Of a stretch of 64,000 nt of DNA, positions 1 to 64,000 are shown piece after piece; positions within the stretch are counted from its first letter, which is position 1, and each line of letters opens with the position of its first letter. Made by a program: the position numbers and the translations under genes. The stretch is from Gemmatimonadales bacterium. GTDB taxonomy: Bacteria > Gemmatimonadota > Gemmatimonadetes > Gemmatimonadales > GWC2-71-9. The stretch covers positions 9,569 through 73,568 of the forward strand of contig JBAOHR010000010.1 of NCBI GenBank assembly GCA_037045245.1. Reading direction: 5' to 3'. The notes below the pieces were generated by a model. It was not told where the DNA came from. It made no database searches and saw nothing but the letters and a program-made list of their open reading frames with translations.

Positions 1-167
1 CGATCCAGGTCTCGTTTACGGGCTCCCTGCCCGACGGCGTGACGAACGTCAATCGGGTCCTCGACCTCTCCCGGCTCAAGCCCGGCAAGTACACGATGGA
101 AGTGCGCATCGGTGACAAGACCGGTGCGCCGCTGGCTCGACGGACGGTGGTTCTCGACCTGGAGTAG
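1..167 (+). CDS. 3' end of a gene cut by the window edge; tail resembles the C-terminus of the next gene (tandem paralog)
   Basis: Frame 3 is open from the window edge to TAG 165-167 (IQVSFTGSLPDGVTNVNRVLDLSRLKPGKYTMEVRIGDKTGAPLARRTVVLDLE*). It has the same style of ending as the last ~40 aa of the 173..2530 product (LDKLPAGRHWVTVTVEEGGRTATVRRAIVV). Confidence 0.5.
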   Translation, partial: IQVSFTGSLPDGVTNVNRVLDLSRLKPGKYTMEVRIGDKTGAPLARRTVVLDLE

Positions 168-172
168 CGCCC

Positions 173-2530
173 ATGGCCCGCGTTGCGTCGTTCCATCTCG
201 CCGTCCTCCTCCTCGCGGGCCTCACGGCCTCCGCGTCGGGGCAGGGGCTCGACGGCCCGCGCCTGCTCGGGTGGGATTCGACGCTGATCGCCTCGTCGGC
301 GATCGCCGCGCTGCCGGCATTCGGCGAGGCGCCGGGCGGCAGTGACGCCACCACCACGCTCGCCGAGACGTTGTGGCGGTTGCGGCGCGGGGAACTCGCG
401 GGCGATCGTCGCGAACTCGCGCAGGCCTTGCGGCGCACGACGCTCACCGAGAAGCAGCAGCGCGACATGCCATGGGGGTACTACCTCTCGGCGCGCGCGC
501 TCCTTGCCCTTTGGCGGGCCGGCGCCCCGCCGACCGCCAACGAAGGGCAGTTCGACGGCGAACCGTACGCCGACGCGGTGTGGCGCCACCTGCACGACGC
601 GCTCGAACGACAGCCCGGCTTCACGCCGGCGCGGCGGCTCGCGCTCGACCTCCTGCTGGCGGGTGGCGATCGGAGCCTGGGTCGCGATCAGCGCAAGGCG
701 CTCGCAGTCCTCACCCGCGCCGCGTCCCGCGATCCCGATGTCCTGCTGATCTGGGGGCGCGAACTCCGCCGCGCCGGGCAGCTCGACAGTGCCCTGGCGC
801 GTTTCGGCGAGGCCCAGCGCCACGGCGGCGATGCGGGGCGCGTCCAGCTCGAGCGGGCCCGCACGCTGATGGCGCTGGGCCGGCCGACCGAGGCCGCGGA
901 CTCCTACTGGGACGGCGTACGACGCGTGACACCCACCACGCGCGAGGCCTATCGCTTCGACCTCGCCTGGATCCTCGGCGGCGACACGCTGGCGACCTTC
1001 GACGCCGTGCCGGACCACGAGATGGCCACCTGGCTCCACCGCTTTTGGGCCGAACGGGATGCCGCCGCCGCGAACCTCCCCGGCGAGCGATTGCAGGAGC
1101 ATCTCCGCCGATGGGTGAAGGCATTCCGCGACTATCGCGTCTTCATCCCGGAGCGCCGCACCCAGTTCCGCCGCGTGGAGTACCTCTTCGAGGGACTCGA
1201 CCAGTGCATCGGCAGCGACGCCGCGCTCTACGAGACGCTCGCGCGCATGCAGCCGACGCTGCCTGGTGACGTGCGCGCGCTCGAGCCGCTGCTCGACCAT
1301 CGCGGCCTGATCTACCTGCGCCACGGCGAGCCGATGCAGCGCATCGTCGGCGGTCTCGGCGCGACCGGCGACTCGATCATGCCGCTCGACAGCACCAACT
1401 CCTTCTCCTCGTCGAGCCTCTTCCGGGTACGGCGCCTCAGCACGCGCGCCGAGCTGGAGGACGAGACGCGACTCAAGATGCGGCAGAACGAATCGTGGCT
1501 CTACTGGTTCGAGGGGGGGTGGCGACTGCTCCATTTCCGCGGGAGTGACGCCCTCGGCCAGATGGCGCCGACCACGCTCTCGGGGTACCTGCCGGTGAAC
1601 GGCTACTTCGCGGAATGGCAGCGCCGTGGCGCCGTGATGCCGGAATACGCGGCCGCAGCCGCGCGGATGGCGATCGAGCGCACCATCGTGGAGAAGACCT
1701 GCATCCAGGCCGTGACGCTGGCGATCAAGAAGAGCCGCGACGACGCCCACACCGGCACCAGCAGCGATTCCGACACGCCGCTGATCCGCGATCCATGGAA
1801 TGCCGTCTTGCAGAGCTTCGCGGTCGGGACGCCGCACGATGGCTCGGCGCGCGCCTTGGTGACCTTTGCCATTCCGCGCACCGCGCTCACCACCGCGCCT
1901 GGTCCGGACGGGCAGCGCGTCACGCCGGTGCAATTCCGCGTGGTCGCCTATGAGGCCAGGAGCGGCACGACCGTCGTGCTGGACACGGTGCGGCAGTTCG
2001 TCACGGCCGGCGGGGCAGGGGATCGGGAGAACATCAGCGGGTGGCTCGAGTTGCCCCTCACGTCCGGCACCTGGCAGGTGGCCGTCCGGCTCTCCCAGCA
2101 TCCGGACTCGGTGGGGGCCTTCGGGTTGCAGCGCGGCCTGGTCGTTCCCGAGGCGTCACTGGCGATCAGCGACATCCTCACCGGCATCGCCGCCTCCCCG
2201 ACGCGCTGGCCCGGCGATGGCGCCGGCTTCCCGCTCAACACCCTCGGCATCTGGCCAAGGGGGGGCACGGTGGAGCTCTACTACCAGGTCCACGGGCTCC
2301 CCGAGGGAACGCCGTATCGGACCACGATGGAGGTGCGCCCGATGACCGGCCGGACCGACCGGGTGGTCCGCCTGGTGAGCACCGAGCGTGCGACCGGCCC
2401 GTTGACGGCGGTCCGCCGGAGCCTGGCGCTCGACAAGCTCCCCGCTGGTCGCCACTGGGTGACGGTGACGGTCGAGGAGGGGGGGCGCACCGCCACCGTG
2501 CGGCGGGCGATCGTGGTCGCGGAGCGCTGA
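173..2530 (+). CDS. secreted protein, helical-repeat N-terminal half plus a divergent GWxTD-like domain
   Basis: 785-aa ORF with high GC3 and a signal-peptide-like N-terminus (MARVASFHLAVLLLAGLTASASGQG). GGAG lies 8 nt upstream. The segment WLHRFWAERDAAAANLPGERLQEHLRRWVKAFRDY...DHRGLIYLRHGEP matches my memory of the GWxTD-domain pattern. The function is a guess. Confidence 0.6.
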   Translation: MARVASFHLAVLLLAGLTASASGQGLDGPRLLGWDSTLIASSAIAALPAFGEAPGGSDATTTLAETLWRLRRGELAGDRRELAQALRRTTLTEKQQRDMPWGYYLSARALLALWRAGAPPTANEGQFDGEPYADAVWRHLHDALERQPGFTPARRLALDLLLAGGDRSLGRDQRKALAVLTRAASRDPDVLLIWGRELRRAGQLDSALARFGEAQRHGGDAGRVQLERARTLMALGRPTEAADSYWDGVRRVTPTTREAYRFDLAWILGGDTLATFDAVPDHEMATWLHRFWAERDAAAANLPGERLQEHLRRWVKAFRDYRVFIPERRTQFRRVEYLFEGLDQCIGSDAALYETLARMQPTLPGDVRALEPLLDHRGLIYLRHGEPMQRIVGGLGATGDSIMPLDSTNSFSSSSLFRVRRLSTRAELEDETRLKMRQNESWLYWFEGGWRLLHFRGSDALGQMAPTTLSGYLPVNGYFAEWQRRGAVMPEYAAAAARMAIERTIVEKTCIQAVTLAIKKSRDDAHTGTSSDSDTPLIRDPWNAVLQSFAVGTPHDGSARALVTFAIPRTALTTAPGPDGQRVTPVQFRVVAYEARSGTTVVLDTVRQFVTAGGAGDRENISGWLELPLTSGTWQVAVRLSQHPDSVGAFGLQRGLVVPEASLAISDILTGIAASPTRWPGDGAGFPLNTLGIWPRGGTVELYYQVHGLPEGTPYRTTMEVRPMTGRTDRVVRLVSTERATGPLTAVRRSLALDKLPAGRHWVTVTVEEGGRTATVRRAIVVAER

Positions 2531-2543
2531 CGGCGGGCGGGCG

Positions 2544-2572
2544 TTGACCCGGTCCCCCGGGACGGGCAAGTT
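2544..2572 (+). promoter_or_regulatory. candidate sigma70-type promoter, TTGACC-17 nt-CAAGTT, 6 nt before the ATG (leaderless geometry)
   Basis: TTGACC at 2544-2549, a 17-nt spacer and CAAGTT at 2567-2572. The ATG is at 2579 with no Shine-Dalgarno sequence in between. Confidence 0.35.
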
Positions 2573-2578
2573 GCCGGG

Positions 2579-3535
2579 ATGAATCGGCTTGTTCCCTCCG
2601 TCCTCTTCGACCTGATGGCCTCGGTCGAACGCGTCCTGGCCCTCTTCGGCGTCAAGCTCGAGGAGTTCCGCGCCGCGGGCGTGAAGGTGCTGCTCCTCTG
2701 GGTGGCGGCCTTCATCGCCTGGCGCGTCGTGCTGGTCGTCGCGGACCGGATCGTCATCGCGGCCGACGACGGCGACGACACCCGGCTCTCCTCGCACGAG
2801 AAGCGTGCGCAGACGATCGCGGAGCTGCTGCGCGGCGTCGGGAAGATCGTCATCGTTCTCTTCACGATCGTCCTGACGCTGAACCAGTTCGTCGACATCA
2901 CGCCGCTGCTCGGCGGCGCCGGCATCCTCGCCCTCGCCGTCTCCTTCGGGTCGCAGTCGCTTGTCAAGGATGTGATCAGCGGCTTCTTCATCCTGGTCGA
3001 GAACCAGTTCGCGGTGGGCGACGTGATCGAGGTCGCCGCGAAGACCGGCACCGTGGAGAAGATGACGCTGCGCGTCGTGATGCTGCGCGACATGGAAGGG
3101 ACGCTGCACATCATCCCCAACGGCCAGATCACCACGGTGAGCAACCGGACGCGCGGCTGGTCGCGCGCCGTGGTCGACATCGGCGTGGCCTACGACGCCG
3201 ACGTCGACGCGGTGCTCGCGATCCTGCGCGACGAGGCGAAACAGTTCGGCGAGAACGAGGTGTGGGTGCCGAAGCTCGACGGGATGCCGGAGGTGGTCGG
3301 CGTGCAGTCGCTGGGCGACAACGCCGTGACGATTCGCGTGCTGTTGCGCACGCAGCCCGGCAACCAGTGGGAGGCGGCGCGCGAGTTCCGCCGCCTGGCG
3401 AAGATCCGGCTCGATCGCGAAGGGGTCGAGATCCCCTTCCCGCAGCGAACCGTGCATGTGCGACACCATGGCGCGGCGCCGGATGATCCGGCCACCCGCG
3501 CCGCGATCACCGATGCCGCCGCGGGGGGCGCGTGA
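2579..3535 (+). CDS. mechanosensitive ion channel, MscS family
   Basis: 318 aa with N-terminal TM helices followed by the MscS core motif (VKDVISGFFILVENQFAVGDVIEV...GTVEKMTLRVVMLRDMEGTLHIIPNG). Confidence 0.9.
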   Translation: MNRLVPSVLFDLMASVERVLALFGVKLEEFRAAGVKVLLLWVAAFIAWRVVLVVADRIVIAADDGDDTRLSSHEKRAQTIAELLRGVGKIVIVLFTIVLTLNQFVDITPLLGGAGILALAVSFGSQSLVKDVISGFFILVENQFAVGDVIEVAAKTGTVEKMTLRVVMLRDMEGTLHIIPNGQITTVSNRTRGWSRAVVDIGVAYDADVDAVLAILRDEAKQFGENEVWVPKLDGMPEVVGVQSLGDNAVTIRVLLRTQPGNQWEAAREFRRLAKIRLDREGVEIPFPQRTVHVRHHGAAPDDPATRAAITDAAAGGA

Positions 3536-5025
3536 CACTCCGGCTCTACAACACGATGACGCGGTCCGTCGAGGACTTCGTTCCCCTCAAGGCACCCCAC
3601 GTCTCGCTCTACACCTGCGGGCCGACGGTCTACAACTACGCCCACATCGGCAACTTCCGGACGTTCCTGTTCGAGGACGTGCTGCGACGCTGGCTCGAGG
3701 CGAGCGGCTACGACGTCTTCCACGTGATGAACCTCACCGACGTCGACGACAAGACGATCCGCGGCGCGGCCGCCGCCGGCGCGTCACTGGCCGATCACGT
3801 GGTGCGCTTCATCGACGCCTTCCGCGAGGACAGCGGCTACCTCCGGCTCCTGCCGGCGCACGTCTATCCGCGGGCGACGGAATACGTCGCGCCGATGATC
3901 GCCCTGGTCGAGTCGCTGCTGGCCAAGGGCGTCGCGTACAAGGGCGACGACGGCTCGGTGTACTTCGCGATCGGCCGCTTTCCGGCGTACGGCAAGCTGT
4001 CGCGGCTCGACACGCGCGAGCTGCAGGCCGGCGCGGGCGGCCGCACGCTCGCCGACGAGTACGCCAAGGAGGATGCGCGCGACTTCGTCCTCTGGAAGGC
4101 GGCGCGCGAGGATGACGAGGCGGTGGGCGCCGCCTGGGATGCGCCGTTCGGCCGCGGTCGGCCGGGGTGGCACCTCGAGTGCTCGGCCATGGCCCTCGAC
4201 CTGATCGGCAAGCATCTCGGCACAGACGTCCTCGACATCCATGCCGGCGGGATCGACCTCGTCTTTCCGCACCACGAGGATGAGATCGCGCAGAGCTGCG
4301 CGCACACCGGGCAACCGGACTTCGCGCGCGTCTGGATGCATGGCGAGTTCCTCACGATGGCCGGCACCAAGATGTCGAAGCGCTTCGGCAACATCCTCAC
4401 CGCGCGCGACCTGCGCGAGGAGAAGGTCGATGCCGGCACGGTTCGCCTGCTGCTCGCCACGACGCACTACCGGGCACCGCTCGACTTCACCGACCAGGCG
4501 CTCGACGCGGCCCGCGAGGGGTCGCGGCGGCTCGGGGCCTTGGCGGCCCGGGTGGCGACGCTGCCCGAAGGGGCCGGGAGTGCGGCGTTCGAGGCGGTCG
4601 GGGCGACCCTCGCCGCCGATTTCGCCACCGCGATGGATGACGACCTGAACACGCCGCGCGCCTTGGCGGCGCTGTTCGAGGCGGCTCGCGAGGGGAATCG
4701 GCTCCTCGATGCCGGGGAGCAGCCAGGTCCCGCCTTCCGGGCGGCCTGGGCGAAGGCGACCGGTGTCCTGCAGATCCTCCCCACCCCGGCGGCGGGCTTC
4801 CAGCTGCCCGCAACCGGCGCGAGTGCCAATCAGGAGTTGTCGGAGGCGGTCCCGACCGATCCCGCCGCGCAGCAGGAGTGGGCGCTGGGGTGGGCCGGCC
4901 GCCGGCTGGCGGCCAAGCAGGGCCGAAATTTTGCCGAAGCGGACCGGATCCGTGGGCTGCTGGCCGATGCAGGATGGGACGTTCGCGACAATCGGGACGG
5001 CACGGCCGAGGTCCAGCGACGCTGA
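3532..5025 (+). CDS. cysS: cysteine--tRNA ligase
   Basis: 497 aa with the class I HIGN (YAHIGNFR) and KMSKR motifs. The GTG start overlaps the MscS stop (GTGA). Confidence 0.95.
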   Translation: MTLRLYNTMTRSVEDFVPLKAPHVSLYTCGPTVYNYAHIGNFRTFLFEDVLRRWLEASGYDVFHVMNLTDVDDKTIRGAAAAGASLADHVVRFIDAFREDSGYLRLLPAHVYPRATEYVAPMIALVESLLAKGVAYKGDDGSVYFAIGRFPAYGKLSRLDTRELQAGAGGRTLADEYAKEDARDFVLWKAAREDDEAVGAAWDAPFGRGRPGWHLECSAMALDLIGKHLGTDVLDIHAGGIDLVFPHHEDEIAQSCAHTGQPDFARVWMHGEFLTMAGTKMSKRFGNILTARDLREEKVDAGTVRLLLATTHYRAPLDFTDQALDAAREGSRRLGALAARVATLPEGAGSAAFEAVGATLAADFATAMDDDLNTPRALAALFEAAREGNRLLDAGEQPGPAFRAAWAKATGVLQILPTPAAGFQLPATGASANQELSEAVPTDPAAQQEWALGWAGRRLAAKQGRNFAEADRIRGLLADAGWDVRDNRDGTAEVQRR

Positions 5026-5055
5026 CCTCCCCTGGCTCGACTCGAGCGGGCGGGG

Positions 5056-5078
5056 AGCCCCGGCGGGATGCCGGGGCT
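5056..5078 (+). terminator. GC hairpin after cysS (9-bp stem AGCCCCGGC/GCCGGGGCT, 5-nt loop); no clear U-tract
   Basis: The inverted repeat was read directly from the sequence, 31 nt after the cysS stop. Confidence 0.35.
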
Positions 5079-5095
5079 TCGTCGTCTCGGCCCGG

Positions 5096-5124
5096 TTGAC
5101 GCGGCTTTCCGAGCCGGGTAAGTT
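5096..5124 (+). promoter_or_regulatory. candidate promoter of the tRNA-tuf operon, TTGACG-17 nt-TAAGTT
   Basis: TTGACG at 5096-5101 and TAAGTT at 5119-5124, 35 nt upstream of the first tRNA. Confidence 0.4.
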
Positions 5125-5158
5125 TGGGGTCTGTCGGTCGAACGGCCTTTTTTTGTAG

Positions 5159-5234
5159 GCTGACGTAGCTCAGTTGGTAGAGCACCCGATTTGTAATCGG
5201 GCGGTCGTGGGTTCGATCCCCTCCGTCAGCTCCA
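5159..5234 (+). tRNA. tRNA-Thr (anticodon TGT), CCA encoded
   Basis: Cloverleaf folded by eye: acceptor GCTGACG/CGTCAGC, D-arm GCTCAGTTGGTAGAGC, anticodon loop TTTGTAA, T-loop GGTTCGATCC. There is one T-stem mismatch. Confidence 0.85.
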
Positions 5235-5257
5235 GCGGCGAGGGTAGGGCAGGAAAC

Positions 5258-5341
5258 GGTGGGGTGGCCGAGTGGCTAATGGCAGCAGACTGTAAATCTG
5301 CCGGGCTACGCCCTACGTAGGTTCGAATCCTACCCCCACCA
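5258..5341 (+). tRNA. tRNA-Tyr (anticodon GTA), long variable arm
   Basis: Acceptor GGTGGGG/CCCCACC, anticodon loop CTGTAAA, long variable arm and T-arm GTAGGTTCGAATCCTAC. Confidence 0.9.
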
Positions 5342-5375
5342 TGTGGCACCGAAGTTGGCGTACGGACGACCCGAT

Positions 5376-5448
5376 GCGGGTGTAGCTCAGTTGGTAGAGC
5401 ATCAGCCTTCCAAGCTGAGGGTCGCGGGTTCGAGTCCCGTCGCCCGCT
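5376..5448 (+). tRNA. tRNA-Gly (anticodon TCC)
   Basis: Acceptor GCGGGTG/CGCCCGC, anticodon stem-loop TCAGC-CTTCCAA-GCTGA and T-loop GGTTCGAGTCC. Confidence 0.9.
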
Positions 5449-5449
5449 T

Positions 5450-5522
5450 GCTCACGTAGCTCAGTTGGCAGAGCACATCCTTGGTAAGGATGAGGTCACC
5501 GGTTCGATCCCGGTCGTGAGCT
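5450..5522 (+). tRNA. tRNA-Thr (anticodon GGT)
   Basis: Acceptor GCTCACG/CGTGAGC, anticodon stem-loop CATCC-TTGGTAA-GGATG and T-arm ACCGGTTCGATCCCGGT. Confidence 0.9.
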
Positions 5523-5652
5523 CTGTAGCACCGTCGAGCCACGAGGGTTCGGGCGGACAATACGGCAGGACGGGGCGTGCCACCTGGACGCCCAAGGCAC
5601 GCCGGGCAGGCGGGGCGAGGTTCCCGCGCCCGGCGCGTCGTGTCAGGAGAAC

Positions 5653-5680
5653 GTAGGGGCGCGGCATGCCGCGCCCATAC
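5653..5680. repeat. 28-nt REP-like palindrome, copy 1 (GTAGGGGCGCGGCATGCCGCGCCCATAC)
   Basis: Near-perfect palindrome. It belongs to the same family as 6958, 20374 and 24058. Confidence 0.8.
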
Positions 5681-5751
5681 CGATTGAGAGCAGAGCAACC
5701 CGGGCGCAGGTCGCCCGTTGACGGGTACCGAACACACACGAGGATCTCGAG

Positions 5752-6954
<1,203 letters not shown>

Positions 6955-6957
6955 GGC

Positions 6958-6985
6958 GTAGGGGCGACGCATGCGTCGCCCGTAC
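6958..6985. repeat. 28-nt REP-like palindrome, copy 2 (GTAGGGGCGACGCATGCGTCGCCCGTAC)
   Basis: It starts 4 nt after the tuf stop and is identical to the copy after the second tuf. Confidence 0.85.
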
Positions 6986-7069
6986 CCACCCGCCAGGCTT
7001 CGGCCTGCGAGGGGATCGATGGAAGGGCGCAGCCTGCTGCGCCCGCTCAGGCCCAGGCACGGAGTGGCA

Positions 7070-7309
7070 ATGACGGATCAGGACACGCAGGTCGCGACGG
7101 CGTCGACGGGAAAGCTGGCTTCGGCCCAGGGCTTCCTCCTCGACACCCGTGCCGAGATGGACAAGGTCAGCTGGCCGCCGAAGGACGAGCTCGTCAAGGC
7201 GACGCGCGCCGTCCTCATTGGCGCCGCCATCTTCGGCGTCGTGCTCGGTCTGGTGGACTGGCTGCTCCAGAAGATCCTCGTCGACGGCGTTGCCGCGCTG
7301 GCCCGATGA
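7070..7309 (+). CDS. secE: preprotein translocase subunit SecE
   Basis: 79 aa from ATG 7070, with GGAG at 7061. There is a single C-terminal TM helix (VLIGAAIFGVVLGLVDWLL), and the position immediately upstream of nusG with an ATGA overlap is typical. The longer ORF from 6971 runs through the hairpins and was not used. Confidence 0.85.
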   Translation: MTDQDTQVATASTGKLASAQGFLLDTRAEMDKVSWPPKDELVKATRAVLIGAAIFGVVLGLVDWLLQKILVDGVAALAR

Positions 7310-7863
7310 GCGACACGGAAGTGACGTATCGCTGGTACGCGATCCAGACGACCGCGGGCCACGAGAACAAGGTCCGCATGCTGCTCGAGCAGCGCATCAA
7401 GGATGACCCGCGCCCGGAAGGGCAGAAGCTGGTCGCCCGGGCGCTGGTGCCGACGCAGGAAGTGGTCGAGATCAAGAACGGCAAGAAGGTGACGGTCGAG
7501 CGCAAGCTCTACCCGGGGTACGTGATCGTGCAGATGGGGCTGAGCCAGGAGGCGCAGCACGTCGTCAACTCGATCCAGGGCGTGATCAAGTTCGTCGGGA
7601 CCGGGAAGGCGCCGCTGGCGCTCCGGGACGACGAGGTCAAGCGCCTCCTCGGCATGGCCGAGCCCGAAGCCGAGTCCGCCCCGAAGGAGGAGATCCCATT
7701 CCTCGTCGGCCAGGCGGTCGAAATCACGGAAGGGCCCTTCTCGGACTTCTCCGGGGTCGTCGAGGATGTGCTCGCCGACAAGGGGAAGGTGAAGGTGTCG
7801 GTGTCGCTGTTCGGGCGGCCGACGACGGTGGAGCTGGACTACTTGCAGCTCCGGGGTCACTAG
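7306..7863 (+). CDS. nusG: transcription termination/antitermination factor NusG
   Basis: 185 aa with an NGN domain (WYAIQTTAGHENKV) and a KOW domain (GQAVEITEGPFSDFSGVVEDV). Confidence 0.95.
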   Translation: MSDTEVTYRWYAIQTTAGHENKVRMLLEQRIKDDPRPEGQKLVARALVPTQEVVEIKNGKKVTVERKLYPGYVIVQMGLSQEAQHVVNSIQGVIKFVGTGKAPLALRDDEVKRLLGMAEPEAESAPKEEIPFLVGQAVEITEGPFSDFSGVVEDVLADKGKVKVSVSLFGRPTTVELDYLQLRGH

Positions 7864-7868
7864 GCATT

Positions 7869-7903
7869 ATCGATCATCGATGATCGATCATCGATCATCG
7901 ACA
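7869..7903. repeat. five tandem heptamers (ATCGATC/ATCGATG/.../ATCGACA) containing a perfect 20-nt palindrome
   Basis: ATCGATCATCGATGATCGAT (7869-7888) is self-complementary. The tract begins 6 nt after the nusG stop. Confidence 0.85.
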
Positions 7904-8035
7904 GTTGGTGCAGGACCGGGAGAGCTCGCTCTCCCCCGGCGACCGCCCCGGGTCAAACGGCGGCAGGTCCAGCGATGACCGCTGGTCCGTCATTCGGTGT
8001 CCCGCGCAGCCAGCGGGCACCGTTACAGGAGCGAC

Positions 8036-8461
8036 ATGGCCAAGAAGATCGTAGCCATGGTGAAGCTGCAGTGTCCGGCTGGCGCGGCGAATCCCGCGCC
8101 CCCGGTCGGCACCGCGCTGGGCCCGCACGGGGTCAACATCATGGAATTCTGCAAGCAGTTCAACGCGCGCACCCAGGCGCAGTCGGGCATGGTGATTCCC
8201 GTGGTCGTGACGATCTTTGGTGATCGCACGTTCACGTTCATCACCAAGACCCCGCCTGCGCCGAACCTCCTGCTGAAGGAAGCGGGAGTGGAGAAGGGCA
8301 GCGCCGCGCCGAACCGCACCAAGATCGGGAAGGTGACCTCCGCGCAGGTGCGGAAGATCGCCGAGATCAAGATGGTCGACCTCAACGCCTCCGACCTCGA
8401 TTCCGCGATGCGCATGATCGCCGGGACCGCGCGGTCGATGGGGCTGGAGGTCATCGACTGA
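8036..8461 (+). CDS. rplK: 50S ribosomal protein L11
   Basis: 141 aa from ATG 8036 ([29 protein letters not shown]), with AGGAG upstream. Confidence 0.95.
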
Positions 8462-9150
8462 TGGCGACCCAGGGCAAGAAGTATCGCGCCGCGGTCGCCA
8501 AGGTCGACGCCACCCGGATGCATTCGACGTCTGAGGCGGTGGACCTCGTCAAGCAGACCACGTACGCCAAGTTCGACGCGACGGTCGATGTCGCCGTCCG
8601 GCTCGGGGTGGATCCGCGTCACGCTGACCAGGTGGTTCGCGGCACGGTGATCCTCCCGCACGGCACCGGCAAGACGGTTCGCGTGCTCGTCGTCGCCCAG
8701 GGCGACCGGGCCAAGGACGCGGAGGCGGCGGGTGCCGACTTCGTCGGCCTCGAGTACCTGGCCAAGCTGAAGGAAGGCTGGCTGGAGTGCGACGTCATCG
8801 TCGCCACGCCGGACGTCATGGGGCAGCTGGGCGCGCTCGGCCGGATCCTCGGTCCGCGCGGCCTGATGCCGAATCCGAAGGCGGGCACCGTCACGATGGA
8901 CGTGGCGAAGGCCGTCAAGGAGATCAAGGCAGGCAAGATCGAGTTCCGCGTCGACAAGACGGGGAACGTCCATGCTCCGATCGGCAAGGTCTCGTTCTCC
9001 GGCGAGCAGCTGGCGGCGAACCTCGAAGCATTCATGGAGACCATCGTGAAGGCGAAGCCGTCGGCGGCCAAGGGGACCTACGTCCGCTCGGCGACCGTCA
9101 GCGCGACGATGGGCCCCGGCATCAAGCTCGACACGGCGGGGTACCGATGA
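8461..9150 (+). CDS. rplA: 50S ribosomal protein L1
   Basis: 229 aa with TGATG coupling to rplK and typical L1 sequence ([17 protein letters not shown]...). Confidence 0.95.
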
Positions 9151-9644
9151 GCAAGACTGAACGGCATGAGGAAGTCGCCATGCTGACCGAGGCCATCAAG
9201 GCCTCCCCGACGCTCTTCGTCACCGACTTCAGCGGCCTCAACGTGCTGAAGATGACGGAGTTCCGCCGGCGCCTCCGGGCGGCGGGCGGGCGCTACGTCG
9301 TGGTGAAGAACACCCTGGCCCAGCGGGCGCTGGCCGCGAACAGCATCGCGGATCTCGACAGCCACCTGACCGGCAACACCGGCCTCGTCTTCGCGGGCGG
9401 GGATCCGATGGCAGCCGCCAAGGTGATCGGCGAGTTCGCCAAGGAACACGAGAAGCCGACCGTGAAGGCCGGGTGGGTCGACGGGAAGGCCGTCGCCCCG
9501 GCGTACGTGAAGCGTCTCGGCGAGATCCCCCCGCGGGAGGTGCTGCTCGGCCAGTTTGCCGGCGCGCTCAACGGAGTCCTCTATCAGGTGGTCGGTGCGC
9601 TCGAGGCGCTCCGCGAACAGCGTTCGGCCGGCTCGGCCGCGTAA
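9147..9644 (+). CDS. rplJ: 50S ribosomal protein L10
   Basis: 165 aa from ATG 9147, overlapping the rplA stop (ATGA). Sequence begins [33 protein letters not shown]. Confidence 0.9.
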
Positions 9645-9662
9645 CATACGGGAGATACAACC

Positions 9663-10040
9663 ATGGCGACTATGCTCAGCAACGACGAAATCATCGACGC
9701 GATCGGCAACAAGACCGTGCTCGAACTGGCCGACTTGATCGAGGCCTTCACGACGAAGTTCAACGTCTCCATCGCGGCCGCTCCGGCGGCGGGCGGCGGC
9801 GGCGCGGCGGCGGCGGTGGTCGAGGAGCAGACGGAGTTCACCGTCATCCTCAAGGCCGGCGGCGAGAAGAAGATCAACGTCATCAAGGTCGTCCGCGAGA
9901 TCACCTCGCTCGGCCTGAAGGAAGCGAAGGACCTGGTCGATGGCGCGCCGAGCACCGTGAAGGACGGCGTCTCGAAGGCCGAGGCCGAGGAAATGAAGAA
10001 GCGGCTCGAGGAGCAGGGCGCGAGCGTCGAGCTGAAGTGA
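9663..10040 (+). CDS. rplL: 50S ribosomal protein L7/L12
   Basis: 125 aa with an Ala/Gly hinge and a conserved C-terminal domain ([27 protein letters not shown]). Confidence 0.97.
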
Positions 10041-10084
10041 CCCCCGAAGGGGGTCATCCCGAGCCGGCAGCGACTGCTGCCGGC
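10038..10084 (+). terminator. two GC hairpins between rplL and rpoB (attenuator-like, no U-tract)
   Basis: TGACCCCC-GAA-GGGGGTCA at 10038-10056 and GCCGGCAGC-GACT-GCTGCCGGC at 10063-10084. Confidence 0.4.
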
Positions 10085-10231
10085 GAGGGATCTCTCCCCT
10101 TTGTCACGGTCACTCTCAGTGAGACGCGATGCCGACTGAACGCGAACTCGAGTTCTGCATGACGACAGTGCCAGCCCCCGCCCAGCGCGGGGGCTTCGGC
10201 ACTGCCGTGGCCATTTGCACGGGATGGGGCG

Positions 10232-14704
<4,473 letters not shown>

Positions 14705-14707
14705 CCA

Positions 14708-19264
<4,557 letters not shown>

Positions 19265-19271
19265 ACCGCAG

Positions 19272-19393
19272 GAGTCGTGAGTCATGAGTCGTGAGACGGC
19301 GGCCGGGGAGACCTGGCCGCCGTTTCATTTCGTTTCACGGTCCCACGCCCCCCATTCTCAGGACTCAGGACTCACGTCTCACGCCTGCTCCGC
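19272..19393. repeat. heptamer-built inverted repeat after rpoC: (GAGTCRT)x3 ... (WCTCASG)x4 with an inner GC hairpin
   Basis: Left arm 19278-19297 matches the reverse complement of 19366-19385 at 18/20 positions. The inner hairpin is CGGCGGCC...GGCCGCCG. Confidence 0.75.
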
Positions 19394-19397
19394 TCCC

Positions 19398-19426
19398 TTG
19401 ACCGGGTTGCGGTTCCCCCGTATCTT
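19398..19426 (+). promoter_or_regulatory. candidate promoter of the str operon, TTGACC-17 nt-TATCTT
   Basis: TTGACC at 19398-19403 and TATCTT at 19421-19426, 70 nt upstream of the rpsL ATG. Confidence 0.45.
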
Positions 19427-19496
19427 GTGGATCTGTCGCCCAAAAGGGGTGTTTTGCCCTTTTTCGGCCAAACGATGAACGCACGACCGGAATCCG

Positions 19497-19907
19497 ATGC
19501 CGACGATCAACCAGCTGCTCCGCCACGGCCGCCAGGAGCCCATCTACAAGGGCAAGGCGCCGCACCTCCAGGGAAACCCGCAGAAGCGCGGCGTTTGCAC
19601 GCGCGTCTACACCACCACCCCGAAGAAGCCGAACTCGGCGTTGCGGAAGGTGGCCAAGGTGCGCCTGGTGAACGGCATCGAAGTGATCGCGTACATCCCG
19701 GGTGAAGGGCACAACCTGCAGGAGCACTCGATCGTCCTGATCCGGGGCGGCCGCGTGAAGGACCTGCCGGGCGTGCGCTACCACATTCTCCGCGGCACCC
19801 TTGACGCCGCGGGCGTCAACGATCGCCGTCAGAGCCGTTCGAAGTACGGCGCCAAGCGGCCGAAGGCCGGCGCGGCGGCGGCCAAGGGCAAGGGAGGTAA
19901 GAAGTGA
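19497..19907 (+). CDS. rpsL: 30S ribosomal protein S12
   Basis: 136 aa ([12 protein letters not shown]...[16 protein letters not shown]) with a short Lys/Gly/Ala C-terminal tail. Confidence 0.97.
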
Positions 19908-20374
19908 GTCGTCGCACCAAGGCCGTGAAGCGCGTCGTTCCGCCGGATCCGCGGTACGATTCCCAGACGGTGTCGAAGTTCGTCAGCAACCTGATGTATG
20001 ACGGGAAGAAGTCGCTGGCCGAGAGCATCTTCTACGGCGCGATGGACATGATCGAGGAGCGCACCGGGCAGCCGGGCGTGGCCGTGTTCAAGCAGGCCGT
20101 GAACAACGCCAAGCCGGCCGTCGAAGTGAAGAGCCGCCGCGTCGGCGGTGCCTCGCTCCAGGTCCCCGTCGAGGTGCGTCCGGAGCGCCGGACCGCCCTG
20201 GCGATGCGCTGGCTGATCTCGTATGCCCGCGCCCGTGGCGAGAAGACGATGGCGGAGCGGCTTGCCGCCGAGCTGATCCTCGCCTCGAAGGGCGAGGGCA
20301 ACACGATCAAGAAGAAGGACGACACGCACCGCATGGCGGAAGCGAACCGGGCCTTCGCGCATTATCGCTGGTAG
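19904..20374 (+). CDS. rpsG: 30S ribosomal protein S7
   Basis: 156 aa with a GTG start overlapping the rpsL stop. It ends with the typical S7 C-terminus, ...[15 protein letters not shown]. Confidence 0.95.
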
Positions 20375-20401
20375 TAGGGGCGAGGCATGCCTCGCCCGTA
20401 C
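20374..20401. repeat. 28-nt REP-like palindrome, copy 3 (GTAGGGGCGAGGCATGCCTCGCCCGTAC)
   Basis: It overlaps the last base of the rpsG stop codon. The central pair of positions differs from the other copies but remains complementary. Confidence 0.85.
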
Positions 20402-20604
20402 CGGATGAGGCGGCAGGGCTGATTTTGGGATAATCAGGTCAACGTGAGCGGGGAGTCACCCCACCCACCTCTGGACCTTCGAAATGACGCCGGGACTTCC
20501 CTTGGAGGTCCCTGTCTCGGGCAAGTGCCCGGACGTGGCGCGGAGCGATACCGCCGGCACTGCCGGGTCCGGTCGCCCCGCTTTTTCGCTGGGAGTTGGA
20601 GAGC

Positions 20605-22743
<2,139 letters not shown>

Positions 22744-22745
22744 CT

Positions 22746-22818
22746 GGTCATAGGTCGTAGGTCCCAGGTCGTAGGCTGACCTGATCCGACACGACCTACG
22801 ACTTACGACTTACGACCG
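22746..22818. repeat. heptamer-built imperfect inverted repeat after fusA: (GGTCRYA)x4 ... (ACGACYT)x4
   Basis: Left units are GGTCATA GGTCGTA GGTCCCA GGTCGTA; right units are ACGACCT ACGACTT ACGACTT ACGACCG. The innermost units are exact complements. Confidence 0.75.
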
Positions 22819-22851
22819 TAGCACTGAACCAGAACTTTCGAGGATCGGGAC

Positions 22852-24054
<1,203 letters not shown>

Positions 24055-24057
24055 GGC

Positions 24058-24085
24058 GTAGGGGCGACGCATGCGTCGCCCGTAC
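24058..24085. repeat. 28-nt REP-like palindrome, copy 4 (identical to copy 2)
   Basis: It sits at the same offset after the tuf stop as copy 2. Confidence 0.85.
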
Positions 24086-24237
24086 TCACCAGGCTTCGGC
24101 CTGGTGCGGTTTCCGGAAGTAAGGGCGCAGCCTGCTGCGCCCATGCAATGCAGGTGAACCGGGGTGGCTCGACCGCCCCACAGCGGCAGTGACGCGGGAC
24201 AATCCCGCGCCATGATGAGCATCAGAGAGGACTCACG

Positions 24238-24546
24238 ATGGCTGGAAAGATCCGGATCCGCCTCAAGGCGTTCGACCACGTGGTGCTGGACCAGGCCGCG
24301 GCGGATATCGTACGCACTGCGGAAAAGACCGGTGCGCAAGTGTCGGGACCGATTCCCCTGCCGGTGAAGACCGAGCGGTGGACGGTGCTGCGCTCGCCGC
24401 ACGTCGACAAGAAGAGCCGTGAACAGTTCGAGCTGCGGACGCACAAGCGCCTGCTCGACATCCACGACTCACGGCCCCAGACGATGGACGCGCTGACGAA
24501 GCTGGATCTTCCGGCCGGCGTGGACGTCGAGATCAAGGTCGAGTAG
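24238..24546 (+). CDS. rpsJ: 30S ribosomal protein S10
   Basis: 102 aa ([21 protein letters not shown]...). Confidence 0.97.
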
Positions 24547-24549
24547 CCC

Positions 24550-25167
24550 ATGGCCATCATTGGACGCAAGCTCGGCATGACGCGTGTGTTTGCCGCGGAT
24601 GGCACGGCGGTGCCGGTGACGGTCATCGAGGCCGGGCCGTGCCCGGTGCTCCAGGTGAACGACGCTCAGGCGCAGCTCGGCTATGGCCGGCGCAAGGCGC
24701 AGCGCACCACCGGCGCGGCCCTCGGCCACGCCAAGAAGGCCGGCATCGACTACGCGCCGCAGATCATCCGCTCGTTCCAGCTGCCCGGCACGGAGCTGAC
24801 CCCGGGCGCGATGGTGACGGTCGACATCTTCGCCGACGGCGACCTGGTCAAGGTCACCGGGACGACGAAGGGTCGCGGCTTCCAGGGCGTCGTGCACCGG
24901 CACGGCTTCCACGGCGGCCCCGCCTCGCACGGCAACACCCGGCACCGGAAGCCCGGCTCGATCGGCCCCGGCACGGACCCGTCGCGCGTCATCAAGGGGA
25001 AGAAGATGCCCGGCCACCACGGTGCCGAGCGTCACACGGAAATGGGCCTGACGATCGTCAAGGTCGACGCAGAGCGGAACCTGCTGTTCGTGCGCGGGGC
25101 GGTGCCCGGCTCGAAGAACGGCATCGTGACGGTCGCGAAGCAGGGAGGAAAGAGCCGCCATGATTAA
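24550..25167 (+). CDS. rplC: 50S ribosomal protein L3
   Basis: 205 aa ([10 protein letters not shown]...[17 protein letters not shown]). Confidence 0.97.
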
Positions 25168-25858
25168 CGCGCCGCACTATTCCGCCAAGGGCGTGAAGCG
25201 CGCCGAGGCGTATGCGCTCCCGGCCGAGCTGTTCGACGGCACGGTGAACGAGGACGTGCTCCACCAGGCGGTGAAGTCGTTCCTCGGCAACCAGCGCCAG
25301 GGCACGCACAAGGTGAAGACCCGCGCCGAGGTTTCCGGCGGTGGTCGCAAGCCGTACAAGCAGAAGGGGACCGGCCGGGCCCGTCAGGGTTCGAACCGCG
25401 CGCCGCACTGGCGTGGCGGCGGCATCGCCTTCGGTCCGAGCCCGCGCTCGTACCGGACCGACCTGCCGAAGAAGGTCCGCCAGCTCGCCCGTCGCTCGGC
25501 GCTGAACGCCCGGGCCCGCGAGGGGATGCTGCACGTGATCGAGACGGTCGCCTTCGAGGCGCCGAAGACCCAGGAGCTGCTCGGCCTGCTGGCCAAGCTG
25601 TCGCTCGAGGGCGTGAAGACGCTGATCCTGACCGACGGCAGCAAGCCGGCGGTATACCTGAGCGCCCGCAACGTGCCGCACCTCACGGTGCTGCCGTTCG
25701 CCGACGCCTCGGCGTACGACATCCTGCGCGCGGATGCGCTGGTGATCGAGGGGACGGCGTTCGGTGGCGAGGTCGAGGCCGACGAGGCCGAGGCCGCCCC
25801 GAAGGCGAAGAAGTCGGCAGCCAAGAAGAAGGCCGCCCCCACGACGGAGAGTGAGTGA
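25160..25858 (+). CDS. rplD: 50S ribosomal protein L4, with a Lys/Ala/Glu-rich C-terminal tail
   Basis: 232 aa with the L4 core (GGGRKPYKQKGTGRARQGS) and a tail EADEAEAAPKAKKSAAKKKAAPTTESE. Confidence 0.95.
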   Translation: MINAPHYSAKGVKRAEAYALPAELFDGTVNEDVLHQAVKSFLGNQRQGTHKVKTRAEVSGGGRKPYKQKGTGRARQGSNRAPHWRGGGIAFGPSPRSYRTDLPKKVRQLARRSALNARAREGMLHVIETVAFEAPKTQELLGLLAKLSLEGVKTLILTDGSKPAVYLSARNVPHLTVLPFADASAYDILRADALVIEGTAFGGEVEADEAEAAPKAKKSAAKKKAAPTTESE

Positions 25859-26145
25859 TGGCGGACCTGCACGGCATCCTGGTGCGTCCGATGATCACCG
25901 AGAAGAGCTCGGCCGCGTGGCAGGATCGCGGCGAGTACGTCTTCGAGGTGCATCCCGAGGCGACGAAGGACCAGATCAAGGCGGCGCTGAAGCAGTTCTT
26001 CGGCGTGAACGCCACCAAAGTTCGCACCATGCAGATGCGCCGCAACGCGATCGCCCGGGGCAAGACCCGTGGCGTGACGCCGCGTTGGAAGAAGGCCATC
26101 GTGACCCTGAAGGACGGCGAATCCTTGGCCGTGTTCGAGGGCTAA
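25858..26145 (+). CDS. rplW: 50S ribosomal protein L23
   Basis: 95 aa from ATG 25858 (TGATG coupling). The GTG at 25855 is an alternative start. Confidence 0.93.
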   Translation: MADLHGILVRPMITEKSSAAWQDRGEYVFEVHPEATKDQIKAALKQFFGVNATKVRTMQMRRNAIARGKTRGVTPRWKKAIVTLKDGESLAVFEG

Positions 26146-26985
26146 ATGAGCATTCGTCAGTTCCGCCCGATCACTGCGGGCACGCGCTTCCGTTCGGTCT
26201 CGGGTTTCGACGAGATCACCCGGGGCACCCCTGAGAAGTCGTTGCTCGAGCCCCTGACGTCGTCGGGCGGCCGCAACAACCAGGGCCACGTCACCTCGCG
26301 GCATCGCGGCGGTGGCCACAAGCAGATGTACCGTCGCGTCGACTTCAAGCGCGACAAGTTCGGGATCCCGGCGCGCGTGGCCGAGATCGAGTACGATCCG
26401 AACCGCACGGCCCGGATTGCGCTGCTCTTCTACGCCGACGGCGAGAAGCGCTACATCCTGCACCCGGCCGGCCTGAAGCAGGGCGACACGGTGATGAGCG
26501 GCCCGGGCAGCGACATCCGCGTGGGCAACGCGGTGCCGCTGGGCGAGGTCCCGCTGGGCACCATGGTGCACAACATCGAGCTGAAGATCGGCAAGGGCGG
26601 CCAGATGGCGCGCTCGGCCGGTCAGGGCGCCCAGGTGCTGGCCCGCGAGGGCGAGTACGTGACGCTCCGGATGAAGTCGTCGGAGATGCGGCTGGTGCAT
26701 GGCCGCTGCCTGGCGACGATCGGTGAGGTCGGCAACTCGGAGCACGAGCTGCTGTCGGTCGGCAAGGCCGGCAAGAGCCGGTGGCAGGGCAAGCGGCCGC
26801 ACGTGCGCGGCGTTGCCATGAACCCGGTGGACCACCCGCTCGGCGGCGGCGAAGGCAAGACCTCGGGCGGACGTCCGCCGGTCTCGCCTTGGGGCAAGCC
26901 CGAGGGGACGAAGACGCGGAAGCGGAAGAAGGCATCGAACCGACTCATCGTGCGCGGGCGCAAGCGCGGGAAGGCGACCAAGTAA
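26146..26985 (+). CDS. rplB: 50S ribosomal protein L2
   Basis: 279 aa ([18 protein letters not shown]...[18 protein letters not shown]). Confidence 0.98.
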
Positions 26986-27272
26986 TGGCACGCAGCATCC
27001 GGAAGGGCCCCTTCGTTCAGCAGGCGCTGGCCGACAAGGTCGTCGCCCTGAACAACAAGAACGAGAAGAAGGTCGTCAAGACCTGGAGCCGGGCGAGCAC
27101 CATTCTCCCCGAGTTCGTCGGTCACACCTTCGCCGTGCACAACGGGAACAAGTTCGTCCCGGTGTACGTCTCCGAGAACATGGTCGGCCACAAGCTGGGC
27201 GAGTTCGCGCCGACCCGACTGTTCCGCGGCCACAGCGGCAAGCTGGTCGCGGACAAGAAGGCGAAGGCCTGA
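26985..27272 (+). CDS. rpsS: 30S ribosomal protein S19
   Basis: 95 aa from ATG 26985 (TAATG coupling). Sequence begins [11 protein letters not shown] and includes [17 protein letters not shown]. Confidence 0.95.
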
Positions 27273-27273
27273 T

Positions 27274-27630
27274 ATGCATGGCTATGCGATTCAGCGCTCG
27301 GTTCGGCAGTCGCCGCGCAAGATGCGCCTGGTGATGGACCTGATCCGTGGCAAGAACGTGAATGAGGCGTACGCGCTCCTCATGTTCAACAAGAAGCTGG
27401 CGGCGAAGCAGATCGCGAAGACGCTGAAGTCGGCGGTGGCGAATGCGGAGCAGAAGGCCCTCCTGGCCAACGAGGCGTTCGACGTCGACCTGCTGGTCGT
27501 GTCGGATGCGCAGGTGGACATGGGCTCGCCGCTCAAGCGGTTCGCCGCCGCGGCACAGGGCCGGGCGACGCCGATCCGGAAGCCGACCAGTCACGTCAAG
27601 ATTGCCGTGACGACGAAGGGGGCGAAGTAA
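27274..27630 (+). CDS. rplV: 50S ribosomal protein L22
   Basis: 118 aa ([20 protein letters not shown]). Confidence 0.95.
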
Positions 27631-28310
27631 TGGGTCAGAAGACGCATCCAGTCGGATTCCGGCTCGGGGTCACGAAGCAGCCGCTCTCGCGGTGGTACGC
27701 GGCGTCGAAGGACATGCCGTCGCTGCTCGCCGAGGACCGCCTGATCCGCGACTACATCCAGCGCCGACTCGGGCACGCGGCGATCGCCGAAGTGCACATC
27801 GAGCGGAAGCCGGGCAAGGTGACGGTCACGATCCACACGGGTCGGCCGGGCGTGGTGATCGGCAAGCGCGGCGCCGAAGTGGACAAGCTCCGCGAGGAGC
27901 TGGCCATGGTGCTCGAGCGCCAGCTGAAGGTGACGAAGGATGTCGCGGTGAACGTCGAGGAGATCAAGCGGCCGGAGCTCTCGGCCAAGCTGGTCGCCGA
28001 CAACATCGCGGCGCAGCTGGAGCAGCGCATCTCGTTCCGCCGGGCGCTGAAGCGCGCGGTGCAGAGCGCGATGCGGATGGGCGCCCAGGGCATCCGCGTG
28101 CGGGCGGCGGGTCGCCTCGGCGGCGCCGAGATCGCGCGGACGGAAGGCTACCGCGAGGGGCGGGTGCCGCTCCACACGCTGCGCGCCGACATCGACTACG
28201 CGACGGGCACGGCGAAGACGACCTACGGCGCCATCGGCATCAAGGTCTGGATCTTCAAGGGCGAGGTCGTGGACGACATGAGCGGCCGCACCTACAGCAC
28301 GGGGGCCTGA
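27630..28310 (+). CDS. rpsC: 30S ribosomal protein S3
   Basis: 226 aa ([13 protein letters not shown]...; KH domain). Confidence 0.97.
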
Positions 28311-28314
28311 CACC

Positions 28315-28728
28315 ATGTTGGCACCGAAGCGGATCAAGTTCCGCAAGACGTTCAAGGGGCGCACGAAGGGCGTGGCCACCCGCGGGAATTCCGTGGCGTT
28401 CGGCGAGTGGGCGATCACCTCGCTCGAGCCGGGGTGGATCACCAACCGCCAGATCGAGGCGGCCCGCGTGGCGATGACCCGTGAGATGAAGCGTGGCGGC
28501 AAGGTGTGGATCCGGATCTTCCCGGACAAGCCGATCACGAAGAAGCCGGCCGAAACCCGCATGGGCAAGGGCAAGGGCAATCCGGAAGGGTGGGTGGCCG
28601 TGATCAAGCCGGGCCGCGTGCTCTTCGAAGTGGATGGCGTGACGGAAGAATTGGCGCGCGCCGCGTTGGCGCTGGCCCAGGCGAAGCTGCCGGTCCGGAC
28701 CCGCGTCCTCAAGCGCGAGGAGATCTGA
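28315..28728 (+). CDS. rplP: 50S ribosomal protein L16
   Basis: 137 aa ([16 protein letters not shown]...[14 protein letters not shown]). Confidence 0.97.
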
Positions 28729-28731
28729 GGC

Positions 28732-28929
28732 ATGACGAATAGCGTGGACCTGCGGGCGCTCTCGGTCGAGGAGCTCGAGGCAAAACTGGCCGAGCTGCGG
28801 GAGGAGCGCTTCCGCCTGCGCTTCCGCGCCGCGACGGAGACGATCGAAAATCCGATGCGGTTCCGGACCATCCGTCGCGATGTCGCGCGGGTGCTGACGA
28901 TTCTGGGCGAGAAGCGCCGCAAGGCGTGA
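28732..28929 (+). CDS. rpmC: 50S ribosomal protein L29
   Basis: 65 aa (LRALSVEELEAKLAELREERFRLRF). Confidence 0.93.
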   Translation: MTNSVDLRALSVEELEAKLAELREERFRLRFRAATETIENPMRFRTIRRDVARVLTILGEKRRKA

Positions 28930-28933
28930 GGAG

Positions 28934-29212
28934 ATGGCAATGACCGAGAAGACCACTGCCGCCGAACGCCTCGCCCGGAAGATCCGCACGGGCGTCGTGA
29001 CGAGCGACAAGATGCAGAAGACGGTGACCGTCGTGCTGGAGCGCCGGCTGGCGCATCCGAAGTACGGGAAGCAGGTCACCCGCAGCAAGAAGGTGAAGGT
29101 TCGCAATGACCATGACGCCAAGGCGGGCGACACGGTGAAGATCATGGAGACGCGCCCCCTGGCGAAGACCGTCCACTGGCGGACGGTTGAGCTGGTCGAG
29201 CGGGCTCGCTAG
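28934..29212 (+). CDS. rpsQ: 30S ribosomal protein S17
   Basis: 92 aa ([27 protein letters not shown]), with GAGGAG upstream. Confidence 0.95.
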
Positions 29213-29229
29213 GCCGGGGAGACGAAACG

Positions 29230-29598
29230 ATGGTACAGCAGGAGAGCATCCTGAAGATCGCGGACAACTCGGGGGCCCGTAAGGCGCTCGTGATCCGGGT
29301 CCTCGGCGGGTCGCGGCGGCGCTACGCCTCCCTGGGCGACCGGGTGGTGGTGGCGATCAAGGACGCCATTCCGACCGGCCAGGTGAAGAAGGGCGACGTG
29401 GCGAAGGCCGTGATCGTGCGGACCGCGAAGGAAGTGCGCCGGAAGGACGGGTCGTACATCCGCTTCGACGAGAACGCGGCGGTCATCATCAATGACCAGG
29501 GCGAGCCGAAGGCGACCCGCATCTTCGGGCCGGTGGCCCGTGAGCTGCGCGAGAAGCGCTACATGAAGATCGTCTCGCTGGCGCCGGAGGTGCTCTGA
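29230..29598 (+). CDS. rplN: 50S ribosomal protein L14
   Basis: 122 aa ([27 protein letters not shown]). Confidence 0.97.
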
Positions 29599-29599
29599 C

Positions 29600-29980
29600 A
29601 TGAAGCAGCTCGTCTACAAGAAGGCGAAGCGCGTGCGTCACACGGCGCCGGTCTCGCTCCGGATGCACATCACCAAGGGCGACACCGTCCAGGTGATCTC
29701 GGGCGACGACAAGGGGAAGCGCGGGACCGTCCTTCGGGTGTACCCGAAGACCGGCCGCGTCACCGTGGACGGCGTGAACCTGGCGAAGCGGCACCGCCGC
29801 CCGACCCAGACGACGGAGGGGGGGATCTTCACGTTCGCGGCCCCGCTCCACCACTCGAAGGTGATGCTGATCGACCCGACGACGGGCGCACCGACCCGGA
29901 TCCGGCGGCAGAAGGATGCTGACGGGACCGTGGAGCGGATCGCCGTGAAGTCCGGGGCAGCGATTCCGAGGACCCGGTAA
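29600..29980 (+). CDS. rplX: 50S ribosomal protein L24
   Basis: 126 aa with a KOW motif (ITKGDTVQVISGDDKGKRGTVLRV). Confidence 0.93.
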   Translation: MKQLVYKKAKRVRHTAPVSLRMHITKGDTVQVISGDDKGKRGTVLRVYPKTGRVTVDGVNLAKRHRRPTQTTEGGIFTFAAPLHHSKVMLIDPTTGAPTRIRRQKDADGTVERIAVKSGAAIPRTR

Positions 29981-30717
29981 TGGCGAAGACTCCGACGAAG
30001 GGCGGCAAGGACGGCGCCAAGGCGCCGGCGAAGGGTGGCGGCGGCGCGAAGGGCGGCGGCGCGGCGAGCGGGAAGAAGGCGAGCTCGGGCGGCGCCAAGG
30101 GCGCGGTCTCGACCCTGCCGGTCGACGCGGCCCCCAAGGCCCGCGTGGGCAAGCCCCGCATGCAGCTCCACTATGAAGAGGTGGTGCGCGCGCGGCTGGT
30201 GAAGCAGTTCGGCCTCACCAACCCGAACGCGGTGCCGAAGCTCGTGAAGATCGTGCTCAACGTCGGCCTGGGCGAGGGCGCCAAGACGCCGCGCCTGGTC
30301 GACGTCGCGGTCGAGGAGCTGGCGATGGTGACCGGCCAGAAGGCGGTCGTCACCAAGGCGAAGAAGGCGATCGCGAACTTCGGCCTCCGGGCCGGGATGC
30401 CGGTCGGCTGCGCCGTGACGCTCCGCGGGGCCCGGATGTACGAGTTCCTCGACCGCTTCATCACGCTCGCGGTGCCGCGCATGCGCGACTTCCGCGGGCT
30501 GCCGACGAAGAGCTTCGACGGTCGCGGGAACTACACCTTCGGGATCAAGGAACAGATGGTCTTCCCGGAGATCGACTACGACAAGGTCGAGAATGTCCAC
30601 GGGATGGACATCACGCTGGTGACCACGGCGGGTCGCGATGATCTCGCGATGGCGCTGCTGCGCGAGTTTGGCTGGCCCTTCCGCGGGGAGACGCCGACGT
30701 CTCTCCGAGTGGCCTGA
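29980..30717 (+). CDS. rplE: 50S ribosomal protein L5 with a ~60-aa Lys/Gly/Ala-rich N-terminal extension
   Basis: 245 aa from the TAATG-coupled ATG at 29980. The canonical L5 core starts near MQLHYEEVV (an internal ATG around 30160 is an alternative start). The extension has coding-like GC3. Confidence 0.9.
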   Translation: MAKTPTKGGKDGAKAPAKGGGGAKGGGAASGKKASSGGAKGAVSTLPVDAAPKARVGKPRMQLHYEEVVRARLVKQFGLTNPNAVPKLVKIVLNVGLGEGAKTPRLVDVAVEELAMVTGQKAVVTKAKKAIANFGLRAGMPVGCAVTLRGARMYEFLDRFITLAVPRMRDFRGLPTKSFDGRGNYTFGIKEQMVFPEIDYDKVENVHGMDITLVTTAGRDDLAMALLREFGWPFRGETPTSLRVA

Positions 30718-30764
30718 GGGAGCGCGATGATGATGACGAACGGGACCAAGAGGGACGGCAACGC

Positions 30765-31160
30765 ATGAGCATGACAGATCCAGTCGCGGACATGCTGACT
30801 CGCATCCGCAACGCCTGCTCGGCGGGGCACAAGCGCGTGGACATGCCCGCGTCGAAGCTCAAGAACGAGCTCGCGCGGCTGTTGCGCGACAATCACTACA
30901 TCGCGGACTTCAAGGTCCTGGAGGACGGCCCCGCGGGGACGCTCCGCCTGTACCTGAAGTACCACAACGAAATGCCGGTGATTCGCGAGCTGCAGCGCGT
31001 CTCCTCGCCGGGGCTCCGCCGGTACGTCAAGTGCCGCGACCTCCCGCGCGTGAAGAACGGGCTCGGCATCGCGATCGTCTCGACCCCGAAGGGGCTGATG
31101 ACGGACCGCGACGCGCGCACGGCCAACCTGGGCGGCGAACTCCTCGCCGTCGTCTGGTAG
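30765..31160 (+). CDS. rpsH: 30S ribosomal protein S8
   Basis: 131 aa (MTDPVADMLTRIRNA...). Confidence 0.97.
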   Translation: MSMTDPVADMLTRIRNACSAGHKRVDMPASKLKNELARLLRDNHYIADFKVLEDGPAGTLRLYLKYHNEMPVIRELQRVSSPGLRRYVKCRDLPRVKNGLGIAIVSTPKGLMTDRDARTANLGGELLAVVW

Positions 31161-31169
31161 GAGGCGCCC

Positions 31170-31709
31170 ATGTCACGCATTGGCAAGAAGGCGATTCCGC
31201 TGCCGGCCGGCGTCACGGCGAGCATCGAGGGGACCACGGTGACGGTGAAGGGCCCGAAGGGCTCGCTCACCCGCACCCTGCCCCAGGACATCACGCTGCG
31301 CATGGAAGGCGGCGAGATCCTGGTCGAGCGCCCGAGTGAGGCCACGCGGCACAAGGCGCTCCACGGCCTCTCGCGCACCCTCGTGGCCAACATGGTCGAG
31401 GGCGTGTCGAAGGGCTACGTGAAGGCGCTCGAGCTGCAGGGCGTCGGCTACAAGGCCGAGTCCAAGCCCTACGGCGTCAACCTCGTCGTCGGCCTCTCCC
31501 ACCAGGTCGCCATCAAGGCGCCGGACGGGATCAAGCTGATCTGCGAGACCCCGACGCTGCTCAAGGTCGAGGGGATCAACAAGGAACTGGTCGGCCAGGT
31601 GGCCGCCGAGATTCGCAGCGTCCGCCCGCCCGAGCCGTACAAGGGGAAGGGCATTCGCTACCAGGGTGAGCAGGTCCGCCGCAAGGCGGGCAAGACGGGA
31701 GCCAAGTAA
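31170..31709 (+). CDS. rplF: 50S ribosomal protein L6
   Basis: 179 aa ([15 protein letters not shown]...). Confidence 0.97.
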
Positions 31710-32080
31710 TGCGGCCGATTCATTCACCGAAGCGCCGGGAAGACCGCCGCTATCGCCGTCACCTCCGCGTCCGCCTTCGGGTGGCCGGCACCGCCGAGCG
31801 TCCGCGCCTCGTGGTGTACCGTTCGCTGAAGCACATCTACGCCCAGCTCGTCAATGACGATCTCGGCGTGGCGCTCCTCGGCGTGTCGGACACCTCCGAG
31901 GGCATCACGCTCAAGGGCGAAGGGAAGACCGCGAAGGCTGCCGCCGTCGGCCAGTTGCTGGCCGAGAAGGCGAAGGCCGCCGGGATCACCAAGGTGGTGT
32001 TCGACCGGGCTGGCTACCAGTATCACGGCCGCGTCAAGGCCGTGGCCGAGGGCGCCCGCGAGGGCGGATTGGAGTTCTAA
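31709..32080 (+). CDS. rplR: 50S ribosomal protein L18
   Basis: 123 aa ([20 protein letters not shown]...[24 protein letters not shown]). Confidence 0.95.
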
Positions 32081-32805
32081 TGAGCGACGAGACGAAGACG
32101 CCGGAAACGGCGAGCGCCCCCGAGGCGGCCCCGCGGTCGAGCAACAACGGCGGCGGGCAGCAGGGTGGCATGGGTGGCGGCGGCGGCACCGGCACGCACG
32201 GCAATCGCGGGCGCGGCCCGGGTCGCGGTGGCGGGCAGGGTGGCGGCGGCCGGGGGCCGGGCGGCGGCGGGCGGGGTGGCCCGCGTCGTGACGACCGAAA
32301 CGAAGCCGAGAAGGAATTCGTCGAGAACGTCGTGTCGATCAACCGCGTCGCCAAGGTCGTGAAGGGCGGTCGCCGCTTCTCGTTCAACGCCCTCGTGGCG
32401 ATTGGCGACGGGAAGGGGAAGATCGGCATCGCGACCGGCAAGGCGAACGAGGTGTCCGAGGCGGTGCGCAAGGCGGTCGAGGCGGCCAAGCGGGCGATGG
32501 TCGTCATCCCCCGCACGGGCACCACGATCCCGCACGAGATCATCGGCGAGCACGGCGCGGGTCGCGTCCTGCTGCGGCCGGCGGCGAGCGGTACCGGCGT
32601 CATCGCCGGCGGCCCCGTCCGCATGGTCCTCGAGTGTGCCGGGATCACCGACATCCTCACCAAGAGCCTTGGCTCGAACAATCCGCACAACATGGTGCGG
32701 GCCACGGTCCAGGGGCTGCAGTCGCTGGTGTCGGTCGCGCAGATCGCGCGCGAGCGCGGCGTCGAAGTGGACCAGATCGGCTATCGCGCCCGTCAGGAGG
32801 CCTGA
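32080..32805 (+). CDS. rpsE: 30S ribosomal protein S5 with a ~75-aa Gly/Arg-rich (RGG-like) N-terminal extension
   Basis: 241 aa from the TAATG-coupled ATG at 32080. The S5 core starts at [19 protein letters not shown], and there is no alternative in-frame ATG/GTG just upstream of the core. Confidence 0.93.
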
Positions 32806-32808
32806 GTC

Positions 32809-33069
32809 ATGGGACGGAATCCAGTTGTTGGTCGCCAGGGACCGGCGCATCATGCCGCCGTCATCCCCAGCGAGGCTGAGGCGACGCGCCTCCGGGTCAA
32901 GCAGATCCGGTCGGGCATCGGCCACGCCGAGACGATGAATCGGACGCTCAAGTCGATCGGGCTGCGCCACCACCAGGCCGTGATCGAAGTCGACAATACC
33001 GCGACGATGCGCGGGATGCTGTTCAAGGTGCGCCACCTCGTCGAGGTGTCGCCGGCCGGGAGCAAGTGA
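32809..33069 (+). CDS. rpmD: 50S ribosomal protein L30 (N-terminally extended as called)
   Basis: 86 aa. The L30 core is LRVKQIRSGIGHAETMNRTLKSIGLRHHQAVIEVDNTATMRGMLFKVRHLVEV. The start is uncertain. Confidence 0.85.
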   Translation: MGRNPVVGRQGPAHHAAVIPSEAEATRLRVKQIRSGIGHAETMNRTLKSIGLRHHQAVIEVDNTATMRGMLFKVRHLVEVSPAGSK

Positions 33070-33536
33070 GCATGGCAGACAAGACCAAGGGCGTCGAGCA
33101 GATCACGCTGTCGAACCTGCGTCCGGCCCCGGGCTCGCACCGGAACCGGAAGCGGATCGGCCGTGGTCCGGGCTCGGGCACCGGCAAGACCTCCGGCAAG
33201 GGCCACAAGGGCTCGAAGGCCCGCTCCGGCGGCGCCACGAACCCGGGCTTCGAAGGCGGCCAGATGCCGATGTACCGCCGCCTCCCGAAGCGCGGCTTCA
33301 CGAACCCGTTCAAGGTGACCTTCCTCGCCGTGAACCTCCGCCACCTGGCGGGCGTGACCGACGCCGAGATCTCGCCCGCGACGCTGTTCGCGGCCGGCAT
33401 CCTCAAGAACGTCGACGAGCCCGTGAAGTTGCTGGGCCACGGTGAGATCACCCGCGCCATCACCGTGCGCGGCATGCCGGTCTCCGCCGCGGCCAAGGTG
33501 AAGGTCGAGGCGGCAGGCGGCCGGGTCGAGGACTGA
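33066..33536 (+). CDS. rplO: 50S ribosomal protein L15
   Basis: 156 aa (KRIGRGPGSGTGKTSGKGHKG). The start is either GTG 33066 (GTGA overlap) or ATG 33072. Confidence 0.93.
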   Translation: MSMADKTKGVEQITLSNLRPAPGSHRNRKRIGRGPGSGTGKTSGKGHKGSKARSGGATNPGFEGGQMPMYRRLPKRGFTNPFKVTFLAVNLRHLAGVTDAEISPATLFAAGILKNVDEPVKLLGHGEITRAITVRGMPVSAAAKVKVEAAGGRVED

Positions 33537-34855
33537 TGACCGCGCCCACCACGCCGGGCCTCAACATCGACGACGAGCTGGCGAAGAAGCTCAAGTTCGT
33601 CCTGATGGCCGTCCTCATCTACCGCGTCGGCGCCCACATTCCGGCGCCGATGGTCGACGTGACGGCCCTGTCCGCCGCCATCGCCCAGTCGGCTTCGGCC
33701 GGGCTCTTCCAGCTGTATGACGCCATGGGCGGCAACCTGCAGAAGGCGGCCATCTTCGCCCTCGGCATCATGCCGTACATCTCCGCGTCGATCGTCTTCC
33801 AGCTGGGTGCCGGCGTCGTGCCGACCCTCAGCAAGATGCAGAAGGACGAGGAGGGCCGGAAGCAGATCACCCAGTGGACCCGCTACCTCACGGTCGCGAT
33901 CGCGCTGGCCCAGGCCTACACCTTCACGCTCTACGTCGAGTCGATCCCGGGCGCCGTGCCCGAGATCGGCGCGCTCTCGCGGTTCGTGATGGTCGCCACC
34001 CTGACCACCGGCGCGATCTTCGTGATGTGGCTCGGCGAGCAGATCACCGAGCGCGGCATCGGCAACGGGATGAGCCTGCTCATCGCGGTCTCGATCCTCG
34101 AGCGCCTCTGGCCCTCGTTGCTCCAGCTCGTCGGCTTCGTGAAGGACGGCGTCGTCTCGTTCCTCGGCGCCTCCACCTTCCTCGTCGTCCTGATCGCGAT
34201 GATCGCCGCCGTCGTGGCGATGACCCTCGCGTCGCGGAAGATCCCGATCCAGATCCCGCGCAAGGTGATGGGCCGCGGCCGGATCCGCGAAGGGCAGAAG
34301 ACCTTCATCCCGATCCGGCTGATCACCGCCGGCGTGATGCCGATCATCTTCGCCCAGACGGTCATCCTGGTCCCGACCACCGCCGCGCGCTTCTCGAGCT
34401 CGGAGATGATGACCGAGTTCGCGAACTTCCTGGCGCCGGGCACGGCGGCGTATTCGCTGATCTTCGCGCTGCTGATCGTCGTGTTCTCGTACTTCTACAC
34501 CTCGATCATCTTCAACTCGGTCGAGCTGGCCGAGAACCTGAAGAAGCAGGGCGCGTTCATCCCGGGCGTCAAGCCGGGCTCGGCGACCGCCGACTACATC
34601 GACGGCGTCCTCGGCCGGATCACGCTCCCGGGCTCGCTCTTCCTCGCCTTCATCGCCATCGTGCCGCTCATCGTCGCGACGGCGCTCGGCGTCTCGCAGT
34701 TCCAGCTCGGCGGCACCTCGATCCTGATCGTCGTCGGCGTCATGCTCGACACGATCGCGCAGATCGAACAGCACCGCACGCTGCGCAAGTACGACGGCTT
34801 CATGAAGTCGGGGCGCATCAAGTATCGCGGGCGCTCGAGCCGGTTCGGGATGTAG
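33536..34855 (+). CDS. secY: preprotein translocase subunit SecY
   Basis: 439 aa, polytopic membrane protein, with TGATG coupling to rplO. Typical SecY sequence is present (GIMPYISASIVFQL, WLGEQITERGIGNGMSLLI). Confidence 0.97.
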   Translation: MTAPTTPGLNIDDELAKKLKFVLMAVLIYRVGAHIPAPMVDVTALSAAIAQSASAGLFQLYDAMGGNLQKAAIFALGIMPYISASIVFQLGAGVVPTLSKMQKDEEGRKQITQWTRYLTVAIALAQAYTFTLYVESIPGAVPEIGALSRFVMVATLTTGAIFVMWLGEQITERGIGNGMSLLIAVSILERLWPSLLQLVGFVKDGVVSFLGASTFLVVLIAMIAAVVAMTLASRKIPIQIPRKVMGRGRIREGQKTFIPIRLITAGVMPIIFAQTVILVPTTAARFSSSEMMTEFANFLAPGTAAYSLIFALLIVVFSYFYTSIIFNSVELAENLKKQGAFIPGVKPGSATADYIDGVLGRITLPGSLFLAFIAIVPLIVATALGVSQFQLGGTSILIVVGVMLDTIAQIEQHRTLRKYDGFMKSGRIKYRGRSSRFGM

Positions 34856-34893
34856 GTCACGGGGGCGCCTGCGCCCCCGGCTGGACGGCAGAC

Positions 34894-34950
34894 GTCAAAC
34901 GTGAAACGGGAGCCCGAAGGTCGGCCTCCGTTTCACGTTTCACCTTTCAC
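34894..34950. repeat. heptamer-built hairpin after secY: (GTSAAAC)x2 ... (GTTTCAC)x3
   Basis: AAACGTGAAACGG(G)AG at 34897-34912 pairs with CTCCGTTTCACGTTT at 34926-34940 (15 bp, one bulge, 13-nt loop). A separate GC hairpin GGGGGCG-CCTG-CGCCCCC lies at 34861-34878. Confidence 0.8.
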
Positions 34951-35013
34951 GGTGGGCCGTTTACGTTCCCGGGATACCCTGAGTCGTCACCATTCACCGC
35001 ACGGAGTTCGCTC

Positions 35014-35580
35014 GTGGACATCCTGCTTCTCGGACCGCCGGGCGCCGGCAAGGGCACGCAGGGCGCACTGCTCGCCGAGACCCTCGGCCTGCCGAAGTTC
35101 GCCACCGGGGACCTGCTGCGCGACGCCGTCAAGCGCGGCACCCCGCTGGGCCTGCAGGCGCGCGCCCTCATGGAGGCCGGGCACCTGGTCGGCGACGACC
35201 TGATCCTGGGCGTCATCCGGGCCGAGCTCGCCAAGCCCGAGGCCGCGCAGGGCGTGATCTTCGACGGCGTGGTCCGCACCATCCCGCAGGCCGAGGGGAT
35301 GGCCGCCCTCCTCGCCGAAGCCAAGCGGAAGATGACCCACGTCCTCTTCTTCGAGATCGCCGACAGCGTCATCCTCGACCGCCTGGTCAAGCGCCGGGAG
35401 ATCGAGGGGCGCGCCGATGACGACCCGGCCGCCGTCGCGACCCGCCTCGAGGCCTATCGCCGCCAGACCGCCCCGGTGCTCGCCTGGTACCAGGACCACT
35501 GCGGCGTGACCACCATCGATGCCGTCGGCTCGGTCGACGAAGTGGCCGCCCGGGTGCGCGCGGCCGTGTCCGCGGCGTGA
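35014..35580 (+). CDS. adk: adenylate kinase (short-lid type)
   Basis: 188 aa from GTG 35014, with GGAG 7 nt upstream. It has a P-loop (LLLGPPGAGKGTQ) and a short LID (KRREIEGRADDDPAAV). The long ORF from 33874 is an out-of-frame artefact over secY. Confidence 0.93.
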   Translation: MDILLLGPPGAGKGTQGALLAETLGLPKFATGDLLRDAVKRGTPLGLQARALMEAGHLVGDDLILGVIRAELAKPEAAQGVIFDGVVRTIPQAEGMAALLAEAKRKMTHVLFFEIADSVILDRLVKRREIEGRADDDPAAVATRLEAYRRQTAPVLAWYQDHCGVTTIDAVGSVDEVAARVRAAVSAA

Positions 35581-36332
35581 TCACGATCAAGTCGGCGCGG
35601 GAGCTCGACACGATGGCCCGCGCCGGGCGCATCCTGCACGCGACCCTGCAGCGGATGCAGGAGATCCTCCGGCCCGGCATGTCGACCGAGGACCTCGACG
35701 CCGAGGCCGAGCGGTTCATCCGCTCGCACCCCGGCGCATTGCCGTCGTTCAAGGGCTTGTACGGCTTCCCGAAGACGCTCTGCATCTCGATCGACGAGGA
35801 GATCGTCCACAGCATCCCGTCGCCGCGGCGGATCCTCGCCGAGGGATCGATCGTCTCCATCGATTGCGGCGTCTGCATCGAGGGGCTGCACGCCGACTCC
35901 GCCACGACCCTCCCCGTCGGCGCGATCTCGGCGGAGGCGCAGCGGCTCCTCGACGTGACGCAGCAGTCGCTCGTCGCCGGGATCGCCGCGGCGACGGTGG
36001 GACACCAGGTGGGCGACATCGGCCACGCGGTGCAGACGGTCGCCGAGGCGGCGGGCTATGGCGTGGTGCGCGAACTCGTGGGCCACGGCATCGGCACCCG
36101 CTTCCACGAGGAGCCGCAGGTCCCGAACTTCGGCAAGCCGGGCCGCGGCGCGGCCCTCCGGGCCGGAATGACCCTCGCGATCGAGCCGATGATCACGATG
36201 GGGAAGCCGGCCACCAAGACGCTCAAGGACAAGTGGACCGTGGTGACCGCGGATGGGTCACTGGCGGCGCATTTTGAGCATACGGTGGCGGTGCTGGAGG
36301 GTGGGCCGAGAATCTTGACCGATGGGTCGTGA
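35577..36332 (+). CDS. map: type I methionine aminopeptidase
   Basis: 251 aa with a GTGA overlap with adk. Metal-ligand context is typical of MetAP (IVSIDCG, GHGIG, MTLAIEPM, FEHTV). Confidence 0.95.
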   Translation: MITIKSARELDTMARAGRILHATLQRMQEILRPGMSTEDLDAEAERFIRSHPGALPSFKGLYGFPKTLCISIDEEIVHSIPSPRRILAEGSIVSIDCGVCIEGLHADSATTLPVGAISAEAQRLLDVTQQSLVAGIAAATVGHQVGDIGHAVQTVAEAAGYGVVRELVGHGIGTRFHEEPQVPNFGKPGRGAALRAGMTLAIEPMITMGKPATKTLKDKWTVVTADGSLAAHFEHTVAVLEGGPRILTDGS

Positions 36333-36419
36333 GTCCTGAGTCCTGAGAGTTGTGAGGCCGGCATCCCCGCGGATCGTCGGCCTCTCCGCCCTCAGGACTC
36401 AGGACTCAGGACTCACGAC
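36324..36419. repeat. 22-bp perfect inverted repeat made of GAGTCCT/CTCAGGA heptamers, with an inner GC hairpin
   Basis: GTCGTGAGTCCTGAGTCCTGAG at 36326-36347 is the exact reverse complement of 36398-36419. The 50-nt loop contains GAGGCCG...CGGCCTC. The arms include the stop codons of map (36330-36332) and suhB (36399-36401). Confidence 0.9.
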
Positions 36420-37193
36420 TCCCCGCAACCACCCCGCCATCTCCCCACTCCCCGCCACCACCCCGCTGTGCTCCACGCCGAGCGCGCTGCCGTCCAGCTT
36501 CGTCACCACCCCTCCCGCTTCCCGCACCAGCACGATCCCGGCAGCCATGTCCCACGGGGCCAGCATCAGTTCCCAGAAGGCCTCGAAGCGCCCCAGCGCG
36601 ACGTCGACCAGGTCGAGGGCGGCCGACCCGCCGCGGCGAACCCCGGCCGTGGCGCCAAGGACCGCGGCCATCTGCGGCAGGTAGGTCGGGATCAGGTCGG
36701 GATGCTTGAAGGGGAAGCCGGTGCCGATGAGCGCCTGGCCCGGGTCGTGGATCGTGGAGACCCGCATTCGATCACCGTTGGCCCACGCCCCGCCGCCCTG
36801 CCAGGCGGTGTAGCGGCGGTGCGCCGTGGCGTGGAAGACCGTCCCCGCGACCAGCTCGCCGTCGAGGGCCGCGCCGATGGAGACGCACCACATCGGATGG
36901 CCGTGGAGGAAATTGGTGGTGCCGTCGAGCGGATCGACCACCCAGACCAGGCCGTCCATTGCCTCGGCGTCGGGGGAGATCTCCTCGCCCATGACCCGGC
37001 TCGAGGGCTCGGCGCGGAGCAGCGTCTCGCGGATGCGTTCCTCCGCCCCCTGGTCGATCGCCGTCACGTAGTCGTGGTGGCCCTTGGCGGTCCAGGTGGC
37101 CGGGTCCGGACGCGCGGCACCCAGGAGGAACGAGGCGGCTCGGGCAGCGGCCCGTTCCGCCAGGCGGGCCAGGGCGGCGGCCTCGCGGCTCAT
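36399..37193 (-). CDS. suhB: inositol monophosphatase family protein (SuhB-like)
   Basis: 264 aa from ATG 37193 with the motifs WVVDPLDGTTNFLHG and WDMAAG. The ORF-track start at 37358 is antisense to trpS and was rejected. Confidence 0.88.
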   Translation of the reverse strand: MSREAAALARLAERAAARAASFLLGAARPDPATWTAKGHHDYVTAIDQGAEERIRETLLRAEPSSRVMGEEISPDAEAMDGLVWVVDPLDGTTNFLHGHPMWCVSIGAALDGELVAGTVFHATAHRRYTAWQGGGAWANGDRMRVSTIHDPGQALIGTGFPFKHPDLIPTYLPQMAAVLGATAGVRRGGSAALDLVDVALGRFEAFWELMLAPWDMAAGIVLVREAGGVVTKLDGSALGVEHSGVVAGSGEMAGWLRGVVSPES

Positions 37194-37194
37194 G

Positions 37195-37223
37195 TTGCCG
37201 CCCCTTCGCGCTGGCGGTAGCTT
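37195..37223 (+). promoter_or_regulatory. candidate promoter TTGCCG-17 nt-TAGCTT, 6 nt before the trpS ATG (leaderless geometry)
   Basis: TTGCCG at 37195-37200, TAGCTT at 37218-37223 and ATG at 37230, with no SD. The whole divergent suhB/trpS gap is only 36 bp. Confidence 0.35.
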
Positions 37224-37229
37224 GCCGCC

Positions 37230-38222
37230 ATGGCACGCATCTTCTCGGGCATCCAGCCCTCCGGTGAAATGCACATTGGCAACTGGCTCGGGGCGATCCA
37301 GAACTACGTCGCCCTCCAGGATGGCAACGACTGTCTCTACTGCGTGGTCGATCAGCACGCGATCACCGGCAGCTACGAGGTGGGGACCCTCGCGGAGCGC
37401 ACGCGCGAGATGGCGATCTCGCTGCTCGCCGCCGGCGTCGATCCGTCACGCGCGGTGCTCTTCGTGCAGAGTCACGTCCCGCAGCACGCCACGCTGGCCT
37501 GGTTGCTGACCACCATCGCGCCGCTCGGCGAACTCGAGCGGATGACGCAGTACAAGGATAAGTCGCAGCGGTTCGAATCGGTGCCGACGGGGCTGCTGAC
37601 CTACCCGGTGCTCATGGCCGCCGACATCCTGCTCTATCGTGCCGAATCGGTGCCGGTGGGCGAGGACCAGGTGCAGCACCTCGAGCTCGCGCGCGAGCTG
37701 GCGCGCCGGTGGAATGCCGCCTTCGCAAAGGAGGCGCCGCTCTTTCCGGAGCCGCAGCCGATCCTCTCGCCGGCGAAGCGGATCATCGGCCTCGACGGCC
37801 AGGCGAAGATGTCGAAGTCGCTCGGCAACACGATCGGCGTGACGGAGTCGCCCGAGTCGATCTGGCAGAAGCTCCGGCCGGCGATGACCGACCCGGCGCG
37901 CAAGACGAAGACCGATCCCGGCACGCCGGAGATCTGCAACATCTACGCGCTGCATCGCCACTTCTCGCCCGAGGCGACGGTCGCCGAGGTGGCCGTGAAC
38001 TGTCGCACCGCGGCGTGGGGCTGCATCGACTGCAAGAAGGTGCTCGCCGCGAACATGTCGGAGCGGCTCGCCCCGATGCGCGAGCGCTCGCTGGCGCTGC
38101 GGGCGGCGCCGGAGACGCTGCGTCAGGTGCTGGGCGATGGCGCCGCGACCGCCCGGCGGCTCGCGGCGGAGACGATGACCGAGGTCACGGCCCGGATGGG
38201 CTTTCTCGCGGAGGGAGCATGA
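37230..38222 (+). CDS. trpS: tryptophan--tRNA ligase
   Basis: 330 aa, class I synthetase, with GEMHIGNW (HIGH-type) and KMSKSLGN motifs. Confidence 0.95.
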   Translation: MARIFSGIQPSGEMHIGNWLGAIQNYVALQDGNDCLYCVVDQHAITGSYEVGTLAERTREMAISLLAAGVDPSRAVLFVQSHVPQHATLAWLLTTIAPLGELERMTQYKDKSQRFESVPTGLLTYPVLMAADILLYRAESVPVGEDQVQHLELARELARRWNAAFAKEAPLFPEPQPILSPAKRIIGLDGQAKMSKSLGNTIGVTESPESIWQKLRPAMTDPARKTKTDPGTPEICNIYALHRHFSPEATVAEVAVNCRTAAWGCIDCKKVLAANMSERLAPMRERSLALRAAPETLRQVLGDGAATARRLAAETMTEVTARMGFLAEGA

Positions 38223-39256
38223 CCGCCACGTCCCCGATGCTGGCTCGCGTCCTCAAGGCGGCCGTGCTGCGCGACGCCTCCGACGTCCACGCGAAGGCCG
38301 GCGACGTCTTCCGGGCGCGCGTCGGCGGCGTGCTGGTGCCGTTGACCAAGCAGCGTCTCACGCCGGCCCAGACGCGGGCGCTTGCGGCCACGTTCGCCGG
38401 TCTCGACCTCGAGGACCCGCGGCTCGACGCGTTGCGCGACTTCGATTGCTCCTGGGGCGTGCCCGGCATCGGTCGCTTCCGGGTCAACGTCTCCCGGCAG
38501 CGCTCGTCGTTCATGGTGGTGCTCCGGGTCATCCAGTTCTCGGTCCCGACCCCCGAGGGGCTCCAGCTGCCGGAGTTCGTCTCGCGTTTCGCCGAGGCCG
38601 AGGATGGCCTGGTGATCGTCGCGGGACCGAGTGGCTCGGGGAAGACCTCCACGATCGCGGCGATGGTGCATCACATCAACCGCTCGCGGGAACGGCATGT
38701 CGTCACGCTGGAGGATCCGATCGAGTTCCTGCATCGCGACCTGGCGAGCTCGATCACCCAGCGCGAGATCGGGACGGACACGGCCGACGTCGCCGGCGGG
38801 ATCCACGCCGCGCTGCGCCAGGACGCCGACGTGATCGTGATCGGGGACCTGCGCGATTCACTGGCGGTCGATCGCGCCATTCGCGCGGCCGAATCGGGCT
38901 GCCTGGTGCTCGCTGCGGTGAGCGCGATCGACGCCACGTCGGCGCTGATGCAGCTGGTCGCCACGCTTCCCGCCGGCGAGCGGGACGTCGGCCGGATGCG
39001 GTTGGCGGTGGTGTTGCGGGCGGTGCTGGCCCAGCGGCTGGTCGCGGCCCCGGAGGGGGAGGGACGCATCCCGATCCTGGAGTGGATGGAACCGATCCCC
39101 GCCCTCCGTGACGCCCTGGCCGGGGGCGGCGAGGCCGCGGCGCTGCAGAAGGCGCTCGACCGGGCCACCAAGGAGGGGAAGGGGGAGACCTTCGCCCGGG
39201 CCATGGCCGAAGCCGGAGTCGCCGACGAATTGACCCCCCGGCCCCGGGCGCACTAG
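38219..39256 (+). CDS. PilT/PilU-family type IV pilus retraction-type ATPase homolog with degenerate catalytic motifs
   Basis: 345 aa from ATG 38219 (ATGA overlap with trpS). Walker A GPSGSGKTST and Asp box EDPIEF are present. Where PilT has GEMRD and TGHLV..TLHT, this protein has GDLRD and SGCLVLAAVSA. Confidence 0.8.
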   Translation: MTATSPMLARVLKAAVLRDASDVHAKAGDVFRARVGGVLVPLTKQRLTPAQTRALAATFAGLDLEDPRLDALRDFDCSWGVPGIGRFRVNVSRQRSSFMVVLRVIQFSVPTPEGLQLPEFVSRFAEAEDGLVIVAGPSGSGKTSTIAAMVHHINRSRERHVVTLEDPIEFLHRDLASSITQREIGTDTADVAGGIHAALRQDADVIVIGDLRDSLAVDRAIRAAESGCLVLAAVSAIDATSALMQLVATLPAGERDVGRMRLAVVLRAVLAQRLVAAPEGEGRIPILEWMEPIPALRDALAGGGEAAALQKALDRATKEGKGETFARAMAEAGVADELTPRPRAH

Positions 39257-39274
39257 CTTTCGGGGAAGTCGTTC

Positions 39275-39301
39275 AACGGCCTCGCGAGGGGCCGTTTTCT
39301 T
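39275..39301 (+). terminator. rho-independent terminator after the PilT-like gene
   Basis: AACGGCCTC-GCGA-GGGGCCGTT (9-bp stem including one G-U pair, GNRA-type loop) followed by TTTTCTT. Confidence 0.7.
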
Positions 39302-39319
39302 GTGCCGGAGTGGTGAATC

Positions 39320-40600
39320 ATGTTCGACCGGAAGCACAGCTGCATCGTGGTGGTCGGCGCCCAGTGGGGCGACGAAGGGAAGGGGAAGCTGGTCGACGTG
39401 CTGGCCGAGCAGGCGAACGTCGTCGTGCGCTACCAGGGCGGCGCCAATGCGGGCCACACAGTCGTGGTCGGCGATCGCCAGTTCGTCCTGCACCAGATCC
39501 CGTCCGGGATCCTCCATGCCGGCGCCAAGTGCGTCGTCGGCAACGGCGTGGTGCTCGACCCCGAGACCTTCTTCGCCGAACTCGACGAACTCGCGACCCA
39601 GGGGATCGACGTCTCCGGCCGCCTCTTCATCTCGGACCGGGCGCACGTCGTGCTGCCGTACCACAAGCTGCTGGATGCCGCGAGCGAGAAGCAGCAGCAG
39701 ATCGGCACCACGGGGCGGGGCATCGGGCCGACCTACGAGGACAAGATCGGTCGGCGCGGCGTGCGCGTCGCCGACCTGATCCGCGCCAACGTCTCGCGGG
39801 AGTTCGTGGCCGACCGGATCGAGCGGGCGAACGCCCTCCTCGCGATGATGGGGTCGACGGTGCGCGCCGACCTTGAGGAGCACCTCGCCCTCATGGAGCG
39901 CCTGGGCGCCCGTCTGCGGCCACTGGCGACCGACACGGGGTTGCTGGTCCACCAGGCCCTCCGCAGCGGTCAGCGGGTCCTCCTCGAGGGCGCGCAGGGC
40001 GCCCTCCTCGACGTGGACCACGGGACCTATCCGTTCGTCACGTCGTCGAACACGACGGCGGGCGGCGCGGCGATCGGCGCCGGGATCGGTCCGACCGAGA
40101 TCGACGGCGTCCTGGGGGTGGTGAAGGCCTACACGACCCGCGTCGGCAACGGCCCGCTGCCGACCGAGGCCGGGGGCGACCTCGAGGAGCGGCTGCGCAC
40201 CCTCGGCGGCGAGTTCGGTGCGACCACCGGCCGCCCGCGCCGCTGCGGCTGGTTCGACGCCACCGTGGTCCGCTACTCGGTCCGTGTCAACGGCCTCACC
40301 GGCCTCGCGGTCACCAAGCTCGATGTCCTCGACTCGTTCGCCGAGATTCCGGTCTGCACCGCGTATCGCCTCGATGGCGAGGTCTGCAGCGAAGTGCCGA
40401 GCGACGTCGAGCGGCTGGGTCGGGTGGAGCCGGTCTACGAGTCGCTGCCGGGGTGGCAGCGGCCGACCGACGGCGCGCGCAAGCTCGCCGACCTGCCGCC
40501 CGCGGCGCGTGCCTATCTCGACCGGTTGCAGGATCTCTCCGGGGCACCGATTCGGTATGTGAGCGTGGGGACGCGGCGGGATCAGATCATCGAGTGCTGA
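39320..40600 (+). CDS. purA: adenylosuccinate synthase
   Basis: 426 aa (GAQWGDEGKGKLVD, GTTGRGIGPTYEDK, TTGRPRRCGW). Confidence 0.97.
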   Translation: MFDRKHSCIVVVGAQWGDEGKGKLVDVLAEQANVVVRYQGGANAGHTVVVGDRQFVLHQIPSGILHAGAKCVVGNGVVLDPETFFAELDELATQGIDVSGRLFISDRAHVVLPYHKLLDAASEKQQQIGTTGRGIGPTYEDKIGRRGVRVADLIRANVSREFVADRIERANALLAMMGSTVRADLEEHLALMERLGARLRPLATDTGLLVHQALRSGQRVLLEGAQGALLDVDHGTYPFVTSSNTTAGGAAIGAGIGPTEIDGVLGVVKAYTTRVGNGPLPTEAGGDLEERLRTLGGEFGATTGRPRRCGWFDATVVRYSVRVNGLTGLAVTKLDVLDSFAEIPVCTAYRLDGEVCSEVPSDVERLGRVEPVYESLPGWQRPTDGARKLADLPPAARAYLDRLQDLSGAPIRYVSVGTRRDQIIEC

Positions 40601-40602
40601 AG

Positions 40603-40703
40603 GCGAGAAGCGAGAAGCGAGAAGCGTGAAGCGTGAAGCGTGGCCCAGCGGTGAGATCCTCCCGCCGAGCCACGCTTCTCGCTTCTCGCTTCTCGCTTCT
40701 CGA
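40603..40703. repeat. ~35-bp imperfect inverted repeat made of heptamers: (GCGAGAA)x3(GCGTGAA)x2 GCGTGGC ... GCCACGC (TTCTCGC)x3 TTCTCGA
   Basis: Read directly from the sequence. The loop is 24 nt (40645-40668). The element fills the whole gap between convergent purA and the PilX-like gene. Confidence 0.9.
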
Positions 40704-40705
40704 CG

Positions 40706-42754
40706 CTACTGCGCCCGCAAGTCCGCGAAGTACGCCGCCAGTCCCTTCTGCGCGAGCCACACCGGATCCAGTTCGTAGTAGCGCGACTCGATGAAGCGCC
40801 CCGTGGTCGGGAAGTACGGCGGCGGATTGATCGCGCCGCACGGGTCATACGCATGCGCCTCGGCGTAGCCGTACGAGGAGGAGGCGGTGTAGTCGCTGTA
40901 GGTGTAGTAGTCGACGCGGCCCATCGCGATGCCGCCGCTCACGCGCACACAGCCCGCCGGCGCGCCACCGCACCGCTCGGCGGTGGCGGTCGCATCGAAG
41001 GTGCCGGTGAGGAAGTAGGGCGCGGCCGGGCCCGGGACGCCGTTCAGGCCGGTCGTGTAGAAGTTGCCGGTCGTGCCGGTGCCGCTGCCGGCGGCGAGGA
41101 TGAACATGTTGAACTGCTCATCCGTCGGGGTGTCGTCGAAGCCGCCGAACATCCGGGCCGCGACGCGGAACGGGGTCTGCACGTTGTTGTCGGCGATGAT
41201 CGCGTCGAGCGTCGCGATGCTCCCCATGATGTCGCCTTCGGCGTCGCACTTGGTGCCCGGCGCGTTGTGATAGAGGACGTCGTCGGCGAGGATGATGTTG
41301 CCCGTGGCGAAGACCGAGACACGGCCCCGCAGCTTGCCGCTCACGGCGACGTCGCCCTGCACGAAGACCACACCCTTGAAGTTGACGTTGGCGCCGAGCG
41401 GGATCAGGTAGGCGGCATCAGAGCGCACCGCGCTGAGGCCGGCCATCGCACCGCTGCGGCGCTTCTTCCAGAATCCCATCGGATACGTCAACGAGTTGGT
41501 GATCGTGGAGTCGGGTGTGATCACGCTCGACCCGGTGGTCGAGAAGAGCTCGGGGGCGCCGCCCAGCAGGCACTTGCGGGTGCCGGCGGGGGAGGGCGAG
41601 GCCGTGATTGAAGCCGGGCGCGTCCCCTGGGTGCCGCCCGAAAGGACGTACTGGACCGCGGCCCGCTTCACGGCGGCGGTGCCCGTGACGAAGTCGTACA
41701 CGTCCCTGGCCGTGTAGAAGTCCTGGGTGCCGTTCAGGTTGACCACGGCACCACAGTTCCACGACTGCATGTTGGGGTCGTCGTTGTAGGTCGTGCCCGA
41801 CGGGACGCGCGGCCAGCGACGGCCGGTCGTGTAGGCGAGCACCGAGTCGGAGGTGTTCCGGGCCACCCAGACCCGCATGAAGCCCTCGTTCCATTCGATC
41901 GTGCCGTTGCCGTTCACGTCGACGGTCAGGAACTCGATGCGCATCCCGGGCGTGTGCGACCCCGTGGTCGGGGCGGTGAGATCGTAGTCGCCGTTCGCGG
42001 CGTCGGCATCCTGGGCATACTGCCGCATCAGGTTGATGCGGGCCGGCGTCGGCCAGGGCACCGCCGTCGCACCGACCTTGATCCCCTTGCGGTAGTCCCC
42101 GGAGCTCTGGTTCGTCACCGAACCGACGACCGTGACCGGACCGGCGAAGACGGTCTTCGGCGAGGTGCAGCCCGACTGCAACTTGAGGGCGTTGTTCGAG
42201 TGGAACGGCCCCGTGATCGACTCGCTGCAGCCGTACGCCGCCGAGCCCGCCCAGTTGTTGACGGCGACGGCGAACTTGGCCCACGATTCCTGCGTCAGGA
42301 GCAGGCGTCGGGCGGCGACGGCGCCGCGTCCGTCACGAATCACGGAGAGTGCGCTGGCGAAGTTGCTCCCGTACTGCCCGGCGGTGGCCGAACCGCCGGT
42401 GCGCCCGCCGGTCCGTCCCACGTAGAGGGAGCGGGAGATGTACGGCACCGTGCCGCCCAGGGCGTCGAGCACCGGGGCGTTGCTGGCCATCGTCGTGTAG
42501 CCGTTGAACGGCAGCAGCGAATCGAAGATGCCGCGGTTGAGCGAGTCGCGGATGATCTCGAGGCCGCCGTTCGCCGCCGCTTGCAGTGCGGCTTCCTTCG
42601 CCGTGAACTTGGTGGTCTCCTGGGCGGCACCGCTCATGAGGATCGCGCCCATGGCCATCGCCGCGATCGCGATCGACACCAGCAGCGTGAGGATGAGGGC
42701 GGCGCCGCGCCGGTCGTGGCGCAACGCGCGGGGGCGTGGCAGCGTGGTGGTCAT
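40706..42754 (-). CDS. large PilX-N-terminal-domain protein (putative pilus-tip/minor-pilin-associated protein)
   Basis: 682 aa from ATG 42754 (ATGA overlap with the upstream gene). The N-terminus RRGAALILTLLVSIAIAAMAMGAIL resembles the PilX_N pattern. The rest is Gly/Thr/Ser/Asn-rich and beta-helix-like (KGVVFVQGDVAVSGKLRGRVSVFATGNIILADDVLY). The 975-aa ORF-track start was rejected. Confidence 0.7.
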   Translation of the reverse strand: MTTTLPRPRALRHDRRGAALILTLLVSIAIAAMAMGAILMSGAAQETTKFTAKEAALQAAANGGLEIIRDSLNRGIFDSLLPFNGYTTMASNAPVLDALGGTVPYISRSLYVGRTGGRTGGSATAGQYGSNFASALSVIRDGRGAVAARRLLLTQESWAKFAVAVNNWAGSAAYGCSESITGPFHSNNALKLQSGCTSPKTVFAGPVTVVGSVTNQSSGDYRKGIKVGATAVPWPTPARINLMRQYAQDADAANGDYDLTAPTTGSHTPGMRIEFLTVDVNGNGTIEWNEGFMRVWVARNTSDSVLAYTTGRRWPRVPSGTTYNDDPNMQSWNCGAVVNLNGTQDFYTARDVYDFVTGTAAVKRAAVQYVLSGGTQGTRPASITASPSPAGTRKCLLGGAPELFSTTGSSVITPDSTITNSLTYPMGFWKKRRSGAMAGLSAVRSDAAYLIPLGANVNFKGVVFVQGDVAVSGKLRGRVSVFATGNIILADDVLYHNAPGTKCDAEGDIMGSIATLDAIIADNNVQTPFRVAARMFGGFDDTPTDEQFNMFILAAGSGTGTTGNFYTTGLNGVPGPAAPYFLTGTFDATATAERCGGAPAGCVRVSGGIAMGRVDYYTYSDYTASSSYGYAEAHAYDPCGAINPPPYFPTTGRFIESRYYELDPVWLAQKGLAAYFADLRAQ

Positions 42755-43947
42755 GGCGCGGCGCTCGTCGTGATGGCGGTGGTTCGGATCGTCGACTGCG
42801 ATGGCGTGCAGTCCTGCGCAGCGATGCCGAAGGTGTAGCCCGTGGAGAAGGAGTGGCCCGTGATGTCCGTGGAGTAACTTGTCTGGCCCGCCTCGGCGCG
42901 GACCACCAGGAGCGGTTCGGCCCAGGTGGTGGCCGAGCTGAGACGACGCCAGATGATGTATTGCGTGACGTCCTGCTCGCCGGCTTCCTGGTCGGGCGAG
43001 GCCGTCCACGAAATGCGGATCACGCCATCGCCCGGGTTCGGCTCGGCCGCCGAGAGCGAACCCGGCTCGAGCGGGACACGACCGCAGACCGTCGGGAGCG
43101 GGATGCCGTTGTTCGGCACCTCGATCGTCGTCGACATGTCGCGGAAGCGCTCGGCGGCGCCGGGGGCACCGTTCGTCAACCGGAAATTCATCCGGACCGC
43201 GCGGATGGAATCGGGCCGGACGTAGTTCGCCGAGTCCGCGGCCGTGATCCCCGCGACGAGCGGCCGGCGAATCAGCGGCAGCACGCCGGCGGGCGCGATC
43301 TGGAGCGTGTCCCCCGTCGAGAGTTGCCGCTGCATCAGGTACTCGAAGAACGGCCGCCCATTGGGGTGCGCCAGGATGTTCCGGGTCACCATCTCTGGGG
43401 TTCCGGCGTTCACCCGCTGCCACATCACGTAGTCGTCGCTCCGGGTGGTGTTGGCGTCGAGCTCGAAATAGAGCATGTACGTCTCGGCGGCCGACGGCGA
43501 GCCGTTCCCGAGCTGGTACGTCACCGGCGGGTAGGTGTAACTGGGCGACGAATTCGGGATGGCCGCCTGGGCTGCCTGCGTCCACGCCGTGGTCTCTTCG
43601 ACCGGGGTGTCGACGTTGAAGTACGTCGCCCACCGCATGTCGACCGTGTCCTGCTCGACGTAGTCCGTGTTGAACGCGAGGATGGTGTTCGCGCCGTAGA
43701 CCAGGACCGGCTGGTTGTTCGGGGTCCCGGCGCCCATCGTCCGGATGATCCGTTCCGAGGCTTCAATGGCGCCGCGGGCGCTCTCGATCAGGTCGTAGCG
43801 CGCGGTGTTGCTCTTGAAGTTCTGGCTCTGCGACCGGAAGAGCGCGTAGGTCGCGCCCGTGACGAACGTGAGCACCGTGACGGCGAGCAGCAGCTCCATC
43901 AGGGTGAAACCGGCTCGGCGGCGGGCGGCAGGCAGGTGGTTGGTCAT
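42751..43947 (-). CDS. PilW-like type IV minor pilin with a C-terminal fibronectin-III-like domain
   Basis: 398 aa with a prepilin-type N-terminus RAG/FTLMELLLAV (Glu at +5). The C-terminal segment IRISWTASPDQEAGEQDVTQYIIWRR...GQTSYSTD...YTFGIAAQD looks FN3-like. Confidence 0.75.
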   Translation of the reverse strand: MTNHLPAARRRAGFTLMELLLAVTVLTFVTGATYALFRSQSQNFKSNTARYDLIESARGAIEASERIIRTMGAGTPNNQPVLVYGANTILAFNTDYVEQDTVDMRWATYFNVDTPVEETTAWTQAAQAAIPNSSPSYTYPPVTYQLGNGSPSAAETYMLYFELDANTTRSDDYVMWQRVNAGTPEMVTRNILAHPNGRPFFEYLMQRQLSTGDTLQIAPAGVLPLIRRPLVAGITAADSANYVRPDSIRAVRMNFRLTNGAPGAAERFRDMSTTIEVPNNGIPLPTVCGRVPLEPGSLSAAEPNPGDGVIRISWTASPDQEAGEQDVTQYIIWRRLSSATTWAEPLLVVRAEAGQTSYSTDITGHSFSTGYTFGIAAQDCTPSQSTIRTTAITTSAAP

Positions 43948-43948
43948 G

Positions 43949-44344
43949 TCAGGGGCTCGCGATGACGGCGGTGACGGCGACGGTGTCCTTGAGGCCTGGG
44001 TCGATGACCCGGACGGTCACCACGGTCCGGTCCCGCGCCGGGGAGCCGGACTGGTCGCGCACGATGGTGGTGATCCGTCGCATCCGGGGGAAGCCGGAGA
44101 ACCCGGTGGTATCGGCACCGGCCCCGCTGCCGTAGAGGGTGGCCAGCCGGGTGTACCGGGGGTCGGCCCGGACCAGTTCCATCCGGTCCTGGGCGACGCC
44201 AGCCGAGATGACCCGGATCGAGGAACCGGTCATTCCCCGGGAGAATGCGGTCGAGAACTTGGCGAAGGTGGTGGTGATCAGGACCAGAATCACGACCGCC
44301 AGCAGGACCTCGACCAAGGTGAAACCGCGTCGGTCGTGGTTCAA
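43949..44344 (-). CDS. PilV-like type IV minor pilin
   Basis: 131 aa from TTG 44344, with GGAGGG 4 nt upstream. The prepilin N-terminus is RRG/FTLVEVLLAVV. The ORF-track ATG at 44425 would add an unlikely leader. Confidence 0.7.
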   Translation of the reverse strand: MNHDRRGFTLVEVLLAVVILVLITTTFAKFSTAFSRGMTGSSIRVISAGVAQDRMELVRADPRYTRLATLYGSGAGADTTGFSGFPRMRRITTIVRDQSGSPARDRTVVTVRVIDPGLKDTVAVTAVIASP

Positions 44345-44893
44345 TTGGCCCTCCGCCAGGTGCCGGTGCTCAGTGAGTACAGGGTGGGCCGTCCGGTGGC
44401 CCGGACAACCGAGATCGCTCGGCAACGCTTGCAGGATGCGTCAGGCAGCGCCGAGGTGAGGTAGATCGTACCGCCCCGGGAAGCCGACCCGTCGCGCCGG
44501 AAAATGATGGTGGAAAGCTCGGTCGGGTCGGAGGGGCCGGGTACGTCGGCGGTCGACCCCTTGGCTGAGGCGTGCCGGCTCATCCAGGACCACCGTCCGG
44601 ACCCGCTCCCCGCTGCCGACGGCCCCGTTGTTGTCGACGTCCTCATGGATCTGGATCCGCTGGGGGTCGATCACCACGAAGCGCACGTTCGCCTGCAGGG
44701 TGACGGCAAGTCGCTGCGCCTTGCTCACTTCCGTGATCACCTCGCGGGCGATCGCGTCGGTCCGGTACCGCTGCCAGTCGAGACGCGAGGCGGCGATCCC
44801 TGAGAGGATGCCGATCATGACAATCACGATCAGCAGCTCGATCAGGGTGACGCCGTGGCGTCCCGACCGGCAAGGGGCGCCGGTCGAGATCAT
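44341..44893 (-). pseudogene. FimT/GspH-like minor pilin, reading frame broken near 44545-44560 as sequenced
   Basis: The N-terminal part from ATG 44893 (RHG/VTLIELLIVIVMIGILSGIAASRL...) is in one frame. The family-typical C-terminus (TIIFRRDGSASRGGTIYLTS...RAISVVRATGRPTLY) is in another frame that ends in a TTGA overlap with the PilV-like start. The original frame continues into Arg/Pro/His-rich text with lower GC3. Confidence 0.65.
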
Positions 44894-45024
44894 TCGACGT
44901 TTCACGTTGCATCGCACGCGGTGGGCCAATTGTCCTGCCTCTGGATGGAGCCGACTGCCGGGAGCCGTTACCTTCCCGCTCGCGAACACGGGCTGCCCTC
45001 CTCCACTTCTGCTAGTTTCGGACC

Positions 45025-46356
45025 ATGGCTGATCTGACTTTAATGGACAAGCTGGTCTCCCTGGCCAAGCGCCGGGGCTTCGTCTTCCAATCCTCGGAAG
45101 TCTACGGCGGGCTGGGCTCGGTCTGGGACTACGGCCCGCTCGGCGTGGAGCTGAAGCGTAACGTCAAGGACCGCTGGTGGCGCTCCCTGGTCCATGCCCG
45201 GGACGACATCGAGGGACTGGATGCCGCCATCCTGATGCACCCCAAGGTCTGGGAGGCTTCCGGCCACGTGGCCGGCTTTACCGACCCCATGGTGGATTGC
45301 CGGACCTGCAAGGGTCGCTTCCGGGCCGACAAGCTCGCCGACGCCCGCTGCCCCCAGAAGCCGAGCAAGGGGCCGGGGGAGCATTCCGCCTGCGACCTGA
45401 CCGAGCCGCGGCTCTTCAACCTGATGTTCAAGACGTTCATGGGCCCGGTCGAGGACACGGCGGCCGTCGTCTACCTCCGGCCGGAGACCGCCCAGGGAAT
45501 CTACGTCAACTATCTGAACGTTCTGAACAGCTCGCGCCAGAAGATTCCCTTCGGGATCGCGCAGGTCGGCAAGGCGTTCCGGAACGAGATCACGCCCGGA
45601 AACTTCATCTTCCGGACGCGCGAATTCGAGCAGATGGAGATGCAGTTCTTCGTGCGGCCCGGCAGCGACATGGAGTGGTTCGAGCAGTGGCGCGCCATCC
45701 GGATGCAGTGGCACCATGATCTGGGGCTCACGCCGAGCAAGCTGCGCTGGCACGAGCACGGGCCGGGCGAGCTCGCGCACTATGCCAAGGCCGCCTACGA
45801 CATCGAGTACGAGTTTCCGTTCGGCTGGCAGGAGATCGAGGGGATCCACAACCGCGGTGACTTCGACCTCGGCCGGCATCAGGAGCACTCGGGGAAGAAG
45901 CTCGAGTACTTCGATCCCGCCGCGAACGAGCGCTTCCTGCCGTACATCGTCGAGACGTCCGCGGGCGCCGATCGCGTCACGCTGACGGTGATGGCCGATG
46001 CCTACCGTGAGGAGGATGTCGACGGCGAGGTGCGTGTCGTGCTCGGCTTCCATCCGCGCATCGCGCCGATCAAGGCCGCCGTGCTGCCGCTGACCAAGAA
46101 GGACGGCCTGCCCGACGTGGCCGACGCGCTCTATCACGACGTCAAGCGTCGCTTCCCCGCGTTCTACGACGACGGCGGCGCGATCGGCCGGCGTTATCGC
46201 CGGCAGGACGAGGTCGGCACGCCGTGGTGCTTCACGATCGATCATGACACGTTGACCGATCGCACGGTCACCGTGCGCCATCGCGACTCGATGCAGCAGG
46301 AGCGTATCGGCCTCGACCAGGTTGTCGCCTGGGTGGCCGCCAAGCTGGAGGGGTGA
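45025..46356 (+). CDS. glyQS: glycine--tRNA ligase (homodimeric class II type)
   Basis: 443 aa (LAKRRGFVFQSSEVYGGLGSVWDYGPLGVELKRNV...). Confidence 0.95.
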   Translation: MADLTLMDKLVSLAKRRGFVFQSSEVYGGLGSVWDYGPLGVELKRNVKDRWWRSLVHARDDIEGLDAAILMHPKVWEASGHVAGFTDPMVDCRTCKGRFRADKLADARCPQKPSKGPGEHSACDLTEPRLFNLMFKTFMGPVEDTAAVVYLRPETAQGIYVNYLNVLNSSRQKIPFGIAQVGKAFRNEITPGNFIFRTREFEQMEMQFFVRPGSDMEWFEQWRAIRMQWHHDLGLTPSKLRWHEHGPGELAHYAKAAYDIEYEFPFGWQEIEGIHNRGDFDLGRHQEHSGKKLEYFDPAANERFLPYIVETSAGADRVTLTVMADAYREEDVDGEVRVVLGFHPRIAPIKAAVLPLTKKDGLPDVADALYHDVKRRFPAFYDDGGAIGRRYRRQDEVGTPWCFTIDHDTLTDRTVTVRHRDSMQQERIGLDQVVAWVAAKLEG

Positions 46357-46358
46357 AG

Positions 46359-47636
46359 ATGCCGAAGCACGCAGCCCACCGGGCGATCGGGGCGCACGTG
46401 TTGCGCCCCGAGAGCCTGATGATGGGGTATGGTTACGATCCGGCGCTGTCCGAAGGCGCGATCAAGTGTCCGATCTTCCAGACGTCGACCTTCGTCTTCG
46501 AGAGCGCCGAGGCCGGCAAGGCCTTCTTCGAGGTCGCGTACGGACTCCGCGAGGCCAGCCCGGGTGAAGTGCCCGGGCTGATCTATTCCCGGCTCAACAA
46601 TCCCGACCTCGAAGTGCTCGAGGACCGGCTCTGTCTCTGGGATGAGGCGGAGAGCTGCGCCGTCTTCAGCAGCGGGATGGCCGCGACCACGACGGCCTTG
46701 ATGGCCTACCTGCGGCCCGGCGACGCCGTGATCTACAGCGCGCCGATCTATGGCGGCTCGGACCACTTCCTCCATCACGTCCTGCCGACCTGGGGCGTGA
46801 CGGCGATCGCACTGCCCGCCGGGGAACCGGCGGCGGCGCACGAGGCGCGGCTTCGCACCGCGCTGGCCGGCCGACCGCTCGGCGCAGTCCTCCTCGAGAC
46901 ACCGGCGAATCCGACCAACGGCCTGGTCGACATCGCCGATGTCGTGGCCATGGTGCGCCGCCTGGAGACGGCGGGACGCCACGCCCCCGTGATGGTCGAC
47001 AACACCTTCCTGGGCCCGCTCTGGCAGCAGCCGCTGCGCCACGGCGCCGACATCGTCCTCTACTCGGCGACGAAGTTCATCGGCGGGCACAGCGACGTGA
47101 TCGCCGGCGCCGCGCTGGGCAGCCGCGCCATCATGGCGCCGGTGCGCGGCCTCCGCACCTTCCTCGGCTCGATGCTCTCGCCGATGGATGGCTGGCTGCT
47201 GATGCGCTCGCTCGAGACGCTCAAGATGCGGATGACCGCGGCGATGAAGAACGCCCGGCATGTCGCGCGATTCCTGAAGGCCCATCCGAAGGTGGCGGCG
47301 CTGCACTACCTCGGCGAGATGGGTGCCGAGCATCCGATGCGCGAGGTGTACGACCGGCAGTGCACCGGTCCCGGGTCGCTGATCGCCTTCGAAGTCCCCG
47401 GTGGCGAGGCGGCGGCCTTCCGGGTGCTGAACGCGCTCCAGCTCGCGAAGCTGGCGGTGTCGCTGGGCGGCACCGAATCGCTGGTCGAGCATCCGGCCTC
47501 GATGACGCATGCCGACGTCTCGAAGGCGGACCAGGCGCGCTACGGCATCACGCCCGGCCTGATCCGCCTCTCGGTCGGGGTCGAGCACTACGAGGACCTG
47601 ATCGCGGACCTCGCCCAGGCGCTCGAGCACGCCTGA
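46359..47636 (+). CDS. Cys/Met-metabolism PLP-dependent enzyme (cystathionine gamma-synthase / methionine gamma-lyase family)
   Basis: ~425 aa with the PLP-lysine context YSATKFIGGHSDVIAG. The start is ATG 46359 (GGAGGGG upstream) or GTG 46353. Confidence 0.88.
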   Translation: MPKHAAHRAIGAHVLRPESLMMGYGYDPALSEGAIKCPIFQTSTFVFESAEAGKAFFEVAYGLREASPGEVPGLIYSRLNNPDLEVLEDRLCLWDEAESCAVFSSGMAATTTALMAYLRPGDAVIYSAPIYGGSDHFLHHVLPTWGVTAIALPAGEPAAAHEARLRTALAGRPLGAVLLETPANPTNGLVDIADVVAMVRRLETAGRHAPVMVDNTFLGPLWQQPLRHGADIVLYSATKFIGGHSDVIAGAALGSRAIMAPVRGLRTFLGSMLSPMDGWLLMRSLETLKMRMTAAMKNARHVARFLKAHPKVAALHYLGEMGAEHPMREVYDRQCTGPGSLIAFEVPGGEAAAFRVLNALQLAKLAVSLGGTESLVEHPASMTHADVSKADQARYGITPGLIRLSVGVEHYEDLIADLAQALEHA

Positions 47637-47642
47637 GGCCCG

Positions 47643-48350
47643 GTGCAACTCGCCGAGTTCGAGCGGATGATCCGCCGGATGAGCACGGAGGTCCCCGCCG
47701 AATATTTCGACGGGGTGACGGAGGTGGTGGTGTCGCCTCGCGCCGTGCCGCATCCGACGCGCGCCGAGATCTACACGCTCGGCGAGTGCATTCCGCTTCC
47801 CCTCGAGCAGGAGGCCCCCGAGGCGGTGCAGAGCCGGGTGGTGCTGTATCACGGCTCCTTCCTCGCCCTGGCCCACCTCGATCCGGACTTCGATTGGGAG
47901 CGCGAGGGGTGGGAGACGCTCACGCACGAGCTGCGGCACCATGTCGAGTGGCGCGCACGCGGCGACGACCTCGAGGCGCTCGACCGGGCAGCCGAGGCCA
48001 ACTACGCCCGGCAGGACGGCGATCCGTTCGACCCGCTCTTCTTCCTCGACGGCGACGCCCCGGTGGCCGATGTCTATCAGGTGGAGGACGACTGGTTCCT
48101 CGACCTCGTGGTGCGGCAGGTGCCGTCGGCGGTTCGCTTCAACTGGCACGGCAAGCGCTACGTGGCGGAGGTCCCTCCGGAGACGTCGCTTCCCGCCTAT
48201 CTTCTGGTGGACGGCGTGGACGAGCCGCCCCCGGGCGACCTGATCCTCGTGCTGCGGATCAAGCCACGCCTGTTCGACCTCTTTCGTTCCCGCCCCCTGC
48301 ACCAGGGTGCGGTGCAGGCGGTGTCCGACACGCGCGATGAGGTGACCTGA
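47643..48350 (+). CDS. HExxH metallopeptidase-like protein (Zincin_1/DUF1025-like N-terminal domain plus an unknown C-terminal domain)
   Basis: 235 aa with the motif THELRHHVEW (HExxH), preceded by a layout recalled from the DUF1025 family (F..V..VP..Y...V..VVV ... LYHGSF). Confidence 0.6.
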   Translation: MQLAEFERMIRRMSTEVPAEYFDGVTEVVVSPRAVPHPTRAEIYTLGECIPLPLEQEAPEAVQSRVVLYHGSFLALAHLDPDFDWEREGWETLTHELRHHVEWRARGDDLEALDRAAEANYARQDGDPFDPLFFLDGDAPVADVYQVEDDWFLDLVVRQVPSAVRFNWHGKRYVAEVPPETSLPAYLLVDGVDEPPPGDLILVLRIKPRLFDLFRSRPLHQGAVQAVSDTRDEVT

Positions 48351-48619
48351 TGGTATTCAACGTGACGACCTCCCTCGACGCCGGCGACGTGATCAGCCGC
48401 GCCAAGCGCTTCTTCGCCGAGCGCATTCCGCATCACGCCGCCTTTCCGGAAAAGGAGGGCGACAGCTGGCTGGTCCTGCGCGGGCAGGGCGGGGAGGAGA
48501 TTGCGCTCGCCACCTCGACCGTCGACGGCGTGACGCGTGTGCGCGCCTCCACGCTGCTCTTCGATCATGCGGTCGACCGGTTTCTGAGCACGCTGCCGCC
48601 GGCGGAGGTGCCGGCATGA
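48350..48619 (+). CDS. hypothetical protein (89 aa)
   Basis: High GC3, with TGATG coupling upstream and ATGA coupling downstream. No recognisable motif. Confidence 0.6.
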   Translation: MVFNVTTSLDAGDVISRAKRFFAERIPHHAAFPEKEGDSWLVLRGQGGEEIALATSTVDGVTRVRASTLLFDHAVDRFLSTLPPAEVPA

Positions 48620-48876
48620 GCGCCGAGCTCCCGATTCGCGTCATGGTCCACGAGGTATGGGACGAGATCCCGATGGCGGTGACGCCGGCAACCACGGTGC
48701 GCGAGATCAAGCAGCGCGCCCTGGCGGCGGCGCGGGTCGTCGAGCCCGCAGATGCCTTTCTGGTGAAGTTCCGCGGCGCGGCGCTCGCCGACGAGTCGCG
48801 CACGGTGGCGGAGAGCGGCTTCCCGGCCGGCGCCCCGTTGATCGTGCTGCGTCGGCTGCGCCGCCCGGTGCACTGA
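48616..48876 (+). CDS. hypothetical protein with a ubiquitin-like (beta-grasp) sequence pattern
   Basis: 86 aa. By eye it aligns to ubiquitin over its length (IRVMV..., TVREIK, FLVKFRGAALADESRTVAESGF, PLIVLRRLRRPVH versus LIFAGKQLEDGRTLSDYNI, LHLVLRLRGG). There is no C-terminal GG. Confidence 0.5.
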   Translation: MSAELPIRVMVHEVWDEIPMAVTPATTVREIKQRALAAARVVEPADAFLVKFRGAALADESRTVAESGFPAGAPLIVLRRLRRPVH

Positions 48877-48890
48877 GCGGGACGACCCCG

Positions 48891-49778
48891 ATGCTGGTCG
48901 TCACCGCCGCGGCGTGCCTCGCGCACGATCCCGGCCGGAGCATGCCCGAACAACCGGCGCGGCTGCGCGCCGTGCTGCAGCGCCTCGCGGCCGCCGGGAT
49001 CCCGGTCTCGGAGGCGCCCGCCGCGTCGGCCGAGTCGCTGGCCACCCTCCACGATCCCGAGTACCTGCGCGACCTCGAGGCGATGAGCCGTCGCGGCGCC
49101 GGCGACTATGGCCCGGACTGTCCCGTCGGCCCGGACACCTGGCGTGCCACGCTTGCCGCCGCCGGTGCCGCGCAGGCCGCCCTCGCGCATGCGCTGGACG
49201 GCAGGGGCCACGCGTTTGCCGCGATCCGTCCGCCGGGGCACCACGCGCTGCGTCACGAGGCGATGGGCTTCTGCTATGCCAACCACGTCGCCCTGCTCGC
49301 CGCCGAGGCGCGGCGCCAGGGACGCGATCGGGTGCTGATCATCGATTGGGACGTGCACCATGGCAACGGCACGCAGGCGCTGGTCGAGCACGACCCTACC
49401 ATCCGCTTCGTCTCGATGCACCAGTCGCCCTGGTGGCCGGGATCGGGCGCGGCCGATGAGCGCGGTGTCGGCAACATCTTCAACGTGCCGTTGCCCCCCA
49501 GGCTCGAGTCGGCGCGCTACGTCGAGGCGCTCTGGGCGGCGGTGACGACCGCGACCGCCGATTGGCGCCCCGACCTCGTGCTGGTGTCGGCCGGGTACGA
49601 TTGCATGGAAGGCGACCCGCTCGGCGGCTTCACCCTCGAACCGCCCGACTTCGCGGACTGGGTGGGGCGGCTCCGCACCGCCTTGCCCGCCGCCCCGATC
49701 GTCGCCCTGATGGAGGGAGGGTACCTCCCGGCGCGCCTCGCCAACGGGGTGCTGGCGACGGTCGCGGCGCTCACCTAA
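48891..49778 (+). CDS. histone deacetylase / acetoin-utilisation / acetylpolyamine amidohydrolase family protein
   Basis: 295 aa from ATG 48891 with the motifs RPPGHHA, DWDVHHGNGTQ, SAGYD and EGGY. Confidence 0.88.
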   Translation: MLVVTAAACLAHDPGRSMPEQPARLRAVLQRLAAAGIPVSEAPAASAESLATLHDPEYLRDLEAMSRRGAGDYGPDCPVGPDTWRATLAAAGAAQAALAHALDGRGHAFAAIRPPGHHALRHEAMGFCYANHVALLAAEARRQGRDRVLIIDWDVHHGNGTQALVEHDPTIRFVSMHQSPWWPGSGAADERGVGNIFNVPLPPRLESARYVEALWAAVTTATADWRPDLVLVSAGYDCMEGDPLGGFTLEPPDFADWVGRLRTALPAAPIVALMEGGYLPARLANGVLATVAALT

Positions 49779-49787
49779 GCTTCCCCC

Positions 49788-50807
49788 ATGACCCTCCGCC
49801 TCAGCACCGAGATCCTCGCCCTCCGCACCCGCCACCCCTTCATCATCGCGCGGGGCGGGCAGAGCGACTACCGCACCCTGATGGTCAAGATCACCGACGA
49901 CGACGGCGTCGAGGGATGGGGCGAGGCCGCCGCAACGCGCTTCTACGGCGAGACGCTGGAAACCGTCCAGGCCGCGCTCGCCACCTATGGCACGCTGCTC
50001 GGTGATGACCCGCACCAGCTCGAGGCGATCGAGCGGCGGCTCGAGATCACCCTGCGTCGGAACGCGGCCGCCCGCGTCGCCATCTCGGCCGCGCTCCACG
50101 ATCTCGTTGGCAAGCGCCTCGGCGTGCCGCTCTGGCGCTACTGGGGGCTCGACCGTGCGGCCGCACCGCGCTCGACGTTCACCATCGGGATGGACACGCC
50201 GGAGATGATCCGCCTCAAGGTCGGCGAGGCGGCGGAATATCCGATCCTCAAGATCAAGCTCGGCGGCCCCGACGATCTCACCCTGCTGCGCACGATTCGC
50301 GACGCGACGGACAAGGAACTGCGCGTCGACGCGAACTGCGGCTGGACCCCGGTGCACACGGTGCGGATGCTGCCGGTGCTCGAGGAGTTCGGCGTGACCG
50401 TGCTCGAACAGCCGGTGCCGCCCGAGGATCTCGACGGCCTCGCGCACATCCATCGGCACGCGCGGATCCCGTTGATCGCCGACGAGAGCTGCGTCACGTC
50501 GGGCGACATCGCGCGGCTGGTCGGCCGCGTCGACGGCATCAACATCAAGCTGGCCAAGTGCGGTTCGCTGCGCGAGGCGCTGCGGATGATCGCGATCGCG
50601 CGCACGCACCAGATGACGGTGATGGTCGGTTGCATGATCGAGTCGTCGCTCGGGATCACGGCGGCCGCGCACTTCACGCCGCTGGTCGACATCGTCGACC
50701 TCGACGGCGCGGCGCTGCTGTCGCAGGATCCGTTCGTCGGGGCCGGCATCGCGGGCGGGCAGGTGACGCTCCCCGATGCCCCCGGGCTGGGTGTGACGCG
50801 ACGATGA
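49788..50807 (+). CDS. dipeptide epimerase-like enolase-superfamily enzyme (L-Ala-D/L-Glu epimerase type)
   Basis: 339 aa with the motifs KIKLG, RVDANCGW, LEQPV, ADES and DLDG. Confidence 0.85.
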   Translation: MTLRLSTEILALRTRHPFIIARGGQSDYRTLMVKITDDDGVEGWGEAAATRFYGETLETVQAALATYGTLLGDDPHQLEAIERRLEITLRRNAAARVAISAALHDLVGKRLGVPLWRYWGLDRAAAPRSTFTIGMDTPEMIRLKVGEAAEYPILKIKLGGPDDLTLLRTIRDATDKELRVDANCGWTPVHTVRMLPVLEEFGVTVLEQPVPPEDLDGLAHIHRHARIPLIADESCVTSGDIARLVGRVDGINIKLAKCGSLREALRMIAIARTHQMTVMVGCMIESSLGITAAAHFTPLVDIVDLDGAALLSQDPFVGAGIAGGQVTLPDAPGLGVTRR

Positions 50808-53224
50808 CCGACCGGTACGCGCAGGTCGCCCTGCCGCTGCCACTCGCCGAGCCGTACCGCTACCGGATCCCGGCCACCCTCGCCGATCGCGCGCTCCCCG
50901 GGGCGCGCGTCGTCGTTCCGGTCCGGCGCGAGGAACTCATCGGCATCGTGACGGCGGTCGACGTGCCGCCGCCGCCCGCCGCGGCGCGCGACATCCTCGC
51001 CGCGCCCGAACGCCGAGGTGGCGCTGCCGCGCGCCGTTGCTGGCGCTGGCGGCACGGGCGGCGCGCTACTACGGCGCGCCGCCGGGGCTGATGCTGCGCG
51101 CGATGCTGCCGGCGGCGCTCTGGGGGCAGTCGACGGTGATGCTTCACCTGGAGAGCACCGCCCGCGCCGTGGGTGGCGGGACGGCGGGCGATCTCGTGGA
51201 GTGGCTTGATCGGCGCGGTGGCAGCGGCACCATCCAGGCGGCGAGTCGCGCCCTCAAGAAGCCGCTCTGGGAGGCCGCCGATCGGTTGCAGCGCGTCGGC
51301 GCGCTGTCGCTGGAGGTCGTGCCGCCGGACACCGACGGTGCGGCGGCCGACCACGCGCACGGCCGCAATCGTCGGCGAAGCGCTCCCGCTGCTGGCCCGC
51401 GACGCCCATTTCCTCCGGAAGCCGGCGCAGCGCAAGCTCTACGAACTGCTCGAGGGGCGCGGTGGCCGGATGGCGGTGCGCGGCCTGCTCGAGGCGAGCG
51501 GTGCCACCATCGGCCCGTTGCAGCGGCTCGCAGCGTCGGGGTTGATCGCGCTGCTCGACGACGAGACCTCGCGCGATCCCTTCGCCGATCTTCCCTCGAG
51601 TCCGCCACCGCCGCATCTCACCGCCGACCAGGTCAGCGCCCTCGCGATGCTGCGCACGATCGCTCCGGGCGAGACGTCCCTGCTCTTCGGTGTGACCGGC
51701 TCGGGGAAGACGCTGGTCTATCTCGAGCGGATCCGCGAACTCCTCGCCGAGGATCGCGGTGCGATCGTCCTCGTGCCCGAGATCGCGTTGACGCCGCAGA
51801 CGGTCGCGCGGCTGCGCGGTGCCTTCGGCGACGACGTCGCGGTCCTCCACAGCGGCCTCAGCGACGGCGAGCGCGCCGATGCCTGGCGATCGCTCCGCCG
51901 CGGTGAACGGCGGGTCGCCGTCGGCGCCCGCTCGGCGATCTTCGCGCCCGTGCGCAACCTCGGCCTGATCGTGATCGACGAGGAGCACGAGTCGAGCTAC
52001 AAGAACGGCGAGACGCCGCGCTACCACGCGCGCGAGATCGCCGCCTGGCGTGCGCGCCTCGAAGAGGCCGCGATCATCCTCGGATCGGCCACTCCCGCGC
52101 CCGAGAGCTGGGCCCGCCTCGCGCCCGCGCATGTCGTCCGACTTCCGGCGCGGATCGGGGAGCGACCGATGCCGCCAGTGGAGCTGGTGGACCTTCGCGC
52201 GACGCCGATCGTGGCCCACCCGACCGGCGTCCCGTGGAGCACCGTCCTCGACGACGCGGTGACGGCGGCGCTCGCCCGCCAGGAGCAGGTGTTGCTCCTC
52301 CTCAACCGGCGCGGCTGGGCGGCGTTCGTGCAGTGCACCGCCTGCGGCGAGGTGGTGCAGTGCCCCAACTGCAGCATCTCGCTCACGGTGCACCGGAACC
52401 CCGACGAACTCCGCTGCCACTACTGCGACCATCGCCGGGAAATCCCGACCGCCTGTCCGGCGTGCCAGGGCACCACCACGCGTCACCTGGGGGCCGGCAC
52501 GCAGCAGGTCGAACGCCTCGTCGCGGAGCGTTTTCCGGCGGCGCGCCTCGCCCGGATGGACCTCGACACGACGGCGAGCAAGTGGGGGCACCACCGCATC
52601 CTCGAACGCGTCGGCCAGGGCACGGTCGACGTGCTCATCGGGACCCAGATGATCGCGAAGGGGATCGACTTCCCCAACGTGACGCTGGTCGGCGTCGTCG
52701 ATGCGGACACGGCGCTCCACCTCCCCGACTTCCGCTCGGCCGAACGCACCTTCCAGCTCATCGCGCAGGTGGCCGGGCGCGCCGGGCGAGGGCCGAAGGG
52801 CGGCAAGGTCCTGGTGCAGACGCGGCAGCCCGACCATCCGGCGCTCGGGTTCGCGGCACGACACGACGCCGAGGGATTCCTCGTGGCCGAGCTCGAGGCC
52901 CGCCGCTCGCCGCCGTATCCGCCCACCACCTCGCTCGTCCGGATCGTGGCGAGCGGCGAGGATGGCGGCGCCGTGGCCGAGCGGATCACCGCGCTCGCGA
53001 CGTGGTGCGACGCGCTCATCACCCGTCTCGACCTCCCGCTGACCCTGCTCGGTCCGGCGCCGTGTCCGATCGAACGGATCACCAACCGGTGGCGCCATCA
53101 CCTGCTGCTCAAGGGCGAGGCGGCGGTGCTCGGCGGCGTGGTGCGGGCACTCGCCCCGAAGCTCGGCGCGATGCGGGGCGATGTGCGGTTGGCGTTGGAT
53201 CGGGATCCGGTGTCGTTGTTATGA
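50804..53224 (+). pseudogene. priA: primosomal protein N' (PriA); the N-terminal ~550 nt needs three +1 frame changes as sequenced
   Basis: The PriA-like text runs in the 50804 frame to about 51008 (MTDRYAQVALPLPLAEPYRYRIP...DILAAPE). It then shifts by +1 (AEVALPRA), by +1 again (LLALAARAARYYGAPPGLMLRAMLP...LEVVPPDTDGAAA), and returns to the original frame near 51340-51365. The remainder is intact (GVTGSGKT, DEEH, four CxxC zinc motifs). Confidence 0.7.
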
Positions 53225-53328
53225 GTCGTGAGTTGTGAGTCCTGAGTCGTGAGAGGTCGTTGGCCGTTAGTCGTTGGTCGTTAGCCGTTGGTCGTTAGAG
53301 GTCGTAGGTCGTAGGTCGTAGGTCGTAG
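53223..53328. repeat. 15 consecutive in-phase heptamers directly after the priA stop
   Basis: The units are GAGTCGT GAGTTGT GAGTCCT GAGTCGT GAGAGGT, then CGTTGGC CGTTAGT CGTTGGT CGTTAGC CGTTGGT CGTTAGA, then (GGTCGTA)x4. A single unbroken 7-nt register runs from 53223 to 53327. Confidence 0.9.
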
Positions 53329-54641
53329 GGGCGTGTCTGTTTGTCTGTGTATGAGCCGAGGTTATGCATCGGCGGGGACGCGATCCCCGAAGAGCAATCG
53401 AATGTGCCGCATCGCCTCGCGCCAGTGCTGGGGCGGCTGGAAGCGGACGGTTGCGTGGCGGAGCGCGAGGTACAGGAGCTTGGCCGCGGCGTCGGCGTTC
53501 GGAAAATGGCCGCGGACCTTGAGTGACTTCCGCAGCGTGGCGTGCAGGCTCTCGATCGCGTTGGTCGAGTAGAGCAGGCGGCGGACCGGCACGGGATAGA
53601 GGAGCGCGGGGCTGATGCGCGCCCAGTGTCGGTGCCACAGCGGCGCGATTTCGGGATACGCCGTCCCGACCGGGCTCGCCGCAAACGCCGCCAGGGCCTG
53701 CTGCGCGGCCGCGTCGCTCGGGGCCAGGTAGATCGCCCGCAGCGCGGACGCCACGGCCCGACGCTCGCGCCAATTGACGGTGCGTAGACTCTGCCGCACC
53801 AGATGCACGACGCACTGCTGCACGACCGTCTCCGGAAACACCGCCTCAATCGCCGCCGGAAAGCCCGCCAGGCCATCGATCAGGGTGATCAGGATATCCC
53901 GCACCCCCCGGCCCTGCAGCTCGGTCAGGACGCGCTGCCAAAACGCGGCGCTCTCCTCCGCCGCAATCCAGAAGCCGAGCACGTCCTTGGTGCCGTCGGG
54001 GAGGAAGCCCAGCGCGAAGTAGACCACCTGCTGCCGGACGATCCCCTCGGTGCGCATCTTGACCCGCAGGCCATCCAGCGCGACCGCGACATACACCGGC
54101 TCGAGCGGCCGCTGCTGCCACGCCTGCGCCTCGTCCCACACGGCGTCGGTCACGGCGGTGATGACATCGGCCGAGACGGGGACCTGGTAGCACTCCTCCA
54201 GGTGGGCCTGGAGCTCCCGCACGGTGAGGCCCCGGGCGTAGAGCGACAGCACCTTTTGGTCGAAGCCCGGCAGGCGGCGCACCCCTTTCGGCACGAACGC
54301 CGGCGTGAAGGTCCCGGCCCGATCGCGCGGGATCGCCAGCGGCAAGGCGCCCTCATCGGTCAGCACGGTCTTCGGCGTGGTGCCATTGCGCGCATTACCG
54401 TCCGCGCCGCGCCCCTCGCCGGGCGGATAGCCCAGATGCTCGGTCAGCTCGGCCTGCAGCACCTGCTCGACCATCCGCTGCTTCAGGGCCCGGAACACCG
54501 CCTCCAACTGCTCGGGCGTCCGGACATCCGCCACCAGCGCCTCGACCGCGGCCTGCTGCGGATCCTCCCCTTTCCTCTGTCGTGCCATGGCCTACCTCCC
54601 GCTGTAGGATATGGCTCATACACAAACTTTCCGACAGGCCC
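53329..54641 (-). mobile_element. IS256-family insertion sequence, 1313 bp, with 29-bp imperfect terminal inverted repeats and an 8-bp target-site duplication
   Basis: IRL is GGGCGTGTCTGTTTGTCTGTGTATGAGCC (53329-53357). The reverse complement of 54613-54641 is GGGCCTGTCGGAAAGTTTGTGTATGAGCC (23/29 identical). The direct repeat GGTCGTAG is present at 53321-53328 and 54642-54649. Confidence 0.9.
53362..54588 (-). CDS. IS256-family (mutator-type) transposase
   Basis: 408 aa with typical IS256 transposase sequence ([10 protein letters not shown]...[31 protein letters not shown]...). Confidence 0.95.
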
Positions 54642-54657
54642 GGTCGTAGATTTCTGG

Positions 54658-54748
54658 TCACCGTTCACCGTTCACCGTTCACCGTTCACCGTTCACCGTT
54701 CACCGTTCACTGGTCACTGGTCACCGCTCACCCCTCACCCCTCACCAC
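54658..54748. repeat. 13 tandem heptamers: (TCACCGT)x7 (TCACTGG)x2 TCACCGC (TCACCCC)x2 TCACCAC
   Basis: Read directly from the sequence. It is in register with the tract left of the IS once the IS and one TSD copy are removed. It ends 8 nt before the arsB ATG. Confidence 0.9.
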
Positions 54749-54755
54749 CCCCAAC

Positions 54756-56036
54756 ATGCTCCTCGCCGTCCTCATCTTCCTCGTCACGATCACTCTCGTG
54801 ATCTGGCAGCCGCGCAAGCTCGGCATCGGCTGGAGCGCGTGTGGCGGGGCAGTGGTGGCCTTGCTGCTCGGCGTGGTCTCCGTGGCCGACATCGGGACGG
54901 TCTGGGGCATCGTCTGGAACGCGACGATCACCTTCGTGGCGATCATCCTCACCTCGCTGATCCTCGACGAGGCCGGCTTCTTCGAGTGGGCCGCGCTGCA
55001 TGTCGCGTCGTGGGGCGGGGGGAACGGGCGCCGGCTCTACGCGGCGATCATCCTGCTCGGGGCTGCCGTGTCGGGGCTCTTCGCCAACGATGGCGCGGTG
55101 CTGATCCTCACGCCGATCGTGATGGCGATCCTCGTTGCGCTCCGGATGCCGCCGGCGGCGACGCTCGCGTTCGTCATGGGGGCCGGTTTCATCTCCGACA
55201 CGGCATCGCTCCCGCTGGTGATCTCGAACCTCGTCAACATCGTGACGGCCGACTTCTTCCACGTCGGCTTTGCCCGCTATGCCGCGGTGATGCTCCCGGT
55301 GAACCTCGTCTCCGTGGCGGCGACGCTGGGCGTGCTCCTGCTCTACTTCCGCCGCGACATCCCCCACCACTATGACGCCTCCGCCCTCAGGCGCCCCGCC
55401 GAGGCGATCCGTGACCGGCCGACCTTCCTGCTGGGCTGGGTGGTGCTGGTGTTGTTGCTCGCCGGCTTCTTCCTGGGTGAGCGGCTGGGCCTGCCGATTA
55501 GCGCGGTGGCCGTGGCCGGCTCCGCGGTACTCTTTGCGATGGCGGCGCGCGGTCACGTGATCGACACGCGCAAGGTGCTGCGCGAGGCGCCGTGGCAGGT
55601 GGTGCTCTTCTCGCTGGGGATGTACCTGGTGGTGTACGGGCTGCGGAACGCGGGGCTCACGGCCGCACTCGCGGGCGTGCTGAACCGGATCCCTGCCGAG
55701 GGCACGCTGGCACCCGCGCTCGGCACCGGGCTGCTGACGGCGTTCCTCTCGTCGATCATGAACAACATGCCGACGGTGCTGATCGGGGCGCTCTCGATTG
55801 ATGCGTCGACCGCGACGGGGGCCGCGCGCGAGGCGATGGTCTACGCCAACGTGATCGGCAGCGACCTCGGCCCGAAGCTCACGCCGATCGGGTCGCTGGC
55901 GACGCTGCTCTGGCTCCATGTGCTCGCGCGCAAGGGAATCACCATCACCTGGGGCTACTACTTCCGGGTGGGCGTCGTGCTGACGATCCCCGTGCTCGTG
56001 ATCACGCTCGCCGCGCTGGCCTGGCGCCTGAGCTGA
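54756..56036 (+). CDS. arsB: arsenite efflux pump membrane protein ArsB
   Basis: 426 aa from ATG 54756. It is closely similar along the N-terminal region to my recollection of E. coli ArsB (LVIWQP..LGIGWSA...IVWNAT...[12 protein letters not shown]...LFANDGA.LILTPIV). The ORF-track start at 54582 reads through the repeat and the IS end and was rejected. Confidence 0.9.
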
Positions 56037-56042
56037 GGCGCC

Positions 56043-58088
56043 CTAGAAGCGGAAGGTGACGCCGCCGGTCAACGTGCGTCCGGCGGCCGGCTCGAACACT
56101 CGCCCGAAGCCGCCATTCACCGTCACCGATCCGATCACTCGCCGGTTGAAGAGATTCTGCGCCGTGACAAACGGGGCGAACTCGTGCCGCCCGCGCGCGA
56201 CCCAGCGAAGGCGAACCCCGGTGATCCCCGTCCCCCATCCGGCCGCCTCGAGTGTGTTGGCATCGTCACCGTACTGACTGGCGGCCAGGGCGTGGTCGAT
56301 GTCGAAACCGATCCGTCGCACGGCGCCGCGAACACCCAGTCGCGCCACCGTCCGCGGGATGCCGGCGATGCGTCGGCCGTCGAGCCGCACGCCATTCACG
56401 AGGTAATCCCGGAAGGTCGCATCGGTCACCGTCACGGTGGCGAGGCCCACGATGCCCGGGCGCAGCGATGCGTGCGCCGCAGCCTCGACGCCGCGGGTGC
56501 GCGTCCTGCCCGCGTTGGTGTAGTACGACCGACCACCGACTTCCTGGAATGGAGTGATCGCGTCCCGCGTCGAGGTGGTCCAGGCGGAGGCTTCGACCTG
56601 GCCACCGGCGAACGGGCTCCGTACGCCAACTTCGAATGACACACTGCGCTGCGGGTCGAGGACGCGATTGAGTCCGGTGCTGCCATCCGGCTGGTTCGCG
56701 AGCTCGGTGGTGGTCGGTGTCTCGAACGCCGTCGACAGCGAGGCCCATGTCGTGGCGCGGCCGATGGCGCGCGTGAGCGAGGCGCTCCCGCTCACCGCGG
56801 ACATGGCGCGCGTCCCGCTGCCGCTCCCCAGCGCGTCGGCCACGTCGAAGGAGGTGTGGTCCCACCGGACGCCGCTCCGCAGCTGCCACACGCCACGAAT
56901 CAGCGTGGCCTGCGCGAAGAGCCCGGCTTCGCCCACCGTCTCGCGCTGGTCGAGCAACAGGGGCCCATAGGGGGTGCCCTTGCGATGGCGTCGATTGATG
57001 CGATCGTCGCGACTGGATTGCAGGTCGACACCTGCGGTCACCTGATGCAGGCCAAGCCGCCGCGTGATGCTGGCCCGAAGGCCCCCGCCGAGTCGGTCGA
57101 GTCCGACCCAGAGCCCTTCGTCGGCAGGGTTCGGTGCAGGCGCCGGGGCGGCCAGCGGGTTTTCGAGCGACCGCGTGAGGAGCCAAAGCCGCACCTCGCT
57201 GCTCCAGTCACCGCGCGCGTCGTCGAGGCCCAGCGAGAACTGCTTCTGGCGCACCGCCTTGCCGGCGTTTCGCAACACGTTGTTGGGTGCGGCGAGGTCC
57301 GGGTTCGATGCCGCCTCGGCGGCCGTCAGGGCGCCCGGGTTGTCGGCCAACGGGTCATTCGCCCAGGCGGCGCGAGCGGTGATCGTGGTGGTCGGGCGCA
57401 GCGCGTAGGCGACCGCGTACTGCGCCCGACGCTGTTCGGTCCCGGAGTGATCGCGGTAGCCGTCGTTCTTGGTGAGCGAATTCTGGATGCTCAGCCTCGC
57501 GCGCCCGAGCACGATCGTTCCGTGACTCTCGAATCGGCTGCCCTGATCATCGAGTCGTTCGACCCCGAAGTGGATCGTCGGGGTCGAGTCCCTGTCCGTT
57601 CGCGACGTGAATGCGATCACTCCGCCGGCTGCGTTGCCGTACAGCGACGACGCGGCGCCCCGTAGCACCTCGATCTGGGTGGTCGCGCCGAGGTCGAGGT
57701 TGGTGAGTTGGCTCTGTCCGTCGGGCAGCGTCTGCGGGATGCCATCGACGAGGATCTTGATGCCGCGCACGCCGAAGGCTGCCCGCGCGCCAAAGCCGCG
57801 GATGATGAGCCGCTGGTCGACCGACGGATTCCCGCGGCTGGCCGCGATCACCCCCGGCACGAACGCGAGCGCCTCGTCGAGCCCCCCGGCCAGCCGCCCC
57901 CGGCGCAGCGCCACGGAATCGACCACCGTGACCGATGCCCCGAGCCGCGCCAGCGAGTCGGGGGCGCGGGTCACGCTCACGCGGATCGGGGGGAGTGCTG
58001 CGGCGCTGTCGGGGCGCTGGCCCTGCAGGGGGGCGAGGGGGACGAGGAGGAGCAGGGGGGCAGCGAGTCGGGCGGGGCGAGGGGGCAT
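56043..58088 (-). CDS. TonB-dependent outer-membrane receptor
   Basis: 681 aa from ATG 58088 with a signal peptide (MPPRPARLAAPLLLLVPLAPLQGQ), a plug domain (VTVVDSVAL...IIRGFGARA..GVRGIKILVDGIPQT) and a C-terminal TFRF. The 1041-aa ORF-track extension was rejected. Confidence 0.9.
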   Translation of the reverse strand: MPPRPARLAAPLLLLVPLAPLQGQRPDSAAALPPIRVSVTRAPDSLARLGASVTVVDSVALRRGRLAGGLDEALAFVPGVIAASRGNPSVDQRLIIRGFGARAAFGVRGIKILVDGIPQTLPDGQSQLTNLDLGATTQIEVLRGAASSLYGNAAGGVIAFTSRTDRDSTPTIHFGVERLDDQGSRFESHGTIVLGRARLSIQNSLTKNDGYRDHSGTEQRRAQYAVAYALRPTTTITARAAWANDPLADNPGALTAAEAASNPDLAAPNNVLRNAGKAVRQKQFSLGLDDARGDWSSEVRLWLLTRSLENPLAAPAPAPNPADEGLWVGLDRLGGGLRASITRRLGLHQVTAGVDLQSSRDDRINRRHRKGTPYGPLLLDQRETVGEAGLFAQATLIRGVWQLRSGVRWDHTSFDVADALGSGSGTRAMSAVSGSASLTRAIGRATTWASLSTAFETPTTTELANQPDGSTGLNRVLDPQRSVSFEVGVRSPFAGGQVEASAWTTSTRDAITPFQEVGGRSYYTNAGRTRTRGVEAAAHASLRPGIVGLATVTVTDATFRDYLVNGVRLDGRRIAGIPRTVARLGVRGAVRRIGFDIDHALAASQYGDDANTLEAAGWGTGITGVRLRWVARGRHEFAPFVTAQNLFNRRVIGSVTVNGGFGRVFEPAAGRTLTGGVTFRF

Positions 58089-58169
58089 GGCCGAAACGTG
58101 CCCCGCTCCGGGCAGGGCGGCAACGGCGGACCGGGGCGGGGGCGGGGAGGGGCCCTTATCTTTGGGCCA

Positions 58170-59249
58170 ATGCCTTGGTTCCCTGATCTCGACGTCCCGC
58201 CCTTTGCGGACGCGCCGGTGGCGACGTTCCGCCCGGCGCCCGCCGACGGCGTGGTACCCGACGGCTTCTTCTCGACGTCGAACCTCCCGACCTATGTCCG
58301 CCTCCCCGGCGGGTGGGCCGTGCCGACCCGGCCGAGGATGGACTGCGTGATCGTGCAGCGCGGTGGGGAGCTGGAGACGGTGGAGCCCCGGCGGGTGCGC
58401 GCCGGAGAACCGGTGGTGGTCGGCCTCGACGAGCAGGGCGCCGACGGCGTGGTCGTGTACGCCGAGGGGTTCCTCCGCGGAGCACGGCGCGGCAACGAGT
58501 TCTCGTTCATGAGCACCGAGGTGTCGCGCGAGCGGCCGGTGAACTACGAGGACCTCGCCGAGCAGCTCGTCGCCCAGCGCGCTCGCGGCGGCTATCTCCT
58601 CTGGGTCGCCGGTCCGGCGCTGGTGCACTCGCGCGCCCGCGCGGACTTCGCCTGGTTCGTCGAGCAGGGCTTCGTGCAGGCGATGCTTGCCGGCAATGCC
58701 GTCGCCGTCCACGACATGGAGGCGGCGATCTACGGCACCACGCTCGGGATGGACCATGAGGGCCGCCCCACCGCCGGCGGGCACGGCCTCCACATGCGGG
58801 CGATCAACGCGGTGCGCGCCGCGGGGTCGATCGAGGCCGCGGTGGCATCGGGGCTGGTGTCCGAAGGGATCATGCACACGCTGGTGCGGCGCGGCGTGCC
58901 CTACGTGCTGGCTGGCTCGATCCGCGACGACGGTCCGCTCCCCGGCGTCTACACCGATGCCGTCGCGGCGCAGGATGCCATGCGCGAGCATGCGGTGCGC
59001 GCCACGGGGGCCGTCTTCATCGCGACGGCACTGCATGCGATCGCCGTCGGCAACATGCTGCCGTCGTTCCACACGCAGAACCCCGAGGGGCGGCCCGAGC
59101 CGCTGATGACGATCTGCGTCGACCAGACCGAGTTCGTCGTGAACAAGTTGAAGGATCGCGGGACGCATCAGGCGTTCGGCGTCGTCACCAATGCCCAGGA
59201 CTTTCTCACCGTGCTTCGCACCTACGTTGAACGATGCTCGCCAGCCTGA
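58170..59249 (+). CDS. TIGR00300 / LOR-SDH-like family protein (ornithine-cyclodeaminase/ArgZ-C-terminal type)
   Basis: 359 aa from ATG 58170. AGSIRDDGPLPGVYTD, AGNAVAVHDMEAAIYGTTLG and VDQTEFVVNKLKDRGT match motifs I recall for this family. The assignment is from memory only. Confidence 0.55.
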   Translation: MPWFPDLDVPPFADAPVATFRPAPADGVVPDGFFSTSNLPTYVRLPGGWAVPTRPRMDCVIVQRGGELETVEPRRVRAGEPVVVGLDEQGADGVVVYAEGFLRGARRGNEFSFMSTEVSRERPVNYEDLAEQLVAQRARGGYLLWVAGPALVHSRARADFAWFVEQGFVQAMLAGNAVAVHDMEAAIYGTTLGMDHEGRPTAGGHGLHMRAINAVRAAGSIEAAVASGLVSEGIMHTLVRRGVPYVLAGSIRDDGPLPGVYTDAVAAQDAMREHAVRATGAVFIATALHAIAVGNMLPSFHTQNPEGRPEPLMTICVDQTEFVVNKLKDRGTHQAFGVVTNAQDFLTVLRTYVERCSPA

Positions 59250-59740
59250 CGCCGCGCGGTCCGGGCGAAGGCCCGCACTGGGAGCGCCTCGCGCTCTGGC
59301 TCCAGGAACAGATGCCCACCGCCGAGGTGGACGGGGTCTGGGTCTTCCGCGTGCTGCGGCGTGACCTCGCCGAGTATGGCACCGCGGTGATCTCCCGCAT
59401 CGACGGCGACCGCCGCCGGATCTACACCGCGCGCTACACCGCCCTCATCAAGGGGAAGAAGCGCGGCGGCTTCGATGCCGTGCTGGAGGAGATCGGGAGC
59501 GGGCCGATCGAGGCACTGCACGAGCTGCTCGCCCTGGTGCCGGTGCGCGCCGACGACGAGGACCCGCCGGTGCCGGTCGAGGTGTCGCTCTGGTTCCCGC
59601 CCGTCGTGGTGCAGGAAGAGCTGCCGCTCGAGACCGTGGCTGCGGACGCCGACGACGACGAGGCTGTCGACCCCGTCGACACCGCCGACGCGGACGAGGC
59701 CGAGCTTGCCGCGGCCGACACCGGTGATGGCGACGACTGA
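59234..59740 (+). CDS. hypothetical protein with a strongly acidic C-terminal tail
   Basis: 168 aa with coding-like GC3. It overlaps both neighbours by a few codons. The tail is ADADDDEAVDPVDTADADEAELAAADTGDGDD. Confidence 0.55.
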   Translation: MLASLTPRGPGEGPHWERLALWLQEQMPTAEVDGVWVFRVLRRDLAEYGTAVISRIDGDRRRIYTARYTALIKGKKRGGFDAVLEEIGSGPIEALHELLALVPVRADDEDPPVPVEVSLWFPPVVVQEELPLETVAADADDDEAVDPVDTADADEAELAAADTGDGDD

Positions 59741-60221
59741 CGCGGAGGCGGGGCGCGACCTCGGCGAGCGCTTCCGGCGCTGGCTCCGCGAGCGGCATCT
59801 TCCGGTGACCCGCCAGCGCGACCTCGTCGCGCTGGCGGTCTTCACGGGCGGGCGCCACCTCTCCGTCGACGCGATCCAGCGCCTCCTGCGCGACCAGGGG
59901 CACAAGATCGGTCTCGCCACGATCTACCGGTCGCTCGAAGTGCTGGTGGAGAGCGGGCTCGTCCGCCAGCTCGACTTCGGCGAGGGCTTCAAGCGCTGGG
60001 AAGCGAAGCGACAGGGCACCCCGCACGGCCACCTGGTCTGTTCGCGCTGCAGCGTGGTCACCGAGTTCTCGACCGATCGCTTCGAACGGATCCTCCCGCT
60101 GGTCGCCGACGAGCACGGTTTTCTCCTCAAGAGCCACCGCGTCGAGATTCACGGCCTCTGCCGCGCCTGCCGCGACGCCGAGGTCGGCGTGCTCGCCCGG
60201 GCCGGGCGTCCCGGCGGATGA
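59727..60221 (+). CDS. Fur-family transcriptional regulator
   Basis: 164 aa from ATG 59727 with a winged-helix region (TRQRDLVALAVF...HLSVDAIQRLLRDQGHKIGLATIYRSLEVLVESGLV), the HGHLVC motif and two CxxC pairs (CSRC, CRAC). Confidence 0.85.
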   Translation: MATTDAEAGRDLGERFRRWLRERHLPVTRQRDLVALAVFTGGRHLSVDAIQRLLRDQGHKIGLATIYRSLEVLVESGLVRQLDFGEGFKRWEAKRQGTPHGHLVCSRCSVVTEFSTDRFERILPLVADEHGFLLKSHRVEIHGLCRACRDAEVGVLARAGRPGG

Positions 60222-60943
60222 CCGAGGGCGCCTTCGGACCGTTGGTGGCCTTCACCGGCGGCCTCCTCTCCTTCCTCTCGCCCTGTGTCCTCCCGCTGGT
60301 GCCGAGCTACCTCGGCTTCCTGACCGGGATGACGCTCGACGAGATGACCGACCGGCGGCATCACGCCGTGCTTCACGCCCTCCTCTTCATCAGCGGCTTC
60401 ACGCTGGTCTTCGTGCTGCTCGGTGCGGGCGCCACGGCGCTCGGTGCGGCGCTCGCGTACAACAAGCTGCGCCTCGCCCGGATCGGCGGCGTGCTCATCA
60501 TCGCCTTCGGGCTCTACATGATGGGGGCGGTGAAGATTGCCGCGCTCGACCGCGATCAGCGCGTTCACCTCGACCGGAAGCCGATCGGCTACCTCGGATC
60601 GGTGCTGGTGGGGATGGCGTTCGCGGCGGGCTGGACACCCTGCATCGGGCCGATCCTCGGCGCGATCCTCGGCATGGCGGGGACGAGCGGCGACGTGACG
60701 CACGGCGTGCTGCTGCTGCTGGCCTACTCGGCGGGGCTTGCGGTGCCGTTCCTGATCGCCGCCTTCGCGGTCGACTCGTTCCGCACCTGGTTCACGCGCT
60801 TCCGCCGCTGGATGCCGTGGCTCCAGCGGGTGAGCGGCCTGGTCTTGGTGGTGGTCGGGATCCTGATGGTCACCGGCGAATTCACCCGGCTCGCCGGGAT
60901 GCTCAGCACGATGACACCGGAGTGGCTCACGAAGCGGTTGTAG
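60218..60943 (+). CDS. ccdA: cytochrome c biogenesis thiol:disulfide transporter CcdA (DsbD-family)
   Basis: 241 aa with six TM segments. SPCVLPLVPSYLGF and AGWTPCIGPILGAIL are the two conserved Cys motifs. Confidence 0.9.
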   Translation: MTEGAFGPLVAFTGGLLSFLSPCVLPLVPSYLGFLTGMTLDEMTDRRHHAVLHALLFISGFTLVFVLLGAGATALGAALAYNKLRLARIGGVLIIAFGLYMMGAVKIAALDRDQRVHLDRKPIGYLGSVLVGMAFAAGWTPCIGPILGAILGMAGTSGDVTHGVLLLLAYSAGLAVPFLIAAFAVDSFRTWFTRFRRWMPWLQRVSGLVLVVVGILMVTGEFTRLAGMLSTMTPEWLTKRL

Positions 60944-60946
60944 CCG

Positions 60947-62692
60947 CTACGCCAGGCTCTCCTCGAGCTCCTGGCGACTGAGCAGCGCCACGTAGCGCGC
61001 TCCCTTCGCCAGCAGCGCCTCGTGCGTGCCGCGCTCGACGACGGTGGCGTCGTCGAGGACGATGATCTCGTCGGCGTCGCGCACCGCCGAGAAGCGATGC
61101 GAGATGATCAGGCAGGTCCGCCCCACCATCGCACCGCGCAGCGCCGCCAGGATGTCCTCCTCGGTCTGGGCATCCACCGCGCTCAACGCATCGTCGAGGA
61201 CCAGCACCGGGGGCTGGCGCACCAGCGCGCGCGCGATCGCGGCACGCTGCCGCTGTCCGCCGGAGATGTTGATCCCGCGCTCGCCAAGCATCGTGGCCCA
61301 CCCCAGCGGCAGGTCGGGGAGCGCCTGGTCGAGACGGGAGACGCGGGCGGCCTCGTCGAGCCGGCCATCATCGGGCGAGCCGAGCAGGACGTTCTCCCGG
61401 AGTGTGTCGGAGAAGAGGAAGGTCTCCTGCGGGACCATGCCGACGGCGGCACGGAGCTCGGCCAGCGCCAGGGTGCGGATGTCGACCCCATCGAGCAGGA
61501 TGCGTCCCCGGTCCGGGTCGTAGGTGCGCACGACCAGTTCGGCGATCGTGGTCTTGCCGCTGCCCGTGGCGCCGACGATGCCGAGGACCTTGCCGGCGTC
61601 GACGGCAAAGGAGACGTCGCGGAGGACCCAGTCCCGTTCGGCGCCGGGGTAGCGGAACCACACCCCCTCGAACACCAGGCGGCGCGGGCCTTCCGTCGGG
61701 GGGAGCGCGGACGGGTGTGCGGGGTCGGTGATGTCGGGCGTCTCCTCCAACAGCGCCTGTACGCGATCCGAGGCGGCGTCACCCCGTTGAAGCAACGAGA
61801 TGGCCCAGCCCAGGGCGATCATCGGCCAGACGAGCGTGGCGAGATAGACGCTGAAGGCCACGAAGCCGCCGATCGTCATGGCACCCGTGAGCACCAGGCG
61901 GCCGCCGAAGATCATCGCGATCACGGCGCCGAGTCCGCCAAGGAAGGTCAGCAGCGGATGAAAGATCCCCTGACCGCGCGCGAGGGCGAGGTTGCTGGCG
62001 ATGTAGCCGCGATCAAGCCCGTGAAAGAGGGCGGTCTCGGCCGATTCCTGCGCGTAGGCGCGGACGATGCGCACCCCGGCCAGGTGCTCTTGCACGAACG
62101 AGGAGATGTCGCCGAACTGGTCCTGCACCGCGAGGGCCCGCCGATGCACCTCGCCGCCGATGATGACCATCACGAGCGGCAGGCCGAGGGTCGGCAGCAG
62201 GGCCCAGAGGGTGAGGGACGGCGACAGGGCGAGCATCATCGGCACGATCATGACCGTGCGCACGGTGGTGTCGACGAGGTACATGATGGCGGGGCCGGCG
62301 ACCATGCGGAGTGCGAGCAGGTCGTTGGTGGCCCGGGCCATCAGGTCGCCGACGGGGTGGCGCTGGTGGAAGGGCGCCGAGAGCCCCATCAGGCGGCGGA
62401 AGAGATCGTTGCGAAGGTCCGTTTCGACTTCGCGCGAGGCGCCATTCAGGCGATGGCGCATGCCGAAGCGGAGGACGCCGCTCGCGAGCGCGAGTCCGGC
62501 GACCCAGAGTGCGGCGGTGGCAACATCCCTGGCCGCAGTGGGGCCGGCCGTCGCCAGGACGTCGATGCCGCGCTGGACGTAGCGCGGACCGAGCGTCGCG
62601 AAGAAATTGGATGCCAGCAGGGAGAGGAAGCCGACCCAGTAGGCTGCCGCGTGGCGGCGGAGATAGGGCAGGAGTCGGCGTAGCGCGCGCAT
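60947..62692 (-). CDS. ABC exporter, fused permease/ATPase (MsbA/multidrug type)
   Basis: 581 aa with a six-TM N-terminal domain, Walker A GATGSGKTT, signature ISGGQRQR and Walker B VLVLDDALSAVD. Confidence 0.92.
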   Translation of the reverse strand: MRALRRLLPYLRRHAAAYWVGFLSLLASNFFATLGPRYVQRGIDVLATAGPTAARDVATAALWVAGLALASGVLRFGMRHRLNGASREVETDLRNDLFRRLMGLSAPFHQRHPVGDLMARATNDLLALRMVAGPAIMYLVDTTVRTVMIVPMMLALSPSLTLWALLPTLGLPLVMVIIGGEVHRRALAVQDQFGDISSFVQEHLAGVRIVRAYAQESAETALFHGLDRGYIASNLALARGQGIFHPLLTFLGGLGAVIAMIFGGRLVLTGAMTIGGFVAFSVYLATLVWPMIALGWAISLLQRGDAASDRVQALLEETPDITDPAHPSALPPTEGPRRLVFEGVWFRYPGAERDWVLRDVSFAVDAGKVLGIVGATGSGKTTIAELVVRTYDPDRGRILLDGVDIRTLALAELRAAVGMVPQETFLFSDTLRENVLLGSPDDGRLDEAARVSRLDQALPDLPLGWATMLGERGINISGGQRQRAAIARALVRQPPVLVLDDALSAVDAQTEEDILAALRGAMVGRTCLIISHRFSAVRDADEIIVLDDATVVERGTHEALLAKGARYVALLSRQELEESLA

Positions 62693-62740
62693 CGGGGAAA
62701 GGTATCCCCGATTCGATCACGGATCACCCAGGAGTCCCGA

Positions 62741-63541
62741 ATGACTGACCGCCGGATTGTTCTTGCCACCATCCTTGCCCTGGCCGTCTCGGCCTGCGGC
62801 GAGAAGACCGCCGATGGCGGGAGTGCCACGCCGGGCACCGATTCGCTGGTGCCGATTGCCGATGCTCCGGCGCTCGACACGAGCAAGCCTGCGCCTCCGC
62901 CGGAGACCGTCTTCGTGAAGACGCCGCCGAAGTCGACGGCCACGCGGCCGACGACCACGGCGCCGAAGCCCGCGCCGCAACCGCCGGCGCCCGCCCCGGC
63001 GCAGGCAGCCGCCGCGAAGGCCGCCATCACCTTGGTGAGCGGCACCGCCGTGTCGACCGTGACGATCGACTCGATCCATTCCGAGTACACCCGTGTCGGT
63101 GACCAGATTCGGGTGCGCGTCGCGAACGATGTCAGCAGCTCGGCCGGCAAGGTCGTCATCCCGGCCGGTTCGGTGGTCACGCTGGCCGTGACCGCGATCG
63201 GCCAGGCCAACAACCGTGGCGAGAAGGGGACGCTGTCGCTCGCCGGCCGGTCGGTGGAGATCAACGGGCAGAGCTACCCGATCACCGCGGCCGCGACCGA
63301 CTTCGAGTATGAGATGAAGGCGCGCGGCGTCGGCGCGACCGATGTGGCGCGCACCGGGGCGGGTGCCGCCGCGGGCGCCATCATCGGCCGCGTGATCGGC
63401 GGCAAGACCGGCACCGTGGTCGGCGCCGTGGGTGGCGCCGCGGCGGGTGCCGCGGTGGCCGCCAAGTCGGCCAACCGCAACATCATCGTGCATGCCGGCA
63501 AGGCGATGACCATCACCCTGCGCGACGACTTCGCGAAGTAA
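62741..63541 (+). CDS. lipoprotein with a Pro/Ala-rich linker and a C-terminal glycine-zipper segment
   Basis: 266 aa with a lipobox (LALAVSAC), AGGAG upstream and a C-terminal TGAGAAAGAIIGRVIGGKTGTVVGAVGGAAAGAAVA. Confidence 0.75.
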   Translation: MTDRRIVLATILALAVSACGEKTADGGSATPGTDSLVPIADAPALDTSKPAPPPETVFVKTPPKSTATRPTTTAPKPAPQPPAPAPAQAAAAKAAITLVSGTAVSTVTIDSIHSEYTRVGDQIRVRVANDVSSSAGKVVIPAGSVVTLAVTAIGQANNRGEKGTLSLAGRSVEINGQSYPITAAATDFEYEMKARGVGATDVARTGAGAAAGAIIGRVIGGKTGTVVGAVGGAAAGAAVAAKSANRNIIVHAGKAMTITLRDDFAK

Positions 63542-63547
63542 CGAGGA

Positions 63548-64000
63548 CTAGTACCCCGAGGGGCCCCCGCCGAGGCGGGGGTCACTCACCCCCTGCCAGC
63601 CCCCCTTGATGCGGGCAATCGCCTGCACGTCGCCCATCCCCCCGCTGTTCTGCACGGAGTGCCCCATCGCCTTGAGCCAGGCGATCGCCGCTGGCGCGAA
63701 GCCGCCCGGCCCTTCCATCCGCATCTGGTCCGGCAAACCCTGCTCGTGCATCCGCGGCGCCGCCACGGCATCCGGCAGCGACATCCCGTGGTCGATCACG
63801 TTGCTGATCACGTGGTAGACCTGCGTGATGATCGTGGGCCCGCCGGGCGTGCCCACCACAAGCCGAAGCGCCCCGCTCGGATCGACCACGATGCTCGGCG
63901 TCATCGCCGACAACATCCGCTTGCCCGGCTTGATCGCGTTGACCTCGCCCTGCACCAGGCCGTACATGTTGGCCGTCCCGGGTGCCGCCGCGAAGTCGTC
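63548..64000 (-). CDS. ggt: gamma-glutamyltransferase, C-terminal (small-subunit) part; 5' end lies beyond the window
   Basis: The frame is open to the window edge. Sequence includes KRMLSAMTPSIVV...GTPGGPTIITQVYHVISNVIDHGMSLPDAVAAPRMH...GGWQGVSDPR. Confidence 0.88.
   Translation of the reverse strand, partial: DDFAAAPGTANMYGLVQGEVNAIKPGKRMLSAMTPSIVVDPSGALRLVVGTPGGPTIITQVYHVISNVIDHGMSLPDAVAAPRMHEQGLPDQMRMEGPGGFAPAAIAWLKAMGHSVQNSGGMGDVQAIARIKGGWQGVSDPRLGGGPSGY

What the first reader, a model, noticed from the sequence alone, without database searches (positions are those of the whole stretch)
7869..54748. A family of 7-nt-periodic tracts fills most gene-end gaps, with a different heptamer at each locus
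Seven separate non-coding gaps are built largely from tandem heptamers, usually as two arrays in inverted orientation that can form 15-35-bp hairpins.
- The gaps are nusG|rplK, rpoC|rpsL, fusA|tuf, secY|adk, map><suhB, purA><pilX-like and priA|arsB.
- The unit sequence differs between loci: ATCGATC, GAGTCRT, GGTCGTA, GTGAAAC, GAGTCCT, GCGAGAA/GCGTGAA, TCACCGT. What is conserved is the 7-nt period and the hairpin architecture, not a sequence.
- This is unlike classical REP/BIME or MITE families.
- Most units carry TGA or TAG on the strand of the incoming gene. Because 7 = 2x3+1, three units place a stop in every reading frame, and three real stop codons (map, suhB, priA) are supplied by the repeat itself.

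My inference is that these act as combined all-frame translation stops and transcription terminators, or are products of a lineage-specific slippage or recombination process. I do not know of a described element class with these properties.
Basis: partly seen in the sequence, partly recalled or inferred. Interest (0 to 1): 0.8.

Follow-up and report, generated by a model that had tools for sequence, protein, structure and literature searches.

The report
Seven-base repeat hairpins at gene ends
The gaps after many genes in this Gemmatimonadota genome hold tandem 7-base repeats, usually as two mirrored arrays that fold into long hairpins; the feature is real and fast-changing, but it belongs to a class of bacterial heptanucleotide repeats that has been described before and is still poorly understood.

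Summary
Period-7 tandem tracts are the only short-period repeats in the window. There are 8 in 3.1 kb of non-coding DNA, against 0.01 in shuffles and 1 in 60.8 kb of coding DNA. Six of seven gaps hold two inverted arrays that fold into 11-45-bp stems (z -3.7 to -9.5).

- Slippage is supported. Genomes 99.6% identical differ by whole units (2 vs 5, 4 vs 5). Between close relatives the heptamer, or the whole cassette between the two stop codons, is replaced while the flanks stay 97-99% identical.
- Only one locus has a canonical terminator.
- Stops in units are not universal and are mostly expected from composition.
- One polarity rule is real. In 120 metagenome contigs with GAGTCNT arrays, the TGA-bearing arm comes first in 18 of 19 pairs.

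The claim that no such class is described is wrong. Over-representation of heptanucleotide repeats (Mrazek 2007), cyanobacterial heptamer repeats, TAACTGA repeats and Xanthomonas GGGAATC inverted pairs are all known.

Best reading: slippage-grown heptamer arrays extend gene-end hairpins. This is a new variant of a known kind, in a phylum where I found no earlier report.

Also seen: an IS256 element inserted into one array, and a GTAG-tagged REP-like family.

The parts
7869..7901 (.). ATCGATC array in the nusG|rplK gap, starting 5 nt after the nusG stop. It is self-complementary: (ATCGATC)(ATCGAT)|(GATCGAT)... gives a 20-nt perfect palindrome.
   Evidence: TRF. Sequence. Fold -21.4 kcal/mol, z -3.7. 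The same unit sits in the tuf|rpsJ gap of relatives L213 and L215.
19272..19295 (+). Left (5') arm of the rpoC|rpsL cassette: GAGTCGT GAGTCAT GAGTCGT GAG. TGA in every unit. Starts 8 nt after the rpoC stop.
19291..19338 (+). Inner GC-rich hairpin followed by TTTCATTTCGTTTCAC. This is the only canonical intrinsic-terminator-like core among the cassettes, and it is conserved in relatives.
   Evidence: Terminator scan. Conserved core in L001 and L211-L216.
19357..19384 (+). Right (3') arm of the rpoC|rpsL cassette: CTCAGGA CTCAGGA CTCACGT CTCACGC. It pairs with the left arm around the terminator core. A promoter-like site follows at 19398-19426.
   Evidence: (z -5.9).
22746..22818 (+). fusA|tuf cassette: (GGTCRTA)x4, an 18-nt loop region, then (ACGACYT)x4. 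It starts 3 nt after the fusA TAA.
   Evidence: z -5.6. The right arm has 4 units here and 5 in L005 and L001.
34894..34950 (+). secY|adk cassette: GTCAAAC GTGAAAC, a core, then GTTTCAC GTTTCAC CTTTCAC. A separate GC hairpin at 34860-34879 lies just after the secY stop.
   Evidence: z -4.2.
36326..36421 (.). map><suhB cassette: (TGAGTCC) arm, core GTGAGGCCGGCATCCC...CGGCCTC, then (GGACTCA) arm. It supplies the stop codons of both convergent genes.
   Evidence: z -9.3 on plus, -7.9 on minus. The left arm has 2 units here and in L221 and 5 in the 99.6%-identical L222.
40598..40702 (.). Cassette between purA and the convergent ORF: TGAAGGCG (AGAAGCG)x3 (TGAAGCG)x2, a core, then (CGCTTCT)x4. The purA TGA is the first unit.
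   Evidence: z -9.5 and -9.2. The right arm has 4 units here and 5 in L222. The whole cassette is replaced in L223-L226.
53222..53328 (+). Direct arrays after priA: (TGAGTYG)x5, (TTGGYCG/TTAGYCG)x6, (TAGGTCG)x4. There is no inverted partner and no fold. The priA TGA is the first unit.
   Evidence: z -0.5.
53329..54641 (-). IS256-family insertion sequence inserted into the GGTCGTA array. Terminal inverted repeats at 53329-53357 and 54613-54641. 8-bp target duplication GGTCGTAG at 53321-53328 and 54642-54649.
   Evidence: Pfam Transposase_mut E=7e-105. Inverted repeats. blastn to annotated IS256 transposases. Target duplication read.
54658..54746 (+). Direct array (TCACCGT)x8 (TCACTGG)x2 TCACCGC (TCACCCC)x2, ending 9 nt before the arsB ATG (54756). 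It is unstructured. Before the IS insertion it was contiguous with the priA arrays.
   Evidence: z +2.2; reconstituted gap z +3.3.

Best explanation
**What it is.** These are heptanucleotide simple-sequence-repeat arrays. They belong to the same general class as the over-represented heptanucleotide repeats of Mrazek 2007, the cyanobacterial heptamer repeats and the Xanthomonas GGGAATC inverted pairs.

**How the arrays arise.**
- Shown: the arrays change by whole 7-nt units.
- Shown: they sit almost only in gene-end gaps, on the flanks of a pre-existing gene-end hairpin, often starting at the stop codon.
- Shown: neighbouring units are the most alike.
- Shown: the unit, or the whole cassette, turns over between close relatives while the hairpin position, and sometimes its core, stays.
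- Inferred: they grow by slipped-strand mispairing in 7-nt steps. The unit is copied from local sequence at the base of the stem, which explains why it differs by locus.

**How the two arms stay matched.**
- Shown: the stems are almost purely Watson-Crick, with few G.U pairs and equal stability on both strands.
- Inferred: the arms are kept complementary mainly at the DNA level, by intramolecular template switching at quasi-palindromes, with or without selection for the stem.

**What it does (inferred).** The result is a long stem-loop at the transcript 3' end or between cistrons. It extends a terminator or acts as an RNA-stabilising or processing hairpin, filling the niche that REP-like palindromes fill in the same gaps of relatives.

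**The stop codons (inferred).** Stops in the 5' arm are most likely a by-product plus a tolerance filter:
- Stem bases here abut or include stop codons, so the seed sequence tends to carry one.
- Only arrays with stops in all frames can overlap an ORF end and still tolerate +/-7-nt changes.

**Why 7.** The 7-nt step is a general bacterial property whose cause is unknown. The published idea is a polymerase-footprint slippage bias.
For: **Period 7 is specific and non-coding**
-.

**Whole-unit polymorphism**
- Between genomes 99.6% identical over 11.3 kb, the map><suhB left arm has 2 vs 5 units and the purA right arm 4 vs 5.
- The fusA|tuf right arm has 4 vs 5 units.
- L223 and L224 have 9 vs 11 TAAGTCG units.
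- In rpoC|rpsL, left and right arms have 4-5 units and vary independently.

**Units match the adjacent stem base**
- Window: GTGAG|ACGGCGG. L001 type: CAGTGAG|CGGCG. L216: GAACGGC GAACGGC|GAC, the complement of the core's GTCGCCGTTTC.
- The GTTTCAC arrays copy the terminator T-tail.

**Turnover at a fixed position**
- The rpoC|rpsL core is conserved, but it is flanked by GAGTCNT, CAGTGAC, GAACGGC or AGCTGGG arrays in different relatives.
- The purA cassette is replaced exactly between the two stop codons, with flanks 99.1% and 97.5% identical. A shared GCGAG sits at the same offset in both versions.

**Interchange with GTAG-tagged GC hairpins in the same gaps**
-.

**Stem properties**
- Stems are stable, almost all Watson-Crick, and equally stable on both strands.

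**Same architecture in other phyla and in the literature**
-. PMC4692102 reports 70-75 inverted pairs among about 185 arrays in Xanthomonas, with copy number varying between species. PMC4679880 summarises Mrazek 2007.
Against: - **No transcript data.** Terminator, stabiliser or processing roles are inference. Only one cassette has a canonical T-tract terminator.
- **Polarity.** Pure slippage does not by itself predict the strong polarity: the stop-bearing arm comes first in 18 of 19 pairs. For GAGTCNT and GGTCGTA, the usual A-tract/T-tract polarity of terminators cannot explain it either.
- **Cassette replacement.** Replacement of a whole cassette, core included, between 99%-identical flanks may need recombination rather than in-situ slippage. 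The new core resembles the map><suhB core 4 kb away, which hints at ectopic copying.
- **Non-folding arrays.** The direct arrays (priA|arsB) have no hairpin to extend.
- **The number 7.** Why the step is 7 and not 5 or 8 is not explained.
Confidence: 0.6

Rival explanations
1. A selected two-in-one module. The 5' array releases ribosomes in all three frames just before a hairpin, so the hairpin can fold and terminate or insulate transcription. The heptamer period is kept because 7 = 2x3+1.
For: - The stop-bearing arm is 5' in 5 of 5 informative pairs in the window.
- The same holds in the L001-type and L011 cassettes.
- It holds in 18 of 19 GAGTCNT pairs from unrelated metagenome contigs, p = 8e-5.
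- T/A content cannot explain that polarity for GAGTCNT.
- Four real stops lie in arrays.
- Arrays begin 0-8 nt after the stop at most loci.
Against: - Periods 4, 5, 8 and 10 would also rotate frames, yet they are absent. So 7 is not explained by frame arithmetic.
- Many arrays carry no stop: ATCGATC, GCGAGAA, GAGCGCC, CCCGTCC, CGGGTGT, AGCTGGG and several in other phyla.
- Stop content is close to what unit composition predicts: 24 against 19.4 of 34.
- With a symmetric test, unpaired GAGTCNT arrays are not significantly sense-oriented: 26 against 18.
- Read-through and frameshift errors are rare, so selection would be weak.
- Copy number drifts freely between strains.
Confidence: 0.2
2. A family of mobile or recombining extragenic palindromes. 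These would be analogous to REP/BIME or REPIN elements moved by a RAYT-type transposase, or to MITEs, with the heptamer arrays as the recognised ends.
For: - The same unit turns up at different loci: GAGTCNT x3, GGTCGTA x2. ATCGATC is at nusG|rplK here and at tuf|rpsJ in L213 and L215.
- A 20-nt identical stretch, CTCAGGACTCAGGACTCACG, is shared by the right arms at 19357 and 36398.
- A whole cassette is replaced between 99%-identical flanks, and its core resembles another locus.
- GTAG-tagged REP-like palindromes co-occur and alternate with the arrays.
- Most units can be written GT[GA][AG]NNN, which recalls the GTAG tag.
- REPs are known to supply TAG stops (PMC3733652).
Against: - No consensus element exists. 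Units, cores and lengths differ between loci.
- No terminal inverted repeats with target duplications flank the cassettes.
- No empty-site versus filled-site polymorphism was seen; only replacement or unit-number change.
- Units merge into the local stem base, and a residual GCGAG is shared by the two purA alleles. Both points argue for in-situ evolution.
- The downstream flank of the replaced allele is more diverged (97.5% and 95.6% against 99.1%). That fits ordinary allelic recombination from a diverged strain.
- No RAYT gene lies in the window (searches cover only part of it).
Confidence: 0.12
3. Arrays are binding sites, in a 7-nt register, for an oligomeric RNA- or DNA-binding protein. 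Candidates are Csp, S1 or CsrA-like proteins, as proposed for TAACTGA, or a HutP-like ring that reads NAG-N4 repeats. The binding would regulate translation or termination.
For: - Many units share a purine-rich trinucleotide (TGA, TAG or GAG) followed by four variable bases.
- The TCACCGT array ends 9 nt before the arsB start and replaces any Shine-Dalgarno sequence. This resembles the position of TAACTGA repeats (PMC4679880).
- Direct arrays are unusually unstructured, z +2.2 and +3.3, as single-strand binding sites would be.
Against: - Units are too varied for one sequence-specific protein.
- Most arrays are locked in perfect duplex stems.
- Copy number and unit identity change between near-identical strains, with no sign of constraint.
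- No candidate protein was identified.
Confidence: 0.05
4. Non-B DNA elements (G-quadruplex or i-motif), as proposed for the Xanthomonas and Nostoc heptamers; or an assembly or chance artefact.
For: Only the distal part of one array (TCACCCC x2, with GGGG on the minus strand) has G-runs.
Against: - Units lack runs of three or more G.
- The arrays recur identically in independent assemblies from different samples.
- They are absent from shuffles.
Confidence: 0.02

Closest known systems
Over-represented heptanucleotide long simple sequence repeats (LSSRs) of prokaryotic genomes (Mrazek, Guo and Shah 2007, as summarised in PMC4679880 and PMC4692102)
   Same: - Tandem 7-nt units.
- Longer than chance.
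- Period 7 dominates over other periods.
- Intergenic location.
- Scattered phylogenetic distribution.
- Slippage proposed as the origin.
   Different: - That work did not describe Gemmatimonadota.
- It did not describe the nested array-hairpin core-array anatomy.
- It did not describe unit turnover at a fixed hairpin.
- It did not describe any polarity rule.
- I could not read the primary paper.
Xanthomonas GGGAATC heptamer arrays (Rehm et al. 2015, PMC4692102)
   Same: - High-GC genome.
- About 185 intergenic heptamer arrays, of which 70-75 are pairs on opposite strands close together and able to form stem-loops.
- Most lie between co-directional or convergent genes.
- Repeat length differs between related species, while the type (single or inverted pair) is preserved.
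   Different: - There, one G-rich unit family was found and interpreted as G-quadruplex-forming.
- Here there are at least six unit families without G-runs, many with stop codons.
- Here the arrays enclose a separate hairpin core.
- Here the unit itself is replaced between relatives.
Cyanobacterial tandem heptanucleotide repeats (three units reported in Calothrix PCC 7601, cited in PMC4692102; known to me as STRR, Mazel 1990) and GGGGAYT repeats of Nostoc
   Same: - Several different tandem heptamers in one genome.
- Intergenic.
- Variable in copy number.
- My own scan found such arrays in the Anabaena and Crinalium loci.
   Different: - Few inverted pairs in Nostoc (PMC4692102).
- AT-rich genomes.
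- No reported link to stop codons or terminator cores.
TAACTGA direct repeats of Beggiatoaceae, cyanobacteria and Bacteroidetes (MacGregor 2015, PMC4679880)
   Same: - Heptamer with stops in all three frames when repeated.
- Can overlap ORF ends only slightly.
- Intergenic.
- Found even in ribosomal-protein operons.
   Different: - Almost always direct (169 direct sets, 1 indirect).
- Placed just upstream of start codons.
- One unit only.
- No hairpins.
REP/BIME and GTAG-tagged palindromes (Di Nocera 2013, PMC3733652; Nunvar 2010, PMC2817692)
   Same: - Extragenic palindromes at gene 3' ends, often in inverted pairs.
- Transcribed-region stem-loops.
- Their ends often supply the TAG stop of the flanking ORF.
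- IS elements insert into them.
- A true GTAG-tagged family is present in this window and swaps places with the heptamer cassettes in relatives.
   Different: - REPs are 20-40-nt units with a genome-wide consensus and a RAYT partner.
- The cassettes here have no consensus.
- They are built from tandem 7-mers.
- They change by unit slippage.
Intrinsic (bidirectional) terminators
   Same: - GC-rich hairpin after the stop.
- At rpoC|rpsL a T-rich tail follows.
- GTGAAAC/GTTTCAC and GCGAGAA/CGCTTCT arms give an A-rich 5' side and a T-rich 3' side on both strands.
   Different: - Stems are up to 45 bp, far longer than terminators need.
- Most lack a T-tract by the scan's criterion.
- The GAGTCNT and GGTCGTA arms have no A/T polarity.

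Membership tests
Heptanucleotide simple sequence repeats (LSSR / STRR-type) | Head-to-tail copies of a 7-nt unit, longer than expected by chance in that genome | tested here: met
   TRF gives 3-11 copies at 78-100% match. There are 8 tracts in non-coding DNA against 0.01 in shuffles. No other period is enriched.
Heptanucleotide simple sequence repeats (LSSR / STRR-type) | Predominantly intergenic location | tested here: met
   Density is 2.6 per kb non-coding against 0.016 per kb coding. All arrays lie in gaps or overlap only the last codons.
Heptanucleotide simple sequence repeats (LSSR / STRR-type) | Copy number varies by whole units between strains (slippage behaviour) | tested here: met
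   2 vs 5 and 4 vs 5 units between genomes 99.6% identical. 4 vs 5. 9 vs 11. 4-5 units in both arms of rpoC|rpsL.
Xanthomonas-type inverted heptamer pairs (Rehm 2015) | Two arrays of the same unit on opposite strands, close together in one intergenic region, able to form a stem-loop | tested here: met
   Six of seven gaps meet this.
Xanthomonas-type inverted heptamer pairs (Rehm 2015) | G-rich unit (GGGNATC) with G-quadruplex potential | tested here: not met
   Units are ATCGATC, GAGTCNT, GGTCGTA, GTGAAAC, GCGAGAA and TCACCGT. None has a GGG run.
REP / BIME / REPIN | A 20-40-nt imperfect palindrome with a consensus shared by many copies in the genome | tested here: not met
   Arms, cores and lengths differ between loci. 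The core motif GTGARGCCGGCATCCC occurs once in the window. The separate GTAGGGGCG...CGCCC family does meet this feature, with 6 copies.
REP / BIME / REPIN | Terminal GTAG (or CGTC) tag | tested here: inconclusive
   The GGTCGTA arrays read (GTAGGTC)n, and most other units read GTGANNN. That resembles the tag, but a tandem, base-paired tag is not the REP layout.
REP / BIME / REPIN | Associated RAYT (Y1 transposase) gene in the genome | not testable with these tools
   Only 64 kb of the genome is available, and I noticed no such gene in it.
MITE | Terminal inverted repeats, target-site duplication, near-identical dispersed copies, and empty-site polymorphism | tested here: not met
   No duplications flank the cassettes. 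Copies are not near-identical. Relatives show replacement or unit-number change, not presence versus absence. The one true mobile element is the IS256 copy.
Intrinsic terminator | GC-rich stem-loop followed directly by a T-rich tract | tested here: inconclusive
   Met by the inner core of rpoC|rpsL. Not met by the scan's criterion at secY|adk, map><suhB or purA. The criterion was tuned on model organisms, and there are no 3'-end data.
Known structured RNA families (Rfam 15) | Match at or above the family gathering score | tested here: not met
   Only 4 tRNAs reach gathering score. In the gaps there are only sub-threshold generic hairpin (miRNA-precursor) matches.

The most novel reading that the evidence does not exclude
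Heptamer-array hairpin cassettes are a cross-phylum, functionally constrained kind of gene-end element with a polarity rule: the stop-codon-bearing array is always the 5' arm. Either they are selected as ribosome-release-plus-hairpin modules, or they are produced by an unrecognised DNA-level process with an intrinsic 7-nt step that acts at stop-proximal hairpins, perhaps linked to the GTAG/GTGA-tag recognition used by REP-type systems. On this reading the long-known excess of heptanucleotide repeats in bacteria would have a specific mechanistic cause, not generic polymerase slippage.
Probability: 0.2. Interest if true: 0.75.

Novelty: new variant of a known kind. Interest (0 to 1): 0.5.

Why it matters
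The excess of 7-nt tandem repeats in bacterial intergenic DNA has been on record since 2007 without a tested explanation. This lineage offers an unusually clean view of it.
- The arrays sit on conserved, essential operons.
- They flank a recognisable hairpin core.
- They differ by whole units between genomes that are 99.6% identical.
- The unit is swapped between close relatives.

That makes three things directly measurable: the rate of 7-nt slippage, the process that keeps the two arms complementary, and the 5'-arm polarity. Population metagenomes or a simple reporter would be enough.

There are practical consequences too.
- Such cassettes create hypervariable gene ends, because real stop codons and C-termini lie in them.
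- They attract IS insertion.
- They mislead gene callers. A 64-aa ORF was called across the rpoC|rpsL cassette in several public contigs.

If the arrays are only neutral slippage products, the finding is a well-documented new example of a known curiosity.

Tried and rejected
- **Rfam.** Gathering and permissive scans gave no family, only generic hairpin noise.
- **Strand asymmetry of folding, to separate RNA-level from DNA-level constraint.** Plus and minus strands fold equally well, with 0-4 G.U pairs in 11-45 pairs. This was uninformative for direction and mildly favours a DNA-level origin.
- **Covariation within the CAGTGAC-type rpoC|rpsL cassettes.** The five sequences are too similar: 2 compensatory pairs of 49.
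- **Sense orientation of GAGTCNT arrays relative to incoming ORFs.** A first count of 36 against 9 was inflated, because the array itself ends any sense ORF. A symmetric test gave 26 against 18, not significant, so I do not rely on it.
- **Stop enrichment in units.** 24 of 34 classes against 19.4 expected from permuted units. This is too weak to carry an argument.
- **Terminator polarity (A-rich 5' arm, T-rich 3' arm) as the cause of the arm order.** It fits GTGAAAC and GCGAGAA but fails for GAGTCNT and GGTCGTA.
- **One mobile element.** Rejected for lack of a consensus, target duplications or empty sites.
- **G-quadruplex.** Rejected from the unit sequences.
- **Look-ups that returned little.** The exact-protein look-up for L11 found nothing, and Map gave only one short contig.
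- **Primary source.** The Mrazek 2007 paper is not held, so it is cited only through two papers that summarise it.
- **Reconstituted priA|arsB gap.** Folding it without the IS gave less structure than shuffles. That gap was never a hairpin.

Full report
**1.

- 7869-7901
- 19272-19295 with 19357-19383
- 22746-22775 with 22791-22816
- 34929-34951
- 36326-36347 with 36391-36421
- 40598-40642 with 40673-40702
- 53222-53326
- 54658-54746

A lag-p scan of my own finds seven strong tracts at period 7 and none at periods 2-13 other than 7.

With a GC3-based gene map, the 3.1 kb of non-coding DNA holds 8 period-7 tracts. Dinucleotide shuffles give 0.01. Periods 5, 6, 8 and 9 give 0. The 60.8 kb of coding DNA holds one.

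**2. Source and flanking genes**

The window comes from a Gemmatimonadota genome. PurA is 77% identical to Gemmatimonadales MAGs.

Pfam confirms NusG, L11, SecY, Adk, Map, an inositol monophosphatase (SuhB-like), PriA and ArsB at the flanks. The ORF convergent with purA has no Pfam hit. In a near-identical contig it heads a cluster of proteins with N-terminal methylation (pilin-like) motifs, so 'pilX-like' is a fair guess.

**3. Anatomy**

Six gaps share one plan: a 5' array, a short GC-rich hairpin core, and a 3' array that is the reverse complement of the first.

As RNA they fold into stems of 11-45 pairs. Energies run from -21 to -83 kcal/mol, with z-scores of -3.7 to -9.5 against shuffles. 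The ATCGATC array is itself two inverted half-arrays that form a 20-nt perfect palindrome.

At rpoC|rpsL the core is a canonical hairpin with a T-rich tail. The outer arms enclose it, and a promoter-like site follows. The other cassettes do not meet the simple T-tract criterion.

Arrays begin 0-8 nt after the stop at most loci. The stops of map, suhB, priA and purA are array units.

Four corrections to the finding:
- Units recur. GAGTCNT is at three loci, GGTCGTA at two and GTTTCAC at two.
- About 7 of 17 gene-end gaps of at least 25 nt carry arrays, including all three convergent gaps. That is not 'most'.
- The two arrays between priA and arsB are direct and unstructured, with z of -0.5 and +2.2.
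- That gap is interrupted by an IS256-family element: Transposase_mut E=7e-105, inverted repeats at 53329-53357 and 54613-54641, and an 8-bp duplication GGTCGTAG. It inserted into the GGTCGTA array. Even without the IS, the gap folds worse than shuffles.

**4. The arrays change by whole units, and fast**

| Locus | Comparison | Units |
|---|---|---|
| map><suhB, left arm | window vs L222 (99.6% identical over 11.3 kb) | 2 vs 5 (TGAGTCC) |
| purA gap, right arm | window vs L222 | 4 vs 5 (CGCTTCT) |
| fusA\|tuf, right arm | window vs L005 and L001 | 4 vs 5 |
| purA gap, left arm | L223 vs L224 | 9 vs 11 (TAAGTCG) |

In the rpoC|rpsL gap of five relatives, the left and right arms have 4 or 5 units independently of each other.

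Within arrays, neighbouring units are the most alike. Examples are AGAAGCG x3 then TGAAGCG x2, and TGAGTCG, then TTAGTCG/TTGGTCG, then TAGGTCG x4. This is the signature of slipped-strand evolution.

**5. The unit turns over while the hairpin position stays**

In relatives that share an identical S12 or S10 protein, the rpoC|rpsL gap keeps a homologous terminator core and the downstream promoter and leader. The flanking arrays differ:
- GAGTCNT in the window
- CAGTGAC/CAGTAAC in L001, L211 and L213-L215
- GAACGGC in L216, which also retains one CCAGTGA unit
- AGCTGGG in L212

In each case the innermost unit runs into the stem base: GTGAG|ACGGCGG, CAGTGAG|CGGCG and GAACGGC|GAC. The GAACGGC and GTGAAAC units are complements of the core's 3' arm plus T-tail. 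This suggests that units are copied from local sequence.

In contigs L223-L226 the PurA protein is identical. The flanks are 99.1% identical upstream and 97.5% downstream. Everything between the two stop codons is replaced by (TAAGTCG)n-(TAGGTCG)-core-(CGACTTA)n, and both stop codons change. Three details bear on how this happened:
- The two alleles still share GCGAG at the same offset after the stop.
- The new core resembles the map><suhB core 4 kb away.
- The more diverged downstream flank suggests that the allele arrived by ordinary recombination from a diverged strain.

In other relatives the fusA|tuf and tuf|rpsJ gaps carry GTAG-tagged GC hairpins where the window has heptamer cassettes, and the reverse also occurs. 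The two kinds of hairpin therefore occupy the same niche.

**6. The phenomenon is neither lineage-specific nor undescribed**

Among 80 purA loci from many phyla, period 7 is by far the commonest tract period. It appears, often as inverted pairs, in Gemmatimonadota, Acidobacteriota, Omnitrophota, Planctomycetia, cyanobacteria and others.

The literature has four relevant cases:
- Mrazek et al. 2007 found heptanucleotide repeats to be the most abundant long simple repeats in most repeat-rich genomes. They proposed a polymerase-footprint slippage bias (as summarised in PMC4679880 and PMC4692102; I could not open the primary paper).
- Rehm et al. 2015 (PMC4692102) described about 185 GGGAATC arrays in Xanthomonas. 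Of these, 70-75 are inverted pairs in intergenic DNA, with lengths varying between species.
- MacGregor 2015 (PMC4679880) described TAACTGA repeats and noted that they stop all three frames.
- Di Nocera 2013 (PMC3733652) noted that GTAG-tagged REPs often supply the TAG stop of flanking ORFs.

I found no report for Gemmatimonadota.

**7. The stop-codon idea**

The arithmetic is right, and four real stops lie in arrays. Several points weaken the idea:
- Several units have no stop.
- Across 34 unit classes from unbiased loci, 24 carry a stop on some strand. Permuting each unit's letters predicts 19.4.
- An apparent sense-orientation bias of GAGTCNT arrays (36 against 9) shrinks to 26 against 18 under a symmetric test.

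One signal survives, and that is polarity. In inverted pairs the stop-bearing arm is the 5' arm in all five informative pairs of the window, and in 18 of 19 GAGTCNT pairs from unrelated contigs (p = 8e-5). For GAGTCNT and GGTCGTA this cannot be put down to the A-rich-then-T-rich layout of terminators.

I read it as seeding at stem bases that abut stop codons, combined with a tolerance filter. Only arrays with stops in every frame can overlap an ORF end and still absorb +/-7-nt changes. Selection for ribosome release before the hairpin is not excluded.

Frame arithmetic cannot explain the period itself. Periods 4, 5, 8 and 10 would also rotate frames, and they are absent.

**8. Mechanism**

*Shown*
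- Arrays change in 7-nt unit steps.
- They are confined to gene ends.
- Units continue into the local stem base.
- Units and cassettes turn over.
- Stems are near-perfect Watson-Crick and equally stable on both strands.

*Inferred*
- Arrays grow by slippage with an intrinsic 7-nt bias on the flanks of gene-end hairpins.
- The arms are kept complementary mainly by DNA-level template switching at quasi-palindromes. This is established for other systems from my own knowledge and was not tested here.
- The long stems act as, or extend, transcript-end or intercistronic hairpins, as REPs do.

*Rivals*
- A selected stop-plus-terminator module.
- A REP/REPIN-like mobile or recombining family.
- Protein-binding arrays in a 7-nt register.
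- Non-B DNA, or an artefact.

Their evidence is given in the rival entries. No known RNA family matches.

**9. Verdict**

The feature is real and striking. It belongs to a known but unexplained class, heptanucleotide simple repeats including inverted pairs.

As far as the searched literature shows, four things are new:
- the phylum
- the nested array-core-array anatomy on conserved operons
- unit turnover at a fixed hairpin
- the arm-polarity rule

I rate it a new variant of a known kind, with interest 0.5.

Noticed in passing
window 53329-54641 (minus strand); duplication at 53321-53328 and 54642-54649: An IS256-family insertion sequence (Mutator-type transposase, 408 aa) with 29-nt terminal inverted repeats and an 8-bp target duplication GGTCGTAG. 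It inserted inside the GGTCGTA heptamer array and splits what was one priA|arsB gap.
   Followed up: yes
window 5653-5680, 6958-6985, 7021-7048, 20374-20401, 24058-24085, 24119-24146: A second repeat family: GTAG-tagged GC-rich palindromes, GTAGGGGCGnnGCnnGCnnCGCCCnTAC. There are 12 strand matches against 0.76 expected. They have the layout of GTAG-tagged REP elements and sit right after stop codons (rpsG, both tuf copies). In relatives they alternate with heptamer cassettes in the same gaps.
   Followed up: partly
window arrays, plus L001, L011, L211-L216 and L223: Most heptamer units of this lineage can be written GT[GA][AG]NNN: GTGAGTC, GTAGGTC, GTGAAAC, GTGAAGC, GTGAACG, GTGACCA, GTGAACA, GTAAGTC. 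A G precedes the stop triplet, which recalls the GTAG tag of REPs. This is unexplained.
   Followed up: no
window 36352-36385, and L223 4360-4400 / L224 2446-2490: The hairpin core of the map><suhB cassette (GTGAGGCCGGCATCCC...CGGCCTC) reappears, 17 of 18 nt identical at its 5' side, as the core of the alternative purA-gap cassette in strains L223 and L224. This hints at copying between cassettes about 4 kb apart.
   Followed up: partly
window 5752-6954 and 22852-24054: There are two tuf copies. Contig L002 joins fusA to a tuf whose upstream region matches the tuf1 upstream region (5650-5751) instead of the fusA|tuf cassette. This is either gene conversion between the copies or a chimeric assembly.
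   Followed up: no
L002-L004, L007, L008 (about 200 nt upstream of rpsL): Public gene calls place a 64-aa ORF with no Pfam hit across the rpoC|rpsL heptamer cassette. It is probably a spurious call caused by the repeat.
   Followed up: no
window 54747-54758: The TCACCGT/TCACCCC array runs to 9 nt before the arsB ATG. No Shine-Dalgarno-like sequence lies in between (TCACCACCCCCAACATG).
   Followed up: no
L031 8141-8186; L025 802-883 and 7274-7295; L094: Some heptamer arrays in other contigs equal or resemble telomere-type repeats: CCCTAAA in an Omnitrophota MAG and TTAGGGA in a Gemmatimonadaceae MAG. L094, which carries TTTAGGG runs, is probably eukaryotic, so the GAGTCNT metagenome sample is not purely bacterial.
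   Followed up: no
window 40706-44425 (minus strand), L222 6394-10580: Downstream of purA, on the opposite strand, lies a cluster of a 682-aa protein without Pfam hits followed by three proteins with weak or faint N-terminal methylation (pilin-like) motifs.
   Followed up: no

Follow-up and report, generated by a model that had tools for sequence, protein, structure and literature searches.

What kind of element is a hairpin that fills the whole gap between two convergent genes, and how is it kept as a hairpin while its sequence changes? The question is raised by a locus in a 64,000-nucleotide stretch of Gemmatimonadales DNA, referred to in its entirety as the window, in which the gap between map and a suhB-like gene is fully occupied by a long hairpin with heptamer arms. 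The host is a soil bacterium of this order. Heptamers were recognised as over-represented in bacterial genomes in 2007, and in cyanobacteria as early as 1990, but their function and mechanism have not been settled (PMC4692102, PMC4679880, PMC2670836). The map|suhB hairpin belongs to a rapidly changing class of heptamer hairpins located just after stop codons across the Gemmatimonadales. On balance, it appears somewhat probable that this compound stem-loop with heptamer arms is a U-tract-free 3'-end element of both mRNAs, built by slippage and arm exchange. With its relatives, the locus provides an unusually clean comparative series, one junction followed through dozens of species, along which the hairpin is usually made of 7-nt units, with close relatives differing in the sequence of the unit, in its copy number and even in the orientation of the loop.

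The locus and its genes

The features of the locus are collected in Table 1. The gene map is the last of a same-strand run of ribosomal-protein genes, secY, adk and map, an order taken from GC3-based gene calls, and its reading frame ends with ...GGG TCG TGA, the TGA (36330-36332) lying within the left arm. On the opposite strand, the suhB-like gene, whose homologs are 264 aa long and carry PF00459, ends with GTC GTG AGT CCT GAG TCC TGA (VVSPES*), its TGA (36401-36399, minus strand) lying within the right arm, 18-21 nt deep in the stem; the final six codons, VVSPES, are read from heptamer units. Reading of the sequence and the ORF list thus bear out the earlier observation, made from the sequence alone, that both stop codons are contained in the arms. 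Because TGA is present in each unit and the unit length, 7, is not divisible by 3, three units close three frames in both directions, and for this reason both genes end inside the arms: the TGA in every unit of the left array closes all three plus-strand frames, and the right array, which reads GTCGTGA GTCCTGA GTCCTGA GTCCTGA on the minus strand, does the same for ribosomes travelling in the suhB direction.

Table 1. Coordinates of the genes, hairpin parts and sister elements in the window
Feature	Position	Strand	Description	Basis
map (methionine aminopeptidase, 251 aa)	35577..36332	+	homologous products carry PF00557 Peptidase_M24	ORF list
suhB-like inositol monophosphatase family gene (264 aa)	36399..37193	-	N-terminal start MSREAAALARLA	ORF list, start-codon survey
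Left heptamer array	36323..36347		GTCGTGA GTCCTGA GTCCTGA G; perfect arm 36326-36347	sequence, repeat search, Tandem Repeats Finder
Inner G+C-rich hairpin	36354..36384		GAGGCCGGCAUCC-CCGC-GGAU-CGUCGGCCUC; in 50-nt loop	minimum-energy folds, both strands
Right heptamer array	36391..36421		CTCAGGA x3, CTCACGA, CTC; perfect arm 36398-36419	sequence, repeat search, Tandem Repeats Finder
Sister element 3' of rpoC	19269..19383		GAGTCGT/GAGTCAT ... CTCAGGA/CTCACGT; same unit family as map/suhB hairpin	
Sister element between fusA and tuf	22743..22816		GGTCGTA/GGTCATA ... ACGACCT/ACGACTT	
Sister element between secY and adk	34884..34950		ACGTGAA ... CGTTTCA	
Sister element in convergent gap	40601..40702		GCGAGAA/GCGTGAA ... 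CGCTTCT	

Architecture and folding of the hairpin

The two perfect arms were recovered by the repeat search as 22-nt segments (36326-36347 and 36398-36419) that are 100% complementary and separated by 50 nt, exactly as had been noted from the sequence, and Tandem Repeats Finder reported period 7 at 36326-36347 (3.1 copies) and 36391-36421 (4.4 copies). For the 17-mer GAGTCCTGAGTCCTGAG, allowing at most 2 mismatches, the window holds 11 occurrences, against 0.01 expected. The predicted RNA fold is stable on either strand, with a minimum free energy of -76.4 kcal/mol (z -8.67) on the plus strand and -73.4 kcal/mol (z -5.70) on the minus strand; 0 of 200 shuffles folded as well as the native hairpin on either strand, and the heptamer substructure proposed earlier is real. 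The second GC hairpin that had been seen in the loop is likewise present in the predicted fold, where GAGGCCG (36354-36360) pairs with CGGCCTC (36378-36384), and the 50-nt loop folded by itself reaches -22.7 kcal/mol. The claim of perfect 22-bp pairing stood in part. The arms are complementary, but the right arm equals the left arm plus one unit, which allows two pairing registers, and the minimum-energy fold prefers the one shifted by one unit (36330-36347 with 36391-36408, plus 36323-36328 with 36410-36415), which stacks on the inner hairpin. When the whole window was scanned with Rfam at the gathering thresholds, four tRNAs were the only hits, with no match at the hairpin.

The exact map protein was found in one other contig only, the independent Logan contig L081, which is identical in sequence and ends inside the right arm. 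Because of this contig, and because four independent assemblies of a related species have the same architecture, the hairpin is not an assembly artefact. Heptamer hairpins do break short-read assemblies, two contigs ending within an arm.

As the sequence-only reading had proposed, the hairpin belongs to a family, with four further heptamer hairpins in the window (Table 1). The GAGTCNT unit family occurs at three of the window's sites. The loop of the rpoC element contains a canonical hairpin followed by a T-rich tail, and the element at 40601-40702 begins immediately 3' of a stop at 40600. Comparison of the loops of the five window elements found no similarity beyond that of shuffles. Unpaired heptamer arrays are also present, at 53218-53329 and 54654-54746. 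As a general rule, an origin of the arrays by duplication of the native stop codon is unsupported, as the rpoC and fusA stops lie out of 7-nt register with the stops in the units (offsets 16 and 10 nt).

Turnover of the element among relatives

The comparison drew on 80 related loci, all from Gemmatimonadales/Gemmatimonadota genomes except for one bin labelled Actinomycetes. In L001, the closest species-level genome, with a map product 95% identical, map and suhB overlap (TCATGA) and no hairpin is present, for which reason the hairpin is dispensable. L002 has a different element at the junction; L003, L004, L012, L018, L035, L040 and L071 have stop-to-stop hairpins made of different units; and in L046, L064 and L070 the hairpins are not heptameric. 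Among the closer relatives, the copy number of units varies from 2 to 11. L086-L089 have four left units and a loop other than that of the window element, and L090 has 11 right units, its loop matching that of L086 as the reverse complement (alignment score 76.5, as against 30 in the direct orientation). CTCAGGA and CTCACGA alternate in L085, and L082 has GTCGTAA/GTCGTAG opposite CTATGAC, so that TGA has changed to TAA or TAG in both arms. The secY|adk junction behaves similarly: heptamer arrays are present in 46 of 70 related genomes, in at least 31 different units, and 19 of the 21 foldable gaps without an array still fold at z <= -2.8. The structure is thus conserved and the sequence is not, a strong hairpin, heptameric or otherwise, being found at the same junctions in nearly all species.

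The relatives also bear on the C-termini, which the sequence-only reading had taken to be partly repeat-encoded. Because the map end ...TDGS* is present both in L001, which has no hairpin, and in L002, which has a different element, DGS consists of ancestral codons that were absorbed into the arm; the idea of a repeat-derived addition to map does not survive, since the same residues occur in L001 without any repeat. For suhB, the claim holds for the last four residues, which change with the repeat unit (SPES here; GPES, GRES, GHMS and RRDS in relatives), but not as an extension: the tail after the W-x-x motif is 7 residues long, which is the family mode (44 of 116 homologs), and SPES is a repeat-encoded replacement. 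Heptamer hairpins render the annotated C-termini of adjoining genes unreliable and lineage-specific.

Such turnover might suggest a REP- or MITE-like mobile element, with copies of a palindrome inserted at gene ends by a REP-associated tyrosine transposase or similar, a reading that we consider very improbable. REP and BIME elements are palindromes located at 3' ends and between convergent genes, for which termination and mRNA stabilisation have been hypothesised (PMC3733652), and the heptamer hairpins resemble them in being extragenic, palindromic and positioned at 3' ends. Presence or absence differs between close relatives, the GAGTCNT units recur as described above, and the L086/L090 loop has a dispersed REP-like core, TCCTGAGCGAAG, also found in L053 and L074. 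However, REPs are 20-40 bp long, RAYT-linked, and keep one genome-wide consensus with a GTAG or CGTC head, whereas the heptamer hairpins have no common sequence, tandem-repeat arms and variation by whole units, an outcome of slippage rather than of transposition. Within the 64 kb of genome covered, the five loops are unrelated, units vary by site and no transposase was seen; the arm at map/suhB starts with GTCGTGA, and the stem foot carries neither conserved head.

Heptamer arrays across the order

The class was surveyed in 837 kb of Gemmatimonadales DNA from about 80 species, counting arrays of at least 3 units; genes were called approximately, by extending upstream from each stop codon while the codon-position G+C score rises. 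There were 165 arrays of period 7, vs 13 of period 8 and 0 of periods 10, 11 and 13, in a sample whose loci are clustered round one operon and come from related species, so that these counts are not independent. Heptamer arrays are a property of the order Gemmatimonadales. Non-coding DNA or the extreme 3' end of a gene accommodates 154 of the 165, and 120 of the 165 have an inverted partner at most 250 nt away. Arrays are found in 15 of 49 convergent gaps (31%), 60 of 508 co-directional gaps (12%) and 1 of 34 divergent gaps (3%), the convergent and divergent frequencies differing with a Fisher p of 0.0015; minus-strand co-directional (<|<) gaps have arrays in 0 of 21 cases. In gaps after a plus-strand gene, 59 of 141 arrays begin between -10 and +10 nt from the upstream stop, and these are first arms. 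In a fixed-window count with control windows, T-rich tails (>=5 T in 8) follow 9 of 42 co-directional members (21%) vs 31 of 681 control windows (4.6%), with a GGAG ribosome-binding site after many of these tails. The convergent excess and the enriched T-rich tails are consistent with the role at gene 3' ends that the earlier reading had assigned to the hairpin.

The units themselves share features. A core of the form G-T-R-A-R-N-R is present in 101 of 165 arrays, its positions 5-7 varying by site, and in the core-bearing arrays the triplet at unit positions 2-4 is TGA in 273 cases, TAA in 64, TAG in 7 and TGG in 3. A sense-strand stop is carried by 73% of first arms vs 25% expected, and the order of the arms is fixed, the purine-rich TGA-bearing arm coming first in 46 of 63 elements and the reverse sense being found in 6 of 63. 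The perfect duplex of 18-22 bp is of the length of RNase III substrates. The shared core, the excess of stops, the duplex length, and the presence of members at fusA|tuf, secY|adk and nusG|rplK, where differential expression is plausible, speak for a binding or processing array, in which the 7-nt-spaced G-T-R-A core (T-Y-A-C on the other arm) is read by a protein or nuclease such as RNase III. Under that reading, the polycistronic mRNA would be processed or regulated, and the three-frame stops would perhaps be a selected fail-safe against read-through. We regard it as distinctly unlikely, as no candidate protein was found, the core could also reflect shared ancestry of the units or a composition rich in purines with a single T, about 40% of arrays do not fit the core, and about 20% of those in gaps after a plus-strand gene lack a stop whichever way they are read.

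Two further results concern how the arms are held together. A G.U pair on the sense strand corresponds to an A.C mismatch on the antisense strand, and on this basis the 31 co-directional elements gave no sign of strand-specific selection on the sense RNA, with 66 G.U pairs in sense vs 62 in antisense and mean fold energies of -50.0 vs -50.9 kcal/mol. Moreover, the copy numbers of left and right arms are uncorrelated (Spearman 0.18, p 0.21), so the pairing of the arms is not tightly kept unit for unit. Both the symmetry of arm imperfections and the uncorrelated copy numbers (11 units vs 2-3 in one relative) would be expected of a functionless, self-perpetuating palindromic microsatellite, in which slippage and arm conversion keep arrays wherever selection tolerates them; the very rapid turnover, up to the missing element in L001, and the arrays without a partner in the window point the same way, and the heptamer excess in many bacteria has been ascribed to polymerase slippage (Mrazek et al. 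2007, as reported in PMC4679880 and PMC4692102). The tolerated sites would be the few non-coding bases after stops, and not promoters or coding sequence. This explanation is nonetheless judged improbable: it does not sit well with the strong hairpins, heptameric or not, that persist at these junctions in almost every species, with the enrichment of T-rich tails, with the fixed order of the arms, or with the divergent gaps, which have the most non-coding DNA per gap and almost never contain arrays.

The terminator question

Because of its position, the hairpin had been proposed to be a likely bidirectional terminator. Bidirectional intrinsic terminators require two tracts, one of A before the stem and one of U after it. 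The G+C-rich stable stem-loop of an intrinsic terminator is formed by the hairpin on both strands, but the plus-strand tail after the stem is CTCCCCGCAACC, without a T run, and, as read for a U-tract, CTCCCCGCAACCACCCC, without one; the minus-strand tail, CCCATCGGTCAAG, has no T run, and the sequence upstream of the stem on the plus strand, CTTGACCGATGGG, has no A-tract. A consensus terminator scan of 28000-46000 did not call the hairpin, while picking out at 39275-39296 a canonical one that has a T run. Because neither tract is present, the hairpin is, judging from its sequence, apparently not a canonical bidirectional terminator, and the earlier proposal fails in its usual intrinsic sense.

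The reading in which such a Rho-independent hairpin with a U-tract frees RNA polymerase on either strand is accordingly given little credence here. The very stable stem-loop agrees with it, as do the site at the end of a long and probably highly transcribed operon opposite a convergent gene, the T-rich tails of some co-directional class members, and the canonical hairpin with a T-tract inside the rpoC member. Against it stand, beyond the missing T runs and the silence of the scan, the compound stem with its outer loop of 50 nt, the suhB stop far inside the stem, and the coding sequence on both flanks, which leaves no room for a tract. Bidirectional intrinsic terminators as described by Ju, Li and Liu 2019 (cited in PMC13613805) are like the map/suhB hairpin in that one hairpin is common to two convergent genes, and differ in the two tracts that the latter lacks.

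Comparison with known repeat systems

In high-G+C bacteria and at Rho-dependent ends, 3' stem-loops without a U-tract are common and are thought to stop exonucleases; stems are longer, and U-tracts shorter, in species of high GC (PMC13613805). The map/suhB hairpin agrees with such protective stem-loops in being stable, free of a U-tract and near a stop codon, and the long stable stems likewise lie just after stops. The known ones, in contrast, consist of ordinary unique sequence, with no tandem heptamer arms or in-stem stops described.

The closest known relatives are the STRR (short tandemly repeated repetitive) heptamers of cyanobacteria, among them those that form a hairpin between hupS and hupL. 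STRRs are intergenic tandem 7-bp units, capable of forming hairpins, located between co-transcribed genes and variable between strains, for which roles in transcript stability or translational coupling have been suggested (PMC2670836; PMC4692102). The map/suhB element is likewise a 7-nt tandem, intergenic and hairpin-forming, but the hosts of STRRs are low-G+C filamentous cyanobacteria, whereas Gemmatimonadales are of high G+C; STRRs comprise few genome-wide units, whereas the units here are specific to their sites and mostly share the G-T-R-A core; and the arms here start at or overlap stops, sometimes encode C-termini and are enriched in convergent gaps. GTCCTGA and similar units are not known to be among the STRR units of Mazel et al. 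1990.

Other heptamers are more distant. GGGAATC in Xanthomonas and GGGGA(T/C)T in Nostoc are intergenic, occupy the same sites across related species, vary in length and sequence, and are in some cases inverted (PMC4692102). They are G-rich, G-quadruplex formation has been suggested for them, and most occur as single arrays built from one type of unit, while the Gemmatimonadales units are not G4-prone and are usually paired as hairpins. The TAACTGA repeats of marine Beggiatoaceae also provide three-frame stops and overlap only the very end of ORFs (PMC4679880). There, however, one fixed unit forms 169 direct sets vs one indirect, mostly upstream of start codons, in contrast to the many units, inverted pairs and positions downstream of stop codons observed here. 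A search of the literature on Gemmatimonas and Gemmatimonadetes found no description of heptamer or palindromic repeats.

Proposed function and origin

Judged from position and structure, the hairpin most likely marks and protects the ends of both transcripts. Each of the two convergent mRNAs would carry it at the 3' end, in nearly the same fold from either strand. There it could make RNA polymerase stall and/or, as is more probable, act as a barrier to 3'-to-5' exonucleases once termination, Rho-dependent or driven by collision, has taken place. Both transcript ends would be fixed in this way, and map and suhB insulated from one another. For the origin of the arms, the copy-number differences of 2-11 among close relatives, the joint changes of units in both arms and the inverted loop in one relative together suggest replication slippage within each arm and recombination or conversion between arms; slippage and arm exchange would jointly hold the arms complementary during rapid turnover of the sequence.

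Several observations weigh against the 3'-end role. There is neither a U-tract nor an A-tract, the closest species-level genome lacks the hairpin, and copy number in one arm does not correlate with that in the other. Selection on the sense strand is not seen, and a process acting on the DNA palindrome would give the same symmetry. Furthermore, because the suhB stop lies so deep in the stem, ribosomes translating suhB must open the outer stem each time, and this, if translation is coupled to transcription, would speak against the hairpin efficiently terminating transcription that runs in the suhB direction.

A bolder extension of the preferred 3'-end reading is that of dedicated, self-renewing GTRA-core hairpins, genome-wide, which would combine three-frame stop cassettes with U-tract-independent bidirectional terminators or insulators, the sequence being rewritten and the structure kept, and which might be read by a factor binding at 7-nt spacing. 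This extension is regarded as doubtful; if true, it would provide a natural system for asking why bacterial repeats favour 7-nt units. The series of relatives makes two questions testable now: what role hairpins have where transcripts end in a phylum of high G+C whose molecular genetics has hardly begun, and how slippage and arm conversion rewrite a palindrome yet keep it perfect.

A contingency-locus repeat mediating phase variation was also considered and rejected: such repeats switch expression by copy-number change in promoters or 5' coding regions, and the arrays lie at or after stops. With a stop in every unit, gain or loss of units affects the last few residues of the protein at most.

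The map-suhB hairpin

The convergent junction of map and the suhB-like gene is occupied by a heptamer-repeat hairpin, a clean example of a class that lies at gene ends across the Gemmatimonadales. The sequence-only reading had described a perfect 22-bp hairpin holding both stop codons in its arms, and this observation was confirmed by an inverted-repeat search and by the sequence and ORF list, while its interpretation was supported in part. Tandem Repeats Finder resolves the arms into arrays of period 7, with 3.1 copies on the left and 4.4 on the right. Because the right arm is one unit longer, two pairing registers are possible; the register shifted by 7 nt is the minimum-energy fold and stacks onto the inner GC hairpin, which had likewise been noticed and is present in the predicted fold. 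Compared with dinucleotide shuffles, either strand is far more stable, with an MFE of -76.4 kcal/mol on plus (z -8.67) and -73.4 on minus (z -5.70). An identical sequence was found in an independent Logan assembly (L081), so the hairpin is not an assembly artefact.

In the window, a same-strand run comprising tuf, secE-nusG, rplKAJL, rpoBC, rpsLG-fusA-tuf and the S10/spc ribosomal-protein genes leads to secY, adk and map, after which comes the convergent suhB-like gene. The hairpin therefore closes a long unit whose transcription is presumably heavy, and it faces an oncoming gene. At its other end, the suhB-like gene starts 36 nt from the ATG of trpS (37230, plus strand), which leaves scant space for two divergent promoters.

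Features of the window (arrays have period 7)
Feature	Position	Strand	Details
map ORF	35577-36332	+	3' end GGG TCG TGA
suhB-like ORF	ATG 37193; stop 36401-36399	-	3' end GTC GTG AGT CCT GAG TCC TGA
map-suhB hairpin	36323-36421		GGGTCGTGAGTCCTGAGTCCTGAG + 50-nt loop + CTCAGGACTCAGGACTCAGGACTCACGACTC
22-nt arms	36326-36347, 36398-36419		100% complementary
Inner hairpin	36354-36384		GAGGCCG...CGGCCTC
Paired, hairpin-forming array	19269-19383		after rpoC
Canonical terminator in rpoC hairpin loop	19296-19340 (loop)		stem ACGGCGGCC...GGCCGCCGT, then TTTCATTTCGTTTC
Paired, hairpin-forming array	22743-22816		after fusA
Paired, hairpin-forming array	34884-34950		after secY
Paired, hairpin-forming array	40601-40702		a further convergent gap
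Unpaired array	7866-7901		after nusG; ATCGATC units
Unpaired array	53218-53329		convergent gap; three tandem arrays (TGAGTCG-type, GGTCGTT/GCCGTTA-type, GGTCGTA-type), all with plus-strand stops; inverted partner absent
Unpaired array	54654-54746		divergent gap; 13 direct units (TCACCGT x8, then TCACTGG and TCACCCC variants), ending 9 nt short of ATG at 54756
Hairpin with T run	39275-39296		found by terminator consensus scan
rplL-rpoB gap element	10040-10232		GTCATCCYGAGC...GCGAGGGATC / GTCATCCTGAGCGAAGTCG...CGAAGGACC
GC hairpin, REP-like	6957-6990, 24057-24090		GTAGGGGCGACGCATGCGTCGCCCGTAC; directly 3' of both tuf copies
Variant of tuf GC hairpin	~20377-20405		GGGGCGAGGCATGCCTCGCCC; after rpsG

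A class of hairpins at gene ends

Arrays of period 7 number 24 in the window, against one of period 8 and none of periods 10 and 11. The ATCGATC unit after nusG is itself palindromic (ATCGAT), so that a single array can self-fold, and similar CATCGAT/CATCGCC arrays fill the map-suhB gap of L010 and L017, the latter holding a long direct array.

A wider census took in 79 related loci as well as the window, 837 kb in all, with genes called by our own caller from codon-position G+C. The closest 80 map loci among GTDB species genomes belong to Gemmatimonadales/Gemmatimonadota MAGs, one bin labelled Actinomycetes excepted, and the best map match is 95% identical. At a minimum of three units, 165 arrays had period 7 and 13 had period 8, and there were none of period 10, 11 or 13. 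Of the period-7 arrays, 154 lie outside coding sequence or at the very 3' terminus of a gene. For 120 of them an inverted partner is found no more than 250 nt away, and many of the remainder pair with a diverged unit. They occur in 15 of 49 convergent gaps, 60 of 508 co-directional gaps, 0 of 21 minus-strand co-directional gaps and 1 of 34 divergent gaps (the array at 54654-54746); convergent and divergent frequencies differ by Fisher's test (p = 0.0015), on counts that are non-independent because gene calls are approximate, the loci cluster round a single operon and come from related species. Of 141 arrays in gaps downstream of plus-strand genes, 59, the first arms, start between -10 and +10 nt of the upstream stop, with the second arm 40-80 nt beyond. 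Median values for the class are about 4 units per arm and 23 nt per loop.

Most species in which map and suhB are neighbours have a stop-to-stop hairpin there, built of differing units, while L046, L064 and L070 have non-heptamer hairpins. Likewise, the secY-adk gap carries arrays in 46 of 70 genomes, with at least 31 different units, and 19 of 21 foldable array-less gaps fold strongly in the structure test. Thus, structure rather than sequence is conserved at a fixed site. In L001 (the closest species-level genome by map), L013, L063 and L073, map and suhB overlap and the hairpin is absent; a 15-unit array (GCGAACG, then GCGAACA) at a gene end in L001 (10957-11062) indicates that the class is nevertheless present where the map-suhB site is empty.

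Units and arms of the map-suhB hairpin in relatives
Locus	Unit or left arm	Right arm	Loop
L003	GATGAGA
L004	GAGAGAA
L012	GCGAGGG
L018	CCGGAGA
L035	GGCGAAC
L040	GTGAAAC
L071	CGAGATA
L086-L089	four GTCCTGA	CTCACGA CTCAGGA CTCAGGA CTCACCA	unrelated to window's
L090	two units	eleven CTCAGGA	reverse complement of L086 loop
L085		CTCAGGA/CTCACGA alternating	contig ends before left arm and loop
L082	GTCGTAA/GTCGTAG x8	CTATGAC x4	~9 nt in fold

Stop codons in the unit and protein C-termini

First arms are purine-rich (71%), and 46 of 63 carry a sense-strand stop in the unit (42 of them TGA), compared with 25% expected when heptamers of matched composition are drawn at random; an antisense-strand stop occurs in 6 of 63. 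Owing to the inverted-repeat layout, the stop-bearing arm is met first from either direction, and the 7-nt period means that three units close all three frames. A G-T-R-A-R-N-R core fits 101 of 165 arrays, including the map-suhB unit, which reads GTGAGTC/CTGAGTC when rotated. Positions 2-4 of the core-fitting units are TGA (273), TAA (64), TAG (7) or TGG (3). Taken alone, conservation of the A at position 4 is compatible both with keeping a stop and with keeping GTRA.

The proposal that both C-termini are partly repeat-encoded fared differently for the two proteins. The ...TDGS* end of map is common to the window, L001, which has no hairpin, and L002, which has a different element; these residues are therefore ancestral, not a repeat-encoded addition, and the arm took in no more than the final codon with its stop. 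SuhB homologs share ...W-L-R-x-V-V, followed by SPES (window and homolog P0005), GPES, GRES, GHMS or RRDS, and each variable ending agrees with the local heptamer unit; its residues are repeat-encoded as proposed, but as replacements rather than additions. Tail length is constant because stop-bearing units read from GTC always terminate after 6 codons. After W-x-x, 7 residues are commonest (44 of 116 homologs, window included), and a second group of 13-14 residues has one additional 21-nt block, i.e. three heptamers; the homologs cited for the two length groups are P0014, P0022, P0036, P0024, P0046, P0049, P0058, P0042 and P0083. Judged from protein sequence, GEKQEARSEK, GDSAKGEARGA, ERRTANGG and similar tails look repeat-encoded. 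In the four loci whose DNA was inspected (L012, L035, L040 and L071), heptamer units can be seen to encode the tail.

Turnover among close relatives

Contigs of close relatives were reached via SuhB homologs of 78-91% identity. Across their arms, copy number changes arm by arm, the unit changes in concert on both, and the spacer inverts. In L082, the closest (SuhB 91%), TGA has become TAA or TAG in both arms, and the loops of L090 and L086 score 76.5 inverted and 30 direct. We infer slippage inside the arms, combined with exchange (recombination or conversion) between the two inverted arms. Bacterial heptamer excess has been ascribed to polymerase slippage in passages of two papers citing Mrazek et al. 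2007 (PMC4692102, PMC4679880).

The rplL-rpoB gap element of the window also forms the hairpin loop of L086 (~3205-3265) and L090 (~4850-4900), in opposite orientations, and its core is seen again at L053 (5359) and L074 (2720 and 2765); it looks like a dispersed REP-like element. Short-read contigs L081 and L085 both end within the right arm; such hairpins seem to interrupt assembly, and metagenome-assembled genomes may contain too few of them.

A proposed role at transcript 3' ends

The hairpin had been read as a likely bidirectional terminator. On inspection, the stem is followed by a T run on neither strand, and the hairpin was missed by the consensus scan, which does pick up the textbook hairpin with a T run at 39275-39296. 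What defines a canonical bidirectional intrinsic terminator is therefore lacking, and the claim is not supported in that sense. For the class, orientation bias, a conserved structural slot and T-rich tails (21% of co-directional members versus 4.6% of controls, often followed by GGAG) speak for a function where transcripts end. In high-G+C bacteria, and likewise at Rho-dependent ends, mapped 3' ends commonly carry long stem-loops that have no U-tract and are thought to block exonucleases (PMC13613805). On the strength of this and the class-level evidence, we favour the map-suhB element as presumably serving as a U-tract-less 3'-end stem-loop for both convergent transcripts. Several observations weigh against an interpretation at the RNA level only: the sense and antisense strands have symmetric imperfections in the arms, arm lengths are uncorrelated, L001 manages without the hairpin, use of the canonical terminator enclosed by the rpoC member would leave its outer right arm untranscribed, and translation must open the stem to reach the suhB stop, 18-21 nt into it.

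Relation to known repeats

The nearest known kind is the cyanobacterial STRR, 7-bp tandem repeats with possible intergenic hairpins, e.g. between hupS and hupL, transcript stability or translational coupling having been proposed as their role (PMC2670836). The Gemmatimonadales class is a new variation of this STRR-type kind, not a separate category, and its value lies chiefly in the class and its evolutionary dynamics, less in the map-suhB locus alone; no description of heptamer hairpins in Gemmatimonadota was found in the literature searched, whose coverage is incomplete. G-rich heptamers of Xanthomonas and Nostoc also vary among related species and are at times inverted (PMC4692102). The TAACTGA repeats of Beggiatoaceae likewise give three-frame stops, but are direct and upstream of genes (PMC4679880). 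REP elements are found in the same kind of place and similar roles have been proposed for them, but they follow a genome-wide consensus and are linked to RAYT, whereas the loops and units here vary from site to site.

A distinct, non-heptamer class of 3' hairpins exists within the same genome after tuf and rpsG, and both tuf copies have a second downstream hairpin, GGGCGCAGCCTGCTGCGCCC.

Follow-up and report, generated by a model that had tools for sequence, protein, structure and literature searches.

A probable minor-pilin operon in Gemmatimonadales with a large, ComZ-like protein at the PilX position

The four genes A, B, C and D, located at positions 40706-44893 of a 64,000-nucleotide stretch of a Gemmatimonadales contig (hereafter, the window), most likely form an operon for the core minor pilins of a type IVa pilus, of the type known from ComZ and from the PilX proteins of cyanobacteria. 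The operon of the Gemmatimonadota itself is undescribed; the kind of system is already known, which makes the finding fairly ordinary.

The four genes and their products

Checking of the ORF coordinates in the window confirmed four consecutive genes on the minus strand, as had been claimed in the original prediction. The genes are translationally coupled, as had also been described. C and D overlap by ATGA (42751-42754), and B and C are separated by a single nucleotide (43948); however, the TTGA overlap between A and B (44341-44344) does not exist in the frame found in the window and is present only in the repaired frame of A. A six-frame scan of the 64 kb for the prepilin motif returned three sites, which are the predicted G|(F/V)TL(I/V/M)E N-termini of A, B, and C. 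At D, the scan found a GspK/PilX-type motif, RRGAALIL. The intergenic region between A and the divergent glyS (44894-45024) is presumed from its position to contain the promoter; a scan of this region for the sigma-70 consensus gave no match.

Gene A (44341-44893, minus strand) starts at the ATG at 44893 or, alternatively, at a GTG at 44989 that has a Shine-Dalgarno sequence, GGAGGAGGG. The 553 nt between 44893 and 44341 are not divisible by three; gene A is therefore not a single intact ORF. The N-terminal frame ends at a TGA (44443-44441), and the GspH-like C-terminal half and the TTGA overlap are in a different frame. In an alignment with two independent public assemblies (L002 and L003; 99.94% identity to the window over 4.6 kb), the frame is broken by one extra base, a G on the minus strand, at 44565: the window reads CCTCAGCCAAG, whereas both assemblies read CCTCA-CCAAG. 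Over 670 nt the window is otherwise the same as L002 and L003, which carry an intact gene A, called as 215 aa. The earlier reading from the letters alone had overlooked this frameshift. Gene A has an N_methyl match, and the match of its repaired product (183 aa from the ATG) to PF12019 (GspH) is above the gathering score (23.7 vs 21 bits), in agreement with the FimT/GspH-like character predicted for it.

Gene B (43949-44344, minus strand, TTG start) encodes a small protein of 131 aa with an N_methyl match (27.5 bits). Its best specific family is PilV (TIGR02523), as predicted, but at 22.4 bits the score stays short of the cut-off (52.2). Where the interval between A and C is present, nearly all loci have an ORF there, of 118-129 aa as measured from the prepilin motif. 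We assign B tentatively to the PilV/GspI class, from its position, its size, and sub-threshold scores. The profiles of B and C matched solved pilins in the N-terminal helix only, except for weak near-full-length matches of B to PilA5, the pilin of the narrow pilus of Thermus (E about 0.02).

Gene C (42751-43947, minus strand, 398 aa) also has an N_methyl match, and its sequence is 100% identical to a public protein; its 320 homologues are all about 380-400 aa long. Matches to GspJ and to Verru_Chthon cassette protein C were sub-threshold, and the N-terminal part is placed in the predicted PilW/GspJ class provisionally, from these scores and from the position of the gene. The AlphaFold2 (AF2) model has a long N-terminal helix, a globular pilin part of low confidence, and a C-terminal domain of seven strands with a pLDDT of about 90 (residues ~290-398; 42754-43080). 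In a Foldseek search, this domain had 265 PDB matches at E<1e-3, and the 50 matches listed are FN3-containing structures, for example EpoR, fibronectin, gp130, and titin. The FN3-like domain that had been read from the sequence is thus borne out.

The product of gene D (40706-42754, minus strand, 682 aa) occupies the PilX/GspK position. In the AF2 model (pLDDT 83.5, pTM 0.79; secondary structure from DSSP), residues 1-157 (42284-42754) form a pilin-like part with a class-III-like leader, a helix (residues 15-73), and a four-stranded sheet. Next comes a beta-rich, solenoid-like insertion (residues ~160-645; 40820-42277), in which the loops at ~300-440 and ~560-600 vary. Residues 646-682 (40709-40819) comprise the most conserved motif of the protein, PPPYFPTTGRF..RYYE.DP, which makes up the last strand (650-662), and the C-terminal helices after it. 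Among 51 diverse members of the D family, the glycine at position -1 and six cysteines, all located in the insertion, are invariant, and Glu does not occur at position +5 in any of them. The description of D as Gly/Thr/Asn-rich is roughly right (Gly 11%, Thr 9.5%, Asn 4.7%), but alanine is more frequent (13%).

The fold searches of the predicted C and D products that had been proposed earlier thus gave FN3 structures for C, and for D the only significant PDB matches were the ComZ chains of 6QVI (Foldseek E 7e-6, probability 0.92). The latter is a local 3Di alignment with low TM-scores (0.14-0.22); the model of D has a ComZ-like fold in this local sense. No sequence-level similarity was found between D and ComZ or any solved structure. 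PilX_N (PF14341) was matched by 10 of 51 distant family members, with one score exceeding the gathering threshold; the D of the window itself had no match to PilX_N or DUF4900 in Pfam. The ComZ fold, the distant PilX_N matches, and the missing Glu5 of the family favor the suggestion that D is a PilX-like tip protein replacing PilY1.

Genomic context and conservation

The gap between D and the convergent purA contains an array of (GAGAAGC)n heptamers, which within the window is unique to this gap and forms a long hairpin (40601-40705; dG -83.6 kcal/mol, z -9.6). This hairpin is probably a bidirectional terminator. Beyond purA lies the PilT-like ATPase that had been noted about 1.4 kb away on the opposite strand (38219-39256, plus strand, 345 aa); its end is 1450 nt from D. 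The gene and the stop codon of trpS share an ATGA overlap, the ATPase motifs of the gene are degenerate, and its TIGR01420 score of 279.8 bits is below the cut-off of 319.1. Its synteny with the A-D cassette is conserved; a functional link between the two would be hypothetical. When the other larger ORFs of the window were scanned with Pfam, no pilin, PilY1, secretin, PilB/C, or PilMNOP turned up, in line with the claim that major pilin, PilY1, and assembly genes are missing nearby. Judged by ORF sizes and order, the rest of the window consists of rpoBC, ribosomal-protein, and housekeeping genes.

The D family comprises 728 representatives at E<1e-3, with 535 confirmed genome loci. Of these loci, the best 80 were compared; all carry the label Gemmatimonadota, except for one MAG labelled "Acidobacteriota" and two unclassified ones labelled "bacterium". 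The order glyS, A-B-C-D, purA, pilT-like gene, trpS is conserved in most of these 80, and the order A-B-C-D persists down to 32% identity in D. In some Gemmatimonadales (L001, L015, L047, and L067) two cassettes stand in tandem, with D proteins that are 64% identical. In one distant relative (L081), the cassette has two canonical major-pilin genes on one side and pilM-pilN-pilO on the other, and is thereby tied to a type IVa pilus. Gemmatimonadales have abundant PilM, a further locus (L084) carries a pilMNO-secretin cluster, and type IV pilus genes are present in Gemmatimonadota genomes (PMC10581226). The operon had been called stand-alone; this holds locally, but not for the phylum, which has pilus genes elsewhere and, in L081, the cassette within a pilus supercluster.

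Proposed function and alternative explanations

As a minor-pilin operon, the cassette would work as follows. B, C, and D, in the PilV/GspI, PilW/GspJ, and PilX/GspK positions, would form a priming complex on an inner-membrane platform encoded elsewhere. Because D is without Glu5, it would cap this complex and end at the pilus tip, and A would connect the tip complex to the major-pilin fiber. The predicted insertion of ~490 beta-rich residues within the pilin fold of D, comparable to that of Thermus ComZ and, in a recent preprint, cyanobacterial PilX (bioRxiv 10.64898/2026.02.12.705559), may act as a bulky tip "plug" and binding surface, a role held by PilY1 in Proteobacteria. Candidate ligands are a surface polymer and DNA. 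For this operon, we infer that a prepilin peptidase processes the pilins, that they assemble in the order given above, and that D is located at the tip.

The cassette might instead be the tip of a competence pilus, with D a DNA receptor like ComZ that serves transformation and not adhesion or motility. ComZ, the sole significant structural match of D, binds DNA, and transformation depends on it whereas piliation does not (PMC6561018); one of the two cyanobacterial solenoid-PilX sets is devoted to competence, according to the preprint, and the tandem cassettes are compatible with specialized tips. However, the lysines with which ComZ binds DNA cannot be mapped onto D, which shares no sequence similarity with ComZ and has a near-neutral charge. 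The preprint describes this fold in a motility/EPS pilus as well, and comEA, comEC, and dprA were not seen in the window or the examined flanks. We regard this explanation as unlikely. We give still less credence to the possibility that the four genes belong to a type II secretion system (T2SS), as its GspH-I-J-K pseudopilins, and not to a type IV pilus. The gene order is identical, GspH is the best family match of A, homologues of C appear in some sources under the names PulJ or PulG, and the Thermus minor pilins and ComZ are themselves similar to T2SS pseudopilins (PMC6561018). Nevertheless, D has no Pfam match to T2SSK (GspK), and gspC, D, E, F, L, and M are absent from the L001 gene table, the Pfam-scanned window, and L081. 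The synteny with a PilT-like ATPase and the major pilins and pilMNO flanking the L081 cassette, which are type IVa components, also argue for a pilus.

A different question is whether the operon is crippled in the source organism. The insertion at 44565 would then be real, leaving A truncated, as a pseudogene, and the tip complex without its adaptor to the fiber. The extra base stands against two independent, otherwise near-identical assemblies, and its site, CA[G]CC, is outside any homopolymer run. On the other side, B, C, and D are intact, and the 4.6-kb cassette, including D, retains its near-identity in DNA to L002 and L003. Indels in housekeeping genes are common in long-read MAGs of this order (in L001 and L020, purA, pilT, and trpS are in pieces), and the insertion may be an assembly error. 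A crippled operon is a serious possibility, but we lean against it.

Comparison with known systems

As a core minor-pilin operon, the cassette resembles several described gene sets. The T2SS genes GspH-GspI-GspJ-GspK have the same order, the GspH domain is shared with A, and in both the cap subunit is the largest of the four and is without Glu5. D differs from GspK in having no T2SSK domain, the insertion of GspK is alpha-helical and elsewhere in the fold (PMC6561018), and the genomic context of L081 is that of a type IVa pilus. The Verru_Chthon cassette (TIGR02596, TIGR02598, TIGR02599, and TIGR02600) likewise has four prepilin-like genes, one of them very large; A and C weakly match its proteins D and C, with scores far under the cut-offs (25 vs 70 and 19 vs 256.5), and a profile search of gene D gave no match to its protein A.

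The original prediction had called the domain combination atypical. This holds only against the textbook set of Pseudomonas aeruginosa, fimU-pilV-pilW-pilX-pilY1-pilE; systems with the same architecture have been published from Thermus (PMC6561018) and from cyanobacteria (bioRxiv 10.64898/2026.02.12.705559). In the P. aeruginosa set, too, the core minor pilins, four in number, follow this order and logic, the last of them is without Glu5, and the operon is located apart from pilA and the assembly genes. The cassette, in contrast, has neither PilY1 nor PilE, its PilW-position protein carries an FN3 domain, and D, at 682 aa, greatly exceeds the small PilX proteins of Proteobacteria in size and has a large domain of its own.

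In Thermus thermophilus, pilA1-pilA2-pilA3-comZ(-pilA4) encodes three small to medium prepilin-type minor pilins and then a much larger pilin-like protein, ComZ, a GspK-like tip pilin whose solenoid insertion precedes the last strand (PMC6561018). The large protein is without the canonical prepilin motif in both systems, PilY1 is missing from both loci, and the model of D, like ComZ, combines a pilin-like N-terminal part with a large beta-rich insertion ahead of the last strand. D is longer, however (682 aa vs 498-518 residues in the solved ComZ chains, 6QVI), its sequence shows no detectable similarity, the PilW-position protein of the cassette bears an FN3 domain, and in Gemmatimonadales the major pilin is not adjacent. 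The PilX-Com and PilX-EPS sets of cyanobacteria, a different phylum, are compared here by published architecture (bioRxiv 10.64898/2026.02.12.705559). In the passages of the preprint that were consulted, their PilW-position protein is not described with an FN3 domain. They too are FimT/PilV/PilW/PilX-type sets with a bulky-solenoid PilX. All cyanobacterial PilX are described as having the ComZ-like architecture, with the solenoid between the penultimate and last strands, and are proposed as "plug" replacements of PilY1; several sets per genome are possible, as with the tandem cassettes of some Gemmatimonadales.

Gene layout and content of the window

The four minus-strand genes D, C, B, and A are bracketed by purA and glyS, in a window with a G+C content of 69% that also contains rpoBC, ribosomal-protein operons, secY, map, and trpS. 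Gene D (40706-42754) encodes 682 aa, gene C (42751-43947) 398 aa, and gene B (43949-44344, with a TTG start) 131 aa; gene A begins at an ATG at 44893 and is frameshifted in the window. The order H, I, J, K in four adjacent, co-oriented genes is the layout of the core minor-pilin set. The original prediction of four coupled genes was correct as to the genes themselves, and its junctions were borne out by the sequence: C and D overlap by ATGA, B and C are separated by 1 nt, and A and B overlap by TTGA. It did not hold for the integrity of gene A, which is broken in the window by 1 nt. Scanning all six frames of the window for the prepilin motif G[FV]TL.E with a hydrophobic run returned three matches only, at A, B, and C, and these three also matched N_methyl above the gathering score; a class III signal with Gly-1 and Glu+5 is what the first three members of the core set carry. 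The same scan found the GspK/PilX-like motif RRGAALILTLL at D.

The interval 44893-44341 spans 553 nt. The frame of the A N-terminus stops at 44443-44441; the GspH-like C-terminal half and the TTGA overlap are read in a different one. Over 4.6 kb the window is 99.94% identical to two independent public assemblies (L002 and L003, runs SRR30303836 and SRR30303839), both of which have one base fewer at window position 44565 and an intact gene A. The break in the window is either a mutation or an assembly error. With the extra base removed, A matched N_methyl as well as Pfam GspH, the latter at 23.7 bits against a gathering score of 21; its best NCBIfam model was also GspH, with a score under the cut-off. 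In several long-contig MAGs carrying related loci (L001/L020, L034, L037, L055, L068, and L074), purA, the pilT-like gene, and trpS are in several frame-shifted pieces, which suggests indel errors in those assemblies. Such indel-prone MAG assemblies matter when the frameshift of gene A is judged.

Gene B matched N_methyl with 27.5 bits; its best specific model was PilV, at 22.4 bits below the cut-off of 52.2. Searched against PDB sequences, the B family profile matched the N-terminal helix of pilins and gave weak near-full-length matches to PilA5 (E about 0.02). For gene C, the N_methyl match was accompanied by GspJ-type matches that were all sub-threshold, and the pilin N-terminal helix was the sole part matched by the C family profile among PDB sequences. 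In the AF2 model of C, a long N-terminal helix leads into a globular part that is poorly resolved, followed by a C-terminal domain (residues ~290-398) of seven strands with a pLDDT of ~90. In Foldseek, the C model had 265 PDB matches at E<1e-3, and the 50 listed are FN3-containing structures. Because of the confidence of this domain and these matches, the FN3 domain proposed for C holds.

No further pilin, PilY1, or pilus assembly gene was found in the window by the motif scan and by Pfam scans of the larger ORFs, and the window contains no pilD. The large ORFs at 51-63 kb and 0-5 kb were considered as pilus assembly genes and rejected, their identities being PriA, an IS256-type transposase, ArsB, a TonB-dependent receptor, an ArgZ-like protein, an ABC transporter, a DsbD-like protein, a TPR protein, MscS, and CysRS. 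The transposase, of the IS256/Mutator family (Pfam E 7e-105; 53362-54588, minus strand), adjoins and slightly overlaps the gene for the ArsB arsenite pump (54582-56036, plus strand); no other mobile element was seen among the housekeeping genes of the window. A sigma-70 promoter scan of the region gave no match, a scan that is uninformative for the phylum Gemmatimonadota.

The PilT-like ATPase gene (38219-39256, plus strand) lies between trpS (37230-38222) and purA (39320-40600). It overlaps the trpS stop codon by ATGA and is preceded by the Shine-Dalgarno sequence GGAGGGAG. The gene occupies this position in most Gemmatimonadota loci examined and, because of this conserved placement, looks co-transcribed with the housekeeping genes. 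Its product scored 279.8 against TIGR01420, below the PilT/PilU cut-off of 319.1. The canonical PilT motifs, the Walker B Glu and the His box, were the standard of comparison: in Walker B, GDLRD replaces the usual GE, and the His-box region has no His in the window protein and is degenerate across the syntenic family. This ATPase may not be a conventional retraction ATPase. The entire 105-nt spacer between the convergent purA and D (40601-40705) is a hairpin of (GAGAAGC)n heptamers and their complement (dG -83.6 kcal/mol, z -9.6), an array with no second occurrence in the window. The hairpin is probably a bidirectional terminator, one of unusual repeat structure.

Gene D: family and predicted fold

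Window D matched no Pfam or NCBIfam family. It has >200 close homologues, and every named one is a 'hypothetical protein' from Gemmatimonadales. A D profile searched against 1.84 billion cluster representatives retrieved 728 of them at E<1e-3, most with lengths of 580-780 aa. In an alignment of 51 family members, down to 25% identity, Gly-1 (G17) is invariant, as are six Cys. At position +5, 50 of the 51 tallied members have L, M, T, F, or V, and none has Glu; Gly-1 without Glu+5 is the pattern of the cap subunit in the core minor-pilin set. PilX_N was matched by 10 of the 51, all distant relatives and one of them above the gathering score; DUF4900 was matched by 18, at the end of the pilin-like sheet, and a literature search on DUF4900 found nothing relevant. 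Indel-rich variable segments lie at ~300-440 and ~560-600, and the most conserved parts are the solenoid core (440-500) and the C-terminal PPPYFPTTGRF strand.

The AF2 model of D (pLDDT 83.5, pTM 0.79) begins with a helix (15-73) and four strands (86-157), continues with about 490 beta-rich residues that include some helices, and ends with a last strand (650-662) and C-terminal helices. At E<=0.001, Foldseek matched the model to no PDB chains other than the three of 6QVI, the beta-solenoid tip pilin ComZ of Thermus thermophilus; the best had an E-value of 6.9e-6 and a probability of 0.92, and the next-best PDB entry an E-value of 0.7. The TM-scores between D and ComZ are low (0.14-0.22), as is expected because D is multi-domain and has an N-terminal helix absent from the ComZ crystal. 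The predicted order of elements fits, at these TM-scores, a pilin fold with the solenoid inserted between the penultimate and last strands. The similarity of the D model to ComZ, a local fold match with low TM-scores, is supported, but at the level of topology it is not proven. D-family profiles gave no sequence match among all PDB sequences, and ComZ was not retrieved at E<=10.

Other identities were considered and rejected. For an origin of D in phage tailspikes or tail fibres, no viral structure in BFVD matched at E<1e-3. For a PilY1/PilC adhesin, D had no match to PilY1-family Pfam or NCBIfam models, and the fold search returned no beta-propeller; these models had no match in the other large ORFs of the window either. 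For a Verru_Chthon cassette, the NCBIfam scores were 25.4 for A (cut-off 70) and 18.9 for C (cut-off 256.5), and D had no match.

Distribution and genomic context

A scan of one genome per species confirmed 535 D loci. The best 80 are labelled Gemmatimonadota, save one Acidobacteriota MAG and two unclassified 'bacterium' MAGs. The order A-B-C-D recurs in the Gemmatimonadota loci whose contigs include this interval, and the usual order among the best 80 is glyS (opposite strand), A-B-C-D, purA, the PilT-like gene, and trpS (opposite strand). The glyS-cassette-purA order is found in most of these 80, down to about 35% D identity; in the most distant loci (D about 32-34%) the cassette is present and the housekeeping context absent.

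Tandem duplicate cassettes occupy the glyS-purA site in L001/L020, L015, L016, L022, L034, L047, and L067. The first cassette of L001 is without its own GspH-like A, and the two D paralogues of this locus are 64% identical, with differences mostly at residues ~300-420. L025 has two D genes side by side. In L047, L050, L055, L059, L070, L071, and L074 an extra prepilin pair lies ~2 kb upstream of A; it encodes a further GspH-like protein of 179 aa and a PilW-like one of ~300 aa, the latter ending in PRNLIYERNRL and carrying no FN3 domain.

In bacterium HR33 (L081), a distant locus with a D 33% identical to that of the window, the end of a PilR-like sigma-54 regulator is followed by three large ORFs, two canonical type IVa major-pilin genes, A-B-C-D, two more pilins, and pilM-pilN-pilO (Pfam PilM_2, PilN, PilO). 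The supercluster recurs in L084, lacking the cassette and including a secretin. Homologues that share 70-77% identity with the L081 PilM are abundant and labelled Gemmatimonadales, and the matches listed sit on contigs other than those with the glyS-purA cassette. The cassette had been described as stand-alone; given a window without other pilus genes and the context elsewhere, this is right locally, but the cassette belongs to a type IVa pilus system. The three large conserved ORFs (about 500-690 aa) between the regulator and the major pilins (932-6302 in L081, 846-6186 in L084) had no Pfam match except a sub-threshold TPR, and L084 also has a GT2 glycosyltransferase in this stretch. These large ORFs may have a role in pilin modification.

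Proposed role and comparison with known systems

We consider it likely that the cassette encodes a general minor-pilin tip complex. From the gene set and the published GspHIJK and FimU-PilVWX complex model, we infer that B, C, and D would assemble first, with D capping the filament, because without Glu5 no further subunit can follow above it. A would join the B-C-D complex to the major-pilin fibre. The complex would prime polymerisation and then remain at the tip, where the bulky insertion of D would form the exposed structure together with the FN3 domain of C. For ComZ, a tip role was argued on steric grounds (PMC6561018), and a preprint proposes that the solenoid of all cyanobacterial PilX proteins replaces PilY1 (bioRxiv 10.64898/2026.02.12.705559).

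A type II secretion origin would share the H, I, J, K order and the GspH-like A; D had no Pfam match to T2SSK, the domain of the alpha-helical insertion, and no GspK among its Foldseek matches, type IVa genes surround the cassette in HR33, and we regard this origin as very improbable. A narrower reading makes D a DNA receptor at the pilus tip. ComZ binds DNA (PMC6561018), and by the same preprint one cyanobacterial set serves competence and one motility/EPS. By this analogy D might bind DNA, which we think unlikely. Somewhat less likely still is a phylum-wide version of this reading, with the D family, conserved across Gemmatimonadota, as the ComZ counterpart and DNA receptor at the tip. If that were true, the cassette would mark Gemmatimonadota as naturally transformable, supply a mechanism by which the phylum acquires genes, and open the way to genetic tools for bacteria that are hard to study; the tandem duplicate cassettes would encode alternative tips.

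The general tip complex, as the preferred reading, would assign a role to a family of 728 representatives (E<1e-3) that the sources annotate only as 'hypothetical protein', and would add a third phylum, after Deinococcota and Cyanobacteria, to those with the design in which a solenoid-bearing PilX/ComZ replaces PilY1. MAGs labelled Gemmatimonas sp. (L030, L049) contain the cassette, which is thus a concrete gene set for questions of twitching, adhesion, and DNA uptake in Gemmatimonas. The finding is of use in annotation, reveals no new mechanism, and would come as no surprise to a specialist on pili.

The closest analogues are the pilA1-3-comZ locus of Thermus and the PilX-containing sets of cyanobacteria. 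All three share the gene order, the lack of Glu5, and an architecture of pilin plus insertion, which in D is predicted. The large D gene directly follows three smaller minor pilins, as in the Thermus locus; however, ComZ of Thermus has no detectable sequence homology with D. The available parts of the sources on the Thermus and cyanobacterial systems make no mention of an FN3 domain on the PilW-position protein, and we view this domain on C as a minor variant feature.

Follow-up and report, generated by a model that had tools for sequence, protein, structure and literature searches.

A heptanucleotide microsatellite between priA and arsB, split by an IS256-family element, is one of a genome-wide family of repeat arrays that begin at stop codons

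The spacer between priA and arsB in the 64,000-nucleotide stretch of DNA from an uncultured Gemmatimonadales bacterium analysed here (the window) is a genuine 7-base microsatellite split by an IS256-family element, and belongs to a genome-wide family of heptamer arrays beginning at stop codons. As to its role, we give about even chances to a slippage-prone microsatellite that constitutes an unstructured intercistronic spacer, with arsB probably transcribed through the tract from the priA operon. The case for a reading specific to arsB is weak, with no evidence for a dedicated arsB switch.

When the insertion sequence (53329-54641) and one copy of its 8-bp target duplication are removed, the reconstituted spacer is 210 nt long and keeps a single 7-nt register from the priA stop codon (TGA, 53222-53224) to 53328, and then from 54650 to 54745/54755 (Table 1). 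Its lag-7 identity is 0.79 as compared with 0.26 ± 0.03 for shuffled sequence (maximum 0.38; 2000 shuffles), with 0.72 at lag 14, 0.65 at lag 21 and at most 0.35 at every other lag, and TRF reports period-7 arrays for the tract. The sequence-only reading had described a unit that drifts stepwise in one register across the insertion. Both parts of this description hold: the unit passes from TGAGTCG through TCGTTGG/CCGTTAG, AGGTCGT and TGGTCAC/CGTTCAC to CCCTCAC, and the single register is borne out by the lag-7 periodicity and by the empty sites of seven insertion-free contigs. The array end, formerly placed at 54748, indeed lies ∼8-10 nt upstream of the arsB ATG (the last full CCCTCAC unit ends at 54745), and the ATG is, as had been stated, preceded by no Shine-Dalgarno (SD)-like motif.

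Table 1. Coordinates of the priA-arsB tract, the insertion sequence and the adjoining genes within the window.
Feature	Position	Strand	Remarks
priA (primosomal protein N'), 3' part	51173..53224	+	Pfam DEAD, PriA_C, Zn_ribbon_PriA
Block 1, left (G/T-rich) half	53222..53256	+	five TGAGTCG-type units; unit 1 holds the priA stop codon
Block 2	53257..53298	+	six units, TCGTTGG / CCGTTAG / TCGTTAG alternating
Block 3	53299..53328	+	AGGTCGT x4 plus AG; runs up to the inserted IS
Target-site duplication copy 1, GGTCGTAG	53321..53328	.	single copy in IS-free contigs
IS256-family insertion sequence, 1313 bp	53329..54641	-	transposase 53362-54588, minus strand
Target-site duplication copy 2, GGTCGTAG	54642..54649	.	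8 bp
ATTTC	54650..54654	+	with AG (53327-53328) forms the odd central unit AGATTTC joining the halves
Right (C-rich, G-poor) half	54655..54745	+	TGGTCAC, CGTTCAC x7, TGGTCAC x2, CGCTCAC, CCCTCAC x2
CACCCCCAAC tail	54746..54755	+	immediately 5' of the arsB ATG (54756); no SD-like motif
arsB (arsenical pump membrane protein, 426 aa)	54756..56036	+	PF02040, E = 5.6e-151, profile 1-419 of 423
TonB-dependent receptor gene, convergent	56043..58088	-	stop 6 nt from the arsB stop

The left half carries four stop codons in each plus-strand frame, and its reverse complement contains 40% C and 15% G. The right half, 99 nt long with 32 YC dimers and a content of 48% C and 13% G, is devoid of stop and start codons on the plus strand and carries four to five stops per frame on the minus strand, where the stop-bearing units read GGTGAAC, GTGACCA and GTGAGGG.

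Members of the IS256 family are characterized by a Mutator-type transposase, terminal inverted repeats and a target duplication of 8-9 bp. The window element is like them in its size (∼1.3 kb), its single PF00872 transposase (408 aa, Mutator-family (IS256-type); Transposase_mut, E = 7e-105 in Pfam; named 'IS256 family transposase' by NCBI), its imperfect 29-nt inverted repeats (53329-53357 and 54613-54641) and its 8-bp duplication, and it shows nothing atypical; at least three copies are present in the MAG (66 contigs), and the same 1313-bp element was found in ten other contigs. In the seven insertion-free contigs (L001-L007), which encode a 100% identical ArsB, the predicted empty site is present exactly: five of them (L002, L004-L007) read ...AGGTCGTAGGTCGTAGATTTCTGGTCAC... 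with four AGGTCGT units, like the window, and the other two (L001, L003) have three such units. The phase continuity of the array thus withstands exact placement of the ends of the element. In the window strain, the element landed at the junction of the tract halves, where it probably cuts arsB off from upstream transcription. That heptamer elements are preferred targets of IS256-family insertion is only suggested.

The full priA ORF of relatives comprises 805 aa (L001 and others) and would begin near 50804 in the window, where the gene has three 1-nt insertions (indels at about 51009, 51030 and 51349). Comparison of arsB with its counterpart in L223 reveals 108 nucleotide differences but only 13 amino acid differences; arsB is therefore under purifying selection and, hence, presumably expressed. 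In each of the three lineages with arsB, the C-rich part of the tract adjoins the ATG of the gene. Two relatives (L095 and L222) have no arsB, yet possess the two-half tract after priA, and in relatives lacking arsB the TonB-receptor stop directly adjoins the right half. The order of the blocks is conserved over 13-15% DNA divergence, with the block 2 type (GTTGGTC/GTTAGTC) maintained across five related lineages. Unlike the tract, the element at purA is fully replaced between strains with 1-4% flank divergence, and the cross-species conservation of block order hints at constraint on the priA-arsB tract. On the priA tree, the most parsimonious history is one in which the clade had arsB ancestrally and L095 and L222 lost it; an origin of the right half as the array of the TonB-receptor gene would therefore rest on the polarity rule given below and not on phylogeny.

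The window contains seven heptamer loci, all of them intergenic. The six besides the priA-arsB tract each lie directly after a stop codon, all six polar loci have their G-rich strand in the sense of the preceding gene, and at purA the stop codon is itself the first unit in two alleles (TGA-AGGCGAG and TAG-TCGCGAG). Among high-GC metagenome contigs with (TRRGTCG)4, the start of the array coincides with the stop of a long sense ORF in 17 of 35 cases, and in only 2 of 35 does an antisense gene terminate at the opposite end; the TRRGTCG unit recurs in many unrelated high-GC contigs. These observations point to a rule for the family, according to which an array would start at and include its gene's stop codon, with a G-rich strand that is the gene's sense strand and that, by carrying TGA, TAG or TAA, would place stops in all three frames within 21 nt. 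The family is spread throughout the window genome and occurs in many other high-GC environmental bacteria. Its tandem 7-nt units at many loci, its polarity and its length variation are those of the intergenic heptameric SSR class.

Length polymorphism among isolates, which had been set as a test of the sequence-only reading, is indeed present, with alleles of 25, 28, 30, 31 and 34 units. The flanks of the length-variant strains are 98.3-99.7% identical, so that they are strains of one species, and since the spacer lengths (175, 196, 210, 217 and 238 nt) are without exception multiples of 7, it is the copy number that varies. Variation is confined mostly to perfect runs (CGTTCAC, 1-8 copies; CGTTCCC, 0-5; TGGTCAC, 2-4; AGGTCGT, 3-4), and the right half is the hypervariable part of the tract; the 11 imperfect left-hand units never vary between strains, and block 1 is invariant in every same-species contig. 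The arrays after rpoC, fusA, secY, map and purA vary like the priA-arsB tract, those near purA and map showing copy-number variation at housekeeping loci.

The five distinct insertion-free alleles (25, 28, 31, 34 and 34 units) all equal 1 modulo 3, although 34 units are reached by two different compositions and the step from L001 to L004 involves three separate indels with a net gain of +3 units; the sole allele outside this class is the insertion-disrupted one (30 units). The probability of such a pattern arising by chance is ∼(1/3)^4 = 0.012 for independent alleles, and these five are related, not fully independent and taken from short-read assemblies. Steps of 1 or 2 units are seen in other arrays of this population, and there is therefore no inherent bias to 3-unit steps. 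The pattern is an oddity that a purely passive spacer does not predict, and it is the one indirect hint that expression may depend on repeat number.

Consistent with the earlier description of a direct rather than inverted array, the RNA of the tract folds more weakly than shuffled sequence (z = +2.09), whereas the six other heptamer elements of the window form strong hairpins (z = -2.65 to -10.47), that at rpoC having a 17-pair stem (19291-19328). The tract RNA is likewise less structured than shuffles across all five lineages (z = +2.09, +2.38, +1.24, +2.49 and +2.78), and no site resembling an intrinsic terminator was found within it. The hairpin members after rpoC, fusA, secY, map and purA look like hairpin terminators or attenuators. 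A sigma-70-type promoter scan found no candidate in the spacer, with the insertion present or removed, and recovered the rpsL promoter (TTGACC-17-TATCTT, 19398-19426) as a positive control. The view that the array must hold or adjoin whatever drives arsB is hence not sustained, given that no sigma-70-like promoter was found in or near the tract, that the tract is kept without arsB in L095 and L222, and that arrays beside the housekeeping genes purA and map vary in copy number too. Nor does the missing SD sequence single out arsB, since an SD-like tetramer precedes only 12 of 28 called neighbouring genes.

Taken together, the tract may be thought of as two stop-codon arrays placed head to head: a left half of TRRGTCG type in the priA sense, and a right half that would be a minus-strand stop-bearing array, running to the TonB-receptor stop in arsB-less relatives. 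The halves are not complementary, and the RNA would stay single-stranded. The left half would halt ribosomes in all frames independent of the unit count, and RNA polymerase would not be stopped because the tract has no hairpin; the tract might then act as a passive intercistronic spacer, with its G-poor, unstructured leader serving arsB translation. Because no promoter of its own was detected, arsB would be read through from the priA operon, which we infer only because neither a hairpin nor a sigma-70-type promoter was found. Replication slippage would give rise to the length changes, fastest in the long perfect CGTTCAC run, and a side effect of these may be altered arsB output, for instance through a longer C-rich, Rho-accessible leader.

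It is tempting to ask whether the unit number itself matters to arsB. The tract, and especially the C-rich half ending 8 nt before the ATG, might be a functional 5' leader or regulatory spacer, with expression set by the number of units, be it in a graded fashion as for hmw or in three states via helical phase (3 units = 21 bp = 2 helical turns). In favour of such a tunable leader are the copy-number polymorphism between near-identical strains, the position of the C-rich tract beside arsB in all lineages that have the gene, and the alleles held in one modulo-3 class through compensating changes in different blocks, with the only exception already disrupted and with other arrays lacking a 3-unit bias; the hmw (ATCTTTC)n repeats (PMC12721329) and the TAACTGA repeats at SD-less starts (PMC4679880) are precedents. 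We nonetheless consider it unlikely, since the spacer lacks a detectable sigma-70-like promoter and a 5'-UTR hairpin, the tract persists in genomes without arsB, housekeeping loci (purA, map) are equally variable, SD absence is common in the lineage, arsB is unlike the surface or restriction-modification genes usually under contingency control, and the modulo-3 pattern stems from five related alleles. The narrower proposal that the unit count is selected for one class modulo 3 (length modulo 21 bp), the array being a three-state phasing device between the priA end and arsB, appears improbable; if it were true, arsenic efflux in a free-living bacterium of soil or water would be under a switch of the contingency type, and the insertion-bearing strain would have escaped the constraint.

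Termination provides another view of the same composition. The rut sites of E. coli Rho are C-rich, G-poor and unstructured, and the right half offers the ∼80+ nt of untranslated, unstructured, C-rich and G-poor RNA of such a site, as judged from composition and structure only. A bidirectional Rho-dependent terminator or attenuator might be envisaged, in which a G-rich stop-dense segment strips ribosomes and ∼100 nt of C-rich RNA then loads Rho on either strand, with read-through into arsB, in the genomes that have it, attenuated in proportion to C-rich run length. The C-rich, G-poor character of both the right half and the reverse complement of the left, the absence of structure in five lineages, and an untranslated tract without start codon all agree with this; moreover, the tract constitutes the convergent junction in L095 and L222, where a terminator is needed and no hairpin exists. 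However, the C-rich segment lies distal, 50-105 nt past the stop in both directions, whereas the opposite order would put rut sites beside the stops; arsB, being under purifying selection, requires transcription from somewhere; and the match is one of composition. We therefore regard Rho-dependent termination as quite unlikely. We regard it as very improbable that the units are arrayed sites bound by a sequence-specific protein, or that they adopt a non-B structure as DNA or RNA (G-quadruplex, i-motif), as has been proposed for the Xanthomonas and Nostoc heptamers. The CCCTCAC units do provide C-tracts on the plus and G-tracts on the minus strand just upstream of arsB, and alleles with three such units (L002, L008) have four G3+ tracts, but most units (GAGTCGT, CGTTCAC, TGGTCAC) are without G or C runs and the number of G-tracts varies between alleles and species. 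Recurrence of TRRGTCG in unrelated contigs could reflect a shared recognition factor, yet the free drift of units within the array and the complete unit swap at purA poorly fit a fixed site. On a broader and likewise improbable reading, stop-codon TRRGTCG arrays could be recognised by a factor that many high-GC uncultured bacteria share.

Heptameric intergenic repeats are an already known class with function unexplained, and their over-representation in bacteria has reportedly been known since 1990 and 2007. For heptamer SSRs in general it is attributed, in both PMC4692102 and PMC4679880, to Mrazek et al. 2007. The intergenic heptameric repeats of Xanthomonas (GGGAATC) and Nostoc (GGGGAYT) described by Rehm et al. 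2015 (PMC4692102) are like the window family in that they (i) consist of 7-nt units in tandem, with numerous intergenic loci in each genome, (ii) lie very near or overlap stop codons, with some inverted pairs, (iii) have the coding strand as G-rich strand when downstream of an ORF and turn the C-rich strand towards the ORF when upstream of it, and (iv) vary widely in length and sequence among close relatives without a link to gene function, polymerase slippage being the proposed origin. The window family differs in its units (TRRGTCG, GTGAAMC), which are not quadruplex-prone and carry stops, the gene's own stop being the first unit, and in its host phylum, Gemmatimonadota; the priA-arsB tract differs further in consisting of two non-complementary arrays head to head. 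The cyanobacterial STRR are 7-bp intergenic repeats, often hairpin-capable, between co-transcribed genes such as hupS-hupL, with a function that is not established and for which transcript stability or translational coupling has been suggested (PMC2670836). The hairpin members in the window, after rpoC, fusA, secY, map and purA, resemble STRR, whereas the priA-arsB tract forms no hairpin. Its units TTGGTCG and CTGGTCA presumably resemble the STRR2 unit TTGGTCA.

In H. influenzae, HMW1A expression falls in inverse proportion to the length of (ATCTTTC)n (PMC12721329), and hmw1A/hmw2A have mapped promoters, with the repeats forming one arm of a long 5'-UTR hairpin cut by RNase III (PMC12721329, PMC8262952). 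The analogy drawn in the sequence-only reading represents this literature accurately, and both systems have a heptamer SSR 5' of a gene with copy number varying among isolates. It falters, however, on the 5'-UTR hairpin it needs, the RNA of the tract having less structure than shuffles throughout the five lineages (z = +1.2 to +2.8). Unlike hmw, moreover, the tract has no detectable sigma-70-like promoter and is not specific to the gene supposedly regulated, existing without arsB in L095 and L222 while the purA and map arrays also vary. The TAACTGA direct repeats of marine Beggiatoaceae, cyanobacteria and Bacteroidetes (MacGregor 2015, PMC4679880) share with the tract that they are stop-containing heptamers which end only a few nt short of a start codon and take the place of a canonical ribosome-binding site. 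They consist, however, of one fixed unit in 2-6 copies with stops on the downstream gene's sense strand, whereas the tract has drifting units, 25-34 per array, and its segment at arsB is stop-free on the sense strand.

The priA-arsB locus makes the function of such repeats testable, as it provides a natural series of alleles with 25 to 34 units in strains that are otherwise nearly identical, an insertion-disrupted allele, sister lineages with and without arsB, and a same-genome contrast between hairpin-forming members and one non-hairpin member. The start at a stop codon and the strand polarity suggest a simple evolutionary logic in which only repeats with stops in all frames can grow beside a gene end without ever lengthening the protein. 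In Gemmatimonadota, in which classical terminators with a U-tract are rare, the arrays are probably markers of operon boundaries. Finally, heptamer arrays break short-read assemblies and may attract IS256-family insertions.

That the priA-arsB spacer is a single tract of 7-nt units split by an IS256-family element is a solid observation. Once the IS and one copy of its target duplication are removed, the spacer comprises 210 nt in one 7-nt register and exhibits a lag-7 identity of 0.79 (as compared with 0.26 ± 0.03 for 2000 shuffles), so that the sequence-only reading, which had described a drifting heptamer array interrupted by the IS, proved right in all its details. Counted from the T of the priA stop codon, the left part consists of five TGAGTCG-type units, six TCGTTGG/CCGTTAG units and four AGGTCGT units, and then AGATTTC; there follow TGGTCAC, seven CGTTCAC, two TGGTCAC, CGCTCAC, two CCCTCAC, CACCCCCAAC and the ATG of arsB. 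The left half (G 40%, C 15%) contains four stops in each plus-strand frame. The right half (C 48%, G 13%) is devoid of stops, ATG, GTG and TTG on the plus strand, whereas each minus-strand frame contains 4–5 stops, and the two halves are not complementary to each other. A hidden N-terminal extension of ArsB was rejected for the right half, given this lack of start codons and a Pfam ArsB profile that begins at residue 3.

The window, from an uncultured Gemmatimonadales bacterium, has a G+C content of 69%, and NCBI entries identical to its ArsB and transposase are named ‘MAG: ... [Gemmatimonadales bacterium]’. The 5' end of priA overlaps the stop codon of the preceding gene by 4 nt, in an operon-like arrangement. 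When compared with the 805-aa ORF, which is intact in all relatives, the window priA carries three 1-nt insertions (at about 51009, 51030 and 51349), owing to which about 340 nt are out of frame, and this copy is either misassembled or a pseudogene. Known RNA families (Rfam) in the window comprise four tRNAs and nothing else.

Features of the priA-arsB locus and of the two repeat families, in window coordinates (z, predicted RNA fold strength relative to shuffled sequence; negative values are stronger)
Feature	Position	Strand	Remarks
priA stop TGA	53222-53224	+	5' boundary of spacer
8-bp target duplication GGTCGTAG	53321-53328 and 54642-54649		both sides of IS
IS256-family element	53329-54641	-	1313 bp; imperfect 29-nt inverted repeats
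Transposase	within IS	-	408 aa, Mutator-type; PF00872, E = 7e-105
arsB	ATG at 54756	+	PF02040, E = 5.6e-151
Inverted heptamer element after nusG	7865-7905		ATCGATC; z = -3.37
Inverted heptamer element after rpoC	19271-19387		z = -6.07
rpsL promoter	19398-19426		TTGACC-17-TATCTT; directly 3' of rpoC element
Inverted heptamer element after fusA, before tuf	22746-22819		z = -4.33
Inverted heptamer element after secY	34884-34951		z = -2.65
Inverted heptamer element after map	36326-36426		z = -8.77
Inverted heptamer element after purA	40596-40708		z = -10.47
Second-family loci	5657-5676, 6962-6981, 7025-7044, 20378-20397, 24062-24081, 24123-24142		palindromic hairpins

An exact-sequence search with ArsB yielded eight metagenome or MAG contigs (L001–L008), the flanks of which are 98.3–99.7% identical to those of the window and which thus represent other strains of the same species. 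The IS is absent from all eight, and the seven contigs extending to priA all carry the predicted empty site, with four AGGTCGT copies in L002 and L004–L007, as in the window, and three in L001/L003; the IS ends and the phase continuity are thereby independently confirmed. Length polymorphism among isolates, for which the sequence-only reading had proposed to look, is likewise present: the seven IS-free spacers measure 175, 175, 196, 217, 217, 238 and 238 nt and, with the 210 nt of the window included, every length is a multiple of 7. The 11 imperfect left-hand units are invariant among strains, and variation is confined to the perfect runs (CGTTCAC, 1–8 copies; derived CGTTCCC, 0–5; TGGTCAC, 2–4; AGGTCGT, 3–4), which is the pattern expected of replication slippage. 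These lengths come from short-read assemblies, but the k-mers used for the ENA assemblies (127 and 141, megahit contigs) exceed the longest perfect run, which measures 56 nt, and the same alleles were seen again in independent samples. The junction GGTCGTAGATTTCTGGTCAC had no match in the JGI metagenome scan, exact-sequence searches with the window PriA and EF-Tu returned no match, and Logan contigs with PriA or the TonB receptor end inside the arrays and thus added no complete allele. A search of genome contigs with ArsB listed matches that were all ArsB at 65–75% identity, mostly from Proteobacteria, with no orthologous loci among them.

The 64-kb window contains six further heptamer elements, every one located directly after a stop codon, and folding against shuffles predicts a strong hairpin for all six (z between −2.65 and −10.47), with a terminator-like central stem of 17 pairs in the rpoC element. 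The positions after nusG, rpoC, fusA, secY, map and purA are known operon boundaries or attenuators in other bacteria. In all strand-asymmetric elements, the G-rich arm bearing TGA/TAG adjoins the stop of the preceding gene, on whichever strand that gene lies; seen as a member of this family, the priA-arsB tract is two sense arrays arranged head to head, one per strand. At purA, two unrelated alleles (GCGAGAA versus GTCGTAA type) occur among strains with 100% identical PurA (the window and contigs L096–L101). The swapped segment extends precisely from one stop codon to the other, with TGA-AGGCGAG(AAGCGAG)n versus TAG-TCGCGAG(TCGTAAG)9–11, the stop codon being the first unit in both, and the flanks of the two groups are 99.0% (purA) and 96.2% (convergent gene) identical. 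Since copy number also varies by one or two units inside each purA allele, copy-number variation is a general property of the family.

When JGI metagenomes were scanned, (TRRGTCG)4 was present in at least 120 stretches, and 80 contigs were kept, of which 44 have a G+C content of at least 60%. Among the matches listed on such high-G+C contigs, 17 of the 35 arrays with enough upstream DNA start at the stop codon that ends a long, high-GC3 ORF on the sense strand, and an antisense gene ends at the far end in only 2 of the 35 with enough downstream DNA. Many listed arrays share a layout of stop, (TRRGTCG)n, central GC hairpin and (CGACYYA)n, followed by a promoter, an SD and ATG, or a convergent stop. 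Such arrays were also seen in contigs of 34–50% G+C, and the unit type is thus not restricted to high-GC bacteria.

Heptamers are the most abundant class of long SSRs in many bacteria, and slippage has been proposed as their origin (Mrazek 2007, as cited in PMC4679880 and PMC4692102). Those of Xanthomonas and Nostoc adjoin stop codons with the G-rich strand as the coding strand, at times form inverted pairs, differ among closely related bacteria and are not known to serve any function (PMC4692102), and the STRRs of cyanobacteria are 7-bp repeats forming intergenic hairpins (PMC2670836). The present family shares the defining features of both and adds stop-bearing units that start at the gene’s own stop codon. 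Literature searches for these units by sequence brought up no relevant paper, and those on such repeats in Gemmatimonadota found nothing.

Searches with PriA yielded five further lineages at a DNA divergence of 10–16%, in all of which the priA stop is followed by a two-half tract of unchanged block order (GTTGGTC/GTTAGTC, GTCGTAG/A, GTCACTG or GTTCACC, CTCACCC); complete spacers measure 83–132 nt, that of L235/L236 being incomplete. The C-rich half stops 3–8 nt 5' of the arsB ATG in L093/L094 and L223/L224, and abuts the stop codon of the convergent TonB-receptor gene in L095 and L222, which are devoid of arsB. In a neighbour-joining tree built on MR_MLE and priA DNA, L095 groups with L222 (2.2% apart) and L093 is closest to that pair, so that a single loss of arsB is the most parsimonious history. 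Between the window and L223, ArsB (97% amino acid identity) diverges in step with PriA (95%), and 108 nucleotide differences in arsB entail just 13 amino acid changes, so that arsB is vertically inherited and under purifying selection; a recent insertion of arsB into a convergent junction is not supported by the tree. The stops of arsB and the convergent TonB-dependent receptor gene lie 6 nt apart (56034–56045) with no intergenic element, a spacing common to arsB-bearing genomes; two other convergent pairs of the window were examined (map/suhB and purA/downstream gene), and in both a heptamer hairpin separates the genes. In L093 (GCA_016720805.1), arsB is broken at 8780–8800 by a poly-G stretch gggcggggggggggggga, which the sister assembly L094 does not have and which is thus probably an assembly artefact; from the coordinates applied, L094 arsB likewise gave no clean translation. 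In L235 (5010–5095), a groundwater relative, unrelated sequence (AAGTTAGACCGCC...) truncates the tract after five GTCACTG units; the sister contig L236 runs on into CTCACC units, and the break may represent another insertion at this locus.

The sequence-only reading had also held that the array must contain or abut whatever drives arsB, and that unit number could tune the gene as at the H. influenzae hmw promoters. This arsB-specific interpretation is largely unsupported, as a consensus scan, which does detect the rpsL promoter, detected nothing resembling a sigma-70 promoter in the spacer, whether the IS was included or removed, and as the tract is present where arsB is not. An hmw-type model would likewise require a 5'-UTR hairpin, and this is excluded by folding: in the window species, the tract RNA folds more weakly than its shuffled versions (z = +2.09), as it does in four related lineages (+2.38, +1.24, +2.49 and +2.78). 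Nor is the missing SD peculiar to arsB, an SD-like tetramer being found in just 12 of the 28 called genes of related contigs. On the favoured reading, read-through from the priA operon would transcribe arsB across a spacer that is devoid of the hairpins of the other family members in the genome, and the IS, with its transposase pointing away from arsB, would break this coupling in the window strain. The tract fits a candidate Rho-dependent terminator or attenuator in that base composition and lack of structure suit both strands, although its C-rich segments are distal to the stops. Readings as a quadruplex, i-motif or protein site fit poorly, given that the units drift freely.

The five distinct IS-free alleles comprise 25, 28, 31, 34 and 34 units (the latter two differing in composition), each being 1 mod 3, and the 25- and 28-unit alleles differ by compensating changes of +1, +4 and −2 units across three separate blocks. 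The sole allele outside this class is the IS-disrupted one of the window (30 units). Slippage is not limited to 21-nt steps, since purA arrays of the same population shift by one or two units. A shared class would arise with a chance of about 0.012 if the alleles were independent; they are few and related, and we thus take this unexplained pattern as a lead rather than a result.

Copies of this IS256-family element on other contigs (L225–L234) very often adjoin heptamer arrays (GGTGAAC, GTGAAAC/CGTTTCA, GAGTCGT, CCCTCAC), and several occupy roughly the middle of an inverted element; the window IS lies precisely where the two halves meet. A preference for heptamer arrays as targets is thus suggested, although these contigs are short-read chimeras that lack matching duplications. 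The window also contains a second family of intergenic repeats, consisting of palindromic hairpins GGGCGNNGC(A/C)TGCNNCGCCC, usually within GTAGGGGCG...CGCCC(G/A)TAC, with six loci as compared with 0.08 expected by chance and with one pair 3' of each of the two tuf copies.
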